In this document: piece after piece, positions 1-54,522 of the stretch | Position numbering within the stretch: the first letter of the stretch is position 1 | How the letters are laid out: every line of letters begins with the position of its first letter | Source: Deinococcales bacterium | GTDB lineage: Bacteria > Deinococcota > Deinococci > Deinococcales > JAAFIG01 | Assembly (NCBI GenBank): GCA_031414595.1 | Contig: JANNVX010000093.1 | Location: forward strand, 1-54,522 | Direction of reading: 5' to 3' | Length of the DNA: 54,522 nucleotides | The notes under the pieces: model-generated | The model's database searches: none | Told to the model about the DNA's origin: nothing | The model's input: the letters and a program-made list of their open reading frames with translations, nothing else | Translations under genes and position numbers: made by a program

Positions 1-112
1 CAAGTTTGAAATGGGGTTGCAAGGCTTGTTGTACAGGTTTATGCTTCATATGGCTACCTTCCTCGTGGTGGAGTGATGTAGCCACTATTCTTACTTTTTA
101 TTGTGAGCGACG

Positions 113-328
113 TTAAGTACCTACTTTTGACCAGTAGTTAGGGTTTTGGGTATAAAACTTGCCTACCGTCACTTTGAACTCGCCCGATGCAACGTCCAGA
201 TTCACTTCGCCATTGCGGTCAGTGCGCCCGTCCTTACCCCAACTGTTAAACATTCCTTGGTACACCGCCACCGCCGCACCCTCGGCTGGGTTGCCTGTCC
301 GACTGTTGATAACTTTTATTGTGACCAC
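113..328 (-). CDS. Small beta-sandwich protein (carboxypeptidase-regulatory-like fold), possibly C-terminally truncated
   Basis: VTIKVINSRTGNPAEGAAVAV...GRTDRNGEV pattern; GGGGGAAG SD-like sequence before GTG. Confidence 0.5.
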   Translation of the reverse strand: MVTIKVINSRTGNPAEGAAVAVYQGMFNSWGKDGRTDRNGEVNLDVASGEFKVTVGKFYTQNPNYWSKVGT

Positions 329-421
329 ACTTCCCCCTTTTTTTTGGCGGGGGGTCTCAAGTCCCGACCGACTCGAGACCCCCTTAGCGGATTAGTAAAT
401 CAGGATTTTGTCGAAAAAGAC

Positions 422-486
422 ACTGGTGAAAACACCACTTTTGGCGAAATTAGCGGATTTAGGGACTGGTGAAAACACCACTTTTG
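422..486. promoter_or_regulatory. Two identical 22-bp direct repeats (ACTGGTGAAAACACCACTTTTG), putative operators
   Basis: Copies at 422-443 and 465-486, each with internal dyad TGGTG-AAAA-CACCA, between divergent genes. Confidence 0.55.
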
Positions 487-674
487 TGTCCTTGGCGATT
501 CTATTTCTACTCATTTCCATCTCGAGGCGTTTTTTAATTCCAAGTCCCAAAATCTCCCTTACCAAATCCCTAAGCTAGTAGCGGCAATGCCGAAACTCAC
601 TTGCAGGTTGGTATGTACCTAACCCCCAATCAGAAAAATATGTTTTTGCTACCCAGACTTCGCTTGCCCCCATT

Positions 675-1994
675 GTGTCTTGGCATCACGTTTTTTGCAA
701 GCCCGTTTGTGGCAGAATCTATTATCAAATGTTATCAAGATTCTTTTTGAATACTCGAGACTCGCAAATTATCTTTACGGAGAACGTTTATAAACTTAAT
801 CGTCATTGGCTCGAGTTTATGGCGCTGCTGGTGCTGCATCGTCTTGAGGGCAAAGGCTTTGCATCAGTTTCTGATATTCAAACCCTACCCGATTGGCACC
901 GCGCCGCCTTGACTTCGATTGGCACAAGTGTGTTTCGACAACTGAACAAATGGCGCAAGCATGGTTTAGATGTGGTGGTTTCTCCTCCTGAGCAGCAAAC
1001 CAAATCTTTTATGTTGTTTGGCTCACTCGAGGTACAGTGCGACCTTGAGACCGATGAACTGCGAAGATGGTTGGGTTTCCGTACCACTATTCTGCTCGAT
1101 ACCGATGCTTACGAAGGACAGCGTTTGATGTTGATAGCACAAAGTTATTTTGAACGGGGTATTTTTGATGAAGCTGATAAATTTGCACGTTTGGCTTTGA
1201 CCCATGAATTGCTACCCGATTTTGAATTGCGGGTTTGGTCGTTGCTGACCATGATTGAATCGTATATTGGCAATCAAGAAAGCTCTTACAATGCCATTAC
1301 GCAGTTGCAGCAACGCCTGCGCCAACTCGAGCCAGTGCGCCCAGAAACAAGAGCTTGGGTGTACTGCCAAGTGGCGCGGCATATGTACAAGTATGCCACC
1401 AAACGCGAAGCGCGATTGCTCTACGAACAAGCGGCTAGGCTGCTCGAGCCACATCATTACCGTGAATTGGGAGCAATAGAATTTGGGCTTGCCATGAGTA
1501 CATCGGGCAAGCAACTCGAGGTTCAGCGCAAGCATTTTGTCCAAGCCTATCAGTATTATTTGCTTGCCGATTGGCGTTGGGCAGCAACTTGCCAACTCGA
1601 GAACATCGGAACAACACTGGTGCAGTTGGCGCGTGAAAAAAAAGGTAAACAACGCATAGCCCTGCTTGAAGAAGCGGTTCTAATTTTGAAGCGTTGTGTT
1701 GATATTGCCGATGCTTTAGACTTAAATGCAGGGGTTCACTGTGAAATCAATCTTGCTCGGGCTTTACGTTTGCTTGGTCAGACACAAGAAGCCAAAGAGT
1801 ATCTTGAGAAAGCCGAGCGACTGGCAGACTATAAAAAATTGCCTTGGGATTTGGCAATGGTTTACCTCGAGCAATCACGTTTGCTCGAGGATGACCCTGT
1901 GGCTTTTGCCCAAAAATTTGCCCAAGGCGAAGCCTATGCCGAACAGTGTGGACGGCTTGAGTCGTATCTTAAAGTGGCTACAGTCAAAGACTAA
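675..1994 (+). CDS. TPR-repeat protein with probable N-terminal winged-helix region (putative regulator); start uncertain
   Basis: Repeated TPR-like helices (e.g. NLARALRLLGQTQEAKEYLEKA); long ORF. Confidence 0.6.
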   Translation: MSWHHVFCKPVCGRIYYQMLSRFFLNTRDSQIIFTENVYKLNRHWLEFMALLVLHRLEGKGFASVSDIQTLPDWHRAALTSIGTSVFRQLNKWRKHGLDVVVSPPEQQTKSFMLFGSLEVQCDLETDELRRWLGFRTTILLDTDAYEGQRLMLIAQSYFERGIFDEADKFARLALTHELLPDFELRVWSLLTMIESYIGNQESSYNAITQLQQRLRQLEPVRPETRAWVYCQVARHMYKYATKREARLLYEQAARLLEPHHYRELGAIEFGLAMSTSGKQLEVQRKHFVQAYQYYLLADWRWAATCQLENIGTTLVQLAREKKGKQRIALLEEAVLILKRCVDIADALDLNAGVHCEINLARALRLLGQTQEAKEYLEKAERLADYKKLPWDLAMVYLEQSRLLEDDPVAFAQKFAQGEAYAEQCGRLESYLKVATVKD

Positions 1995-3807
1995 CTACTT
2001 CATGGCAATGATTTCTTTTTGACCACGCTGCGCCCAACCAATCTGCCAGGCATAAGCGCTGGGATAGACACTGGCGGCATTCCAAGTGTAGTTGCGTAAC
2101 CCGCGACGGGCAATAAACAAATTGGTGCGCTCGTAAAGTGGTAGGGCGGGAAGTTCTTCATTCCAGATTTTTTGCATGGCAACCAAATGCTGTTTACGTT
2201 TTTCAGGGTTGAATTCGCGTCGGGAAGCATCCCAAAGTCGGTCATATTCAGCATTGCACCAGCCACCCACGTTTGTGCCAGCATAATTGTTTTCTGGAAT
2301 ACCCAAGTTGTCTCGAGGTGTAAGGGTGCTTGGGTCGTCGCAGACAAACGAACCCATGTCTTCGGTCAGTGGTTGCTGAAAATTAGCAAACTGAAAGATA
2401 CCTTTCCATTTGCCTTTGTTGGCTTCACCAATAAATTCGTTCTCGAACAAGATACTGACTGGTGAGTTGCGAATTCGGACATCTATGCCAACTTTGCGAA
2501 GGTTTTCTCGGTAGAACAACTGGTCACGTTCTCGGATAGAATTACCTGCCGTGGTGATGTACTCGAGAATAAATTTGACGGTTTTGCCTTGGTGTGTTCG
2601 CTCGAGAATGTTATCAGAACCAACTTTCCACCCCAATTCTGCCGGCAGTTGCTTGGCGCGTTCGGGATTATAGCCGTAAGTTTTGAAACCCATATCGCTG
2701 TAGATACTGGCAGCCGAATTGACCACATTGTTGGTGACTTTGGCTGTTCCTGCTCGCAACTGACTAGCCACAGTCTGGCGATCCATGGCGTACATCAGTG
2801 CATGGCGGGTACGTTTATCCTGAAGTTGTAAGGCGGCGACTTCGGGGACTTCTTCGGCAAAGACATTGATTTCCATATGTTCCCATAGGGCAGCATTGGG
2901 CAAGTAAATTCCAAAGTTCCCGCCTAAAGTGCGAAGGGTTTCCACCGTGCTGGGGCTGGCACTGAGTCCGCCACTCGAGGTCGCATCTATTTGGTTGGCG
3001 ATGGCTGCGACTTGTAGGACATCGGTACTGCGGAAATAGCGGTATATCACGCGGTCAACCCCTGTAGGATTGTTATTCCAGTGGTTGGGGTTGCGAACCA
3101 ATGTCCAACTTTGGTCGGCTCGCCATTGGCTTAAGCGAAACGGACCACTGGTGACGACTGGACCGCCTTTATTGGTAAAGAACTTGTGTCCAAGAAATTC
3201 ACGGCGCATAATCTCGCGTTGCTCATCGGTGCTTTTGCCATTTGCCAGCCCTTTGGCTCGTTGCCAAATCGGTTTGACCACATGGGCTGGTGGTAGATAA
3301 TTTGGCACGAAACCCAAGTTGGAAGTGGCAAACAATTTGGGTGGGGTCGTACTCGAGTTCAAAGCTGCGGTCGTCTATCACCTTAAAAGTCTTGGGCGAG
3401 TCTCGACGGACTGCAACCTCGAGTTGTGGGTCAGAATAAATCTCAAAAGTCATGCGAAAGTCTTCGCTGCTGATTGGTCTACCATCTGACCATTTGGCAT
3501 CTGGGCGGATGCGCCAGCGTATTTTTTGAGCCACCACATTGCCTTTGGCATCGCGCTGTAACAGCAAGTCACCATTTTCCTCGGATGGAACACGCTCAGC
3601 AAGGTTTGGGCGCAAGACTCCGTTAAAATCAAAATAGGTCAGCCCCGCGAACAAGAACCCAAGTACCTCACCTGTAATGGCTTGAGTATTGACAAATGGA
3701 TCCATCGCCGAAGGCTGCTGGCTTGTGCCAATCACAAGGGTGTTATCACTGGGTCCTGCAAGTGCTGAACTAAGAATGAAGGCGATAAAGACCATGATTT
3801 TTTTCAT
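1995..3807 (-). pseudogene. Peptide ABC transporter substrate-binding protein (family 5) split by a single frameshift near 3343-3346
   Basis: N-part has a signal peptide and PNLAERVP..IRPDAKWSDGRPISSED; C-part has TSGPF..WNEELPALPLY; frames join as ELEYD-PPKLF if one G is removed. Confidence 0.8.
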
Positions 3808-3973
3808 GACCCATATTACCAAACAAAGCGATGGAGATGTCTTCGCTCAAGGTCTCTGTCTAATTGTACTGATTATCTACTTAATTGTAGCAATCCCGTT
3901 TGTTTCTCGAGCAGACCTGAACAGCATTCTCGAGGGCAAGGCACAACGACTCGAGAATTTGCTACCAGTGAGT

Positions 3974-6196
3974 TCACTTGATGTTAAAAACCAATTTCTC
4001 GTCTACAAAACTAACCTTAAGTTGCCCACCATTTTTAAGTTTCCCAAAGAGAATTTCGTCTGCCAGTGGTTTTTTCAGGTGTTCCTCGAGAACCCGCGCC
4101 AGTGGTCTTGCGCCAAAAAGTTTGTCATAGCCTTTTTTGCCAAGCCATGCTTTAGCCGCTTCATCTACTTCTATTTCGATGTTCTTCTCGAGCAATTGAG
4201 TGCTGAGTTCACGGATGAATTTCTCGACAATACCGCTCATGACCTCAGATGAAAGTGGATTAAATGGCATAATCGCATCTAAACGGTTGCGAAATTCTGG
4301 GGTGAAAAGGCGTTTGATTGCGTCATCCGAGGCAGCGTTGTTGATTCCGCCCGTAAAACCTATCGCGTTGCTCGAGGCTTCGGCTGCTCCCGCATTGGTG
4401 GTCATGATTAAAATGACGCTACGAAAATCTATGCTTTTACCGTTGTGGTCAGTGAGTTTTCCGTAATCCATGACCTGCAAGAGCAAACTAAATAAGTCTG
4501 GGTGGGCTTTTTCAATTTCGTCGAGCAGCACAACACTGTGCGGGTTTTGATAGACCGCATCGGTCAGTAAGCCACCTTGGTCAAATCCCACATAACCCGG
4601 AGGTGCGCCAATAAGCCTACTGATGCTGTGTTTTTCTTGGTATTCGGACATGTCAAAACGCAGGAAATGAATTCCAAGTTGTTTGGCGAGTTGCTTTGCC
4701 AATTCGGTTTTGCCAACCCCAGTCGGACCAGCAAAGAGGTATGAACCAATTGGTTTTATGGGGTCGCGCAATCCAGCCCGTGCCAGTTTAATACCTACCA
4801 CAACGTTTGCCACAGCTTTTTGTTGCCCGTAGACTTCTTTACTTAGGGTTTGCTCGAGATTTTGCAGTACATTGGCATCATCTTTAGAAACGGTTTTTTC
4901 TGGGATTCGCGCCAGTTTTGCCACCACAGTTTCGATATGCGTTTCCAAAATCACTCTGGCTCGGTCTTTCTTGGGCTTGAGGCTCTGGGCTGCACCCGCT
5001 TCGTCTATCACATCTATGGCGCTGTCTGGGAGTTTGCGGTCGGCTAAGTGTCGTGCCGCCAAATCCACGGCTCTGACAAGCGCTTCTGGGGCATATTTTA
5101 ATCCGTGATGGGTTTCAAATCTTGAACGTAAGCCCTCGAGTATCGCAATGCTGTCTTCGCGGCTAGGTTCGGGAATATCTATTTTTTGGAAGCGGCGCGA
5201 TAAGGCACGGTCTTTTTCAAAACCTTTGTACTCACCGTAAGTGGTTGCACCAATACACTTTAACTTGCTGGTCAGGGCGGGTTTGAGAATATTACTGGCA
5301 TCCATACTCGAGCCACTGACCGCCCCTGCACCAACCACAGTATGCACTTCGTCTATAAATAAAATCGCGTTTTGATGGGCTTGTAGCGCGTTCATGACGG
5401 CTTTTAGGCGTTCTTCAAAGTCACCCCTAAATCGCGTTCCAGCCAGCAGTGCGCCCATATCAAGCGCAAACAATTCTGCACCAAGCAGTTTTTCTGGGAC
5501 TTCTTTACTGATGATTCTCTGCGCCAAACCCTCGAGAATCGCGGTTTTGCCCACACCAGGGTCGCCAACCAGTAAGGGATTGTTTTTTAAGCGCCTTGAT
5601 AATACTTGTACCACCCGCTCGAGTTCGGTTGCTCGACCAATTAACGGGTCTAGCTCTCCCCTTTCGGCTTTGGCGGTCAGGTTATCGCAGTAGGCATCCA
5701 GAGGATTGTTAGCAACTCCGCCGCCTTCGTCCATGTCTGGGAAACCTTGGCTCGAGTTGTCTGAATCGGCGGGTACACCTTTGGGCATCACGCCCCTAGA
5801 AATCGCACTTGTTACATCCAGTCGGGTTAAACCAAAATTCTCGAGTAAACCAAGCGCTCTGGATTGGCGCTCATCAAAGACACTGACCAAGACATTTGCG
5901 CCGTTGGCAGCATCGCGTCCGGCGGCTCGCATGGACAGCATGGCGCGTTGCAGGGTGCGATGAAAGGCAGCCGTCGGGGTTGGTGCATCGGACTCGAGCA
6001 GTTCTGCTTCATCTAATAAATTATCCAGTTCGCCGCGAAAACTGGTAAAATCTAAGCCACAACGGGTTAAAATCAGTTTGGCATCATCATCATCGAGTAA
6101 CGCCCAAAGCAAATGTTCGAGCGTCACATATTCGTGCTGGCGTTCTGAAGCAAAACTCATGGCTCGAGTGATTGTGTCTTGAAGGGTTGAAGTCAT
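3974..6196 (-). CDS. clpA: ATP-dependent Clp protease ATP-binding subunit ClpA
   Basis: Clp N-domain, two AAA modules (GDPGVGKT, GPTGVGKT), no ClpB coiled coil, AIGF loop. Confidence 0.95.
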   Translation of the reverse strand: MTSTLQDTITRAMSFASERQHEYVTLEHLLWALLDDDDAKLILTRCGLDFTSFRGELDNLLDEAELLESDAPTPTAAFHRTLQRAMLSMRAAGRDAANGANVLVSVFDERQSRALGLLENFGLTRLDVTSAISRGVMPKGVPADSDNSSQGFPDMDEGGGVANNPLDAYCDNLTAKAERGELDPLIGRATELERVVQVLSRRLKNNPLLVGDPGVGKTAILEGLAQRIISKEVPEKLLGAELFALDMGALLAGTRFRGDFEERLKAVMNALQAHQNAILFIDEVHTVVGAGAVSGSSMDASNILKPALTSKLKCIGATTYGEYKGFEKDRALSRRFQKIDIPEPSREDSIAILEGLRSRFETHHGLKYAPEALVRAVDLAARHLADRKLPDSAIDVIDEAGAAQSLKPKKDRARVILETHIETVVAKLARIPEKTVSKDDANVLQNLEQTLSKEVYGQQKAVANVVVGIKLARAGLRDPIKPIGSYLFAGPTGVGKTELAKQLAKQLGIHFLRFDMSEYQEKHSISRLIGAPPGYVGFDQGGLLTDAVYQNPHSVVLLDEIEKAHPDLFSLLLQVMDYGKLTDHNGKSIDFRSVILIMTTNAGAAEASSNAIGFTGGINNAASDDAIKRLFTPEFRNRLDAIMPFNPLSSEVMSGIVEKFIRELSTQLLEKNIEIEVDEAAKAWLGKKGYDKLFGARPLARVLEEHLKKPLADEILFGKLKNGGQLKVSFVDEKLVFNIK

Positions 6197-6302
6197 GGTT
6201 GCATTGTAACGAGTTTAGTTAGAATCTTTGTTCTTTAGTACACATCGCACTGTTCAAAAATTGATACACTGCTGCGCTGCTTGAACAAAAGGAGGGATTG
6301 GC

Positions 6303-7907
6303 ATGTTAGAAAAGGTGGCTCTTTCAATTTACGATTGTACGTTGCGTGACGGAACACAAGGCGAAGGCTTCAATCTTTCCTTAGAGGATAAACTCGAAAT
6401 TGCCAAAGCCCTTGACCGCTTTGGCGTGCAGTACATCGAAGGCGGCTGGCCCGGTTCTAACCCCAAAGATGCCCGTTTTTTTGAAGCCATGAAAGACATC
6501 AGACTCGAGAATGCAAAACTCGCCGCCTTTAGTTTTACCCGTCAGAGCAACATCTTAAACTGCGAAGACGACCCGAATTTGCGTTCCTTGACCGAAAGCC
6601 AAACGCCAGTCATTACTCTGGTCGCAAAAACGTGGGATAAACATGCTACCGACGCATTGGGTATTACTTTAGAGCAGAACCTAGCGATGATTAAAGACAC
6701 GGTGCGTTACTATAAAAACCTTGGGCGCGAAGTGGTTTTTGATGCTGAACTGGCTTTCTTGGGCTTTCGGCACAATCCAAACTATGCCCTTGAGGTGCTG
6801 CGAACGGCGGCTGGCGAAGGTGCAGACTGCTTGTGCTTGTGCGACACCTTGGGCGATGTAATGCCCGAAGAAGTGGCGCGTTTTGTGACCCAGACCCTCG
6901 AGTTAGGTGTGCCAGTCGGGATTCACACCCATAATGACCTCGAGATGGCAGTCGCCAATGCGCTGGTGGCGGTGCGTCATGGTGCGACCCAAGTTCAAGG
7001 CACGATTAACGGTGTCGGTGAGCGGGTTGGCAATATGAATTTAATTACTTTTATTGGTTTGATGCAGGCTAAACTTGGGGTGGCTTGTATTCCAGATTTA
7101 AGTAAACTGACCGAAATCAGTCGTTTTGTGGATGCCAGAGCCAACCGCACACCGCAAAATAATCAGGCATTGGTTGGCGCAAGTGCTTTTGCCCATAAAG
7201 GCGGGATGCACGCCAGCGCCGTTGCCAAAGACCCGAGCTTATATGAACACATGAACCCAGAAAGTCTTGGTAATCACCGCCGAATTTTAATGTCTGATTT
7301 GTCTGGGCGCAGTAATTTGGTGGCAACCGCCAAGCAGTACGGGATTGAACTGAGTGGCAAAGACCCGGCGGTGGCACAAGCGGTGAGTAAACTCAAAGAA
7401 CTCGAGGATGAAGGTTTTACCTTTGAAGGGGCAGATGCCAGTGTGCTAATGCTGCTGCGCCAAGCTCGCGGGCAACCAGAGTTCTTTAAGGTCAGTGTTT
7501 TTAGGGCGCAAATAGATTCTTTTGCCGAATTTGACACCGAAGCCGAAGCCAGTGTTCAGGTTTTTGTTGGTGAAACCCGTGAACATGCGGCTGCCCTTGG
7601 CGATGGTCCTGTCAACGCGCTTGACAAGGCACTGCGAGCGACACTCGAGCGGCATTACCCAACTTTACGTGAAGTTGAATTGCTCGATTATAAAATTCGG
7701 GTTCTCGAGGGTTCACAAGGTACGGCTGCAAGGGTACGGGTGCTGATTACTTTTGGTGATGGTCAGAACCAATGGACAACCGTTGGGGCTGGTGTCAACA
7801 GTATCAAAGCCAGTTTTATTGCCTTGTGTGACGGACTGAGCTTTAAGTTAGTGCAAGATAAAATTGTGCCATTAGGACTCGAGCCGATGGCAGTTGCAAC
7901 TTTATAA
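6303..7907 (+). CDS. cimA: Citramalate synthase
   Basis: DCTLRDGTQGEG, GGWPGSNPKD, HTHND, AFAHKGGMH, C-terminal regulatory domain. Confidence 0.9.
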   Translation: MLEKVALSIYDCTLRDGTQGEGFNLSLEDKLEIAKALDRFGVQYIEGGWPGSNPKDARFFEAMKDIRLENAKLAAFSFTRQSNILNCEDDPNLRSLTESQTPVITLVAKTWDKHATDALGITLEQNLAMIKDTVRYYKNLGREVVFDAELAFLGFRHNPNYALEVLRTAAGEGADCLCLCDTLGDVMPEEVARFVTQTLELGVPVGIHTHNDLEMAVANALVAVRHGATQVQGTINGVGERVGNMNLITFIGLMQAKLGVACIPDLSKLTEISRFVDARANRTPQNNQALVGASAFAHKGGMHASAVAKDPSLYEHMNPESLGNHRRILMSDLSGRSNLVATAKQYGIELSGKDPAVAQAVSKLKELEDEGFTFEGADASVLMLLRQARGQPEFFKVSVFRAQIDSFAEFDTEAEASVQVFVGETREHAAALGDGPVNALDKALRATLERHYPTLREVELLDYKIRVLEGSQGTAARVRVLITFGDGQNQWTTVGAGVNSIKASFIALCDGLSFKLVQDKIVPLGLEPMAVATL

Positions 7908-8282
7908 GTGAAAATCGCGTATTGTAAAGCGATGCCACGAATTATTCTGATTGAATTTCTGATGTTTATTGGAGCGCTTGGGTTGACCTATTTGTTACGC
8001 CGAGCGCTTGGTAAACGTATTTCTGGTCCTCCCGTTATCTTGTGGTGCTTATTGTTTGCATTTCTGGGCGCTCAACTGATGGGCTTTTTCTTGCGTCAAG
8101 TGGCACTGGATACTGATTTTATTGATTTATCAGGCGCGAATGTCTTTAGTTTAATGGGCATTGTGATTGTGCGATTCTGGGAAAATATCCTAATTGGTGG
8201 AGTTCTAGGTATGTTGGCGGCAAATTTCCCACTGCGTAAAAATAAGAAACCCAAACTCGAGGACACCCCGCCCAAGCTGTAA
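7908..8282 (+). CDS. Hypothetical membrane protein (start may be ATG 7932)
   Basis: Three hydrophobic segments; directly follows cimA. Confidence 0.6.
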   Translation: MKIAYCKAMPRIILIEFLMFIGALGLTYLLRRALGKRISGPPVILWCLLFAFLGAQLMGFFLRQVALDTDFIDLSGANVFSLMGIVIVRFWENILIGGVLGMLAANFPLRKNKKPKLEDTPPKL

Positions 8283-8299
8283 ACGCCATACTGCTGCGT

Positions 8300-8704
8300 G
8301 TGAACTTAACGGATTTTCTACCAAGCCAAGAAACCCTGTACTCGAGAATTGGGGCTGGGCGTTTACGTGAAATCATTCAAGTATTTTATGGGCTGGTCAA
8401 AGCCGAACCAAGCATAACCGAATTATTCCCAGATAATCTATCGGAAACGATGAACAAACAAGAGGCGTTCCTGACTGGTTTTTTAGGCGGTCCGCAACTG
8501 TATCACCAGACTTACGGAAATCCGATGTTGCGCTATCGCCATGCCAAATTTGCCATCACGCCATCTCGAGCCAGAGCTTGGTTTGCCTGTTTTACCGATG
8601 CCGTCAAAAGTGTTGCCCTCGAGCCAAGTTTAGAACAAGAACTGCTCGAGGCGGTGGCACGAACGGCTGGAGCAATGGTCAACACACCAGAAGAACAATT
8701 ATAA
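8300..8704 (+). CDS. Truncated (group II, 2/2) hemoglobin
   Basis: LYSRIG..FY..KQEAFLTGFLGGPQLY..GNPMLRYRHAKF..W. Confidence 0.9.
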   Translation: MNLTDFLPSQETLYSRIGAGRLREIIQVFYGLVKAEPSITELFPDNLSETMNKQEAFLTGFLGGPQLYHQTYGNPMLRYRHAKFAITPSRARAWFACFTDAVKSVALEPSLEQELLEAVARTAGAMVNTPEEQL

Positions 8705-9772
8705 ATCTATATTCATCTCGAGCAAGGCTGGGCGTTCTGGGTTACTTTCGATAGATATTGCTGTGCCAGATTCAGAGGCGTTTAGAATGCTGTGCATCAC
8801 CTCGAGAACATGAAACGCCAATTCGCCACTGGCTCGGTGAGGGCGGTTCTCGAGAATTGCTTGTGCCATGTCTGCCAGTCCGACTCCTCTTGAGTTTTCG
8901 GCATACGGGCGGTCTATGCTTAAGTCATGCCAATTCCCATTTCCCCATTCGCCCAAGCCATCGGAGTGCCGTAGATGCCCGCTAAAATTATTTGGGTCAT
9001 TGACCACCAACGCACCACTCGAGCCATAAATTTCGATGTTCTTATTTGTACCTTTGACAGCATCAAAACTAATGGTCAGGGTCACTAAAACACCACCTTG
9101 ATGCTCGAGTAAGGCTGTCACATGGGTTGGTACATGAACTGCAAAAGTATTGCCCGCTTTGTCGGCTCGAGTTGAACGGGTTTGGGCAGCAAAGGCTGAT
9201 ACACGCTTGACCGCGCCAAATAAATGCACCATTGCCGTGATGTAATACGGACCCATATCAAACAGCGGACCCGCACCTACTTGGTAAAAAAAGCTGGGAT
9301 TCGGATGCCACATGTCTGGTCCTGTGGCAACCATATGCAGACTCGCTCCGACGGGTTGCCCAATTCCACCTGCATCTATAAAAGCCCGTGCCGTTTGTAA
9401 ACCCGCTCCTAAAAAAGTATCTGGGGCGCAACCAATTCTTAAGTTCTTGGCTTTGGCGATTGTGAGCATTTGCGCTGCTTCTTCTAAAAAAGTCGCAAGC
9501 GGCTTTTCATTGTAAATGTGCTTACCAGCTTCCAAGGCTTTGAGGGCAATTTCGCCATGTGCGGCTGGAATGGTCAGGTTCAAAATGGCATCCGCATTCG
9601 AACTAAAAACATCCTCGAGCGGCAAGGCTTTGACACCATACTTGGCAGCTTGGGCTTCTGCTCGTGAGAAATCCAAATCTGAAACATAAGCGATTTCAAA
9701 GGACTTAAAAAGTGCAGCATTCTCGAGGTAGATACTTGAGATATTGCCACAACCAACAATTGCGATTTTCAT
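8699..9772 (-). CDS. Gfo/Idh/MocA family oxidoreductase
   Basis: KIAIVGCGNIS, AGKHIYNEKPLA, GPLFDMGPY. Confidence 0.9.
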   Translation of the reverse strand: MKIAIVGCGNISSIYLENAALFKSFEIAYVSDLDFSRAEAQAAKYGVKALPLEDVFSSNADAILNLTIPAAHGEIALKALEAGKHIYNEKPLATFLEEAAQMLTIAKAKNLRIGCAPDTFLGAGLQTARAFIDAGGIGQPVGASLHMVATGPDMWHPNPSFFYQVGAGPLFDMGPYYITAMVHLFGAVKRVSAFAAQTRSTRADKAGNTFAVHVPTHVTALLEHQGGVLVTLTISFDAVKGTNKNIEIYGSSGALVVNDPNNFSGHLRHSDGLGEWGNGNWHDLSIDRPYAENSRGVGLADMAQAILENRPHRASGELAFHVLEVMHSILNASESGTAISIESNPERPALLEMNIDL

Positions 9773-9882
9773 AAGGCACAGCATAACAAAGTCTTAGAAC
9801 ACAATGCCAATGTTATTGCCTAAAGGCTGTGCCAAGCACAAATGCGTGTATAGTTTATTCCAGAATCAACACGGAGGTCTTG

Positions 9883-10233
9883 ATGTATAAATCGTCTATC
9901 GCAGCCTTACTTCTTTTGGTCACACTTGTTTCCTGCCCGGGATTTAGTGGCACAGTCACCAATGTAAGTGTCAGTGCCACTCCAAGTAGCATCAGTATCA
10001 ATTCCACCAGCATTCTTAGCACCGTGGTCACTGGCACAGGTGGGTTTAGCCAATCGGTGACTTGGAGCATTGTCAGTGGGGCTGGCTCTTTAGGACCCAG
10101 CACTGGCGTAGGCATGACTTTTAACGCCTCCAACAGCGCTGGCAGCACCATCGTCAAAGCCACCAGCACCCAAGACTCGAGTAAGTCTGGCACAGTCACT
10201 GTGACCATCACGACAGCCAACACAGGCAAGTGA
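9883..10233 (+). CDS. Lipoprotein with Ig-like domain
   Basis: Lipobox LVSC; Ser/Thr-rich Ig pattern VTWSI..VKATSTQDSSKSGTVTVTI; GGAGG SD. Confidence 0.7.
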   Translation: MYKSSIAALLLLVTLVSCPGFSGTVTNVSVSATPSSISINSTSILSTVVTGTGGFSQSVTWSIVSGAGSLGPSTGVGMTFNASNSAGSTIVKATSTQDSSKSGTVTVTITTANTGK

Positions 10234-10300
10234 TTGGCTAATTGGTTATGCTCGAGAATTTTTAGGACACAAGATTCCATTAACATGTACAATCAAAAAC

Positions 10301-11647
10301 GTGAATCAACAATTTATTGAAGCAGCCTACAAAGACCTGTCCGCCCTTGTTGCCATCGAAACCGTCAGCGCTCAAGGGCGCAATCTCGAAGAAGGCGCAG
10401 ATTTTGTAACAGACTTACTCGAGCGTGAAGGCTTCGTGGTCAAGCGTTACGCGGGTAAAGTTGCGCCTGTCTTGGTTGCCGAGGCTGGTGAAGGCGCACG
10501 AACCTTACTGATTTACAATCATTACGATGTCCAACCCGAATCACCGCTCGAGTTGTGGGAATCCGAACCATTTAAGGTCACAGAACGCACCGACTCAGAC
10601 GGGATTGTGCGGCTTCATGCGCGGGGTGTTTCGGATGACAAAGGCGAATTTATTGTGCGTCTGGCAGCGCTTCGAGCCTTAAAAGCCAAGCACAATGGCG
10701 TGCTGCCCTTAAAAATCAAGTGGTTGCTGGAGGGCGAAGAAGAAATTGGTAGCCCGAGTTTAGAAGAATTTGTACGTGACCATGCGGTTGAGTTAAAAGC
10801 CGATGGTTGTTGGTGGGAATTTGGCGCGGTAGACCCAAGTGGCAGACCAATTTTAATTGGTGGGCTTAAAGGCATTATTTGCTTGGAGCTTCGGGCTAAA
10901 GTTGCCGATTCAGACTTGCACTCGAGTTATGGCGCGGTGGTGGATAACCCACTATGGAAACTGGCAAAGGCAGTCTCGAGTATGCGCGACGAGACTGGTA
11001 AAATTCTAATTGATGGTTTTTATGATGCCGTTCGCACTCCAAGTCAAGCCGATTTAACGGCGGTGGCAAACGTACCAGATGATTCCCAAGTGCTTGCCAA
11101 AGCCTATGGCATCAAGGGTTTTCTCGAGAATGCAAGCGGTGCAAGGTTCTTTGAACGCCTTTGCCTCGAGCCAGTCTTAAATGTCAATGGTTTCCACGGT
11201 GGCTACGGCGATGCTGGCTCTAAAACCGTGTTACCCAAAGAAGGTTTTGTAAAACTCGACTTTCGGCTTGTGCCAGACCAAAGCCCAAAACAAATTCTTG
11301 AATTGGTCAAAGCGCATTTACAAAAAATTGGCTTAGCCGATGTTGAAGTCATCGAACTCGAGGCTTCTGGAATGCCTGCCCGAAGCGACTTAACCCATCC
11401 ATTTATGCAGCTTGCGGTAAACACCGCCCGTGATGTCTACGGTCTCGAGCCAGTGGTACAACCGAGTGCTGGTGGCAGTGGTCCAATGCACCCGTTTATT
11501 GAATATGTTGGGCTGCCCGTGGTTTGCGCTGGAATTAGTAACTTTAAGAGCTTTGTTCATGCACCCAACGAAAACATTGTTAAAGCCGATTTTGAAAAAG
11601 GTTTTGAATTTGCTCTTCTATTCTTCGAGCGTGTCTCAAGGATGTGA
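10301..11647 (+). CDS. M20/M25/M40 family metallopeptidase
   Basis: YNHYDVQP, ARGVSDDKG, EGEEEIGS, HAPNE. Confidence 0.92.
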   Translation: MNQQFIEAAYKDLSALVAIETVSAQGRNLEEGADFVTDLLEREGFVVKRYAGKVAPVLVAEAGEGARTLLIYNHYDVQPESPLELWESEPFKVTERTDSDGIVRLHARGVSDDKGEFIVRLAALRALKAKHNGVLPLKIKWLLEGEEEIGSPSLEEFVRDHAVELKADGCWWEFGAVDPSGRPILIGGLKGIICLELRAKVADSDLHSSYGAVVDNPLWKLAKAVSSMRDETGKILIDGFYDAVRTPSQADLTAVANVPDDSQVLAKAYGIKGFLENASGARFFERLCLEPVLNVNGFHGGYGDAGSKTVLPKEGFVKLDFRLVPDQSPKQILELVKAHLQKIGLADVEVIELEASGMPARSDLTHPFMQLAVNTARDVYGLEPVVQPSAGGSGPMHPFIEYVGLPVVCAGISNFKSFVHAPNENIVKADFEKGFEFALLFFERVSRM

Positions 11648-11730
11648 ATTACAAGTAAATTAAAGCCTTGAGAGGTGATTTTGAAATCACCATGTAGACT
11701 ATGTAACGCAAAAGCTCGAAAAGAGGTTTC

Positions 11731-12222
11731 ATGAAAAAATTATTACTCGGTTTAGCCTTACTCTCCGCCCTGACCGCTTGCCCAACAGGTGGCACACCCT
11801 CCACGACTGGCAGTGCCAGTTTAACCTTTACCAATTCTGCTGGTGGGTACAACGGCAGCACTACCACCCTCTCGAGTGGCACAACCTTAGCTGGTGTGAT
11901 GATGATTGCCAGCTCTGGTAGTGGAGCAAATGAACGGTCAGTCTCGGCTTTTTTGCCAACCAACAGCCGCGAAGCTGGTATGACCTATGTGATTAACGAC
12001 ACACCAAATTCTGGTGTGCTGTACAACGAAGGCGACCCAAGTACAGGAAAATTATGGACTGTCCTAAGTGGCAGCATCCGAGTGGTGACAAAAAGCGGTA
12101 AAACCCTGACTTTTGAACTCATCAATGTGACTTTAGGTAAAAAAGCCAATAACACTTCGCCATCAGTCGGCACAGTTACAGTCAATGGAACGATGACGGG
12201 CGAATCTATTACGCCACTCTAA
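11731..12222 (+). CDS. Hypothetical lipoprotein
   Basis: Signal peptide with LTAC lipobox; GAGG SD. Confidence 0.7.
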   Translation: MKKLLLGLALLSALTACPTGGTPSTTGSASLTFTNSAGGYNGSTTTLSSGTTLAGVMMIASSGSGANERSVSAFLPTNSREAGMTYVINDTPNSGVLYNEGDPSTGKLWTVLSGSIRVVTKSGKTLTFELINVTLGKKANNTSPSVGTVTVNGTMTGESITPL

Positions 12223-12227
12223 AAACA

Positions 12228-12263
12228 AGAAGTGCCGTTTAGAACTCTCTAAACGGCACTTCT
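12228..12263. terminator. Hairpin between convergent genes (likely bidirectional terminator)
   Basis: AGAAGTGCCGTTTAGA-actc-TCTAAACGGCACTTCT perfect 16-bp stem. Confidence 0.8.
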
Positions 12264-12274
12264 CGAGCATAAAT

Positions 12275-14407
12275 TTATTTTACAAACAGCATTTCGCGGT
12301 AACTTGGTAAGCTCCAGTGGGTTTCAGAAACCAAGCCCTCGAGTTGGTCGGCGGCAGCACGAACCTCGAGCATGGCAGGAAGGACATTATCGCGCAGGTG
12401 ATAGGCTTTTTCGTGAACCGAATCGCCGCCTTCTTCGGCATTTTGCTTTTTAAGTTCCTCGAGTGCGTCGGACAACTGGTCGGCGAGGCTCGAGACAGAT
12501 TTAATCAGGCGCTCTGCGGCTTTTGATTTGAAGTTAATCGCACTTAGGTCAGCTAGGTAAGACAGTGCGGCTGGCAAGATTTGGGTCTGTGCCATGTGCG
12601 CTGTTGTTTCACCTTCGATATTGACAGTTTTGAAGTAAATATCGTACATGATTTCTTGGCGCGACTCGACTTCTTTATGGCTCAGCACACCATAATCACC
12701 AAAGAGCTTGATGTTCTTGTCCGAGGTAAAGACTTCGATGGCATCTAAGGCTGTTGGCAAGTTTAACAAGCCTCGTTTAGCCGCTTCTTTGTGCCATGCC
12801 TCAGAGTAACCGTCGCCATTAAAGACAATGCGCTTATTGGCAACATAGGTTTCTTTGACGACCTCGAGAATCGCGGTCTCGAGCGTTGTTTTTTTCTTCA
12901 ATTTGGCTTCTAAGGAGACAATCAGAGCATCAACGCTTTCGGCAACAATCGTGTTCAGTACAGTGATTGGAAAAGAAATACTCTGGCTCGAGCCGACTGC
13001 ACGGAATTCAAATTTATTGCCCGTAAAAGCAAATGGACTGGTGCGGTTGCGGTCGCCAGCGTGACGTGGCAAAGGTGGTAAAACTGGTGTGCCGAGTTCT
13101 AAAGTACCCGCTTTTTTGCCGCTTCCGCCTTTACCACTGGCAATTCGGTCAAAAATATCAGTCAGTTGGTCGCCTAAGAAAATACTTAAAATGGCAGGTG
13201 GAGCTTCGTTTGCTCCTAAGCGGTGGTCGTTGCTGGCACTGGCAACCGCTAAACGCAACACGTCTTGGTGGGCGTTGACTGCTTTGATAACGGCAGCACA
13301 AAAAAACAAGAATTGCAAATTGTCTTGTGGGGTTTCGCCCGGCTCGAGCAGATTGGCGCTGTCTGTTCCCATGCTCCAATTGCAGTGCTTACCAGAGCCG
13401 TTGATTCCAGCAAATGGTTTTTCGTGCAAAAGCGCCGCTAAACCGTACTTTCGGGCGGTGTTGCGAATCGTTTGCATCGTGAGTTGCTGATGGTCGGCGG
13501 CAATGTTGCTGTTTTCATAAATTGGTGCAATTTCAAATTGCCCCGGAGCAACTTCGTTATGGCGGGTTTTAACTGGAATACCAAGCGCATAAAGTTGGGC
13601 TTCAAAATCGGACATAAACGACAAAACACGGTTGGGGATGCTGCCAAAGTAATGATCTTCAAGTTCCTGTCCGCGTGGTGGTTTTGCACCAAATAGGGTG
13701 CGTCCAGTCATCACTAAGTCTGGGCGGGTGTAATAAAATTCCTCGTCTATTAAAAAGTATTCTTGTTCTGCGCCCAATGTACTCGAGACTTTACTGGTGT
13801 TGCCAAAGTGCTTTAAGAATTTTTGCGCCGAAGTATTTAGGGCTTCGATGCTGCGTAAAAGCGGGACTTTGGTGTCCAGTGCTTCGCCCGTCCAAGAAGC
13901 AAAAGCGGTTGGGATACACAGGGTCGCACCGTTACTATGGCGCAAAATAAAAGCTGGACTGGTGGGATCCCAAGCCGTATAACCACGGGCTTCAAAGGTG
14001 GCGCGTAAACCACCACTGGGGAAGCTCGAGGCATCAGGTTCAGCTTGAATCAGTTCTCCGCCGGTAAAAGTGGCAATGGCTGTACCGTCCGAAGTTGGCG
14101 CAACAAAAGAATCGTGTTTTTCGGCAGTTGAACCTGTAAGCGGATGAAACCAGTGGGTGTAGTGCGTCGCCCCTTTCTCGAGCGCCCAAGTTTTCATGGC
14201 GAGAGCCACCGTGTCAGCAATGGCTGGGTCTAGGGCAGTCCCTTTTTGAATCGTGGCTTGGAGGCTTTTCCAGACGGGTTTAGAGAGGCGTTCACGCAAA
14301 TTCTCGGTGCTGAGGACATCACTGCCAAACGAACTAAAGGCATTGGGGAGCGGTTCGGTTTGCTGCCAGTTACGGCTTGCGGCTGCCACGACATCATAGT
14401 TTTTCAT
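12275..14407 (-). CDS. glnA: Glutamine synthetase type III
   Basis: [74 protein letters not shown]; 710 aa. Confidence 0.95.
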
Positions 14408-14659
14408 CTTTATTCTCCTGTCATTACTGCAATGTACAACTTACAAAAACAGCTTAACATAAATCAATGCAAGTTGTACATCAAATTTAGAGCAGTTTGT
14501 CAAAAAAAAACGACACTTCTCGAGTAACGCCTTAACTATTGGTTGATTGTTCGTAGTCTTTTGCCCAAATAGCTTTATCGAGATGTACAAGATGATTGTT
14601 ACCAAGTTGTAACCTCGCATCTGTAGACTAAAATCAGCGAAAGCCAAAGGAGCAAATGT

Positions 14660-15400
14660 ATGATAAAAAACCCAAACCTCAGCTTAGAAGAAGATAACGA
14701 CGACGAAATGGTGGGAAAGTTAATCAGCCGTCGGGCTGCCCTGCGTTTATTTGGAGCAGCCGCCAGTGGCACAGCCCTGCTAGGCACAACTCAACTCTCG
14801 AGCAGTAGCGCCCAAAGCACGGCTTTACCCTCGTGTATTGTCCGTCCAGCCATGACCGAAGGACCATTTTTTGTGGACGAAAAACTCAACCGCTCAGATA
14901 TTCGCAGCGACCCAAGCAGCAAAAAAATCTCGGCTGGAGCAGCCCTGCGCCTGACTTTTTTGGTCTCGAGTGTCGGCGCTAAAGGATGTAGCCCCTTAAA
15001 AGGCGCAATGGTGGATATTTGGCAGTGCGATGCGGCTGGTGTTTACTCGGATGTACAAAATGCAGTTGGGCAAAAATTCTTACGTGGACATCAAATCACC
15101 GATGCCAAAGGACAAGCCCAGTTTTTAACCGTTTACCCCGGTTGGTATCGTGGCAGAACCGTCCATATTCATTTTAAGGTACGTTACAACAATTCCGACT
15201 TTACCTCGCAGCTTTTCTTTGACGATACGTTCACCGATAAGGTCTATAAAGCCGCACCCTACAGCACTCGAGGCACACGCACCACCCGCAACAGCAACGA
15301 TGGGATTTACCGCAATGGTGGTACTCAGTTGTTACTAGCCACCAAAGCCGATGGTGCTGGTTACGCAGCTACTTTTGATATTGGCTTAAATCTTGGCTAA
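14660..15400 (+). CDS. Intradiol ring-cleavage dioxygenase-like protein with Tat signal
   Basis: SRRAAL twin-Arg, TEGPFF, VDIWQCDAAGVYS, YPGWYRGRTVHIH. Confidence 0.85.
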   Translation: MIKNPNLSLEEDNDDEMVGKLISRRAALRLFGAAASGTALLGTTQLSSSSAQSTALPSCIVRPAMTEGPFFVDEKLNRSDIRSDPSSKKISAGAALRLTFLVSSVGAKGCSPLKGAMVDIWQCDAAGVYSDVQNAVGQKFLRGHQITDAKGQAQFLTVYPGWYRGRTVHIHFKVRYNNSDFTSQLFFDDTFTDKVYKAAPYSTRGTRTTRNSNDGIYRNGGTQLLLATKADGAGYAATFDIGLNLG

Positions 15401-15472
15401 GTCTCGAGAATCCCATAAGTTTCAGCTTAAGAGCAAAAGCCTTTCAGTACGCGAAGAACCACAATCAGTCAG

Positions 15473-15738
15473 CCCCTCACCCGACTCGCTCAGGCTCGCC
15501 ACCTGTTGGAATGCCTGTAATTCTCTTCCTGCGTTTCCACGAGCTTCGCTCGAACTGTTGTAGTCCCAAAACGCTTCGCTGGGGGAGGGGCTTTGATTTT
15601 CATTGTTCTAAAAACACTTTTAGAACAATATTCTTGGTTTTAACCAAGAAACTATAGCAAAAAACATCCCGAATAACCCTCTCCCGCGCTTTTTGACGGG
15701 ATGAGGGTAACGAGCTTCAAGCGAGTTGGGTGAGGGTT
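15473..15738. repeat. Inverted pair of REP-like palindromic elements (CCCTCACCC...GGGAGAGGG type)
   Basis: CCCTCACCCGACTCGCT..GCTCGCCACC at 15474 matches the reverse complement near 15704-15736. Confidence 0.6.
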
Positions 15739-15838
15739 GGAACGCGGTATGGGCTACTATATTTTGGGCAATAGGTTTTTGTTGTTCTGCACTATAGATT
15801 TCCTTAAACTGATACAAACAGGCGAATCTCGAGACCCC

Positions 15839-15867
15839 AAACTGGAAGCTACTCTTCCAGTTTTTTT
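15839..15867 (+). terminator. Rho-independent terminator-like hairpin
   Basis: AAACTGGAAG-ctact-CTTCCAGTTT followed by T run. Confidence 0.65.
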
Positions 15868-15963
15868 ATGCCAAATTCAGTTACACCCAACGTAACCCAG
15901 CCGTAACCGCCTAGGAATACATTAACCCCATGAACGCCAAGGTGTTCAAAAAAGGAGCAAATC

Positions 15964-16650
15964 ATGAATAAGCACTTAAAAACCGGACTCGCTGCTCTCG
16001 CCCTCGTCGCCGCGCCACTGACTTACAACGCAGTTATGGCACAACAAACTGGTTCAACCAGTGTGGTTCAACAAGCTGTGGATTACTCCAAGACCTTCAT
16101 AGCTAAACTCTCGGGTGTGCTGGGTGTAGACCAAGCCAAACTCGAGGCGGCGATGAAGACAGCTGGTAACGCCACGGTAGACGAAATGCTCAAAAACCAA
16201 GACATCACCAAAACCCAAGCCGAACAACTGCGTAGCCAAGTGACACAAGGTCGTTTAGGAATGTGGGAACGCGGCGGAATGGACAACCGAATGGGACGCG
16301 GCAATGACCGAAATGGTGGCAAACCAAATGGACAAAATGGCATGAGACCAAACATGGCAAACATCAGTCAAATTTCCCTGCTTGAAAGTGCCGCCAAAGC
16401 CCTGAAACTAACATCCGTAGAACTCGATGCTAAACTACGAGCCGGCGAAACCCTGACCAGCCTTGCAACGATACAAAAAGTCACCCTCGAGTCGGTTAAG
16501 GCTGCTGTATTAGCCAACTTAAAAAGCCAATTAGATGCAGCCGTCAAAGCCAAAACCATCACCCAAGCCCAAGCCGATGAAATGCTGGCTCGAGCCGCCG
16601 CCAATGCGAACTTTGGTCTGTTTGGCGGACGTGGCGGTGGCAGACGCTAA
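15964..16650 (+). CDS. Secreted alpha-helical hypothetical protein with internal repeat
   Basis: Signal peptide; duplicated ITKTQAEQL/ITQAQADEM motif; AAGGAG SD. Confidence 0.75.
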   Translation: MNKHLKTGLAALALVAAPLTYNAVMAQQTGSTSVVQQAVDYSKTFIAKLSGVLGVDQAKLEAAMKTAGNATVDEMLKNQDITKTQAEQLRSQVTQGRLGMWERGGMDNRMGRGNDRNGGKPNGQNGMRPNMANISQISLLESAAKALKLTSVELDAKLRAGETLTSLATIQKVTLESVKAAVLANLKSQLDAAVKAKTITQAQADEMLARAAANANFGLFGGRGGGRR

Positions 16651-16671
16651 GAAAATCTTCCTCCTAAAACC

Positions 16672-16699
16672 AAGGATGCCGCAAAATAGCGGCATCCTT
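16672..16699. terminator. Terminator hairpin between convergent genes
   Basis: AAGGATGCCGC-aaaata-GCGGCATCCTT. Confidence 0.75.
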
Positions 16700-16714
16700 T
16701 CTTTATCTCGAGTT

Positions 16715-17806
16715 TTACATCGGTTCTTGCTGGGTCGTACAGTGAATCCCGCCGCCGCCCGCCGCAATTGCATCTATGTTCAATTGTATTATTTTTCGCT
16801 TTGGGAAAAGCCTTTGCAGTTTAACTCGAGCGGCTGTGTCGGCTTTAGGATCGCCAAATTCAGGAGCAATCACTGCGCCGTTACAGACATAAAAATTGAT
16901 ATAGCCAGCCGCAAAATCCTTGTTTGCAAATTTATCTCGGATACGGCTAGGGGCTTCTAGGACAACGATTTCTAAATTTTTACCCTTGGCATCTTTGGCA
17001 AGTTTGAGTAAGCGCAAATGCTCTTTGGTGACTTGATGATCAAATGAAGCTGGGTCTGGGTCAAAACCTGCAACCACCACTCCAGGACTGGCAAATCGAG
17101 CATAAAAATCGGTATGCCCATCGGTGATGTCCATGTCTTTAATTCCGAGCAACCAAATAATTTTTTCTAAACCAAGCAAGGCTTTGAGTTCTTTTTCGGC
17201 ATCCTGCTTGCTGACTCCAGGATTACGGTTATCGTTTAAGACACAGCTTTCGGTAATGATTGCCGTGCCATGACCATCTACTTCAATACCTCCACCCTCG
17301 AGAATCAGGGTTGAACTCAATCGCGGCACACCAGCTTCTTTACAAATCAGTTTGGCAATTTTGGCATCTTCGGTAAATTCTTGTTTTTCTCCCCAGCCAT
17401 TAAAATTAAAGTCAATCGCGGCTTTTTTGGCTTGGTTATTGACCACAAAAACCGCCCCTGTATCACGCGCCCACAGGTCATCCATTGGGGCAACAACCAA
17501 CTTTACTTTAGCGTCCACAAGGGCTTGTGCAATTGTCAATTCTTCGGGTCTAACAAGCATAAAAACCGGTTCAAAGGCAACAATTGTATTGGCGATGGTT
17601 GCCAAGTTTTTTCGCACTTCAGGCAAAAGTTTTTTGCCCCAAATCGGCTCAGTCGCACCAAAAGCCATCCAAGTACGCTTATGCCTATCTGCTTCATCGG
17701 GCATGTACCAAGAAGTTTCAAGGCTCGAGTAGGCTTGTGTGTTTGACATGGCAACCGCTCCTGTAAAAAAGCTCAAATTACGCAAAAAAGCTCGTCTCGA
17801 GATCAT
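16715..17806 (-). CDS. Agmatine deiminase / PPAD family protein with Tat signal
   Basis: SRRAFL, DDLWARD, EGGGIEVDG, DGHTD, GGGIHCTTQQEP. Confidence 0.9.
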   Translation of the reverse strand: MISRRAFLRNLSFFTGAVAMSNTQAYSSLETSWYMPDEADRHKRTWMAFGATEPIWGKKLLPEVRKNLATIANTIVAFEPVFMLVRPEELTIAQALVDAKVKLVVAPMDDLWARDTGAVFVVNNQAKKAAIDFNFNGWGEKQEFTEDAKIAKLICKEAGVPRLSSTLILEGGGIEVDGHGTAIITESCVLNDNRNPGVSKQDAEKELKALLGLEKIIWLLGIKDMDITDGHTDFYARFASPGVVVAGFDPDPASFDHQVTKEHLRLLKLAKDAKGKNLEIVVLEAPSRIRDKFANKDFAAGYINFYVCNGAVIAPEFGDPKADTAARVKLQRLFPKRKIIQLNIDAIAAGGGGIHCTTQQEPM

Positions 17807-17861
17807 AATTGGTATTATAACCCAACCGTTCGTTACGGTATCCTAATCTAAAGTTGAGTGT

Positions 17862-18518
17862 ATGAACCCACCCAAACCCGATATAACTCTACCCATGCAC
17901 CGGTTCGATGACCAAGCCCGTCTTGTCTTTCATTTGGCAAGAGAAGAGGCTGTGCGTCTGGGGCATCCAAGAATCGCGGCTGAACATCTTTTGCTTGGTG
18001 TTCTTAGGCTCGAGAGCAATGCCACCGAAGCCTTAAACCAAATGGGCTTATCCTTAAAACACGCCAGAAACCGTTTAGAAGAAATTGTTGGCAGACGTGA
18101 AAACCTAAGTCCTTCCACCATTCCAGACATCACCGAATCTGCCAGACTAAGCATGGAAACGGCGGCTGCCGAAGCTAGACGTTTACAAGCCGAACAAATT
18201 GGGGTTGGACATGTGCTGCTTGGGATTATCAGGCAAGCCGAAGTGACTGCCAGACAAATGAATGGCAGCACAGCTTTAACTCAAATCCTAGGCGAATATG
18301 ACGGTGGACTGCGCGGGGTGATGCGCCGTGTCCTCGAGAGCCTAAGAAACCCCAGCCAAACAACACCCGAAATCCCCATTCTCGAGACGAGGCAACCTAA
18401 AGAACTGCTGCTGAAACTCGAGCCAGAACTGTACGCTAAACTCGAGCAACATGCCATTAAAAACGGGAAAAGTTTAGAAATCAGCATTTTAGAGATTCTT
18501 CGGGCTACAATGCTTTAA
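17862..18518 (+). CDS. Stand-alone Clp N-terminal (repeat) domain protein with C-terminal RHH-like segment
   Basis: RFDDQARLVFHLAREEA..EHLLLG, second repeat GHVLLG; no ATPase. Confidence 0.8.
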   Translation: MNPPKPDITLPMHRFDDQARLVFHLAREEAVRLGHPRIAAEHLLLGVLRLESNATEALNQMGLSLKHARNRLEEIVGRRENLSPSTIPDITESARLSMETAAAEARRLQAEQIGVGHVLLGIIRQAEVTARQMNGSTALTQILGEYDGGLRGVMRRVLESLRNPSQTTPEIPILETRQPKELLLKLEPELYAKLEQHAIKNGKSLEISILEILRATML

Positions 18519-19330
18519 TGCTGCCAACTCGAGCTTATCTTTTTGCCCATCCAGCCAAACACAGTTTATCGCCAATGATGCACAATGCCGCCTTAGAAGC
18601 CCTTGGCATTGAAGCACGGTACGAGGCAAAGGATGTACCACCGCAGAGTCTTTTGGCGGCACTCGAGGAGTTACGTCATTCAGGAGCTTGGGGAATCAAC
18701 TTAAGTATTCCGCACAAAGAAACCGTTCTTGTACATTTAGATTCGGTCACACCCGAAGCCAAAATGATTGGGGCAGTCAATACGATTGTGATTAAAAATG
18801 GTCTACTCGAGGGACACAACACCGATGTGTACGGCTTTATGCGCTCACTCGAGCAAGCGGCAATAGAAACTCGAGACAAAAAAATTCTGATTCTCGGGGC
18901 TGGCGGCGCAGCCCGAGCCGTGGCTTATGGACTCAAAAAAGCTGGAGCGAATGTCCTGATTTGGAATCGCAGTGTAGAGCGAGCCAAAGCCTTAGCCGAA
19001 GAGTTTGACTTAAAACTGATCGAGACCCCAATTCTACCCGCCAGTCTTCGCACCGCCCACGGCGTAGTCAACACCACCAGCGTCGGACTCGAGCAACCAA
19101 ATAGTTCGCCAGTTTCAGCTGATTTACAACCCAAAGACTGGGTTTGCGATATTGTCTACCGTCCGCTCGAAACCAAGTTCTTAAAAAATGCTCGAGAATG
19201 TAACTTAAAAACCGTGGATGGACTCGGAATGCTGGTTCACCAAGGTGCAAAAGCCTTTGAGCTTTGGACTGGACTCGAGCCAGACACCAAACTGATGCGC
19301 CAAGTTGCCTTGCAAGAATTAGGAGTTTAG
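18518..19330 (+). CDS. aroE: Shikimate dehydrogenase
   Basis: [36 protein letters not shown]. Confidence 0.93.
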
Positions 19331-19533
19331 AGGTTGCGGAATTCATCCTCGGTCAGCCCTGCTTGCTGTAAAATCGCACGGTATGTGTTCTTCTTGACTT
19401 CACCTGAATGAAATGGAACAACTGTAAACCTTCCATCTGGATGGAAATAATGCCGATGCCCACTTTTGGTGGTGTATTCCTCAAAGCCAATCCGACGTAA
19501 TTTGCGTGCAACCTCAGCTGGACGCGGTGGCAA
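19327..19533 (-). CDS. hicA: HicA family toxin (mRNA interferase)
   Basis: [33 protein letters not shown]. Confidence 0.85.
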
Positions 19534-19858
19534 ATGAACTCACCTCGGATTCAAATACAGACAAAGCGCGTACCACAGCCGACAAATCCACCTGCACCAT
19601 TTCAAAATTTGCATCTGATAAACCGAAATCATCACGTATTTGTGCCAAAGCAGGCTCGAGATTGGTTAAATCTGGTGGAATCACCAGACCTAACTCAAAG
19701 AATAATTCCAGTGTCCCCTCGAGTGCTAAGGTGGTCATTTGTAAGGCTTGGTCTCGAGTTGTACCATTTGAATGCACACCGCGCACGGCTGGCACAGCCC
19801 CATACCAAACGTCTGGTTCAGTCTGGTCTTGGAAAATAACAATCGTAAAGGAACGCAT
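19514..19858 (-). CDS. hicB: HicB family antitoxin
   Basis: [24 protein letters not shown] partial RNase H fold; overlaps hicA. Confidence 0.8.
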
Positions 19859-19887
19859 TATAGAATAGTAGCACTGAGGTTATAAAA

Positions 19888-21132
19888 ATGAAACCACAAA
19901 CAATGGCAGAAAAAATTTTATCCAAAAAAGGCAACAAAACTGTCTACGCCCTCGAGTTAGCGGTGGTTGAGGTGGACAATGTAATGATTGTAGACAGCAT
20001 TGCCGAAAGTGTAATTGAAATTTTAGAAACAGAATTACAGGCTGCCCCCAAATATCCAGAGCGGGTCAGTATTGTCATAGACCATGTTGCCCCAGCTTCA
20101 AGTGTCAATGTCGCAAAATCGCATCAAGTGAGCCGTAAATTTGCAGCCGAAACGGGCGTAAAGCTCTTTGATGTCGGACGCGGCATCTGTCATCAGGTTT
20201 TAATCGAGGAGCGCCTAGCCTTTCCGGGTGCGATAGTTCTAGGTTCGGATTCACACAGCACCACATATGGCGCAGTTGCCGCTTTTGGCACGGGCATGGG
20301 TGCAACCGATATTGCTCTGGCGGCTGCCAGTGGTAAAACTTGGTTAAAAGTTCCAGAAAGCGTCAAAGTGACACTGGTCAACCAACCCATTGGTGATGTC
20401 AGTGCCAAGGATATTGCCCTCGAGATGATCAGGATTTTAACAGCCGACGGCGCGACCTATATGGCAATCGAAATTCACGCTGGCGATATGTTCTCGAGGG
20501 GCGAACGGATGACTTTGGCAAACCTTTGTGTCGAAGCGGGCGCAAAAGCTGGAATGGTCGTGCCGGGCGGCGAAATACTAAGCATGTACGATGTTCCAGA
20601 TTGGGTTTACCCCGACCAAGGCGCAAGTTATGTCAAAGAAATTACGATTGACTGCGCGGTATTAACCCCACGCATCAGCGTCCCAAGTTATGTGGATAAT
20701 GTCGAAAGCGTCTCGAGTTTACGCGGCAAACGAGTAGACCAAGTGTTTATTGGCACTTGCACCAACGGGCGGCTCGAGGATTTACAAATTGCGGCTGCGA
20801 TTCTAAAAGGTCACAAAGTGGCTAGTCATACGCGCTTGTTGGTCATTCCAGCCAGTTCAGAAGTTCTCGAGGCTGCCATGCAGGACGGCACACTGCTAAC
20901 CATTATTCAAGCAGGAGGCACACTCTCCACGCCCGGTTGTGGTCCGTGCATGGGCAGACACCAAGGGGTTCTTGCCCCTGGTGAGGTCTGTGTTAGCACC
21001 AGCAACCGAAATTTCATTGGACGCATGGGCGATAAAGATGCCGAAATTTACCTTGCCAGTCCAGCCGTAGCTGCTGCGACTGCGATTATGGGTAGTATTG
21101 CGCTCCCATCAGATATTACAAGCCAGCTATGA
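19888..21132 (+). CDS. lysT: Homoaconitase large subunit (LeuC-like, Thermus LysT type)
   Basis: QTMAEKILS, PERVSIVIDHVAP, GSDSHS, GTCTNGR, CGPCMG. Confidence 0.8.
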   Translation: MKPQTMAEKILSKKGNKTVYALELAVVEVDNVMIVDSIAESVIEILETELQAAPKYPERVSIVIDHVAPASSVNVAKSHQVSRKFAAETGVKLFDVGRGICHQVLIEERLAFPGAIVLGSDSHSTTYGAVAAFGTGMGATDIALAAASGKTWLKVPESVKVTLVNQPIGDVSAKDIALEMIRILTADGATYMAIEIHAGDMFSRGERMTLANLCVEAGAKAGMVVPGGEILSMYDVPDWVYPDQGASYVKEITIDCAVLTPRISVPSYVDNVESVSSLRGKRVDQVFIGTCTNGRLEDLQIAAAILKGHKVASHTRLLVIPASSEVLEAAMQDGTLLTIIQAGGTLSTPGCGPCMGRHQGVLAPGEVCVSTSNRNFIGRMGDKDAEIYLASPAVAAATAIMGSIALPSDITSQL

Positions 21133-21668
21133 TAGAGCGCTTTGGACATATTCTAGGTGGTATTGCTTCGGGTCGAGATGAAACGTTCAATTATCACGGG
21201 GAGAACACTTCAACTCGATTCACACTGGAATCAAGACGAGGCATAAGTGGTCGGCTTTTGGTTTTTGGAAGTTTAACGCTTTTACCTGCTGGTATTAGTT
21301 GGTTCGGTTTTGAATCATTTCTTGGTATTGCCCTTGGAGGATTGTGGCTTTTCTGGCTACTTTTACAAGAATGGCTTTATCCTTTAAGTATCTTTGTAAT
21401 TGCGGAACCAGAAAAAAACCTTATTGAAATCACCACCTATAGAATTATAGCCAAACAAATTCGACGACTCAGACTAGATACTTTCAATTTTCTTGAAGTT
21501 TCCGCCGATTTTACACAAGCTCCAACTGCATCTGGTCTCTTTCAATTCATTCTTTACTCGAGATACGAGCGATTACCAATCTCACTCTTTATAACAGTGA
21601 CAGAAAAAGATTTATATTATCTTGAACAAGACATTAGAAACAGGCTCGGACTCAAAAAAAATAGTTGA
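21129..21668 (+). CDS. Hypothetical membrane protein (AT-rich)
   Basis: ATGA overlap with upstream gene; two TM segments. Confidence 0.55.
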   Translation: MIERFGHILGGIASGRDETFNYHGENTSTRFTLESRRGISGRLLVFGSLTLLPAGISWFGFESFLGIALGGLWLFWLLLQEWLYPLSIFVIAEPEKNLIEITTYRIIAKQIRRLRLDTFNFLEVSADFTQAPTASGLFQFILYSRYERLPISLFITVTEKDLYYLEQDIRNRLGLKKNS

Positions 21669-21859
21669 GTGGCTCGGAATTCGCTGATCATATTCCTATT
21701 ACCACTGTGTTAGCTGATTCCTTACTCGAGAAAAAACTTGCACTATATCGAGCTTAGCTGATTTTTGGTCTTGGTCTACAAGAGCTTTGCAGGACAATAC
21801 GAGTTTTACTTGAGAAATGTTCCGAACTATTAGAGTATGACACTGTTTCTCTAACCCTA

Positions 21860-22438
21860 TTACCGAATCACACCTAAGACTTTACTGCTGTCGGCTCGAG
21901 CCGCCTCGCTGGTGCTGTAATTTCCAACCAGTACCCGATAAATTCTGTCTTCGCCTTGGACAACTCGAGCCGTTAAGCCACTGGCTTGGATTTTACTTTG
22001 CAAGGCTTGGGCGTTACTTTCGGTGCGAAAAGCTCCTGCTTGAACTCGCCATGAACCAGCATCTTGTCGTACCGTTAAATTGGGTGTGCTTGGTGGAATT
22101 TCTCGAGTTGGTTCTGGTGATTCTCGAGTGACCACTGGTTTTTCTATGTCTCGAGTCAGTAAGGGTTTTTCTGGGACTTGAGTTGTTACTATTGCCACAT
22201 CTCGAGTTGGTGCTTTAATAATTGGTGTCCGACGAGGTTCAATCGGTTTTGTTAGGCGTGGCTTGATGCTGGATACTGGCGTGTTAATCGCTTGTACATT
22301 TGGCGCGGGTTGCTCGAGTTGACTTGGTAATGGTGTGACTGGCTCGAGTTGTACCACTTGGCTTGGGGCTGGTTGCAGTAACACATATGCGCCTGTGCCA
22401 AATCCTAGTAATGCAATGAGTAACAGTATTCTTTTCAC
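21860..22438 (-). CDS. SPOR domain protein
   Basis: N-terminal anchor, Pro-rich linker, WRVQAGAF..YRVLVG. Confidence 0.85.
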   Translation of the reverse strand: MKRILLLIALLGFGTGAYVLLQPAPSQVVQLEPVTPLPSQLEQPAPNVQAINTPVSSIKPRLTKPIEPRRTPIIKAPTRDVAIVTTQVPEKPLLTRDIEKPVVTRESPEPTREIPPSTPNLTVRQDAGSWRVQAGAFRTESNAQALQSKIQASGLTARVVQGEDRIYRVLVGNYSTSEAARADSSKVLGVIR

Positions 22439-22449
22439 TAATGTTTATT

Positions 22450-22860
22450 TTACGCGAAATCTTGCCAGTGCGCTGGGGTTTTTTTAGCCATACGAAATTT
22501 CTCGAGTTGCTGCCTATCCCATTCTATCAGCGTTTGGTCATTGGCTTGGCTTTCTAAATGGTGTTGTAATTCGTGGGTTAGGGTTTCCCAGAGTTGTTCT
22601 TCCCAGTCAAAACTTGGGTTGTGTTGGGCGACTGCCACAAAACTTCCATAGTAAATGTTGATGTGTCTGCCAATGTGAATTCTCGAGTCCATAAAGCTCT
22701 CAAAGCCGGGGTCGAGATATTCGCCCATGCGGACTAAGCCTTGTTGTGGGTCGCCTTTGCGTTCCTCAAAGCAATGTACGCCTTGTAGGTTTTTGAAGTA
22801 ATGCTCAGGGATAATTTCAATCATTTCTTGCAAGCGATTTTCAAATTGATGGTAGTTCAT
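22450..22860 (-). CDS. Zincin-like metallopeptidase family protein
   Basis: IYYGSF..ETLTHELQHH. Confidence 0.75.
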   Translation of the reverse strand: MNYHQFENRLQEMIEIIPEHYFKNLQGVHCFEERKGDPQQGLVRMGEYLDPGFESFMDSRIHIGRHINIYYGSFVAVAQHNPSFDWEEQLWETLTHELQHHLESQANDQTLIEWDRQQLEKFRMAKKTPAHWQDFA

Positions 22861-22930
22861 TATATGAGTGTACTAGACTCAAGTGAGTTGAGTGTGTATT
22901 TTCTAAAACCTTATGTTAAAGTTAAGCATT

Positions 22931-24610
22931 ATGACCAAAAAAGATGCCGTCAAAGCCCTTGGATTTACGAGCAGTCTACTCGAATTAATCGGTGAGAACG
23001 AATTTCGTGCCAAAGCCTACCAAACCGCCGAACGAGCGCTCGATAACCTAAGCGGCGATTGGGAAACGCTGGTCGAGAAGGGTTTTACAGGAGTGCGAGG
23101 CATCGGTAAGCAACTGGCAACTGATTTAAGCCAGTATCATGCAGTTGGTACATTCGCGCCACTCGAGGAACTCAAAGCCCAAATTCCAAGCGGGGTTCTT
23201 GAGTTATTTCGGGTGCGGGGCTTGGGGGCTAAAAAAATTCGTACTCTTTGGGATGCAGGGATTATTGAACTGGATGCACTTATTCGTACTGCTCAGGCTG
23301 GTGAACTCGCGGCACTGAAAGGTTTTGGAGCGGGTTCGCAAAAAACCATTCTCGAGAATGCCGAATTTGCGGTGCTGTCCTCCGAACGGCGATTATTACA
23401 AGATGCACAATCAGCTTTTCTTAAACTGAAGGCACTGTTTCCAAGTTCAATTCAACTCGAGGCAGGTGGAAGTCTAAGCCGTCATCTCGAGACAATTGGC
23501 GATTTAGATGTGCTGGCATTGGGCGATAAAGACCAAATTCTTATGGTTCTAAATCAGTTCCAGGCTGTTCCAGACCAGACGTACCCGCATTTATTTTCGT
23601 TTTCTTTCGAGGGCTTTAATGTGCAGTTGGCGATTGCGTCTGATGTGACTTTGGGAGCAACCCAATTTGTGATGCGTGGTTCTAAGTCGTTTCTCGAGAT
23701 AGCCAAAAGCCAAGCCAACAGCAAAGGTCTTACCCTCTCGAGTCAAGGGGTGTTTCAAAATTCCGTACTCGTTCCCACGCCATCCGAAACCGATGTTTTT
23801 AGGTTGCTCGAGATACCATATGCACCACCTGTGCTGCGTGAAGCTGAACATTTGGGAAAGAGTTTACCCACTGATTTACCAAAACAATCTGAACTGATCG
23901 GAATGCTCCATGTTCACACCAATGCCTCGGATGGTTCGCACAATCTGCGCGAAATGGCATTGGCGGCTAAAAGTCTTGGTGTGAGCTACTTGGGTATTTG
24001 TGACCACTCGAGAAGCGCTTTTTATGCTAATGGACTGAGTATTGAACGGGTTAAAAACCAGTGGCTAGAAATTGAAAGCCTAAACGCCGAACTCGAGGGC
24101 ATAACCATTCTCAAAGGTATTGAATCCGATATTTTATCAGGTGGCAGCCTTGATTATCCAGATGAGATTTTAAGTGGTTTTGATTTTATCGTCTCGAGTA
24201 TTCACAGCCAATTTACCTTGTCTTATGCGGCACAAACAACACGTTTAATCAAGGCTGTGCAGAATCCGTTCACCACAATTCTTGGGCATCCTACTGGGCG
24301 TTTGCTGTTGCGTCGTCCAAGTTACGATTTTGATATGAATGCAGTTCTCGAGGCAGCCTTAGAAGCTGGCACAGTGATTGAAATAAACGCCAATCCAAAT
24401 CGCTTGGACTTGGATTGGCGAATTGTTCTCGAGCATCCCAAGAATTTATATGCGGTCAACACCGACGCGCACAGCACCGCAGGGTACTTGGATTTAATTT
24501 ATGGGGTACAGGCTGCACAAAAAGGCGGGGTGACTTCGGGGCGCTGTATTAACACTTGGTCAGTTCAAAAATTCCTCGAGTTTGCTTTGGCTAAACGCCT
24601 CAGAAGTTAA
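22931..24610 (+). CDS. polX: DNA polymerase X / PHP exonuclease
   Basis: GENEFRAKAY, HhH motifs, GDLD, PHP motifs HVHT..SDG, DHS, HPTGR, TDAH. Confidence 0.92.
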   Translation: MTKKDAVKALGFTSSLLELIGENEFRAKAYQTAERALDNLSGDWETLVEKGFTGVRGIGKQLATDLSQYHAVGTFAPLEELKAQIPSGVLELFRVRGLGAKKIRTLWDAGIIELDALIRTAQAGELAALKGFGAGSQKTILENAEFAVLSSERRLLQDAQSAFLKLKALFPSSIQLEAGGSLSRHLETIGDLDVLALGDKDQILMVLNQFQAVPDQTYPHLFSFSFEGFNVQLAIASDVTLGATQFVMRGSKSFLEIAKSQANSKGLTLSSQGVFQNSVLVPTPSETDVFRLLEIPYAPPVLREAEHLGKSLPTDLPKQSELIGMLHVHTNASDGSHNLREMALAAKSLGVSYLGICDHSRSAFYANGLSIERVKNQWLEIESLNAELEGITILKGIESDILSGGSLDYPDEILSGFDFIVSSIHSQFTLSYAAQTTRLIKAVQNPFTTILGHPTGRLLLRRPSYDFDMNAVLEAALEAGTVIEINANPNRLDLDWRIVLEHPKNLYAVNTDAHSTAGYLDLIYGVQAAQKGGVTSGRCINTWSVQKFLEFALAKRLRS

Positions 24611-25028
24611 TCTCGAGCTTAAAGCGTCCGCTTTTGCCTTCGGCATCAAATTTAAGCCTAAAGTCACGTCCATTTTGGTGATAAGTGGCTTCTAGCTTGG
24701 TAGTTTTGGTTTTATAATCCAGTGCGGTGCGCTGCCAACCTTTGCTGCTCAGTTGCTGATGGATATAAGCATAAATATCGTCAAAATCGGCACGGCTTTC
24801 AAAAACCACTTTACTCGAGCCGTCACGTTCGCTGCTGTAATCCACCAACGTCGAATTGACATATGGGGCTAAACCAATCTGGGCATTCCAAGTGATGCTT
24901 TGCCCTCCACTTGGGGCTGGGCTTGGTGGGGGTTGGGCGGTCACGGCTGGTACGGGCGCACCTCGAGAATTGACCACAGTACAAGCCGAGAATACAGCAA
25001 GTAATAGAATTCCAAACAGGATTTTCAT
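24600..25028 (-). CDS. Hypothetical lipoprotein
   Basis: FSAC lipobox. Confidence 0.65.
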   Translation of the reverse strand: MKILFGILLLAVFSACTVVNSRGAPVPAVTAQPPPSPAPSGGQSITWNAQIGLAPYVNSTLVDYSSERDGSSKVVFESRADFDDIYAYIHQQLSSKGWQRTALDYKTKTTKLEATYHQNGRDFRLKFDAEGKSGRFKLEINF

Positions 25029-25159
25029 GTGCTTACTTTACTGGGTTTGCAGATGTTCGTCAAAGCCAAATACGGCAAACTCTGTTTTGATAAAGCCGCG
25101 CCATTTAGGTTCTATCATCTCGAGCGGCAAACAATGCCCAGTAGTCTTTTAGCCACATT

Positions 25160-25438
25160 TTAGTAGACAAAAAAACCTGTTAAACCAGTGGCTTCTGCCC
25201 ATTGTGTTTCTACGTTTTTAACCACAGCATGGGTTGAACCTTTTTTTAAGTGGTGCAGCAGTTGCTCAAGTTCGGTTTTTTCACCTTCAGCAATCACTTC
25301 GACCCGCCCATCTGATAAGTTCTCGATATAACCACTTAATCGCAGCATTTCGGCTTGGCGTTGCACAAATCGGCGATACCCAACACCTTGAACTTGCCCT
25401 GTAATCAGGGCAGTCAGGCGTAAAATTGTTTCGGACAT
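25160..25438 (-). CDS. acyP: Acylphosphatase
   Basis: [21 protein letters not shown]. Confidence 0.92.
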
Positions 25439-25870
25439 TTACAAGGCTTGGCGCAACAACGCCACCACGGGTTCAAAACCGACTTTCCGAGCTAGGGAAA
25501 TACTGGCAGCGTTCTCAGGGTGGGTTTTAATCAAGCTGCTGCGAGCGCCACGGGACTTGGCTTCGGTTAGCCCAGCCTCGAGTAATTGCGTGGCAACACC
25601 ATTTTTGCGGGCATTGGGTTCGACATAGTACGCCACCGACATTTCATCAGGATTTTCGGCGACCCACCATGAAACACCAAGCAACTGACCGTTGTCTTCA
25701 GCAATATGGGCAAATCCTTCGGCTGCCACATTCTCGAGGACACGATCCACGGCTAACTCGAGTGAACTGTTGCCTTTGGCAATCAAACGCGGGTACTCGT
25801 GATACGCCGCTTGAATAGAGGTCTTGAGGTAACTTTCATCGTTAATTGAAGCTAAGCGAATCTGATTCAT
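25439..25870 (-). CDS. GNAT family N-acetyltransferase
   Basis: VEPNARKNGVATQLL, NAASISLARKVGF. Confidence 0.85.
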   Translation of the reverse strand: MNQIRLASINDESYLKTSIQAAYHEYPRLIAKGNSSLELAVDRVLENVAAEGFAHIAEDNGQLLGVSWWVAENPDEMSVAYYVEPNARKNGVATQLLEAGLTEAKSRGARSSLIKTHPENAASISLARKVGFEPVVALLRQAL

Positions 25871-26013
25871 TCCGTACAGGATTCTACACCTATTGGAGAG
25901 GTCGTGGTGTGACGAATTGGCTTAATTTCTTTTAGGCGTTTACAGCATTTTTAGATTCCATTTAGACAAGACTGGTCATAATTTCAACTAAAAATGCTGT
26001 TCTGTTCATACTG

Positions 26014-26049
26014 GCAAATTCGGAAATTCTAAAAAATTTCCGAATTTGC
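26014..26049. terminator. Terminator hairpin after the large lipoprotein gene
   Basis: GCAAATTCGGAAATT-ctaaaa-AATTTCCGAATTTGC. Confidence 0.7.
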
Positions 26050-26053
26050 TGTA

Positions 26054-28843
26054 TTAAGGGAAAACACTGAGCGTTCCAGTAATAGCGGGTAAAGGTCCTG
26101 CTCCTCTCGAGAGGATGGTGCTGTTGATCCAAGCCCCTGTTTCAAAACGCTGGATTTCATGATTGAACGGCTCGAGTGCACTGTCGTATTGCCTGTACCA
26201 ACTTCCTGGTGTGTTGTTGAAATCCAGTCGTGTGTGGTTAAAAAATTCTTGGGTGTTCTGCCCGAGTGTCATTCCTAAAGCACTGTCATATGACACAAAG
26301 CCGTCGTGGTCTACCAGTCCATCACTGGTAAGGTTGACGGTTTGGGTTGGCAGTGGAATTTGGGCGCTCGAGTTGAGGGCTTCAAATCGCCAGTTGGCAG
26401 CGTTGGAACAGGTAGCAATGACCGCAATATCCGGGCGCAACAAGGCTGCCGCGAAATCAAGGCTGAGTTGAGTGGCTGCGGTTGCTAAAAGACCACCTCG
26501 AGTTTGTAGGTTGGTGGTCAATTGATTAAAGTTTTGGGTCGCAAAGGCTTCTATAGCTAAATCTATGGTACGAAAATTTTGGAGCATCGCATCCAGCAAA
26601 TACGGGTAATCAAGTAACCGAATGGTGGATAATGCCACTCCTGCCGTATTGCGACAGACCAAACCCGGAACACGAAAATTAACTGCTGTGCTTTGCATGT
26701 TCCAGCCTCTGGATAAATACACGGGTAAATCCAGAGTTACTTGATTGAGTGGCACACTGGTGGTGTTGCTCAGATAATTGACCAGTGCCGTGGCTGTGTT
26801 CCCACCGCTTAAGTCCCAAACTGCCCGAAAGCCAGCGTCCAGTGTAAAACTGCTGTTGCCAATAACTTGCGTAGTTTCCGAAAGCCAAGTCGTGGCTTTG
26901 ACCCGATCCAAACGATTCGCAAAACCATTTGGCGGTGTAGGCAAGAGTCCAAAACGGCGGGTGATTTGGTCAGTCAGGGTCAGTCCAACCAGCCAGAATT
27001 TGGCACGTTCGGTCATTTGGCGGTTTTTGAGGTCTGCAAAACGTCCAAGAACACGGTTCGGGTCTAGGCTCGAGAGAATATCCGAACCTGCACTTCGCGC
27101 TCCTGCTGCATAAATTGGAATCAGTCGGTTGGCAGCCCCCGGAATTGGGCTGTTGGCGGTGCGGCGTGCCAATTGCGGCGCAAGGGCAGTCTGGTTGAGT
27201 GTGCGCCAATTGCTGGTGATTAACTGTGCGGTCACGGGGTTATCATCGTAATTTTCGGCAATAATGCGGTCAAACCCAGCAATCAAGTCGTTTCTAAGTC
27301 GTTGCACCGTGAGCGCAACTGGCTCGAGAACATTGGCAATCGCACCAAACGCTAAGCTAGAAGCCAGTTGTTGCACCATCAGCACATCGGCAGCATCTAA
27401 GTTAAAACTGATTGCATTTTCGGGGATACCACCATTGACCAGCCAAGCCCGAATCTGAGCAGCTTTGCCGCGAGCCGCCAAGCCCCAATCGGCAAAGAAA
27501 CTGCCTTGGTGCGGACTGGCAAGGGTAATCAGGTACTGGGCGCGGTCGCGTAGATAATTCATTTTGCTGCGGACACCACCAGTTGTTTCCCAGTCGTTAA
27601 AAGCACTGCCTAAAATGTCTGGGAATACAGTTTGTAAACTGACCCTCGAGGGGCTGCTGAGGATGGCACGACCGACCAAGCCGCCACCGCTATGCCCAAC
27701 AAGCATCAGGTTGGGTTGGATTCGGTAACGCCGTTCATAGAGTTGGACACACTTAAAAATTTGTTCGGTTGCGTCCTTGAACTGCTGCACAAGACTCAGT
27801 TTGCCATCGCGGTGGGTTAGCAAAACCACCCGTGTTGGTGGCACAGGATCGCCTATTGGACGCGAAATTTCAGCTTGGGGGCTGATAAAATCGTCCAAAT
27901 TGCAATCGCTGGCGGGTGGAGCAACAAAGCCATTGGTGCTGGTGATGTCTTGGGCAGTATTGGTTTTTAAGAATTCATTGCCGCTAATTAACCTACCTGT
28001 CCCCAGGGTTTGCAAACTCGAGTCGGGTTGTCCACCAAACAACCTTGATACAAATGGTGCAGTCCAATAAGACCGAGCATGAAGCCGTGTTCCGGGGTGG
28101 GGTTTAAGCACCCGAGTGCCATTGACCGCCGTCAGGTCTTTGTCGGTGTTATCCTCGAGCGATTTACTACTTAATGCCTGATCGCCAACACCTGTTACGC
28201 CATGCAGCACCACCACAATATGGGGACTGACTCGAGGAATCACAAGCGGGGCGATGGTTGTCACACGTACCAAGGTCAGATTTGGCAAAAGCGGGGTTGT
28301 TCCTACCACTTGGGTGCTTGAGCTTGTTGGCGGATTGGCTACCCCGATTCGACTGTTGGTGCGGTTGCCATCTGCTGTGCCTACGCCAAACGTGCCTTGG
28401 CTTACGCCGTCGTTATCCACAATCAAACCGCCCAGATTGCCATCTTCGGTTTGGGTATACAGACCAGCCCCAGAATTTGGATTAACCCGTTTTGCTGCCC
28501 AAGTCAGACTGCTACCATCCTCGAGTTTCAGTGTTCCAACAGCGGTTTCACCATCAAAATTGCCTGCTACTTCTAAACCCTTGGCGTTGGCAGTGTTAGG
28601 AATTGTGCCACTCGAGCTAAGCGGCGCATCGAACACAGGGTAAAACCAAGCGGTGTGGCTTTGCCAAGTGTTTTCGCCACCGCAAGTGTAGACGACCATG
28701 CCATCTTCGTTTATCACCAGAGCAATCAGGGCATCGGTATTGGCAATTTTCCCCACAAAAACTGGGGTTGGCGGGGTTTGAACCACAGGTGGACAAGCTA
28801 TCAACACCAGACTTAAACCAATGAGCAGCAGTAAATTTCGCAT
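26054..28843 (-). CDS. Large lipoprotein with alpha/beta-hydrolase (lipase-like) domain
   Basis: LIAC lipobox; VVVLHG, LVGHSGGGLVGR, ITLASPHQGS, DHDGFV, NHE. Confidence 0.75.
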   Translation of the reverse strand: MRNLLLLIGLSLVLIACPPVVQTPPTPVFVGKIANTDALIALVINEDGMVVYTCGGENTWQSHTAWFYPVFDAPLSSSGTIPNTANAKGLEVAGNFDGETAVGTLKLEDGSSLTWAAKRVNPNSGAGLYTQTEDGNLGGLIVDNDGVSQGTFGVGTADGNRTNSRIGVANPPTSSSTQVVGTTPLLPNLTLVRVTTIAPLVIPRVSPHIVVVLHGVTGVGDQALSSKSLEDNTDKDLTAVNGTRVLKPHPGTRLHARSYWTAPFVSRLFGGQPDSSLQTLGTGRLISGNEFLKTNTAQDITSTNGFVAPPASDCNLDDFISPQAEISRPIGDPVPPTRVVLLTHRDGKLSLVQQFKDATEQIFKCVQLYERRYRIQPNLMLVGHSGGGLVGRAILSSPSRVSLQTVFPDILGSAFNDWETTGGVRSKMNYLRDRAQYLITLASPHQGSFFADWGLAARGKAAQIRAWLVNGGIPENAISFNLDAADVLMVQQLASSLAFGAIANVLEPVALTVQRLRNDLIAGFDRIIAENYDDNPVTAQLITSNWRTLNQTALAPQLARRTANSPIPGAANRLIPIYAAGARSAGSDILSSLDPNRVLGRFADLKNRQMTERAKFWLVGLTLTDQITRRFGLLPTPPNGFANRLDRVKATTWLSETTQVIGNSSFTLDAGFRAVWDLSGGNTATALVNYLSNTTSVPLNQVTLDLPVYLSRGWNMQSTAVNFRVPGLVCRNTAGVALSTIRLLDYPYLLDAMLQNFRTIDLAIEAFATQNFNQLTTNLQTRGGLLATAATQLSLDFAAALLRPDIAVIATCSNAANWRFEALNSSAQIPLPTQTVNLTSDGLVDHDGFVSYDSALGMTLGQNTQEFFNHTRLDFNNTPGSWYRQYDSALEPFNHEIQRFETGAWINSTILSRGAGPLPAITGTLSVFP

Positions 28844-29063
28844 AATTGTCTCCTCTGGGTTTGATCATACGCAGCAGCCGTCTCAACAGCGTCTCAAGTG
28901 ATATAGCAGAATCGGTCACACAGCGCCACCAAAAGCGCATTGGTCGAGATTACAAAGCTCAAGCAAGGACGGCAAAACTACAAAACCAAGCCCGAGGAAA
29001 GTAAAGTCCGCCCAAAGCCTTGCGAGAAACGTCTCGAGCTACCCGTTTTAGGTTTCTTTTTTG

Positions 29064-29903
29064 CTAAATTTTTGCCTTAAAAGTATCGCATTGGTCTGGG
29101 CTTCCACCTTGCAAACCACGTACAAACCATTGTTGACGCTGGGCGGCACTGCCGTGGGTAAAGGTGTGCGGATTGGCAACCCGCCCAGCTTGCTGTTGTA
29201 ATACATCGTCACCAATTTCAGCCGCCGTCTCGAGGGCAGCCCGGATTTCGGTTTCGGTGATATTGGCACTTTGGTCTTTGGCGGTGGCGTTACCCCAAAT
29301 TCCCGCAAAACAATCGGCTTGGAGTTCTAAACGCACCGAAAGGTTATTACTTGTGACTTTATCAGACCGAGCGCGTTGTTCACGAACCTTACCTGAAATT
29401 CCAAGAATGTGCTGCACATGATGCCCGACTTCGTGTGCCAAAACATAGGCTTGGGCAAAATCAGAATTGCTTGTGCCGCGTAATTCTTGGAAAAACTGCA
29501 TATCAATGTAAATGGTTTGGTCTAAGGAACAGTAAAAAGGTCCCATGGCAGCTTCGGCAGCCCCACATCCACTTTGGTCTGAGCCAGAAAAAAGTACCAG
29601 TTTAGGCGCTTGGTAGGTCTCCCCTGCTTGCTTAAAAATTGCGCCCCAGACATCCTCGGTTTTGCCTAGGATACTCTCGGCAAATTGGCGGTCACGGTCG
29701 TTGAGGTTAGCGCTTCCGGTACTCGAGACTCGAGGGCTAGTTCCACCAAGTAAACCCAGCACTTGGGCTGGATTGACCCCAAAGACCAGACTGGCAATCA
29801 CAGCAATAATAATTCCGCCAATGCCAAGTCCGCCAGCCCGTGCTGCCCCGCCACCACGTCGGTCTTCGACATTGCCACTTTTACGGAAATTTTTCCAATT
29901 CAT
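29064..29903 (-). CDS. Neutral zinc metallopeptidase (YpfJ family)
   Basis: SGNVEDRRG, GPFYC, AHEVGHHVQ, ELQADC, THGSAAQR. Confidence 0.9.
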   Translation of the reverse strand: MNWKNFRKSGNVEDRRGGGAARAGGLGIGGIIIAVIASLVFGVNPAQVLGLLGGTSPRVSSTGSANLNDRDRQFAESILGKTEDVWGAIFKQAGETYQAPKLVLFSGSDQSGCGAAEAAMGPFYCSLDQTIYIDMQFFQELRGTSNSDFAQAYVLAHEVGHHVQHILGISGKVREQRARSDKVTSNNLSVRLELQADCFAGIWGNATAKDQSANITETEIRAALETAAEIGDDVLQQQAGRVANPHTFTHGSAAQRQQWFVRGLQGGSPDQCDTFKAKI

Positions 29904-29972
29904 GGGCGGATTGTAGCTTAAAAACAGCTTAAAGGCAATTTTGCTTTTTGTTGTTTTAAGGTAGTATCGGGT

Positions 29973-30710
29973 ATGATTCGTAAAATTTTGGTCACAGGTG
30001 CTTCACGCGGTCTTGGTCGTTCGATTGCCTTAGAACTTGGTAAGCAAGGTCACAGCATCGCGGTACATTATGGGCGTTCACACGCCGAAGCCGAAAGCGT
30101 CGCCGAAGAAATTCGCAGCACTGGTGGTCAAGCCATGCTGGTTCAAGGGGATTTATCCAGTCTCGAGGGGGCAAAAGCTGTGGCGGCGGCTGCCATAGAA
30201 GCCCTTGGTGGCTTAGAAGTGCTGGTCAATAACGCTGGAATTACTAAGGATGGCTTGTTGATGCGGATGAAAGATGAGGACTGGGATGCAGTCATAGACA
30301 CCAACCTTTCTGCCCCGTTTGCTTTAATTCGTAGCTGTATTCGTGGGATGCTGCAAGCTAAATGGGGGCGGATTGTCAATGTCTCGAGCGTTGTTGGCTT
30401 GATGGGCAACCCCGGGCAAGCCAATTATATTGCGGCTAAGGCTGGTTTAATTGGGCTAACCAAAGCGGTTGCTAAAGAATATGGTTCTAAAGGAATTACC
30501 TGTAACGCGGTTGCTCCGGGCTTTATTGAATCAGACATGACCGAAAAATTGCCCGAAGCCCTAAAAACCAAGTACCTCGAAGGGATTCCAGCCGCCCGTT
30601 TTGGTAAACCAGAAGATGTCGCCTCAGTTATTGCCTTTTTGGTTTCGGACGGTGCAGCCTATGTCAACGGGCAAACAATAGCGGTAGATGGTGGCTTATA
30701 TGCCCATTAG
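29973..30710 (+). CDS. fabG: 3-oxoacyl-ACP reductase
   Basis: TGASRGLG, NNAGITKD, NYIAAK, VAPGFIESDMT. Confidence 0.9.
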   Translation: MIRKILVTGASRGLGRSIALELGKQGHSIAVHYGRSHAEAESVAEEIRSTGGQAMLVQGDLSSLEGAKAVAAAAIEALGGLEVLVNNAGITKDGLLMRMKDEDWDAVIDTNLSAPFALIRSCIRGMLQAKWGRIVNVSSVVGLMGNPGQANYIAAKAGLIGLTKAVAKEYGSKGITCNAVAPGFIESDMTEKLPEALKTKYLEGIPAARFGKPEDVASVIAFLVSDGAAYVNGQTIAVDGGLYAH

Positions 30711-30719
30711 ACATGGTTT

Positions 30720-33700
30720 TTAAGGTTGAATCGCAGCAAAGTATTGTTTGACAGTCCCCTCGAGTACCACAATCACAAAACCTCTGCCACGCAAAACCAA
30801 TTTTCGTTCAGGGAGGTCTTGGTGTGGCTCGAGATGCGCGGTAAACACCTGTTGTCCGCCAACCCCGTGCATAAAGGCAAGAGCGGCTTTGATGTTGGGG
30901 AGGATAAGTTGGTTTGATCTACTTGGGCTGTCGGGGTGTGGCTGCAACTGCTCGAGTAAACGCATTTCTTCGAGTAAATTGGTCATTTGGATTTTGTCAC
31001 TGATTCGTTCAGCGATTTGCAAAAGCAGCGAGGCATCTGATTCACTAAAAGCAGCCAGTTGCCTTGACTCGAGGTTAATCACCCCCAGCACTTGATTTTG
31101 ATGGGTTATCGGAACGGATAATTCGCTTTTGATTTCGCCAGACAAATGCACAAAGTCTGGGTCGGTACTGGCATCATCTATGCGGTAGATACGGTTACCT
31201 TTGACGGTTCTAACCATCACGCCGTTGCCTGTCATGGCGTGCTTAGCCATCATTTTTTCGTATCCAACCGCATATTGCAAAACCAAATAATCTTGCTCGA
31301 GTAAGTAAATACTAACCAGCGGAATACCTAGGTTTTGACTGATGCTTTCAACGATATTCTTAATCAGGTCTTGGGTGTTGGTAGCTTTGGCGGCATCGTT
31401 ACGAATTGTATCTATTAACTCGAGACGTTTGGCTTGATTGGTACTTAACTGACTGAGTTCTCGAACATTTTCTTGCTGCAAGATTTCGGCACTTAAATCA
31501 CGCAGAATTACAATTGAACCTATAAATTGATCATTTTCCATTCGCGGGTAGCCGTAGGCTTGAACAATGATGATTTCGCCGTTTTCTCGCTGGATTGGCA
31601 AGCGAAATGAGCGCTTTTGACCATTTTTAATCTTGCTACTTTCTTGACGCAGCAAATCTTGATTTTCAGCGAAAACCCATGTTTTTGAAGATTGCCCAAC
31701 TACTTTTTTAAGCGATGAACTACCAAGAATCTGCAAAGCGGCTGGATTGGCATATTCGATGATGTTTTGAGCGCTGATAAATAGTAAACCGTCAGGGATG
31801 GCTTCTGCCACCAACACGGCATTGCGGCTTTCACGTTCAAGCGCACGACGAACCTGATGTGAGGCTTTCTCGAGCGCAAGTTGCTCGGTGATGTCTTCAA
31901 TAACCGCGATTGTGCCAATCATTTCGCCGTTTGCATTGAGCCTGATGGTGCTGTGACCTTCAATCTGTAACAGATGTCCTTCTTTATGAATCATCCGAAA
32001 ACGGTAATGGATGTTTAGTCCTTGGCGCTCACGAATAGACTCCTCAAACAGCAAATGGTCGTCTGGATGAATCAAATCTTGGGCAGTTTTATCTTGTAAA
32101 TCCTCTAAGGTATACCCAAATATTTCGGTCACGGCAGGGTTGATGTATATAAATTTCATTTGGTTATTGGTAAAAACCAGAGCCGATTTAATACTTTTTG
32201 CAATTGCCAAGGCATGGTCTCGTTCTTGTTCAAGTTGTATTTTTACAGCCTCTAGTTCTTTGTTTTGTTCAATCCGTTCGGTTATATCATGGACATACAA
32301 AACCGAACCAGAAAAGCGTTTTTGCTCGTCGAGTATCGGATGAACTGTGACTTCAACTTGTCGTACCGTAGCCTGATGCGTAATCATGCTGTGTTGATAA
32401 GTACGGGTTTCACCTTTGATAATTTTTTTCCAGTGTTGCTCGAGAATAACCGCCCGTTCAGCTTCTGGAGCAAGCAATATCGCTTGTGTTCCAATCAGGT
32501 CGTCAAGCTGACACTCGACCAAATCAGCAATCACTTGATTGGCATAAATTACATCTCCGTTGGCATCTACGGTAACGATACCTTGCGAAATTGTGGATGT
32601 CACCTTTAAGGCAAATTCGCGTTCGCGTTCTAAACGCTTTTCGATCATCGCAATTTCTTCGGCATGTTCAACCTGCAAACTAATATCACGAATAAAACCA
32701 ATTCCACCACCTCGAAGCTGTCCATGTTGATCAAGTCGTGGATAACTGGTGACTTCAATTGCCACCAAACTGCCATCTGTGCGAATCGCATCATAACGAT
32801 TCACCCCAGTCCAACCTTGGTTGCGTTCAGATAACGAGGTTTTGACCCGTTCAGGATTGGTCACTAATTCAGTTGGGCTAAGTCCAATCAATTCTTCAGG
32901 TTCGTAACCCAGCATCTTGGCATAGACTGGACTAACATATTCAAAGACCCCTTGCTCGTTATTGACGGTTACACCCTGTTCGATGGTCTCGAGAACCATT
33001 TGGGCAAAGGCTTGTTGTTGGGCAAGGGCAGTTTGGGCTTGGAGTAATTTTTCTATAACTTGGCGTTTCTCGAGCATGACTTTGCTCGATTCGCTCAAAT
33101 CAAGTACAATCGCATTCGATCCAACAAAAACACCATTCTTAATAATTGGATGGACAAACACTTCGACCGTCATGCCCCTAAACTCAAAGGAAACATTAAA
33201 TTCATCACCTGCCAAAGCACTTTCGACCAGATTTTCAATGATTGGCTCGTTGGCTAAAACTTGACTGAGCGGCAAACCAAGAATCTGTCGAGCATTTTCT
33301 TCTCCCCCAAAATGCTTAATCCCTTTGCCCTCGAGTAAAGTAAGACATCCATTGGCATCTATGGCTATGGCTAAAATAGGTAAGGAATCAAGCAGTTGCT
33401 CAATCCGCTTAGAAGCCTCGAGCAAAGAGGCTTCTGATTTATTGCGCTCGAATTCAACTTGATCAAGTTGTTGTTGGGTCTGAACTTGCTGGCTAATGTC
33501 CACCGCCAGAATTTGACAACTGATGATTCTGTCTTGATTAAAAACCGGCACAATCCATATTTCATATTGTTTACTGCGCCAAGTCAGCACCCGATGCCCA
33601 GACTCACCTTGCAGTGCCAAGCGCATAATTTGCTGAATCTCGCTTTGGTCAGCAAAAACCTGAAAGACCGATAAGCCAAGTAAATCTTCTGAACCACGCG

Positions 33701-34715
33701 AAAAATTGTTAAGTAGCCTGCCTTCAACAAAAGTCAGTATTCCGCTTGCATTGGTCTGCATAAAAAGCATCGGCAAATTCTGCACCAAACTCTGAAACCG
33801 TTCGATGGTCGTGGCTCGAGCAGGTTCTGCCGATAAACCACTAAACTCGATTATGGCTGTCACTTCACCCGCTAAATTGCGAATAGCTTGTAAACTCGAC
33901 CGCACTTGAACCCGAAAGCCACTTTGATGAAGCCGTGTCACTAACCTTGGCGCTAGATTTTTTTGAGTCAACTCAACCATAAGCTGCATAAACGAGGCTT
34001 GATCACTGGCTGGGATAATCGCTGTAATCTTGTGACCAAGCATGTTTTCAGCCTTAAAACCGTAGGTGTCACAAGCCCCAGTGTTCCATCTTAAAATTGT
34101 GCCTTGCAAGTCAAACACCACCACACTTTCTTTGGCTTGCATGATTGCTTGATCGAGCGATAAACCATCTACAAAGACCGTGGGGGAAGGTTGAATACTA
34201 GACCTTTGTAGCTTCAAAGCGGCATTGATCCCATCCATGGTTAAATTGGCAATTCCACCAAGGATTTCAAGTTGTGATGATTCGAGATGATGTTCAACCC
34301 GATCTAAAATCATTAGCGAACCCATCACATGTCCACTCTGTGACCATAGTGGCAAACTGACCACAAAACAACAATTATCTATTCCCAAAAAAGCCTGAAT
34401 CGGTGTTAGCACCTCAATTTGGCTCGAGAACATCGCTTCGGCTGGGGCAAACCACGTAAAATCCTTGGGAAGGCTGCGAGCAAGTTGATCTGCTCCCAAG
34501 CCATGAGTGGCAATCAATCGGACACTATTGCTCGAGACCCAACAAACCGCTGCTATTGGCGCAGCCATGGTTTTAGCGGACAATTGGCACAACTGGCTTA
34601 AAGTTTCATTTGCCAATTGTCGAACTGGACTGTATTCACCCAAAATATCGGCATTAAATGAAGGTTGCAGCGCCATATTGGGCTTACCTATGTTCAGTCG
34701 AATTCGTTCATTCAT
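30720..34715 (-). CDS. GAF-(PAS)x7-GAF sensory protein without recognisable output domain
   Basis: Repeated PAS motifs (YVSP..LGY, YANQ, YINP..FGY, YANP); GAF SELSVPI..VLGVINLES. Confidence 0.8.
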   Translation of the reverse strand: MNERIRLNIGKPNMALQPSFNADILGEYSPVRQLANETLSQLCQLSAKTMAAPIAAVCWVSSNSVRLIATHGLGADQLARSLPKDFTWFAPAEAMFSSQIEVLTPIQAFLGIDNCCFVVSLPLWSQSGHVMGSLMILDRVEHHLESSQLEILGGIANLTMDGINAALKLQRSSIQPSPTVFVDGLSLDQAIMQAKESVVVFDLQGTILRWNTGACDTYGFKAENMLGHKITAIIPASDQASFMQLMVELTQKNLAPRLVTRLHQSGFRVQVRSSLQAIRNLAGEVTAIIEFSGLSAEPARATTIERFQSLVQNLPMLFMQTNASGILTFVEGRLLNNFSRGSEDLLGLSVFQVFADQSEIQQIMRLALQGESGHRVLTWRSKQYEIWIVPVFNQDRIISCQILAVDISQQVQTQQQLDQVEFERNKSEASLLEASKRIEQLLDSLPILAIAIDANGCLTLLEGKGIKHFGGEENARQILGLPLSQVLANEPIIENLVESALAGDEFNVSFEFRGMTVEVFVHPIIKNGVFVGSNAIVLDLSESSKVMLEKRQVIEKLLQAQTALAQQQAFAQMVLETIEQGVTVNNEQGVFEYVSPVYAKMLGYEPEELIGLSPTELVTNPERVKTSLSERNQGWTGVNRYDAIRTDGSLVAIEVTSYPRLDQHGQLRGGGIGFIRDISLQVEHAEEIAMIEKRLEREREFALKVTSTISQGIVTVDANGDVIYANQVIADLVECQLDDLIGTQAILLAPEAERAVILEQHWKKIIKGETRTYQHSMITHQATVRQVEVTVHPILDEQKRFSGSVLYVHDITERIEQNKELEAVKIQLEQERDHALAIAKSIKSALVFTNNQMKFIYINPAVTEIFGYTLEDLQDKTAQDLIHPDDHLLFEESIRERQGLNIHYRFRMIHKEGHLLQIEGHSTIRLNANGEMIGTIAVIEDITEQLALEKASHQVRRALERESRNAVLVAEAIPDGLLFISAQNIIEYANPAALQILGSSSLKKVVGQSSKTWVFAENQDLLRQESSKIKNGQKRSFRLPIQRENGEIIIVQAYGYPRMENDQFIGSIVILRDLSAEILQQENVRELSQLSTNQAKRLELIDTIRNDAAKATNTQDLIKNIVESISQNLGIPLVSIYLLEQDYLVLQYAVGYEKMMAKHAMTGNGVMVRTVKGNRIYRIDDASTDPDFVHLSGEIKSELSVPITHQNQVLGVINLESRQLAAFSESDASLLLQIAERISDKIQMTNLLEEMRLLEQLQPHPDSPSRSNQLILPNIKAALAFMHGVGGQQVFTAHLEPHQDLPERKLVLRGRGFVIVVLEGTVKQYFAAIQP

Positions 34716-34898
34716 GATTTCCTATTGGTCTATGCTTCATATTAATTCAAATCAATGCCTACAAAAAACTGACAAGGCTTACAAACTTCTTTCTTTTAAC
34801 TTGTGAAAGTATAGTCCCGTGAGTCTTAAAAAGAACCATCCCACAGTATGGGAAGAATTTCTAATTTTTAGAAACGCAGTTCTGATAGGCTAGAGCCT

Positions 34899-35666
34899 AT
34901 GAATGAAACTTCAACCCCCACCAAAACCCGTAACCCTTGGGGCATTGCCATTGTGATGCTGCTGGTTGGGTTTCTAGCGGGCTTATTGGCAGCCCCACGC
35001 TCCGTAACCCCAGTCATCGCCAATATCCCCACCTCGAGTACCCTAGCCAGTAAAGCCCCAATCGTTCTGACTTTAGAGCAGAATGGACAAAAAAGCCAAA
35101 TTGTTGGCAATCCGCTCCTTGCCGATGCCAGCAGTGGCGCAACCTATATTCTTGGTGAAGCCAATGCCAAAATCACAATGATTGAATTTGGCGATTATCG
35201 CTGTGGCTATTGTCGGCTATTTAGCACCCAGACTTTTCCAAAAATCCTAGAACAATATGTTAAAACTGGTAAAATTCGATATATTTACCGCGATACTGTC
35301 AGTGTTGGCGGCGACCAAACCGTAACTGTCTCGAGTGTTTCAGCTTGTGCCAACGAACAAGGCAAATTCTGGGATTTTCACCAAATGGCACATGCCAATG
35401 TCGAAACTTGGGGCAATTTCAACGGCGCAGAGTTAATCAGCACCTTAACGCAAATGAGCAGCACTCAACTTGGCATCAAAGCCAATGAACTAAATAGCTG
35501 TGTCTCGAGCAACCGTTATGCCACACGCCTCACCACCGACATTGAACTCTCGAGACGCTTTGGGGTAACTGGCACACCAGCTTTTGTGATCAATGGATAT
35601 TTTTTTAGTGGCGCATTGCCGTTTGAAGTCTATCAAAAGATTTTTGAATCCTTTGGCGTGGTCTAA
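34899..35666 (+). CDS. DsbA family thioredoxin-fold protein
   Basis: EFGDYRCGYC, GVTGTPAFVING; N-terminal anchor. Confidence 0.9.
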   Translation: MNETSTPTKTRNPWGIAIVMLLVGFLAGLLAAPRSVTPVIANIPTSSTLASKAPIVLTLEQNGQKSQIVGNPLLADASSGATYILGEANAKITMIEFGDYRCGYCRLFSTQTFPKILEQYVKTGKIRYIYRDTVSVGGDQTVTVSSVSACANEQGKFWDFHQMAHANVETWGNFNGAELISTLTQMSSTQLGIKANELNSCVSSNRYATRLTTDIELSRRFGVTGTPAFVINGYFFSGALPFEVYQKIFESFGVV

Positions 35667-35699
35667 AACGTCCTGCCACCAAAAGCATAAAATAATTCC

Positions 35700-36074
35700 A
35701 TGAACACCACTTGGATTATCCTAAGTTCAGCCGTTGGCATCGGCTTTGGCTATGCGACTTTTGGGGTGCTGTCGTTGCTTGGTTTGGGCTGGCAACTGTG
35801 GTGGCTCGAGCCTCTGACTGCCCTAGCTGTGGGTGTGTTTTGTTTTATGCTTTGCCAAAACATTGCCCAAAGTCAAAACCAGGCCCCAATTACGACTCGA
35901 GGCGAACGCGCGATTTGGCGCTTGGCATACCGCAAAGGCTGGGAACTCAGTTTAGAGCAAATTCTAACCGAAACGATGCTCTCTGAAAGTGCTGCTCGAG
36001 CCGCCCTAGGTCAACTCGAACAGAGCGGGCAAGCAATAATGACTACGCCCAACACATGGCGCTTATTAGCCTGA
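35700..36074 (+). CDS. Membrane protein with possible C-terminal winged helix
   Basis: Two TM segments then a helix-turn-helix-like tail. Confidence 0.55.
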   Translation: MNTTWIILSSAVGIGFGYATFGVLSLLGLGWQLWWLEPLTALAVGVFCFMLCQNIAQSQNQAPITTRGERAIWRLAYRKGWELSLEQILTETMLSESAARAALGQLEQSGQAIMTTPNTWRLLA

Positions 36075-36094
36075 CGGCGCTCAGTAATAAAATG

Positions 36095-36125
36095 AGTCTC
36101 GAGACTTAATGCCTCGAGACTTTTG
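36095..36125. terminator. Bidirectional terminator ending the r-protein operon
   Basis: AGTCTCGAGAC-ttaat-GCCTCGAGACT-TTTT between convergent genes. Confidence 0.7.
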
Positions 36126-36135
36126 GTTTAACTTT

Positions 36136-36507
36136 TTACGCGGCTGGAACTTCGTAGGTCACAAGTTCAATCAGTGCCAACGGCGCGTTATCGCCTCGGC
36201 GTGTGCCGGTTTTGAGGATACGGGTGTATCCACCAGGACGGTTAGCAAACAGTGGTGCGATTTCTTCAAAAAGTTTTTTCAGCACGGCTTTATCTTTAAT
36301 ATCAGCACTGACAATACGGCGGTTGTGAAGTGTGCCACCTTTGGCAGTGGTAATCAGGCTTTCGACATAAGGACGAAGCTCCTTGGCTTTAGCAAGGGTT
36401 GTCTCAATCCGTCCGTGACGAAAAAGGGCAGTGGCTTGGGCGGTACTAAGGGCGCGACGGTGGCTCGAGGAGCGTCCTAATCGTCGTCCTGCTACAAGGT
36501 GTCTCAT
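36136..36507 (-). CDS. rplQ: 50S ribosomal protein L17
   Basis: [22 protein letters not shown]. Confidence 0.97.
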
Positions 36508-36587
36508 GGTGTTGCTCCTGTCCTCTTTGAGTGCCGTTTGAGTGGCTGAGGGTGAATGGTCGCACTAAAAAAGCACGTTGGGGAGTC

Positions 36588-37577
36588 TTATGGTTTAAGC
36601 TCGAGTCCGCTCATGGCAAGTTGCTTCTTGATTTCATCAAGGCTTCGTTCGCCAATGCCCGGAACTTTTTTCAAGTCTTTTTCGGATAAGCTGGTCAAGG
36701 CAGCTACACTATCCACACCTTCTTCTTTGAGGCTGTGAAGCGTGCGGGTGGTTAAGCCTAAACCCTCCAAGGTCATGCCGTTGTCGTTGCCTGTGGCTTC
36801 AACCACAACTTTGGTAATCAGTTTTTCGCGTGGGGCTGGCGACTCAGATTGAATCACTGCCTTTGGAATTTCCATCACTGGACGCACTGGAACAATTGGA
36901 GCGCTAAGTTTTTCGGCTGATGAAAAAACATCAAGTTGAGCGCGAAGTAAATTCACCGATTGCTCGAGGGCATGGTCTGGAGTGATGCTGCCATCTGTCC
37001 AAATTCGTAAAATCAAGCGGTCAAGGTCGGTTTGTTGTCCAACGCGGGTGTCTTCGACATGGTACGCCACCCTCGAGACTGGGGTGTAAACAGCGTCTAC
37101 GGGCATACTGTTGATGCGGTCTTTGGTGTTGTGGCGTTCTGATGGCACATAACCAACGCCTTCTTCGACACGAATCTCCATAACCAATTTGCCGCCTTTT
37201 CCAAGGGTGCAAATATACTGGTCTGGATTAACAATTTCAGCATCAGATGGCACATCCAAGTCCTTGGCAAAAATTTGCTTCGGACCTTCGGCACGAATCG
37301 AAATGGTTTTCGGTCCGCCAGAGTGGAATTTTACAACCAATTGCTTTAGGTTAAGAATAATATGGATAACATCTTCAGTTACGCCATTGATGGTGCTAAA
37401 CTCGTGCAGTACATCCTCAATGTAAACACTGGTGACGGCTGTGCCGGGAATGCTCGAAAGCAAAATGCGGCGCAGAGGGTTGCCAATGGTCACACCATAA
37501 CCACGTTGCAGTGGCTCGAGGACAAATTCGCCGTAGTTGTCGGTGGTTTTTGCGGTGAGGCGGGGTTTAAATTCCAC
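36588..37577 (-). CDS. rpoA: RNA polymerase alpha subunit
   Basis: EPLQRGYGVTIGNPLRRILLSS; GTG start after GGAGG. Confidence 0.97.
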   Translation of the reverse strand: MEFKPRLTAKTTDNYGEFVLEPLQRGYGVTIGNPLRRILLSSIPGTAVTSVYIEDVLHEFSTINGVTEDVIHIILNLKQLVVKFHSGGPKTISIRAEGPKQIFAKDLDVPSDAEIVNPDQYICTLGKGGKLVMEIRVEEGVGYVPSERHNTKDRINSMPVDAVYTPVSRVAYHVEDTRVGQQTDLDRLILRIWTDGSITPDHALEQSVNLLRAQLDVFSSAEKLSAPIVPVRPVMEIPKAVIQSESPAPREKLITKVVVEATGNDNGMTLEGLGLTTRTLHSLKEEGVDSVAALTSLSEKDLKKVPGIGERSLDEIKKQLAMSGLELKP

Positions 37578-37670
37578 AGTGCCTCCATGTGATTTCTCGA
37601 GGAACATTGTCAGTGTAAAATAGGTGCGCGGGGCTTGCACCTCGAGAATCATTGGGTTGTGAGAGGGCGG

Positions 37671-37718
37671 ATTAGCTACTGGCTACTGGCTTCTAGTTAA
37701 CAACCAGAAGCTAGAGGC
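37671..37718. repeat. Heptamer (CTAGCTT-like) inverted tandem repeat
   Basis: agctact ggctact ggcttct agtt ... ccagaag ctagagg ct. Confidence 0.6.
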
Positions 37719-38336
37719 TTATCTACTGTAATACTCAACCACGAATTGTTCGTTGACTGGAATCACAACATCTTCTCGAGCCGGCAAACGATCAAATTTA
37801 CCCTCGAGCTTATCGGCATCAAACGAAACCCAGTTTGGGGTGCGACGACGCTTAGAGGCTTCAGCATTTTCCTTAAAGAAGGTTAGGGTTTTGCTGGCTT
37901 CCTTGACGGTGATTGAGTCGCCTGGTTTAACACGGTAACTTGGAATGGTCACGCGCTTACCATTGACCCTAATGTGGTCATGCCCAACAAATTGACGTGA
38001 CTGACGACGGGTGGTGGCAATACCCATACGGTAGACAACATTATCAAGCCGACTCTCGAGCAGTTGAATAAAAATTGTACCCGTTACACCAACGCGGTTA
38101 GCAGCTTCGCCGAACAAGTTACGAAATGGCTTTTCGGACATTCCGTAAATACGAATCAGCTTTTGCTTTTCGCGTAAACGGACGCTAAAGTCACTTGGGC
38201 GACCCTTGCGGCGTTGACCGTGTTGACCGGGGGCGTATTCACGCCGAGCGAGGTATTTTGCGACCTTATCGGAATCAAAAAGATTGACTCCTTCACGGCG
38301 GCATAATTTAATTGCGGGTCCAGTATAACGAGCCAT
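37719..38336 (-). CDS. rpsD: 30S ribosomal protein S4
   Basis: [24 protein letters not shown]. Confidence 0.97.
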
Positions 38337-38728
38337 TACAACCTCATCTTCTTACGCGCACGGCAACCGTTATGCGGTACCGGAGTATCATCCATGATCG
38401 AACGGACATCGAGACCACTGGCTTGAATGGCACGAATGGCTTGTTCGCGTCCCGAGCCAGTACCACGCACAACCACATCAACAATGGTCATGCCCATGCC
38501 TTGGGCTTTCTTGGCAGCGTCGGCGGCGGCAAGTTGGGCAGCATAAGGTGTGCCTTTTTTGCTGCCTTTATAACCGATAGTACCGCCGCTACTCCAAGCC
38601 ACAGGGTTGCCAGCGCTATCGGCAATGGTGACAATGGTGTTGTTGTACGAAGCGTTAATGTACGCCTTGCCGCTTGGTATATTGCGGCGTTTGGCTTTTG
38701 GAGCCTTTCCTTTAGCAGGTTTCGCCAT
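38336..38728 (-). CDS. rpsK: 30S ribosomal protein S11
   Basis: [24 protein letters not shown]. Confidence 0.97.
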
Positions 38729-38730
38729 GA

Positions 38731-39111
38731 TTACTTCCTCGCGGCTTTCTTCTTACCGGCAACGGTCTTACGAGGACCTTTGCGGGTACGAGCGTTGGTT
38801 TTGCTTCGTTGACCACGAACCGGTAAGGATTTACGGTGACGTAAGCCACGGTAGCTTCCAATGTCCATCAGTCGCTTGATGTTCTGACCAATTTCTGAAC
38901 GCAAATCGCCTTCGATTTTGAAGTTTTTCTCGACAAAATCACGTAACTTGGTTTGTTCAGCTTCGGTCAAAGCCTTAACCCTTGTATCTGGGCTGATACC
39001 TGTTGCCTTAAGCACTTCTTGGCTGCGGGTTAGCCCGATACCAAAAATGTAGGTCAAAGCAATTTCGACACGCTTTTCGCGTGGTAAATCCACACCACTA
39101 ATACGCGCCAT
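38731..39111 (-). CDS. rpsM: 30S ribosomal protein S13
   Basis: [27 protein letters not shown]. Confidence 0.97.
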
Positions 39112-39113
39112 GC

Positions 39114-39227
39114 TTAACCCTGCCTCTGCTTATGATTGGGGTCTTTGCAGATCACAAAAACCACCCCATGTCGGCGAACAACTTTGCAGCTATCGCACAT
39201 TTTCTTAACACTTGCTCTGACTTTCAC
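39114..39227 (-). CDS. rpmJ: 50S ribosomal protein L36 (Zn-binding type; not in ORF track)
   Basis: Manual translation [44 protein letters not shown]. Confidence 0.95.
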
Positions 39228-39349
39228 GATTTTCCTCCTCGCGCCGCCGTTGTATTAGGTCTTTCGACCTTAGCAGCGCTCGACAGCCGTACAGCACTGT
39301 CTATTTGGACTAATTTGGGGGTAACAATTCCTGCTGAGTAAAATAAATT

Positions 39350-39610
39350 CTAAGTTTCGTAATGCCCATGACAACTAATAATTGTTAAATCGAGTTCGCT
39401 CCAACGATAAACCAAACGGTGTTCTTCGGTAATTCGCCTAGACCAAAAACCTGCAAATTGATGACGTAACGGTTCTGGTTTGCCCGTACCAGTAAACGGT
39501 GTTCTCGCACTTTCCTTGATAAGTTTGTTAATTTTAAGCCATACTTTACGATCAAACTCACCCCACGCCACGTATTGCTCCCACGCAGATTCAATAAATA
39601 TAATTTTCAC
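39350..39610 (-). CDS. yoeB: Txe/YoeB family toxin
   Basis: PFTGTGKPEPLRH..GFWSRRITEEHRLVY..SCHGHY. Confidence 0.93.
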   Translation of the reverse strand: MKIIFIESAWEQYVAWGEFDRKVWLKINKLIKESARTPFTGTGKPEPLRHQFAGFWSRRITEEHRLVYRWSELDLTIISCHGHYET

Positions 39611-39861
39611 AGTTCAGCAAGTTCCTTGGTGATAACTTTGCCATGTTTCAATTCTTCTAAAGCTTTATACATCTGGACAGCAGTACGCGGGTCAGAAAGC
39701 AAAAATTCGGTTTCTCTCATCGAACGAAATTCGGCATAAGAGATAATAATAGCTTGGTCTCCATCATTAGTCGTTAAAATTATCTGCCCTGCATCTTCAA
39801 CCACAGAACGAACCAAATCCTCGAGATTTTCTTTGGCTTCACGAACTGTAACTGCAACCAT
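39607..39861 (-). CDS. yefM: Phd/YefM family antitoxin
   Basis: VTVREAKENLEDLV..SMRETEFLLSDP; GTGA overlap with toxin. Confidence 0.88.
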   Translation of the reverse strand: MVAVTVREAKENLEDLVRSVVEDAGQIILTTNDGDQAIIISYAEFRSMRETEFLLSDPRTAVQMYKALEELKHGKVITKELAEL

Positions 39862-39872
39862 GACTGACTCCT

Positions 39873-40349
39873 TTAGACTTCTAAACACAACGGAAACTCC
39901 GAAACGAGTTCAGAGTTCGTAAGCGTACCATTTTTATTGTAAAAAGTCATAGTACCCTGTAAGTTACAAAACCAGACTTCCCTTGCACCTTGCTCTAAGT
40001 ACAAATCTAATTTCTCGAGCATTTCGTCTTGGGTGTTACTTGGGCTGGTAATTTCAACACAAATTTCTGGGGCAACAGGAAAGGGTGTGAAGCGTTTGTA
40101 CTCTTTATAAAATTCGCTGGACATCCAAGCCACATCAGCAACTTTAACGTTTTTACGGGTCTGGATACTACACTCAGAAATACTCGAGCCAGACTTTAAG
40201 AGTTGCATCAGCAAAGAGCCAATCATCATTTGCAAAATTCCGTGCATATTTGTGGCTGGACTCATAACAATTTTGCCTTGTTCGTTGAGTTCGATTTTAT
40301 AAGGTAAATTCTGGAGTGTATGATCATTGATAACTTCTTGCCAAGTCAT
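39873..40349 (-). CDS. Uma2 family (PD-(D/E)xK) endonuclease-like protein
   Basis: ELNEQGKIVMSP, VADVAW, APEICVEITSPS, GAREVW. Confidence 0.9.
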   Translation of the reverse strand: MTWQEVINDHTLQNLPYKIELNEQGKIVMSPATNMHGILQMMIGSLLMQLLKSGSSISECSIQTRKNVKVADVAWMSSEFYKEYKRFTPFPVAPEICVEITSPSNTQDEMLEKLDLYLEQGAREVWFCNLQGTMTFYNKNGTLTNSELVSEFPLCLEV

Positions 40350-40361
40350 ACATCACCTCAA

Positions 40362-40643
40362 CTATTTGCGGTACACAATCCGACCCTTGCTTGGGTCGTA
40401 CTTAGAAATCTCGAGAACCACGCGGTCTCCCGGTAAAATCCTGATGTAATTCATTCGCATCTTGCCAGACACATAACTCAGTAACTCATGACCGCTGTCT
40501 AACTTAATCATAAAAGTGGTGTTCGGTAACGCCTCAAGTACCACACCTTCGGTGCGAATTACATCTTCGGCTTTTTCTTGGCGTTTTGCGTCTTTGGCTT
40601 CGCGTGATGCGCCCGGTTTAGAACTGCGGTTTCTTCCTGCCAT
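40362..40643 (-). CDS. infA: Translation initiation factor IF-1 (N-terminal extension)
   Basis: [31 protein letters not shown]. Confidence 0.97.
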
Positions 40644-40763
40644 TTATCCTCCGTCTTGCGGGTTGTTCCCTGTTATGACAGGGTTTCCCGCCTTGACGCG
40701 GGGTATTGAAACTAGCTTAACAATTATGCCAGATATAAACGCCTACATATGTCCTCTACACTA

Positions 40764-41543
40764 CTATTTATAAACTGGACCCCAAGCAGCGCCTTTTGGT
40801 AGGGTTAGGACTCGAGGACCTTTTTCTGTAATCGCCACTGTATGTTCAATCTGAGCGCTTAAACTGCCGTCCTTGGTTTTGGCTGTCCATTTATCCTCGA
40901 GTACCACCACATCGGTGCGTCCAACCGTGACCATTGGCTCGAGCGCAAAGGTCATTCCGGGTTTTAAGACCACGCCTTTTCCGGGTTGTCCCCAATTTGG
41001 CACTTGGGGTTCTTCGTGCATTTTGCGTCCAACACCGTGTCCAACAAATTCACGTACCACCGAAAAACCAGCCGCTTCGACGGTTTTTTGAACTGCCCAA
41101 GAGACATCGCCCAATCTTCTGCCTGCTTGCGCCGCTTTAATTCCCGCCCAAAGTGCGGCATCGGTCACGACCAGTAACTTTTTGGCAATCGGAGAGATTG
41201 AACCAACACCATAAGACCTCGCGCTATCGGCAACCCAACCTTTGTAATGAAGACCAATATCCACACTGATAATATCGCCGTTGCGAAGTTTTTGACCACT
41301 TGGGATACCATGGACAATCACATCATTGATGCTCGAGTTAATCGTGGCTGGGAAACCGTTATAGCCAAGGAAAGCGGGTCTTGCCCCAAACTCGAGGATG
41401 GCATTTTCGGCGATTTCATTCAGATGCTTGGTAGTCACACCTTCGGCTACAGCCTGTTCTACAAGGTCATGGACTTTGTAAAGGATTTCGCCTGCCACAG
41501 CCATCATCTCGAGTTCATTGGCGCGTTTATAGATAATTGACAT
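40764..41543 (-). CDS. map: Methionine aminopeptidase type I
   Basis: VHGIP, DSARS, GHGVGRKMHEEP, EPM, EHT. Confidence 0.95.
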   Translation of the reverse strand: MSIIYKRANELEMMAVAGEILYKVHDLVEQAVAEGVTTKHLNEIAENAILEFGARPAFLGYNGFPATINSSINDVIVHGIPSGQKLRNGDIISVDIGLHYKGWVADSARSYGVGSISPIAKKLLVVTDAALWAGIKAAQAGRRLGDVSWAVQKTVEAAGFSVVREFVGHGVGRKMHEEPQVPNWGQPGKGVVLKPGMTFALEPMVTVGRTDVVVLEDKWTAKTKDGSLSAQIEHTVAITEKGPRVLTLPKGAAWGPVYK

Positions 41544-41545
41544 TC

Positions 41546-42106
41546 TTAAACAACTGCCTTGAGTCTAGCGTAGACTTCTTCGGGAGTGCCTGTTCCCGAA
41601 ATTGGCTTAACATGTCCACGAGCTGCATAAAAATCTATCAAAGGCTGGGTTTTTTCGAGGTAGACCTTAAAACGATTACGAATGGTTTCTGGGTTATCGT
41701 CGTCGCGTCCTTCGATTTTGGCTCGCTCGAGTAAACGCGCTACCAATTCATCTTCGGGAACTTCTAATAACGGCGCACTCGAAACTGGGGTACTCAGTTC
41801 CTCGAGCAGCATTTCTAAAGCATTGGCTTGGGCAGTGGTGCGCGGGAAACCATCAAAAATCACACGGATATTGTCCATGCTCGATAATTTTTCACGAATC
41901 ATGGCAATCACGATTTCATCCGAAACCAAGTTACCTGCCGCCATCAACGGTTCGACGATTTTACCCAAGTCCGTTCCACGGGCAATGTTATCGCGCAGCA
42001 TTTCGCCAGTGCTGAGTTGCACCAACTCGAGTTCGGCAGCAAGGCGTTTGGCTTGTGTACCTTTGCCAGCACCCGGAGGTCCTAAGAAAATGATGACTTT
42101 GTGCAT
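41546..42106 (-). CDS. adk: Adenylate kinase (short LID)
   Basis: GPPGAGKGT, DGFPRT, GRDDD. Confidence 0.96.
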   Translation of the reverse strand: MHKVIIFLGPPGAGKGTQAKRLAAELELVQLSTGEMLRDNIARGTDLGKIVEPLMAAGNLVSDEIVIAMIREKLSSMDNIRVIFDGFPRTTAQANALEMLLEELSTPVSSAPLLEVPEDELVARLLERAKIEGRDDDNPETIRNRFKVYLEKTQPLIDFYAARGHVKPISGTGTPEEVYARLKAVV

Positions 42107-42118
42107 GGATACTCCATC

Positions 42119-42155
42119 AAAAAAAAGTTTCTCGAATCACTTAAACTCGAGAAAC
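42119..42155 (-). terminator. Terminator-like hairpin with U-tract between secY and adk
   Basis: Minus strand GTTTCTCGAGTT-taagt-GATTCGAGAAAC-TTTTTTTT. Confidence 0.6.
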
Positions 42156-42162
42156 AAAGCCG

Positions 42163-43491
42163 TTATTGTTGAAAGCCGCCGCGTCCACGGAGTTTGCCTT
42201 TTTGCAGGAAACCACCGTAGTTGCGAATAGCCAGTTGCGACTCAAGTTGTTTTAAGGTGTCAAGTGCCACACCAACCACGATTAACAAGGTTGTGCCAGC
42301 CAAGGGAAAAGTCGTGACATTGGTAATGTTCTGCACCACCGTTGGAATAACTGCCAAGGCTGCTAGAAATAACGCACCCCAAAGGGTAATCCGCCCTGAG
42401 ATACGCTCGAGGTGCGACTGGGTATCTGCGCCAGGGCGAACTCCGGGGACAAATCCGCCTTGCTCGCGCAAGTTTTCGGCTACGCGCTTAGGATCGAAAG
42501 TAATGCTAGTGTAAAAATAGGTAAAACCCATAATCAACAGCACTTCAATCAACAATCCAGAGGCAGTACGGATATTTAAGAAATCAGCGACCGTTTGCGC
42601 CCACGGTGCATTTGGCAGACTTTGCGGGATAATTTGAATCACCGATAAAATCGAACTGGAGAAAATAACCGGAATCACACCAGCCGTATTGATTTTCAAG
42701 GGAATAAAACTGGCGTTGGCTGCACTGGCAGCCGCCCCACCTGCTTTAGCCGAGACTTTACGGGCGTACTGCACAGGTATTCGTCGTTCGCCTTGCTGCA
42801 CCAGAACTATAAAACCAATTACTAGCACAATCATGAAGAAGAAGAAAATAACCGCCAATAAATCAAATTGTGTTCCCATTAAAGCAAAGGTTTGTTGGAA
42901 TTCGATAGGAAAACGATGCACAATTCCAGCGAAAATAATCATCGAAATACCATTGCCAATGCCGTACTCGGTGATTCGTTCACCAAGCCACATTGTAAAA
43001 GCACAACCCGCCATTTGAGTGATGACCAAAACAAACATAAAAATGGCTGGATTCCAACCAATTTTGACAAATGTGCCTTGGCTTTGCAATAAATTGGCAA
43101 AGAAAAAGGCTTGCACCGCCGCTAAACCAATTGCCGCCATACGGGTGTATTGGTTGATGCGTTTTGAGCCTTCTGGACCTTCTTTCTGCATTTTTTCTAG
43201 GGCTGGAATCGCCGTGGTCATGATTTGCATGACAATACTGGCGGTGATATAAGGCAAGACACCAAGCGCAAAAATAGAGAATTGCTCGAGACTACCACCA
43301 CTGACCAGACCAAGCACCCCAAGTACCCCACCTAAATTACCACCTTGGAGATTATTGCTTAAACTGCTTGCATCAACACCGGGGGTTGGAATGGCTGCAC
43401 CAAGTCGGTAAACCGCCAATGCACCCAAGGTGAAAAGGATTTTCATTCGTAATTCTGGAATCTTAAAAGCATCTAAGAATGCGCGCCACAT
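42163..43491 (-). CDS. secY: Preprotein translocase subunit SecY
   Basis: SIFALGVLPYITASI, GIGNGIS, AGVIPVIF, PGVRPG. Confidence 0.97.
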   Translation of the reverse strand: MWRAFLDAFKIPELRMKILFTLGALAVYRLGAAIPTPGVDASSLSNNLQGGNLGGVLGVLGLVSGGSLEQFSIFALGVLPYITASIVMQIMTTAIPALEKMQKEGPEGSKRINQYTRMAAIGLAAVQAFFFANLLQSQGTFVKIGWNPAIFMFVLVITQMAGCAFTMWLGERITEYGIGNGISMIIFAGIVHRFPIEFQQTFALMGTQFDLLAVIFFFFMIVLVIGFIVLVQQGERRIPVQYARKVSAKAGGAAASAANASFIPLKINTAGVIPVIFSSSILSVIQIIPQSLPNAPWAQTVADFLNIRTASGLLIEVLLIMGFTYFYTSITFDPKRVAENLREQGGFVPGVRPGADTQSHLERISGRITLWGALFLAALAVIPTVVQNITNVTTFPLAGTTLLIVVGVALDTLKQLESQLAIRNYGGFLQKGKLRGRGGFQQ

Positions 43492-43513
43492 AATTTACCC
43501 CTATAAAGCATAC

Positions 43514-43543
43514 AATGCCGCGACCCAAAAGGGTTGCGGCATT
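43514..43543. other. Intercistronic hairpin between rplO and secY
   Basis: AATGCCGCGACCC-aaaa-GGGTTGCGGCATT. Confidence 0.6.
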
Positions 43544-43562
43544 TGGCTTAGTGGTTTGAGGC

Positions 43563-44030
43563 TCACGCGCCCTCGGCAGCATTGGTCACGGTAATGCTGC
43601 CTCCGGCACTTTTGACCTTTTCGATAGCAGTTGCACTGGCATTGTCCACAACAATTGTCAGGGCGGTGCTGAGTTCGCCAAAAGCCAGCAATTTAATCGG
43701 ATGATGAATCTTTTTGATTAAACGCTTAGCCACAAGGCTTTCACCATTAACAACTTCGTTAGCCGCAAAAACGCTCAGGTCAGACAGATTGACAATGTGA
43801 AATTGTTGTTTGTTTGGATTGTTAAAGCCGCGCTTTGGCAAACGGCGAATCATCGGTGTTTGACCACCTTCGGCTTTGTACGAACCACTCGAGGGTAAGC
43901 TCGAGCCAGAACGCGATTGCTGACCTTTATGTCCGCGTCCGGCGGTTTTGTCAGTTCCACCAGGTCCACGTCCAACCCGCTTTTTGCGGTGACGTGCGCC
44001 CGGATTGGGTTTGAGTTCATTGAGTTTCAT
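43563..44030 (-). CDS. rplO: 50S ribosomal protein L15
   Basis: KRVGRGPG, GRGHKGQ, EGGQTP..RRLPKRGF. Confidence 0.96.
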   Translation of the reverse strand: MKLNELKPNPGARHRKKRVGRGPGGTDKTAGRGHKGQQSRSGSSLPSSGSYKAEGGQTPMIRRLPKRGFNNPNKQQFHIVNLSDLSVFAANEVVNGESLVAKRLIKKIHHPIKLLAFGELSTALTIVVDNASATAIEKVKSAGGSITVTNAAEGA

Positions 44031-44045
44031 GTAAAAACCTCTTTG

Positions 44046-44121
44046 AGCTTCTAGCTTCTAGCTTCTGGCTTCTAGCTCTTTGTTTTTGGGCTAGTCACTA
44101 GAAGCTAGTGGCTAGAAGCTA
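44046..44121. repeat. Heptamer (AGCTTCT)n inverted tandem repeat
   Basis: agcttct agcttct agcttct ggcttct agct ... gctagtc actagaa gctagtg gctagaa gcta. Confidence 0.75.
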
Positions 44122-44286
44122 TTACTTAATCTCGAGAATAAACTTGATCGCTTCGACTTGCCCACGAGCGGCGGGGTTGTCTTGGACAGTCACGGTTTGA
44201 CCAATTTTCTTGATGCCAAGGGCTTTGGCGGCTGCCAATTGCGGCTTGGTCAGTTTAATCAGGCTACGGCGCAAAGTAATGTTCAT
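44122..44286 (-). CDS. rpmD: 50S ribosomal protein L30 (not in ORF track)
   Basis: Manual translation [54 protein letters not shown]; canonical position. Confidence 0.9.
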
Positions 44287-44867
44287 TGGGCAGTCTCCTT
44301 GAGTTTAGCCAAGCCCTCTTTGGTTTGTAAGCGGCTCAAGCCATCAAAAACAGCGTAAGCAACGTTTACTTTGGTACGGCTACCGAGTTCTTTACTTAAC
44401 AAATCGGTGATCCCAGCAAGTTCAGCAATGGCTCGAGGTACGCCACCCGCGATAACACCCGTACCAGCGCTGGCTGGACGAAGAATCACGTTAGAGGTGG
44501 TGTTCTTACCAATGATGTCGTGCGGGATTGTACCGTTTTGAAGCGGTACACGAATCAGATTCTTACGAGCGTTAGCGTTGGCTTTTGCAACTGCCAAAGG
44601 CACTTCTCGAGACTTACCGATTCCTAAGCCAACCCGACCATTGCGGTCTCCGACGACAACCACGGCTTGGAACTTAAAGCGGCGACCACCTTGGTAGGTT
44701 TTGGCGTTGCGCTCTAAGGAAATCATCTTTTCTTCAAATGGATCGGTGCTGCGTTCGGCTTGGTCGTTGCGACCTCTGCCGCGTTGATTGCCACCACGTT
44801 GGTTGCCGCCACCGCGTTGATTGCCACCGCGTCCGCCACCTGCATTGTTGGAGCGTTCAGAAGTCAA
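44283..44867 (-). CDS. rpsE: 30S ribosomal protein S5
   Basis: [26 protein letters not shown] start overlapping rplR stop. Confidence 0.95.
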
Positions 44868-45198
44868 GACCACCCTCCCGCGCCGCATCCGCGAGCGCTT
44901 TTACACGACCGTGGTATTGGTACGCACCACGATCAAATACTACGGCTTTAATATTGGCGCTTAAAGCAGCTTGGGCAATGGCTGCCCCAACGGCTTTAGC
45001 AACTTCGGTTTTGTTGCCAGACTTGCTTTCCAAAGCGGCACTCGAGGCGGCGGCTAAGGTCACGCCAGCTACGTCGTCTATGATTTGGGCATAGATGTGC
45101 TTGTCGCTGCGGAAGACACTTAAACGCGGACGGCTCGAGACAGCTTTGATTTTGTTGCGGGTACGGAATGTACGACGCGTTTTGGCTGTTACGCTCAT
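44857..45198 (-). CDS. rplR: 50S ribosomal protein L18
   Basis: [21 protein letters not shown]. Confidence 0.96.
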
Positions 45199-45752
45199 TT
45201 CTTACCTCCCTTACCACCGGCGGCTGACTTACCGGGTTTGAGGGTCAGTTGTTCGCCTTCAAAGCGCACACCTTTGCCGTGGTAGGCATCGGGCTTGCGG
45301 ACTTTACGGATGTTAGCAGTGACTTGTCCGACCAGTTGCTTGTCAATGCCATGAACCTGAATTTTGGTCTGGTCAGGTAGGACAAAGCTGATTCCAGCCG
45401 GTGGTTCGATAATCACGGGGTGGCTGTAACCAATGGCTAACTCGAGGGTCGCACCATTTAATTTGGCGCGAAAACCCACACCATGAAGCTCTAAGTTCTT
45501 TTGAAAACCAGCACTGACACCTTGGATGGCATTTGCCACCAAAGTTCGGGTTAAGCCGTGCTGAGCGCGGTGGGTGCGGCTGTCAGATGGACGGCTGACA
45601 TTAATGTTACCAGCTTCTTCTTGAATCAAAATTTCGGGATTGACTGGCACGATCAACTCGCCTTTTGCACCCTTGACTTTAACCAAACCAGCACTGATGT
45701 TGACACTTACGCCCTTGGGCAGGGCAATGGGTTGACGACCGATGCGGCTCAT
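45195..45752 (-). CDS. rplF: 50S ribosomal protein L6
   Basis: [21 protein letters not shown]. Confidence 0.96.
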
Positions 45753-46150
45753 TACCACACCTCGCAGATTACTTCGCCACCGATGCCACTTTTACGAGCA
45801 TCGCGGTCAACCATCAGTCCCTTAGAGGTACTGACAATACTCATGCCTAGACCAGCGTGAATCTTTGGCAAGTTGTCGGAAGTGACATATGCACGACGAC
45901 CCGGACGGCTGATACGGGTGATGCTTTTAATCACGGGTTCACGTTTCGCCCCGTACTTTAAGCCCACACGAATCACTTCAAAGCCAGTCTCGAGCTTAAC
46001 GCGCTCAACACCTTTAACGTAACCCTCTTTCTCGAGGATATGGGCGATGCGCTCTTTGAACTTAGAAGCGGGGATGTCCACCGTTTCCTTGTAGCCTCGA
46101 ACCGCGTTGCGGATTCGGGTGAGCATATCTGCGATTGGATCTGAAAGCAT
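45752..46150 (-). CDS. rpsH: 30S ribosomal protein S8
   Basis: [26 protein letters not shown]. Confidence 0.97.
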
Positions 46151-46379
46151 TTTTGCTTCTCCTGTTGGTCAGCTTCAACTCATTTCTCGAGTTCAAACCG
46201 TTTTCTAGCTTCGCGGGTGGTATCGGATGAATCCAACCGACCATCCCCGCACCGACTCGAGACCCTGCTGCTAGGCTTGAACCTCTAGCACGTTTGTACC
46301 CAAGTTTTTGAATTCTCGAGAAACCTCGAGCAGTAGAGTGTACTCTATTTTTAGGCTTGGACGGGAGTCTTTTGCCCTG

Positions 46380-46515
46380 TTAGTTAGTAGCTGCTAGTTA
46401 TTAGCTACTAGCTTTTTGTCTTGGTTTCTAGCTTTTGATCACCCACAAGTGTTTTGCAATCTTGCAACCAACCACCATGAAAATGTTTTAAGCTATCAAC
46501 TAGAAGCTAGTCGCT
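46380..46515. repeat. Degenerate heptamer (CTAGCT-core) repeats downstream of rpsN
   Basis: tagttagtagctgctagttattagctactagct ... agctatcaactagaagctag. Confidence 0.55.
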
Positions 46516-46519
46516 TCTC

Positions 46520-46789
46520 TTACCAACTTGCTTTGGTCACACCGGGTAATTCGCCCTTGTGGGCTTTTTCGCGCAGCACAATACGGCTAAGTCCAAAGAA
46601 GCCAACATAACCACGAGGACGACCTGTTTCGGAGCAGCGATTGCGAAGACGAACTGGACTGGCGTTACGAGGAATGCTTTGCAAACCAACGTAGTCACCG
46701 GCGGCTTTCATAGCAGCGCGTTTAGCGGCGTACTTTTTGACCAGCACTTCGCGTTGTTTTTGACGGGCTTTTTTTGATTGAATTGCCAT
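46520..46789 (-). CDS. rpsN: 30S ribosomal protein S14, 89-aa zinc-free type
   Basis: [39 protein letters not shown]; only one Cys. Confidence 0.95.
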
Positions 46790-46801
46790 AGGTCTCCTGA
46801 T

Positions 46802-46828
46802 GTGGGGTGAGGCATGCCTCACCCCTAC
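46802..46828 (-). repeat. GTAG-type REP-like palindrome
   Basis: Minus strand GTAG-GGGTGAGGCATGCCTCACCC-CAC; perfect 22-bp dyad 46804-46825. Confidence 0.6.
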
Positions 46829-46830
46829 GG

Positions 46831-47376
46831 TTATTTTTTGAACGGAAAGCCTAAGCCCTCGAGCAGGGCGCGACCTTCTTCGTCATTCTTGGCGGTGGTG
46901 ACGACTGTAATGTCAAATCCACGGGTTGCATCTACCATTTCGTAAGTAATTTCCGGGAAAACCATTTGTTCTTTGATACCGAGGTTGTAGTTACCACGTC
47001 CGTCAAAGCTATTTGGATTGACTCCACGAAAATCACGAATACGCGGCAAAGCGATGTTCAAGAGTTTCTCGAGAAAAGTGTACATTTTTTCGCCCCGAAG
47101 CGTGACTTTTAAGCCAACGTTTTGACCAGCACGGAGCTTAAAGTTTGAGACGCTTTTCTTGGACTTGGTGATAATCGGCTTTTGCAGCGTAATGATTGCC
47201 ATGTCTTTTTGGGCTTTCTCGAGCAATTTGGAATCGTCTTTAGCTTCGCCGATACCTTGGTTGACCACGACTTTGACAAGGGCGGGGACTGCCATTGGGC
47301 TGGTGTAACCAAAGCGTTTCATCATGTCCTCGCGGACAGTGGTTTGATAAGTGGTTTTTAATCTCTGCATTGCCAT
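46831..47376 (-). CDS. rplE: 50S ribosomal protein L5
   Basis: [24 protein letters not shown]. Confidence 0.96.
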
Positions 47377-47381
47377 AGGAC

Positions 47382-47696
47382 TCACCTGCTCTCTTCGATG
47401 GTGACATTACTCTTTTTGGAGACACGCACCTTCTTACCATTGATTACTTTATGGGCAATGCGGGTTGCTTTGCCCTCAGAATCCACAACCATGACCTTAC
47501 TGGCATGAATCGGTGATTCAAACTTGGTAAAACCACCGGTACGGTTGGTTTCGGTTGGCTTGACTGCCTTGGTGACGATGTTGACACCTTCAACTAGAAC
47601 AGTTTCTTTATTCGGCAAAACTTTTAAGATTTTTGCCACTGTACCACGGTCTTTGCCGCGCAGCACTTTTACGGTGTCGCCAGTCTTGACGTGCAT
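47382..47696 (-). CDS. rplX: 50S ribosomal protein L24
   Basis: [27 protein letters not shown]. Confidence 0.96.
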
Positions 47697-48079
47697 TACA
47701 ACACCTCCGGGGCAAGGGATACAATTTTCATGAACTTACGGTCACGCAGTTCTCGAGCAATCGGTCCGAAAACACGAGTACCACGAGGTTCACCCTCTTT
47801 GTTGATAATTACGGCGGCATTGCGGTCAAAACGAATCGCACTACCATCGGCGCGTTTAACAACTTTGCTGGTACGCACGACAACGCATTTCACAACGTCA
47901 CCTTTTTTGACTGTACCGCGAGGGGCGCATTCTTTGACGCTGGCAATAATCACATCGCCTACGCCAGCGTACTTTTGGTTGCCACTACCGCGTGACAAAC
48001 CACCCATGACGCGAAAGCACATCACTTTCTTTGCGCCAGTGTTATCGGCTACATCTAATTCTGTAAAGGATTGAATCAT
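47696..48079 (-). CDS. rplN: 50S ribosomal protein L14
   Basis: [22 protein letters not shown]. Confidence 0.97.
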
Positions 48080-48081
48080 GT

Positions 48082-48330
48082 CTAGTCCTTTTTCGACTCG
48101 ACCAAACGATTAACTTTCCACGTTTTGGTCTTGCTGATTGGGCGCACGGCAATGATTTCAACGATGTCGCCTGTTTTGTATTCGTTGTTTTCATCATGCG
48201 TGGCATACTTTTTACTGCGAGTCACAACCTTGCCGTACAGTGGATGGGTAAATTTACGTTCCACTTTGACCGAGATGGTCTTGTCGGCTTTGTCGGACAC
48301 GACTGTGCCTATAAAGGTTTTAACTGCCAT
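48082..48330 (-). CDS. rpsQ: 30S ribosomal protein S17
   Basis: [24 protein letters not shown]. Confidence 0.96.
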
Positions 48331-48555
48331 TTACTTCACCTTCTTTGCCAAACCAGCGCCGCGTTTTTCGGTGGCAATGGTCAGGAGTTGCGCGATTTCT
48401 TTGCGAAGAAGATTCAGTCTCGAGGTGTTGGTTACGGTACTGACAACTTTTTGAAAGCGTAGTTTCATCAGTTCTTCTTTGCGTGTTGCAACTTCCTTAT
48501 CGAGACTGGATAATTCCATCTCGCGGAAGGCTTTTAAGGACTCACTGCGCTTCAT
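48331..48555 (-). CDS. rpmC: 50S ribosomal protein L29
   Basis: [17 protein letters not shown]; canonical position. Confidence 0.92.
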
Positions 48556-48967
48556 CGTACACTTCCCTTTGGACAAACTTCGTCTTGATTGGGAGTTTAT
48601 GCCCTGCCAGACGGAAGGCTTCGCGGGCTTGTTCTTCGGTCACACCTTCAACCTCGAACATCACACGACCCGGTTTAACCACTGCCACCCAGTATTCAAC
48701 TGCACCTTTACCGCTACCCATGCGCGTTTCGGCTGGTTTTTTGGTAATTGGCTTATCTGGGAAGATGCGGATATAAATTTTACCACCACGGCGAAAGTAC
48801 CGACTCATGCTGATACGGCAGGCTTCAATGTGGTTGCTGCGAATCCAAGCAGCTTCCATCGCAACCAGACCGAAATCTCCGAAGGCGATATAATCGCCGC
48901 CTTTGGTCGAGCCGCGCATACGACCCTTCATTTGCTTGCGGAACTTCATACGTTTTGGAAGTAGCAT
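48542..48967 (-). CDS. rplP: 50S ribosomal protein L16
   Basis: [21 protein letters not shown]. Confidence 0.97.
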
Positions 48968-49749
48968 TATGCGCCTCCCTTCTCTGGACGACGAGCGCGA
49001 GCGCCTGGGCGGGTGCGATTGCCACCACCATTACGACGATCATCACTGCCACTCTTGCCACCATCTGCTCCACCCCTTGACATTGGGCGGGCGGCTGGAC
49101 GAGTACCATCTTGCTTACCAATCACTTCGCCATTAAAGACAATCACTTTAATACCGAGCTTACCGTAAGTGGTCAGGGCTTCAGCAAAACCGTAATCAAT
49201 ATCGGCACGCAAAGTGTGAAGTGGTACACGACCTTCCATGCGGGTTTCTTTACGACCTTGCTCAGCGCCACCAAGACGACCCGAAACCACGATTTTGCAA
49301 CCCTTCGCGCCGGATTCCATGACTTTTTGGATGGCTTGCTGCATCGCACGCTTATAGGCAAAACGGCGTTCGATTTGCTCGGCAATACGCTGAGCAATGA
49401 GCGGGGCGCTGGTGTTTGGATTACCAACTTCTTCGACATTGACGGCGACCGTGCTGTTATGACCAACTACGGCGGTCAAGGTATCACGCAACTTTTTGAT
49501 GTTTGCGCCGTCTTTACCGATGACCACGCCCGGCTTAGCGGCTTTAACGGTCACATTGACTTGGTGGGCTGCACGTTCGATGTTGATCGTGGCAACGCCA
49601 GCGTTATTGAGTTCTTTAGTGACCATTTTACGGATTTTGCTGTCCTCAACAATTAGTTTAGCATAATCTTTTTTGGTCGCAAACCATTTAGACAAGTGGT
49701 CTTTGTTAATCCCGATGCGTAGACCGAGTGGATTGATTTTATTACCCAT
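48967..49749 (-). CDS. rpsC: 30S ribosomal protein S3
   Basis: [29 protein letters not shown]. Confidence 0.97.
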
Positions 49750-50111
49750 TATCGCTTCCCACCCTTTTGCTTGCCTTCTGGCATTTCCTCGAGAATGATT
49801 GTGACGTGACTGGTGCGTTTGAGCAGTCCATCACCACGACCACGGGCGCGAGGGATAATGCGTTTCAAGGTTGGACCTTCGTTGACATAAGCACTGCTGA
49901 TGTACAACTGATCCTCGAGCATCTCGAAATTGTTGGTGGCATTCGCCTTAGCACTCTTTAAGACTTTAGCAATTGGTGTGGTTGCACCTTTTGGAATAAA
50001 TTTGAGTAAGTCTTCGGCATCCTTGACGGTTTTGCCACGAATCAGGTCAATCACCAATCGCATTTTACGCGGAGTGATGCGGATAAATTTAGCATGTGCA
50101 AGGCTTTGCAT
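49749..50111 (-). CDS. rplV: 50S ribosomal protein L22
   Basis: PRKMRLVIDLIRGK, PRARGR, KRTSH. Confidence 0.97.
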   Translation of the reverse strand: MQSLAHAKFIRITPRKMRLVIDLIRGKTVKDAEDLLKFIPKGATTPIAKVLKSAKANATNNFEMLEDQLYISSAYVNEGPTLKRIIPRARGRGDGLLKRTSHVTIILEEMPEGKQKGGKR

Positions 50112-50398
50112 TATTTCTTACCTGTTGCCTTTGCATCTTTGCCACCACTGTGACCCTTAAAGATTCGAGTGGGTGAGAATTCACCGAGCTTATGACCGAC
50201 CATGTTCTCAGAAACAAAGACTGGGACGTGTTGCTTTCCATTATGGACAGCAATTGTTAAACCAATCATTTCTGGAACGATGGTGCTACGGCGCGACCAA
50301 GTTTTGATGACGCGCTTATCGTTTTTAGCGCTGGCAGCATCTACTTTGTCGAGCAGGTGGAGATCCACAAATGGACCTTTTTTGGCACTCCTTGGCAT
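50111..50398 (-). CDS. rpsS: 30S ribosomal protein S19
   Basis: [24 protein letters not shown]. Confidence 0.97.
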
Positions 50399-50474
50399 TA
50401 TTTAACTCCTTGCTGGGTTATTCCCAGCGCAGACCAGGGGGTATCGGAGCAAGCGCCCCGACCCGACCTGTCCT

Positions 50475-51311
50475 TTATCTCGAGTTCTTACGGCGAGAAA
50501 TGATGAAGCTACTCGAGGTGTTACGCTTCTTACGGGTTTTACCACCCTTAGCAATCTTACCCCAAGGCGATACTGGCGTGCGTCCTGTTGGAGCGCGTCC
50601 TTCACCACCGCCGTGTGGGTGGTCTACTGGGTTCATCGAACTGCCGCGTTGATGTGGCTTATTGCCCATCCAACGTTGACGACCTGCCTTACCGATAACC
50701 ACGTTCTTGTGATCGGCATTGCCAACCACGCCAACTGTGGCATAGCATTCGGTGTGAACCCGACGCAATTCTCCCGAAGGTAGACGAAGCACCACATAAT
50801 CGCCTTCTTTACCTTGGACTTGAGCGCTTGTTCCAGCACTGCGAGCCATTTTTGCACCACGTCCAGGTACTAATTCAATACTGTGGACGACTGTACCAAC
50901 CGGAATAAAACGTAACGGCATGGCATTACCGACTCGAGGTTCGGCTTCTGGACCCGAAACAATTCGGCTACCTATTTCTAAGCCGTCTGGCGCGAGGATA
51001 TAACGCTTCTCGCCGTCGAGGTAATGCAGCAGGGCAATGTTTGCCGAGCGGTTTGGATCGTATTCGATAGCGGCGACTTTGGCTGGCACGCCACCCTTGT
51101 CACGGCGTTTGAAATCAATCACACGATACAAGCGCTTATGTCCGCCACCAATAAAACGACTGGTGGTACGACCCGTATTGCTGCGTCCACCAGTTTTAGG
51201 CAGTGGTTCAGTCAAAGACTTTTCTGGGCGCTTCTTGGTTAAGTTACTAAAGTCAAGGGTCGTGATGTAACGACGGCTTGGCGTATACGGACGATATTCT
51301 TTGGTTGGCAT
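50475..51311 (-). CDS. rplB: 50S ribosomal protein L2
   Basis: [21 protein letters not shown]. Confidence 0.97.
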
Positions 51312-51312
51312 T

Positions 51313-51603
51313 TTAATTTGCCCCCTCAAGCGATTCGATCTTTTGTCCTTCGGCTAACTGCACAATCGCCTTACGGCGAGCCGCAGTCAAACCAGCAAAA
51401 CGACCAACCCGCTTATGAGCGCCGCGCACGTTTTGGACATTGACGGACACCACTTTAACGCCAAATGCTTTTTGCACCGCGTTCTTGACTAAAGTTTTAT
51501 TTGCCCCGGGATGAACCCAAAAGCTGTACTTGCCTTCTGCCATAGCAGCGTAGGCTTTTTCACTCGAGACTGGCTCGAGCAGCACGTCATAAACGGCGTT
51601 CAT
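51313..51603 (-). CDS. rplW: 50S ribosomal protein L23
   Basis: [24 protein letters not shown]. Confidence 0.95.
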
Positions 51604-52709
51604 GCGTCACCTTCTTTGTTTTCAGTTGACACTGCGCGTCCAGCCACTAATTTCTCGGTTAAAGCAACAAAACCAGCTTCATCGCCGCTTGCGAGTAAGG
51701 CAGACTGTTCTGCCCATGTACCAATACTTGGGTGTGAACGCATTCCAGCCGACTCGAGGGCAGCTTTGAGGCTATCTTCGCTTGAGGCTGCAAGTTGTGC
51801 GAATGTATTGATTCCAGCCGCCAACAGCGCGTCATTGATTTTTGGACCAATTCCTTCGATGCGTTTTAGGTCGTCGCCAGCAGCAGCTTTCTTGGCAGCT
51901 TTCGGAGCAGCTTCAACCACTTTGGCTGGTTTTGCAGGAGCAGCCGCTTTTGCTTCGGCAGCAATCGCAGCTTTCGCAACAGTACCTTTAGGACCTTTGG
52001 AGGGTCTAACCACTGCTTCTGGCATTGGATTGGCTTTCAAGGCATTGGCTTGATTACTCGCTTTTACCGCAGCAGCCCGAGCTTCGCTTTTCTCGGCTTG
52101 GTCAGCTTTGAAATTTAGGCTTGTACCAACTGCCTCGAGAACTGCTTTGTCGGCAACCAATTGCTCGTGACGCAAAACGTCATAGCAATTTAAGCCAGCC
52201 GCTTTAACGGCAGTGACCCAGTGTAAATTCTTAGCTGCACGAATTGCCATCAGGTCGTTGGTGACTAAGAACACACGTTCAGAGCCGTCCATGCCATTGG
52301 CTTTTGCCCAAGCAAGAAAACCCTTGGTTTTGCCATCAAGGTTAAAACCATCTACGGCAAGAACTTTGCCTTCGGCAACTCGGCTCGAGACCGCCATGGC
52401 TAAGCCCAACTTACGGACTTTTTTAGGCAGTGTGTAGTCGTAACTGCGTGGTTTAGGACCAAAAGCTGCGCCACCACCAACGTAAATCGGAGCGGAACGG
52501 TCGCCGTGACGGGCGTTGCCGGTTCCCTTTTGGCTGTAGAGCTTTTTACCTGTGCGGCTGACTTCGGCTCTCGTTTGGGTACTGGCAGTACCACGGCGGC
52601 GCTTGGCGAGTTGCCAATTGACCACTTCGTACAAGACATGGGTTTTTGCTGTCGGGAGATTCAACTCGAGACTACCCGGATTATTTCCAATAACGCTAAT
52701 GCTCGGCAT
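51600..52709 (-). CDS. rplD: 50S ribosomal protein L4 with C-terminal Ala/Lys linker and HhH domain
   Basis: RGTASTQTRAEV, QKGTGNARHG, FGPKPR; tail DDLKRIEGIGPK. Confidence 0.95.
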   Translation of the reverse strand: MPSISVIGNNPGSLELNLPTAKTHVLYEVVNWQLAKRRRGTASTQTRAEVSRTGKKLYSQKGTGNARHGDRSAPIYVGGGAAFGPKPRSYDYTLPKKVRKLGLAMAVSSRVAEGKVLAVDGFNLDGKTKGFLAWAKANGMDGSERVFLVTNDLMAIRAAKNLHWVTAVKAAGLNCYDVLRHEQLVADKAVLEAVGTSLNFKADQAEKSEARAAAVKASNQANALKANPMPEAVVRPSKGPKGTVAKAAIAAEAKAAAPAKPAKVVEAAPKAAKKAAAGDDLKRIEGIGPKINDALLAAGINTFAQLAASSEDSLKAALESAGMRSHPSIGTWAEQSALLASGDEAGFVALTEKLVAGRAVSTENKEGDA

Positions 52710-53332
52710 TATTTCCCGCCTCCCTTCTTGGCTTGCTTAATCACCACAAGACCACCATTTGCACCCGGAATCGCACCCTTAATTAAAAGCAGATTTTCCG
52801 AAGCACGAACCTCAACAACCTCGAGATTCTGGGTAGTAATGCGTTCAACACCATAGTGACCCGGCATTTTTTTACCTTTAATAACCCGACCAGGGGTTTT
52901 ACGCGCACCAATCGAACCACCACGACGATGCCATTTCTTCGCACCGTGCGAAGCTGGACCACCTTGGAAATTCCAGCGCTTCATCACACCAGTAAAACCG
53001 CGTCCCTTAGAAGTCCCAACCACGTCCACTTTTTCGCCAGCCGTGAAAATTTCGGCGGTAATGGTGTCCATCTCTGGGGCGTAATCGCGGAATTCACGCA
53101 AGTGACGCATCGGGGCAGATTTTGCTTTCTCGAGATGACCAAGTTCTGGCTTGCTCAAGGCTTTTTTCGGGGTCTCACCGAAACCAATTTGAACTGCACT
53201 GTAACCATCGTTTGCTGGGGTTTTACGCTGCACAACTGGGCAGGGTCCCGCCAGCACGACAGTCACTGGGATAACCTTGTCATTTTTCCAGACTTGGGTC
53301 ATACCGACTTTTGTGCCGAGGATGCCTTTCAT
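52709..53332 (-). CDS. rplC: 50S ribosomal protein L3
   Basis: KVGMTQ, DGYSAVQ, SKGRGF, KGAIPG. Confidence 0.97.
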
Positions 53333-53649
53333 GCAGCACCTCCTACAGTCTTGACTTCAATCTCAACGCCACTTGGTAAATCCAAGGTGCTTAAGCTCTC
53401 GATGGTTTTCTTGGTTGGATTGGTAATATCCACCAAGCGGTTGTGGGTACGAAGCTCGAAATGTTCACGGCTATCTTTGTGCTTGAACGGTCCACGAATC
53501 ACAGTAAAGCGACGAATACGGGTTGGCAACGGAATTGGTCCAGCCACATCTGCGCCAGAGCGCTTGACTGCATCCACAATTTTCGCGGCGCTCGAGTCTA
53601 ACGAGCGGTGGTCAAAGCCACGCAATTTAATACGAATTTTAGGTCCCAT
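53329..53649 (-). CDS. rpsJ: 30S ribosomal protein S10
   Basis: KIRIKL, GPIPLPT, SREHFE. Confidence 0.97.
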
Positions 53650-53700
53650 GCTTACTCCAAAACTGTCAAGTGTCTGTATTAATTATCAGACGACAAAGTA

Positions 53701-53729
53701 CCGCGCAGGGGCGTTAAACCTGTGCGCGG
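53701..53729 (-). terminator. Hairpin downstream of tuf
   Basis: CCGCGCA..GG / CC..TGCGCGG stem right after the tuf stop; weak U-tail. Confidence 0.45.
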
Positions 53730-53738
53730 TGAATAAAT

Positions 53739-54522
53739 TTACTCAAGAATTTCTGTAACTACGCCAGCCCCAACGGTGCGACCACCTTCACGAATTGCAA
53801 ATCGCAATTCTTTTTCCATCGCAATTGGTTTAATCAATTCAACTTCAAAGTTAATCTGATCGCCAGGCATGACCATTTCCACACCTTCGGGTAAGGTCAC
53901 AATTCCAGTTACATCGGTAGTACGAAAGTAAAATTGTGGTCGGTAGCCAGCAAAGAACGCAGAGTGACGACCGCCTTCATCTTTATTTAAGACATAAACA
54001 CTGGCTTTGAATTTGGTGTGTGGTTTGATGCTATTGGTTTTACTTAAGACTTGTCCACGTTCAATGTCTTCGCGTTTTACACCACGTAATAGGACTCCGA
54101 CATTATCACCAGCCATACCTTCATCCAAGAGTTTACGGTGCATTTCCACACCAGTCACGACTGATTTAACAGTATCTTTCAAACCGACAATTTCAACTTC
54201 TTCGTTGACGCGGCACTTACCACGTTCAATCCGACCTGTTGCCACTGTTCCACGTCCAGTGATGGTAAAGACATCTTCGACTGGCATCAGGAATGGTAGG
54301 TCAACCGCACGTTCTGGGGTTGGGATGAAGCTATCAACCGCATCGAGTAAGTTCCAGATGGCATCTACCCATTTATTTTCACCACGCGGGGTTTTTGGGG
54401 CAGTCACCAAGAAGTCTAATGCTTCTTTAGCCGAACCACGAACGATTGGAATATCATCACCTGGAAAATCGTATTTACTTAGCAGTTCACGAACTTCCAT
54501 TTCGACTAGCTCGAGCAGTTCT
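53739..54522 (-). CDS. tuf: Elongation factor Tu (5' part outside window)
   Basis: [38 protein letters not shown]. Confidence 0.98.

What the first reader, a model, noticed from the sequence alone, without database searches (positions are those of the whole stretch)
1..54522. CTCGAG is a highly iterated palindrome (about 20-fold enriched), HIP1-like, outside cyanobacteria
Seen: my hand count is about 245 CTCGAG sites (about 52, 54, 53, 37 per 10 kb, then 49 in the last 14.5 kb). About 12 are expected from base composition. Sites occur in all three frames (Leu-Glu, Ser-Ser/Arg, x-Arg), on genes of both strands and intergenically, so codon bias alone does not explain them. Density falls in the most constrained genes: none found in about 1.3 kb of rplP-rpsC, one in the tuf segment. 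Known: cyanobacterial HIP1 is a dispersed palindrome linked to a methyltransferase, and DNA uptake sequences give similar patterns in competent species; restriction normally depletes palindromes. Inference: a genome-wide system (orphan CTCGAG/TCGA methylase with biased repair, uptake signal, or chromosome-binding protein) creates or keeps these sites.
Basis: partly seen in the sequence, partly recalled or inferred. Interest (0 to 1): 0.85.

Follow-up and report, generated by a model that had tools for sequence, protein, structure and literature searches.

The report
Hyper-abundant CTCGAG palindrome in Deinococcales
This uncultured freshwater relative of Deinococcus carries the six-letter palindrome CTCGAG about once every 190 bases and actively keeps it there, much like the long-puzzling HIP1 word of cyanobacteria but with a different word, a higher density and in another phylum.

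Summary
The window holds 245 CTCGAG (7 expected from dinucleotide shuffles). The whole 4.49-Mb genome holds 23,235, or 5.2 per kb, on all 120 contigs.

Density is the same in coding and intergenic DNA. It is 10-fold above a null that keeps every protein sequence and each gene's codon usage.

The sites are maintained. Synonymous positions inside sites change about 5 times more slowly than the same codons elsewhere. This slowdown and the site-to-neighbour abundance ratio both fit a per-site fixation bias of scaled strength about 3.

Leu-Glu is the most over-used dipeptide (O/E 2.2).

Among 364 Deinococcota genomes the trait is graded and patchy:
- extreme in all 19 genomes of this family;
- extreme in two of three genomes of another genus, whose third member has none;
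- moderate in several other genera;
- absent from the two largest genera.

I found no Vsr, no XhoI-type nuclease, and no methyltransferase shared by the carriers.

Best reading (about 0.4): a transformation- or recombination-linked drive, as recently shown experimentally for HIP1. I found no publication on it. This scan has reported it before on at least six other genomes of the clade.

The parts
1..54522 (.). 245 exact CTCGAG sites spread over the whole window (which is all of contig C93), 4.5 per kb
   Evidence: 245 against 7.2 from shuffles. (52, 54, 53, 37, 49 per block). (window = G000:C93:1-54522).
48425..49787 (-). Site-free stretch of 1,363 bases over rplP (L16) and rpsC (S3): the motif thins out in the most constrained genes
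   Evidence: gap 48419 to 49788. (Pfam Ribosomal_L16, Ribosomal_S3_C and KH_2).
38061..39819 (-). Longest site-free stretch in the window. It covers the 5' part of rpsD, rpsK (S11), rpsM (S13) and a YoeB/YefM toxin-antitoxin pair
   Evidence: gap 38055 to 39820. (Pfam).
29722..29734 (.). Two sites one base apart (CTCGAGnCTCGAG). A start-to-start spacing of 7 occurs 101 times in the genome, against 17 and 20 for spacings 8 and 9
   Evidence: sites 29722 and 29729. (gap counts).
15410..15815 (.). Multi-copy MITE-like repeat with no CTCGAG inside, an example of motif-poor mobile DNA. The two nearest sites, 15403 and 15828, flank it
   Evidence: many short matches to 15410-15815 in relatives. (29 hits in the own genome, 4,022 bases, 3 sites, 2 of which are the flanking ones).
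53739..54522 (-). tuf fragment (EF-Tu domains 2 and 3) with a single site at 54510

Best explanation
CTCGAG is a highly iterated palindrome of the HIP type.

Shown:
- It is a word of the DNA itself. It is not a codon, peptide or RNA signal.
- It is equally dense in genes and spacers.
- It is inherited and actively kept across a whole uncultured family of Deinococcales.

Inferred from two independent numbers:
- It sits at a balance between mutational decay, almost all C>T/G>A, and a weak, roughly additive, per-site fixation bias of population-scaled strength about 3 in favour of the exact hexamer.

Most likely source of that bias (inferred, not shown):
- It is a bias in how the cell handles incoming or recombining DNA.
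- DNA carrying CTCGAG would be bound, taken up or recombined more efficiently during natural transformation. Alleles with the word are then over-transmitted, and the word spreads as a molecular drive or a weakly selected 'own kind' watermark.
- This may or may not require methylation of the word.
- The force is strong enough to override codon choice and to add about eleven thousand Leu-Glu pairs to the proteome.
For: Descriptive part:
- 23,235 sites. CTCGAG is the top hexamer, about 4 times the commonest word that does not overlap it and 3 times the commonest overlapping word. O/E is 23.9.
- Coding density is 5.15 per kb and intergenic 5.34 per kb. It is 10-fold over the synonymous-shuffle null.

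Maintenance, sites intact against control hexamers intact:
- G001: 170 of 191, controls 0.668.
- G005: 172 of 186, controls 0.692.
- G003: 128 of 172, controls 0.347.
- G006: 41 of 59, controls 0.238.
- G007: 36 of 52, controls 0.263.

Synonymous third positions against G003:
- 88 of 94 kept for CTC before GAG, against 48 of 81 for CTC elsewhere.
- 83 of 91 against 49 of 85 for GAG.
- 17 of 19 against 33 of 75 for CGA.
- 31 of 34 against 41 of 50 for TCG.
- Pooled change is 19 of 238 inside sites against 120 of 291 outside.

Intergenic sites are kept too: 8 of 10 against control 0.447.

One-parameter fit (my arithmetic):
- The slowdown of 0.14-0.19 gives S of about 2.7-3.1.
- The ratio of mutational input, 23,235 x 6 positions lost against 11,992 one-off words gained, is 25-35 to 1. 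That gives S of about 3.2-3.6.

Per-site additivity:
- The pair correlation is flat at 1.01-1.06 from 60 to 3,000 bases. Only a short-range deficit is seen: 0.36-0.50 below 21 bases.

Foreign or mobile DNA lacks the word:
- The 15 site-free stretches over 1.8 kb have 32-44% GC.
- Copies of the MITE-like repeat hold 0.75 sites per kb.

Protein effect:
- Leu-Glu O/E is 2.23, the highest of all dipeptides; Glu-Leu is 0.98. 60% of Leu-Glu pairs are written CTCGAG.
- Leu-Glu O/E is 2.1-2.9 in the samples from seven other genomes with the dense word (six rows), against 1.17-1.32 in three genomes without it.

For the transformation reading:
- ComEC (PF03772) is present here and in 17 of 18 family members.
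- HIP1, the closest known case, raised natural transformation up to 7-fold through homologous sites and over 100-fold when methylated. Its authors proposed uptake/processing and Chi-like roles (abstract of bioRxiv 10.1101/2024.09.10.611283).
- HIP1 abundance correlates with pilus and competence genes but not significantly with its methylases (Discussion of PMC13756078).
Against: - No receptor or enzyme is identified.
- ComEC is nearly universal: 339 of 364 genomes, including G151, which lacks the word, and the two large genera that lack it. Its presence therefore does not discriminate.
- Known uptake sequences are longer, not palindromic and occur about once per kb (recalled). Here a 6-mer palindrome stands at 5-12 per kb.
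- Uptake in cultured Thermus is described as not sequence-specific (recalled).
- On terminal branches losses outnumber gains: 22 against 6. This genus may be losing sites rather than sitting at balance.
- Selection for a binding site, or locally biased mismatch repair, would give the same conservation and the same fit.
- The gene calls are crude (longest ORFs). The alignments cover only this window, 30,162 four-way positions.
Confidence: 0.4

Rival explanations
1. Locally biased short-patch mismatch repair or gene conversion. A sequence-specific nuclease or glycosylase, with or without a cognate methylase, resolves mismatches in near-CTCGAG duplexes towards CTCGAG. The word is then a by-product with no function of its own, as in the Vsr/Dcm or Elhai type of model.
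For: - A 6-bp palindrome is the typical target of dimeric restriction-modification-type enzymes.
- CTCGAG-type systems circulate in the order. G021 has an XhoI-family nuclease next to an N6_N4 methylase.
- The force is per-site, blind to coding, and flat with distance.
- This genome holds many methylase genes: 9 Eco57I-type, 8 N6_N4 and 5 C5 matches over the cut-off.
Against: - Vsr was not found.
- No methylase ortholog is shared across genera of the family.
- The complete genome G013 has no N6_N4 methylase and no TaqI_C match.
- G149, at 12 sites per kb but only 58% complete, showed no N6-type or N6_N4-type methylase.
- The methylase of the G021 pair has no close relative here.
- Transition one-off words are not depleted, O/E 1.06-1.20.
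- Losses hit both C positions about equally, so there is no 5-methylcytosine hotspot.
- CTCGAG holds no GC dinucleotide, which Elhai's G-meC model needs (section 3.4 of PMC4390886). Flanks show no G...C preference either.
Confidence: 0.22
2. Selected binding sites for an abundant chromosomal protein (nucleoid organisation, compaction or segregation). Each site adds a small benefit.
For: - Sites are conserved within and between genes, as Xu et al. argued for HIP1 (abstract of PMC5861425).
- The short-range deficit below about 30 bases would fit a protein footprint.
Against: - There is no candidate protein.
- No preferred spacing or periodicity is seen up to 3 kb.
- Longer periods could not be tested on a 120-contig assembly.
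- It is hard to see why congeneric G151 and the two large genera of the order would do without it.
Confidence: 0.15
3. Marking of own DNA for defence. A host system spares DNA dense in (modified) CTCGAG, and imported DNA lacking it is attacked.
For: - 34 of 64 palindromic hexamers have O/E of 0.10 or less, so the restriction pressure in this lineage has been extreme.
- Foreign islands lack the word.
- Some phage structural modules in IMG/VR carry 4.4-5.3 sites per kb.
Against: - No such system is known to me.
- The hosts of those phage contigs are unknown.
- The portal of one of them matched 0 of 364 Deinococcota genomes.
- No conserved methylase was found.
Confidence: 0.08
4. Artefact of codon usage, dipeptide content or base composition, or an assembly or contig peculiarity.
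For: - CTC GAG is the commonest frame, 12,102 of 20,420 coding sites.
- GC-rich genomes of other phyla reach 1-1.9 sites per kb from codon usage alone.
Against: - A 10-fold excess remains over the synonymous-shuffle null.
- Density is equal in intergenic DNA.
- Outside the word, CTC is about 8% of Leu codons and GAG about 21% of Glu codons.
- All 120 contigs and all 19 genomes of the family show it.
Confidence: 0.01

Closest known systems
HIP1 (GCGATCGC) and the alternate HIPs of cyanobacteria (Elhai 2015, PMC4390886; Xu, Lawrence and Durand 2018, PMC5861425)
   Same: - A short exact palindrome is the most over-represented word of the genome.
- It occurs in all frames and between genes.
- It is conserved between relatives beyond background.
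- It is inherited by a clade, with sporadic exceptions.
- It is scarce in imported DNA.
   Different: - The word is another one, a 6-mer with no GC dinucleotide. CGATCG occurs only 3 times in this genome.
- The phylum is another one.
- The density is 5,176 per Mb here and up to about 12,000 in G149. Elhai gives 1,000-2,000 for HIPs (passage seen).
- No cognate methylase could be named.
DNA uptake sequences (DUS of Neisseriaceae, USS of Pasteurellaceae); properties recalled, not from a call
   Same: - A genome-wide word is kept by a transmission bias.
- It is found in genes and shapes peptides.
- It is missing from foreign DNA.
- The host has the competence machinery (ComEC).
   Different: - Those words are 9-12 bases long, not palindromic, and occur about once per kb.
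- No uptake bias has been measured here.
Chi-like recombination hotspot role proposed for HIP1 (Kamoku and Nielsen, bioRxiv 10.1101/2024.09.10.611283, abstract read)
   Same: A frequent word that would raise the recombination of DNA carrying it, which creates a drive.
   Different: Chi words are oriented and skewed by strand (recalled); a palindrome cannot be. Nothing has been tested in Deinococcales.
XhoI/PaeR7I-type restriction-modification (recognition site CTCGAG is recalled), for example the XhoI-family nuclease plus N6_N4 methylase pair of G021
   Same: The same word, recognised by enzymes that exist in this order.
   Different: Restriction depletes its target; here the word is enriched 24-fold. 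The nuclease family was found in 0 of 19 genomes of the family. The methylase of that pair has no close relative here.
Vsr/Dcm very-short-patch repair word bias of E. coli (recalled)
   Same: Repair bias as a source of over-represented words.
   Different: No Vsr was found, and the T-containing precursor words are not depleted.

Membership tests
Highly iterated palindromes (HIP class) | A short exact palindrome is the most over-represented oligomer of the whole genome (HIP1: 15- to 300-fold) | tested here: met
   CTCGAG is the top hexamer, with 23,235 copies and O/E 23.9. The next palindromic hexamer has O/E 2.15.
Highly iterated palindromes (HIP class) | Present in coding DNA in all frames and in non-coding DNA, beyond codon usage | tested here: met
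   Frame counts are 12,102, 4,005 and 4,313. Intergenic density is 5.34 per kb. The synonymous-shuffle null gives 1,995 against 20,420 observed.
Highly iterated palindromes (HIP class) | Sites conserved between related genomes more than background, within and between genes | tested here: met
   for example 128 of 172 sites against 0.347 for control hexamers with G003.
Highly iterated palindromes (HIP class) | A methyltransferase specific for the word (or its core) is present in every genome that carries it (Elhai 2015) | tested here: inconclusive
   No ortholog is shared across genera. Specificity cannot be read from sequence, so unrelated methylases with the same target are not excluded. Most genomes are incomplete bins.
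Highly iterated palindromes (HIP class) | Density about 1,000-2,000 per Mb and a G-meC-capable GC dinucleotide (Elhai's model) | tested here: not met
   The density is 5,176 per Mb. CTCGAG has no GC, and GCTCGAGC is not favoured, 1,540 of 23,235. The model text was read.
Highly iterated palindromes (HIP class) | Periodic distribution at 10-90 kb (Xu et al. 2018) | not tested
   Only distances up to 3 kb were examined, and they were flat. The assembly has 120 contigs.
DNA uptake sequences | Motif-bearing DNA is taken up or transformed preferentially | not testable with these tools
   This needs transformation assays. Only ComEC presence was checked: this genome plus 17 of 18 family members, and 339 of 364 in the phylum.
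DNA uptake sequences | Word of 9-12 bases, not palindromic, about 1 per kb (recalled definition) | tested here: not met
   A 6-base palindrome at 5.2 per kb. The flanks add little information.
Restriction target of an XhoI-type system | The cognate nuclease is present and the word is avoided | tested here: not met
   PF04555 was found in 0 of 19 genomes of the family. The word is enriched, not avoided.
Vsr-type very-short-patch repair bias | Vsr endonuclease present and T-containing precursor words depleted | tested here: not met
   PF03852 was not found in this 94%-complete genome. TTCGAG/CTCGAA have O/E 1.20 and CTTGAG/CTCAAG 1.06.

The most novel reading that the evidence does not exclude
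CTCGAG is the recognition word of an as yet unidentified sequence-specific DNA-transaction system, acting in entry, recombination or repair. It would be ancestral to the order Deinococcales, turned up to extreme levels in several lineages and switched off in others, among them the two largest genera of the order. It would be a second, independent origin of the HIP phenomenon. The congeneric pair G150 (8.6-8.9 sites per kb) and G151 (0.2 per kb) offers a direct way to find the responsible gene. That in turn could explain what HIP words are for in general.
Probability: 0.35. Interest if true: 0.9.

Novelty: new variant of a known kind. Interest (0 to 1): 0.78.

Why it matters
HIP1 has been unexplained for thirty years and was thought to be a cyanobacterial peculiarity.

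Why a second case helps:
- It is denser, uses a different word and lies in an unrelated phylum known for natural competence. This suggests the phenomenon is a general outcome of some DNA-handling process.
- It supplies an independent system in which to test the transformation, repair and binding hypotheses.

What this lineage offers:
- A graded series, from 0.2 to 12 sites per kb within one order.
- A congeneric pair, one genome with the word and one without, which suits phyletic profiling.

Practical consequences:
- The word rewrites codon choice and adds Leu-Glu pairs to proteins.
- It flags imported DNA.
- XhoI-type sites are useless as rare cutters, and composition-based binning or gene-finding models are skewed, for these genomes.

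Tried and rejected
Gene-content tests that gave nothing:
1. TaqI-like methylases (Eco57I + TaqI_C): two here, but only 5 of 18 family relatives have a TaqI_C match.
2. All N6_N4, C5 and N6 methylases of five genomes from five genera of the family were compared with this genome. No ortholog group covers them.
3. A divergent 424-aa methylase (C72) that looked conserved (61% identity to G011) occurs in only 6 of 18 family relatives and in none of genus g19.
4. XhoI nuclease family: 0 of 19 in the family. The methylase next to the one XhoI-family gene in the order (G021) has only generic motif similarity here.
5. Vsr: not found.
6. Uma2 nuclease copy number does not track the word. Genomes with the word: G013 14 copies, G150 3. 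Genomes without it: G151 1, G040 1, G206 8.
7. ComEC is nearly universal, so it does not discriminate.

Other attempts:
8. Viral contigs. A few phage modules carry 4.4-5.9 sites per kb, but only one ORF matched this genome, and the L337 portal matched 0 of 364 genomes. The hosts stay unknown and I draw nothing firm from it.
9. Public runs hold the stretch only as assembled contigs of four freshwater-sediment runs of one study, which may be the source. No raw reads were on offer, so no hint of base modification could be sought, and read laying was not used.
10. Spacing: no periodicity up to 3 kb.
11. The highest-order Markov expectation (19,988) is uninformative, because it is built from the overlapping 5-mers of the word itself.
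12. Literature: searches found no paper on a CTCGAG-rich genome or on a HIP outside cyanobacteria. Elhai 2015 has no occurrence of CTCGAG. Supplementary tables of these papers were not open to me.
Full report
**Observation.**
- The window holds 245 CTCGAG. 100 dinucleotide-preserving shuffles give 7.17 on average and at most 15.
- The counts per block are 52, 54, 53, 37 and 49, and base composition predicts 12.2.
- No site lies between 48419 and 49788, over rplP and rpsC. The tuf fragment has one, at 54510.
- The window is the whole of contig C93 of a 4,488,778-base, 120-contig genome with 47.2% GC.

**The genome as a whole.**
- CTCGAG occurs 23,235 times, or 5.18 per kb.
- It is the commonest hexamer. 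The next six words all overlap it, and the first unrelated word (AAAAAA) has 5,616 copies.
- O/E is 23.9 on base composition, 43.5 on a first-order Markov model and 18 on a second-order model.
- Every one of the 120 contigs carries 2.3-8.6 sites per kb.

**Not codon usage.** I called 3,866 genes crudely, as the longest ORFs of 100 aa or more, accepted greedily.
- 20,375 sites lie fully in coding DNA (5.15 per kb) and 2,852 in intergenic DNA (5.34 per kb).
- All three frames are used: 12,102, 4,005 and 4,313.
- Ten shuffles of synonymous codons within each gene keep each protein, and so every dipeptide, and each gene's codon usage, which is itself inflated by the word. They give 1,926-2,052 sites against 20,420 observed.
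- Outside the word, CTC is about 8% of Leu codons and GAG about 21% of Glu codons. Yet 60% of all Leu-Glu pairs are written CTCGAG.

**Anatomy of the word.**
- The flanks add little, so the unit is the hexamer.
- Palindromic 8-mer extensions are mildly avoided. CCTCGAGG is strongly avoided: 178 against 1,203-1,425 for the other C-preceded contexts.
- One-off words reached by a transition stand at O/E 1.06-1.20. Those reached by a transversion stand at 0.16-0.70.
- Neighbouring sites avoid each other below about 30 bases. The pair correlation is 0.36 at 7-12 bases and 0.50 at 12-21. Beyond 60 bases it is flat at 1.01-1.06 up to 3 kb, with no preferred spacing.
- The one exception is a start-to-start spacing of 7, with 101 cases.
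- The 15 site-free stretches longer than 1.8 kb have 32-44% GC, which suggests imported DNA.
- Copies of a MITE-like repeat (window 15410-15815) hold 0.75 sites per kb.

**Maintenance.** I aligned the window to five congeneric genomes:

| Genome | Identity | Bases aligned |
|---|---|---|
| G001 | 92.2% | 41,978 |
| G005 | 93.1% | 40,769 |
| G003 | 81.9% | 37,075 |
| G006 | 77.8% | 13,093 |
| G007 | 78.3% | 10,463 |

Sites are intact far more often than other hexamers:

| Genome | Sites intact | Control hexamers intact |
|---|---|---|
| G001 | 170 of 191 | 0.668 |
| G005 | 172 of 186 | 0.692 |
| G003 | 128 of 172 | 0.347 |
| G006 | 41 of 59 | 0.238 |
| G007 | 36 of 52 | 0.263 |

The effect holds at synonymous third positions where the first two codon positions are unchanged. 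Against G003:

| Codon | Kept inside sites | Kept elsewhere |
|---|---|---|
| CTC | 88 of 94 | 48 of 81 |
| GAG | 83 of 91 | 49 of 85 |
| CGA | 17 of 19 | 33 of 75 |
| TCG | 31 of 34 | 41 of 50 |

It holds between genes too, on small numbers: 8 of 10 sites against 0.447 for controls.

**Gains and losses.** I scored four-way patterns over 30,162 positions, with G003 as outgroup.
- 94 sites are shared by all four genomes.
- 22 are terminal-branch losses (8, 12 and 2).
- 6 are terminal gains (3, 2 and 1).
- Single-step losses are almost all C>T or G>A, at the outer and the inner C alike. There is therefore no single deamination hotspot.

**A quantitative reading.** This is my inference.
- Pooled synonymous change is 19 of 238 inside sites against 120 of 291 outside. 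That is a slowdown to 0.19 raw, or 0.14 after a Jukes-Cantor correction.
- If a change that destroys a site fixes at S/(e^S-1) of the neutral rate, S is about 2.7-3.1.
- Independently, the mutational input of losses (23,235 sites x 6 positions) exceeds that of gains (11,992 one-off words, one specific change each) by 25-35 to 1. Balance then needs e^S of that size, so S is about 3.2-3.6.
- One weak, per-site, position-blind fixation bias of scaled strength about 3 thus explains both the abundance and the conservation.
- The terminal excess of losses (22 to 6) lies between the input ratio and balance. That is expected if recent losses have not yet been purged. It would also fit a net decline in this low-GC genus.

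**Effect on proteins.**
- Leu-Glu is the most over-used dipeptide of the proteome, with O/E 2.23 and 20,212 cases. Glu-Leu stands at 0.98.
- In samples of 4,000-11,000 residues from other genomes, Leu-Glu O/E is 2.1-2.9 in six sample rows (seven genomes) with the dense word.
- It is 1.5-1.65 in two intermediate genomes and 1.17-1.32 in three genomes without the word.

**Who has it.**
- Record titles of the nearest public loci place the genome in Deinococcales. A MAG titled uncultured Deinococcales has 68% SecY identity. Deinococcus, Thermus and Trueperaceae have 50-53%.
- That nearest locus has 4.88 sites per kb. Over all 80 loci of that scan, 79 of them more distant and mostly from other phyla, the median is 0.42 and the next highest value is 1.92.
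- A pattern of three sites within short gaps was counted in 364 Deinococcota genomes (the tallies for f2 and for the phylum include the unpublished genome G325).
- All 19 genomes of the family (f1, five genera, 48-61% GC) have 108-1,026 such clusters.
- The two largest genera have essentially none. In g7, 8 of 111 genomes have one cluster each. In g9, 7 of 32 have 1-3.
- Several other genera are intermediate: g13 5-151, g23 35-73, g24 73-134, g11 81, g15 124.
- In genus g19, G149 and G150 have 431 and 578 clusters and G151 has 0.

Sampled densities:

| Genome | Sites per kb |
|---|---|
| G149 | 12.3 |
| G150 | 8.6-8.9 |
| G151 | 0.2 (O/E 0.8) |
| G009 | 8.15 |
| G013 | 4.2-4.9 |
| G032 | 4.05 |
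| G197 | 3.65 |
| G175 | 3.24 |
| G206 | 1.1 |
| G040 | 0.35 |

In the syntenic secY region, G150 and G151 are about 70% identical in DNA. G150 has 16 sites there and G151 has none.

**Search for the machinery.** This genome is rich in methylases: matches over the cut-off number 9 Eco57I-type, 8 N6_N4 and 5 C5. In addition, 34 of 64 palindromic hexamers have O/E of 0.10 or less, which points to heavy restriction pressure. Nothing, however, tracks the word:
- Vsr was not found.
- The XhoI nuclease family was found in 0 of 19 family genomes.
- TaqI_C occurs in 6 of 19.
- No ortholog group of methylases spans the five other genomes I examined, one from each of the family's five genera.
- The complete genome G013 has no N6_N4 methylase.
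- A divergent methylase conserved between two genera occurs in only 6 of 18 relatives.
- For N6-type and N6_N4-type matches, G150 has 7 and 2, G151 has 0 and 0, and G149 (58% complete) also has 0 and 0.
- The methylase paired with the only XhoI-family nuclease in the order has no close relative here.
- Uma2 copy number and ComEC presence (339 of 364) do not discriminate.
- Bins often miss mobile genes, and target specificity cannot be read from sequence. The methylase link is therefore unsupported, not excluded.

**Comparison with what is known.** The behaviour matches the HIP class. It is a top-ranked exact palindrome, found in all frames and in spacers, conserved, clade-wide with exceptions, and scarce in foreign DNA.
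- It differs from HIP1 in word, phylum and density.
- It does not fit Elhai's G-meC model, because it has no GC dinucleotide and does not saturate near 1 per kb.
- For HIP1, homologous sites raised natural transformation up to 7-fold, and more than 100-fold when methylated. The authors proposed uptake/processing and Chi-like roles (abstract).
- A 2026 study found HIP1 abundance correlated with pilus and competence genes, but not significantly with its two methylases (Discussion).
- That parallel, the competence genes in all carriers, and a per-site additive force that is blind to coding are why I rank a transformation- or recombination-linked drive first, at about 0.4.
- Locally biased repair follows at about 0.2, and selection for a binding protein at about 0.15.
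- None of these is shown. Each would give the same conservation.

**Novelty.**
- Seven literature searches found no report of this word or of a HIP outside cyanobacteria.
- Within this scan the same phenomenon was already reported on at least six other genomes of the clade. One of those reports was later marked as partly fallen, and I do not know which part.
- New here are the one-parameter fit, the phylum-wide map with the congeneric contrast, the negative tests on methylases, Vsr, XhoI, Uma2 and ComEC, and the flat pair correlation.

Noticed in passing
whole genome G000 (window included): Extreme avoidance of other 6-bp palindromes. 34 of 64 have O/E of 0.10 or less (GGGCCC 0 copies, TGCGCA 2, CGATCG 3, GGCGCC 3, GACGTC 3). 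The genome also has at least 22 DNA methyltransferase matches over the cut-off. Samples from other genomes of the family show the same (18-34 depleted palindromes), whereas G151 shows 5-9 of 64.
   Followed up: partly
whole genome G000: Among CTCGAG contexts, CCTCGAGG is about 7-fold rarer than the other C-preceded contexts (178 copies). This would fit a past or present system aimed at that 8-mer. In G032 the words CCTCGA and TCGAGG are instead among the top hexamers.
   Followed up: no
window 15410-15815: MITE-like repeat with dozens of partial copies in G001, G005, G006 and G007 and 29 hits in this genome. It holds no CTCGAG inside. It is probably the MITE family noted earlier on another piece of this genome.
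   Followed up: partly
window 39350-40349: A YoeB/YefM toxin-antitoxin pair and a Uma2-family nuclease gene sit inside the ribosomal-protein/secY cluster, between rpsM and infA.
   Followed up: no
window 51600-52709 (-): The ribosomal protein L4 gene reads as 369 aa, with a helix-hairpin-helix (HHH_5) match at residues 279-316 after the L4 domain. That is much longer than the usual L4. It could be a C-terminal fusion or an ORF-calling artefact.
   Followed up: no
L260:1557-3406 (G000:C72): A divergent 424-aa amino-methyltransferase, with only weak N6_N4 and D12 matches, lies directly after a Uma2 nuclease gene. Its ortholog in G011 is 61-62% identical. It is sporadic in the phylum, found in 21 of 364 genomes.
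   Followed up: partly
L423:4897-6791 (G021): An XhoI-family nuclease (312 aa), convergent with an N6_N4 methylase (339 aa), lies in a genome of another family of the order that still carries about 2.8 CTCGAG per kb near secY.
   Followed up: partly
L406, L378, L337 (IMG/VR contigs): Phage structural modules (tape measure, tail, endolysin; portal) carry 4.4-5.3 CTCGAG per kb, with CTCGAG as their top hexamer. The hosts are unknown, and the L337 portal matched 0 of 364 Deinococcota genomes.
   Followed up: partly
window 29722-29734 and genome-wide: CTCGAGnCTCGAG (spacing 7) occurs 101 times, against 17-49 for spacings 8-14. It stands out from the general deficit of close pairs.
   Followed up: no

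What the first reader, a model, noticed from the sequence alone, without database searches (positions are those of the whole stretch)
51600..52130. Ribosomal protein L4 fused to a histone-like Ala/Lys linker and helix-hairpin-helix domain
Seen: L4 is 369 aa versus the usual about 205. After the core come about 75 aa of Ala/Lys/Pro linker and DDLKRIEGIGPKINDALLAAGINTFAQLA...WAEQ, in one frame whose stop overlaps the rplW start (ATGA). Known: this HhH (DUF4332-like) module is appended to L21, S2 or NuoE in some bacteria; I do not recall it on L4. L4's globular domain is surface-exposed. Inference: a tethered nucleic-acid or RNAP-binding arm on the 50S (transcription-translation coupling, nucleoid tethering or autoregulation).
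Basis: partly seen in the sequence, partly recalled or inferred. Interest (0 to 1): 0.75.

Follow-up and report, generated by a model that had tools for sequence, protein, structure and literature searches.

The report
Ribosomal protein L4 with tethered HhH module
The only L4 ribosomal protein gene of this uncultured Deinococcales bacterium really is fused to a floppy linker and a small helix-hairpin-helix domain, but the same add-on of unknown function is also found on many other ribosomal, respiratory and storage proteins, so it is one more host of a widespread tag.

Summary
rplD (51600-52709, minus strand) encodes a 369-aa uL4: core 1-195, an Ala/Lys/Pro-rich linker 196-271, an ~87-aa helix-hairpin-helix (HhH) module 272-358, and an ATGA overlap with rplW. 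It is not an artefact. The fusion occurs in 11 of 18 other genomes of the same family, including a single-contig genome where it is the only L4. An independent DNA run and an RNA-library contig bridge the junctions. The module is under purifying selection as strong as the L4 core (dN/dS 0.04-0.13); the linker varies from 27 to 99 aa. In a sister genus L4 is canonical and a closely related module sits on L19. Elsewhere the module is on NuoC/NuoE, ATP synthase gamma, L20, L21, L27, S2, RC-LH1 protein-O/Urf1, a large amylase-like protein of this genome, and many membrane-anchored tandem arrays. This speaks against an L4-specific or RNAP-specific role and for a generic tethered binding arm. Its ligand is unknown; my best guess is nucleic-acid backbone (about 0.4). 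No solved structure or functional study exists. This scan noted the same module on L27 in another genome. Verdict: a new host (L4) of a known but uncharacterised module.

The parts
51600..52709 (-). rplD, whole ORF: 369-aa uL4 with C-terminal linker and HhH module (stop included)
   Evidence: Pfam and NCBIfam; closest solved L4 is D. radiodurans 1j5a_K, E 8.1e-80
52125..52709 (-). uL4 core, residues 1-195 (includes the tunnel loop, about residues 42-90)
   Evidence: PF00573 at 22-194 and TIGR03953 at 21-193; AF2 globular core pLDDT 72-92, loop 42-90 low as expected off the rRNA; dN/dS 0-0.19
51897..52124 (-). Linker, residues 196-271: predicted helix 200-226, then a disordered Ala/Lys/Pro-rich stretch 227-271
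   Evidence: AF2 gives helix 200-226 at pLDDT 51-63 and 227-277 below 50; composition and net charge +7; length 27-99 aa and always net positive in 38 of 38 L4 fusions; dN/dS 0.17-0.57
51636..51896 (-). HhH module, residues 272-358: five helices, signature DDLxxIEGIGPK ... TWxxQA ... GD ... LxxGR
   Evidence: HHH_5; local matches to the C-termini of L21, NuoE and S2 models; AF2 pLDDT 86.9; fold hits of (HhH)2 type, Z 5-7; dN/dS 0.04-0.13; family signature
51600..51635 (-). C-terminal 11 residues ([11 protein letters not shown]) and stop; carries the SD-like GAAGGTGA and the ATGA overlap that couple rplW translation
   Evidence: EGDA end conserved in 12 orthologues; the canonical L4 of the sister genus keeps the same ATGA overlap
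51313..51603 (-). rplW (L23), start overlaps the rplD stop
52709..53332 (-). rplC (L3), upstream neighbour in the S10 operon

Best explanation
SHOWN: this is the organism's only uL4. An ancestor of three genera of an uncultured Deinococcales family added to it a flexible linker (short helix plus about 50 disordered residues) and one copy of a mobile, roughly 87-aa (HhH)2-type module. The module is kept by purifying selection. The linker is free to change in length and sequence. Translational coupling to rplW is preserved. A closely related module sits on L19 in a sister genus, where L4 is canonical. It also sits on NuoC and on an amylase-like enzyme in the same family, and on L20, L21, L27, S2, NuoE, AtpG, Urf1/protein-O and membrane anchors elsewhere. 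INFERRED: because the attachment point on the large subunit is interchangeable and the hosts are unrelated machines, the module does not tune L4 or the exit tunnel. It acts as a generic arm, reaching up to roughly 20 nm, that ties the whole particle to a common cellular ligand. From the strictly conserved G-I-G-P-K hairpin, the conserved basic residue after it, the tandem arrays and the net-positive L4 linker, I take the ligand most likely to be nucleic-acid backbone. That would be nucleoid DNA or RNA, bound weakly and without sequence preference, keeping ribosomes near the nucleoid or transcripts.
For: Real and conserved: the L4 fusion is present in 11 of 18 other family-f1 genomes (g1 7/7, g2 2/2, g3 2/2). 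It is the sole L4 in single-contig G013 and in G000. All 11 named records are Deinococcales or Deinococcota MAGs. DNA contigs of another study tile the junctions, and a 566-nt contig of an RNA library spans core, linker and module. Selection: dN/dS for the module is 0.043-0.126 (9 of 13 pairs computable), for the core 0-0.194, for the linker 0.165-0.565. Beads-on-a-string model. Position independence: L19 is fused in 5 of 6 g5 genomes, and L4 is canonical in the 4 of those where it was found. L19 is canonical in 8 genomes with a fused L4. L4, L19 and part of the NuoC tails form one clade (support 89/86) apart from the amylase-like tails. Promiscuity. 252 of 260 retrieved proteins carry the module at the C-terminus, and 102 of 260 have one N-terminal membrane-anchor helix followed by K/R. 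Ligand hints: G286 is 100%, G288 96%, P289 90% conserved, and position 290 is basic in 78% of 251 units. Arrays reach 21 units. All 38 L4 linkers are net positive. The fold matches are (HhH)2 domains, many of them DNA-binding.
Against: The module is acidic: 86% of 435 units are net negative, median pI 4.9, and this one is -3. Among the best fold matches are the acidic, protein-binding NusA AR repeats (Z 6.4-6.5). None of the hosts seen is a DNA enzyme. On ATP synthase gamma (a rotor subunit, from textbook knowledge) a firm anchor to DNA would be awkward. Linker charge is not conserved across hosts (-5 to +20). In Rdv. sulfidophilum the Urf1 linker is cleaved and the module is missing from the mature protein (PMC13066640, passages read). 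No binding experiment exists; the authors who met the module call its function obscure (PMC12079452, passages). The 260 proteins analysed are the best-scoring hits of two searches and therefore a biased sample.
Confidence: 0.4

Rival explanations
1. Protein-docking module. The acidic (HhH)2 domain binds a protein partner, as NusA AR2 binds the RNAP alpha C-terminal domain. On L4 it would recruit RNAP (transcription-translation coupling) or another common factor to the 50S.
For: Acidic units. NusA AR2/AR1 are among the top fold matches (2jzb_B Z 6.4, 1u9l_B Z 5.6, 6ib8_C TM 0.73). W332 and Q335 are invariant and the GD and GR motifs are conserved outside the hairpin.
Against: The Z scores are in the range the tool calls common for small helical domains. 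An RNAP-specific partner does not explain NuoC, AtpG, amylase-like or membrane-anchor hosts. The NusA AR repeats, as I recall them, lack the GhG hairpin that is strictly kept here.
Confidence: 0.2
2. Self-association tag ('velcro'). Modules bind each other, so tagged ribosomes, complexes, storage enzymes and membrane-anchored arrays co-cluster.
For: Multivalent arrays of 2-21 units and membrane-anchored forms. There are only 2-5 tagged proteins per genome, always including the amylase-like protein and one large-subunit protein. (HhH)2 and SAM-like folds often oligomerise (recalled); SAM domains are among the fold matches.
Against: No direct evidence of any kind. A rotor subunit (AtpG) carrying a cross-linking tag is hard to reconcile with this.
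Confidence: 0.12
3. Cleavable passenger. The linker is cut after translation, so mature L4 is of canonical size. The fusion then serves only to make the free module in step with ribosome synthesis.
For: Urf1 of Rdv. sulfidophilum is found cleaved in its Ala/Pro loop, by structure and SDS-PAGE (PMC13066640, passages). In D. shibae only the N-terminal part of protein-O is seen (PMC12079452).
Against: Cleavage in those preparations may be a purification artefact. Free-standing single-unit genes would be simpler. The swap between L4 and L19 keeps a ribosomal host, which suggests that attachment matters.
Confidence: 0.08
4. L4-specific regulator. The arm modifies an L4 function (S10-operon autoregulation, tunnel or assembly role).
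For: L4 regulates its own operon in E. coli (recalled). The fusion lies in the S10 operon.
Against: A closely related module is on L19, outside the S10 operon, with a canonical L4 in the sister genus. The module is found on many non-ribosomal hosts.
Confidence: 0.03
5. Assembly artefact or decaying junk extension.
For: The window comes from a metagenome-assembled genome of 120 contigs.
Against: The same architecture is present in 11 other genomes, including a closed one, and in 37 further database clusters. Contigs of other studies bridge the junctions. Module dN/dS is 0.04-0.13.
Confidence: 0.01

Closest known systems
Long-form bL21, bS2 and NuoE of Alphaproteobacteria (NCBIfam NF008915/NF008916 = PRK12278, NF008966 = PRK12311, NF009040 = PRK12373)
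   Same: The same C-terminal module follows a low-complexity linker. The tail matches model ends 152-222/223 (E 6.6e-13), 316-397/400 (1.4e-11) and 266-330/334 (8.6e-6).
   Different: The host protein is uL4, the lineage is Deinococcales, and the whole-protein cut-offs of those models are not met (different hosts). The function of the module is unknown there too.
Urf1 / protein-O of RC-LH1 (D. shibae 8yy9_O; Rdv. sulfidophilum 9wqv_a)
   Same: These are the only PDB entries whose sequences contain the module (E 2.7e-8 and 1.4e-3). They have an Ala/Pro-rich linker, and the papers note the shared domain with NuoE and others.
   Different: The host is a membrane hairpin. The module is not resolved in either structure and in one case is cleaved off. 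The authors state that the function is obscure.
   Same: The same module on another large-subunit protein, with the same conclusion of a promiscuous tag.
   Different: Different host and genome. Here there is the added evidence of an L4/L19 swap within one family.
uL4 'sunset domain variant' (NCBIfam NF051449) and other extended uL4 (e.g. the 301-aa chain 8crx_e)
   Same: uL4 with a C-terminal extension is a recognised variant.
   Different: The score is 133.1 bits against a cut-off of 385, and only the core and part of the linker align (model 16-233 of 285). The HhH module is not part of that model.
NusA acidic repeats AR1/AR2 and other (HhH)2 domains (Rad51/RadA N-terminal domain, PolQ, Pol X, UvrC)
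   Same: Five-helix (HhH)2-like fold, Z 5-7; acidic like the AR repeats.
   Different: No sequence-level membership. There is an extra C-terminal helix and a distinct TWxxQA / GD / GR signature. The fold scores are in the non-specific range.
Lys/Ala/Pro-rich nucleoid-binding tails (PhaM, HupB, Hc1; recalled, not tested)
   Same: The linker composition on L4 and especially on the amylase-like protein (net +20) resembles them.
   Different: No family match. The basic character is host-specific and not a feature of the module.

Membership tests
Bacterial uL4 (TIGR03953 rplD_bact; PF00573) | Whole-protein score above the curated cut-off | tested here: met
   192.8 bits vs 130.1; PF00573 175.9 vs 25.8
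Bacterial uL4 | Position in the S10 operon between rplC and rplW; single copy in the genome | tested here: met
   only one L4 match in G000 and in the closed genome G013
uL4 sunset domain variant (NF051449) | Score at or above 385 bits and a match over the C-terminal part of the model | tested here: not met
   133.1 bits; model positions 16-233 of 285 only
HHH_5 (PF14520) | Score above gathering cut-off | tested here: met
   28.7 vs 27, residues 279-316
DUF4332 (PF14229) | Score above gathering cut-off | tested here: not met
   18.8 vs 23.2; related clusters carry DUF4332 in only 16-38% of members
COG3743-type C-terminal module of long L21/S2/NuoE/Urf1 | Local homology to the C-terminal ~70-85 residues of those proteins | tested here: met
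   E 6.6e-13, 1.4e-11 and 8.6e-6; protein-O E 2.7e-8
COG3743-type C-terminal module | Signature DDL-x2-I-E-G-I-G-P-K, T-W-x2-Q-A, G-D, L-x2-G-R | tested here: met
   All present in residues 279-358; conservation over 251 units below 70% identity
COG3743-type C-terminal module | C-terminal position after a low-complexity linker | tested here: met
   252 of 260 proteins have the last unit within 60 aa of the end; here 11 residues follow it
Histone H1-like / Hc1-like DNA-binding tail | Family-level match of the linker | tested here: not met
   No such family among the Pfam or NCBIfam hits, even at E up to 10; only the composition is alike
NusA AR-type protein-binding (HhH)2 | Specific fold match standing above background | tested here: inconclusive
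   Z 6.4-6.5, tied with unrelated HhH and SAM domains
DNA-binding (HhH)2 domains | Demonstrated nucleic-acid binding | not testable with these tools
   Only the motif conservation and the acidic charge could be assessed

The most novel reading that the evidence does not exclude
The module is a general address tag of bacterial cell organisation. By binding one common scaffold (the nucleoid, or membrane-anchored arrays of the same module) it positions ribosomes, complex I, ATP synthase, photosynthetic cores and storage-polymer enzymes. In this reading, a lineage needs one tagged large-subunit protein, and which one (L4, L19, L20, L21, L27) is interchangeable.
Probability: 0.15. Interest if true: 0.85.

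Novelty: new member of a known kind. Interest (0 to 1): 0.45.

Why it matters
A single small domain of unknown function is attached by flexible linkers to core machines of translation, respiration, photosynthesis and carbon storage in several phyla. The representative library holds 6571 clusters with it. No structure or experiment addresses it. The L4 case adds a natural experiment: closely related genera carry the tag on different large-subunit proteins. This shows that what matters is that the ribosome is tagged, not where. That makes the module's function testable in cultivable carriers such as L21 in Rhizobiales and protein-O/NuoE in D. shibae. It also warns annotators that these 'long' ribosomal proteins are not artefacts.

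Tried and rejected
1. Homodimer prediction of the module (2 copies, alignment A1) gave score 0.00 and no verdict. It counts neither for nor against self-association.

2. Foldseek against PDB found no match at E <= 1e-3. The VIA wide search gave only generic (HhH)2/SAM matches at Z <= 7.1.

3. The PDB sequence hits 8yy9_O and 9wqv_a raised hope of a solved module, but the papers show it is unresolved or cleaved.

4. Literature searches:
   - 'sunset domain' found 1 irrelevant paper.
   - 'COG3743' found 2 papers, one noting the domain on a Halomonas PhaC2.
   - 'DUF4332' found 1 unrelated paper.
   - 'unknown domain fusion protein' found 0.
   - NuoE + C-terminal extension found nothing on this module, judged by titles and abstract starts.
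   - uL4 + helix-hairpin-helix found 8 papers, none on bacterial uL4 fusions by title.
   - bL21 + C-terminal extension + Alphaproteobacteria hit the E. coli strain name BL21.
   - helix-hairpin-helix + ribosomal protein L21 found 0.
   Supplements of the two RC-LH1 papers (domain alignments) could not be seen.

5. The search of earlier findings by sequence returned an unrelated phage note.

6. The ESM Atlas returned only 'DUF4332/HHH_5 hypothetical' clusters at scores 0.82-0.90.

7. A phylum-wide search (201 genomes) found no match at E <= 1e-95 outside family f1. A very divergent fusion could be missed at that threshold, but 22 of 22 genomes of families f2-f5 are unfused by coordinates.

8. 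Laid contigs: no single DNA contig spans the whole gene, and some bins are uncovered in X7, X8 and X12. These holes prove nothing. RNA-library contigs do not by themselves prove transcription.

9. I considered a separate internal start for the tail. There is no evidence for it, since the frame is continuous in all 12 orthologues.

Full report
**1. The observation**

The minus-strand ORF 51600..52709 is uninterrupted and encodes 369 aa.
- Pfam places Ribosomal_L4 at residues 22-194 (E 9.2e-52) and HHH_5 at 279-316 (28.7 bits, cut-off 27). DUF4332 stays below its cut-off (18.8 vs 23.2).
- NCBIfam's bacterial rplD equivalog is passed (192.8 vs 130.1 bits).
- The nearest solved L4 is that of Deinococcus radiodurans (1j5a_K, E 8.1e-80, query residues 2-195).
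- The gene sits in a standard S10 operon after EF-Tu: S10, L3, L4, L23, L2, S19, L22, S3.
- Its TGA overlaps the rplW ATG (ATGA at 51603-51600), and an SD-like GAAGGTGA lies inside the last codons.
- Residues 196-271 have 25 Ala, 11 Lys and 7 Pro, net charge +7. Residues 272-357 are net -3, pI 4.9.

**2. Not an artefact**

Among 18 other genomes of the same family (f1), a fused L4 is present in 11: genus g1 7 of 7, g2 2 of 2, g3 2 of 2.
- Four genomes of genus g5 have a canonical L4 of about 200 aa.
- In three incomplete genomes no L4 was found.
- All 22 genomes of four other families of the order are unfused.

The own genome (94% complete) and the single-contig genome G013 each have only this one L4.

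In a sample of 201 genomes of the phylum, only f1 gave matches at E <= 1e-95. A scan of species-representative genomes returned 11 fused L4, all titled as Deinococcales or Deinococcota MAGs.

Of the 260 proteins retrieved (including this one) have an L4 core. All 38 cores are at least 74% identical to this core, so they come from one lineage.

Contigs from a different study's DNA run tile 51500-52327 across both junctions. A 566-nt contig from a metatranscriptome library (51788-52353, 18 differences) runs from the L4 core through the whole linker into the module. The tool cautions that such a contig is not proof of transcription.

**3. Anatomy**

AlphaFold2 on an alignment of 38 fusions gives four parts:
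- a confident L4 globular core, with the tunnel loop 42-90 at low confidence as expected without rRNA;
- a helix at 200-226 (pLDDT 51-63);
- a disordered stretch at 227-277 (pLDDT below 50);
- an independent helical domain at 279-358 (pLDDT 79-89).

The module alone, modelled with 47 diverse rows, has pLDDT 86.9 and five helices.

Twelve orthologues show a conserved core and a hypervariable linker. They also share a highly conserved module and a conserved EGDA end, which coincides with the rplW ribosome-binding site. Across the 38 clusters the linker is 27-99 aa long.

Pairwise dN/dS:

| Segment | dN/dS range | Pairs computable |
|---|---|---|
| Module | 0.043-0.126 | 9 of 13 |
| Core | 0-0.194 | 12 of 13 |
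| Linker | 0.165-0.565 | 9 of 13 |

The module is therefore functional. The linker is a spacer constrained mainly in composition: it is net positive in 38 of 38 L4 fusions, +2 to +10.

**4. What the module is**

Its sequence matches the C-terminal ends of NCBIfam models for long-form L21 (E 6.6e-13), NuoE (1.4e-11), phasin PhaH (2.6e-7) and S2 (8.6e-6).

A full scan of 1.84 billion cluster representatives finds 6571 clusters at E <= 1e-3 and 1709 at <= 1e-10. The top hits are tandem arrays with up to 21 matched stretches.

Among the best 120 proteins of 202-646 aa, the module is fused to these hosts:
- L4;
- L19 (4 clusters);
- NuoC (6);
- ATP synthase gamma (2);
- L20 (1);
- L27 (1, three units);
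- a metallophosphoesterase (1);
- proteins JGI labels 'predicted flap endonuclease-1-like 5' DNA nuclease' (the COG3743 label).

In the retrieved set of 260 proteins, 252 carry the module at the C-terminus. 102 have a single N-terminal hydrophobic helix followed directly by Lys/Arg. That is a membrane anchor with the module on the cytoplasmic side, by the positive-inside rule. This set is biased towards high scorers.

The signature over 251 units below 70% identity is DDL-x2-I-E-G-I-G-P-K ... L ... G-I-x-T ... L-A ... A-G ... P ... T-W-x2-Q-A ... G-D ... L-x2-G-R.

Fold searches give only generic (HhH)2/SAM-type matches:

| Match | Z |
|---|---|
| PolQ HhH | 7.1 |
| AF1548 | 7.0 |
| NusA / NusA AR2 | 6.4-6.5 |
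| Rad51 N-terminal domain | 6.2 |

By sequence, the only PDB entries containing the module are RC-LH1 protein-O of D. shibae and Urf1 of Rdv. sulfidophilum. In both papers (passages read) the module is not seen. In the second, the Ala/Pro loop is cleaved. [quoted passage not shown]

**5. The informative comparison**

Within family f1 the module is carried by only 2-5 proteins per genome. These are a large alpha-amylase-superfamily protein (1247 aa in this genome), one large-subunit ribosomal protein, and in some genomes NuoC.

The ribosomal host alternates:
- L19 is fused in 5 of 6 g5 genomes, and L4 is canonical in the 4 of those where it was found.
- L19 is canonical in 8 genomes that have the fused L4.
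- No genome shows both fused.

In a tree of 49 units, the L4, L19 and part of the NuoC tails form one clade (ultrafast bootstrap 89, SH-aLRT 86), separate from the amylase-like tails. There are few columns, so inner forks are weak. The module was therefore passed between L4, L19 and NuoC inside this lineage. The need it serves is met from two different large-subunit proteins.

**6. Mechanism**

Shown:
- a selected, flexibly tethered, independently folding module on the only uL4;
- an interchangeable attachment point;
- the same module on unrelated machines.

Inferred:
- It does not modulate an L4-specific function. The tunnel, S10 autoregulation, or a fixed contact with RNAP at one ribosomal site are therefore unlikely.
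- It ties the particle to a ligand common to all hosts.
- With a helix of about 27 residues plus about 50 disordered residues, the arm could reach roughly 20 nm (an estimate from contour length, not measured).

I rank nucleic-acid backbone first (0.4). The reasons are the invariant GIGPK hairpin, the basic residue after it, the tandem arrays, the membrane-anchored forms and the basic L4 linker.

Against this ranking:
- 86% of 435 units are acidic.
- The NusA AR-like protein-binding (HhH)2 domains are equally good fold matches.
- A rotor subunit (AtpG) is among the hosts.

Rivals:

| Rival | Confidence |
|---|---|
| Protein docking, including RNAP | 0.2 |
| Self-association | 0.12 |
| Cleaved passenger | 0.08 |
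| L4-specific regulation | 0.03 |
| Artefact | 0.01 |

A homodimer prediction gave no verdict and is not used as evidence.

**7. Comparison with the known, and novelty**

The architecture 'housekeeping subunit + low-complexity linker + this module' is already encoded in curated models for L21, S2 and NuoE. The RC-LH1 papers noticed it. This scan recorded it for L27 in another genome, with the same reading (e1-4969681).

An extended uL4 also exists as NCBIfam's 'sunset domain variant', but this protein fails that model (133 vs 385 bits).

I found no paper on uL4 with this module, nor on the module's function.

L4 is therefore a new host of a known but uncharacterised module: a new member of a known kind. 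The new element is the L4/L19 alternation, which argues for position-independent tagging of the 50S.

**8. Verdict**

- Observation: confirmed.
- Interpretation: partly supported. It is a tethered arm. It is not shown to bind nucleic acid or RNAP, and L4-specific roles are disfavoured.
- Interest: 0.45. The specific case is one more example, but the module itself is a widespread open question that this lineage helps to frame.

Noticed in passing
G000 contig C51, locus L015 3704..7447 (-), protein P0003: A 1247-aa alpha-amylase-superfamily protein (PF00128 at residues 331-688) of the same genome ends in a very basic Lys/Thr/Pro linker (net +20) and the same HhH module (45-48% identical to the L4 tail). 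Homologous fusions of about 1200-1500 aa occur throughout family f1 and in genus g13 of another family.
   Followed up: partly
L018 1346..2593 (-) (G013); also L054, L055, P0081, P0090: NuoC of the nuoA-B-C-D operon carries an Ala/Pro/Ser-rich linker, the module and then a further tail ending in a conserved KPRNPKIKRW motif. This is present in some f1 genomes (G013, G006, probably G010) but not found in the window's genome.
   Followed up: partly
L016 1509..2219 (+), L017 1276..2154 (-): In sister genus g5, L19 (about 235 aa) carries the module behind a short, nearly uncharged Ala/Ser/Val linker, while L4 there is canonical (L019).
   Followed up: yes
window 48967..49749 (-): Ribosomal protein S3 is 260 aa. 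The Pfam S3_C domain ends at residue 204 and is followed by a Gly/Arg-rich tail of about 55 aa (…[15 protein letters not shown]…RRPEKGGA). It was not compared with relatives.
   Followed up: no
L052, L053 (genomes G029, G037, family f4): Small proteins of about 200 aa in another family of the order combine an N-terminal coiled-coil-like Arg/Glu-rich segment with a divergent copy of the module (GRWDEL variant).
   Followed up: no
proteins P0004-P0261: About 40% (102 of 260) of the retrieved module proteins are N-terminally membrane-anchored, with 2-8 tandem units at the C-terminus (for example the Dactylosporangium 'helix-hairpin-helix domain-containing proteins'). Giant proteins of more than 3000 aa show up to 21 matched stretches.
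   Followed up: partly
window 50475..51329 (-): The L2 ORF is listed from a TTG (284 aa). An ATG six codons downstream (MPTKEY…) may be the real start.
   Followed up: no
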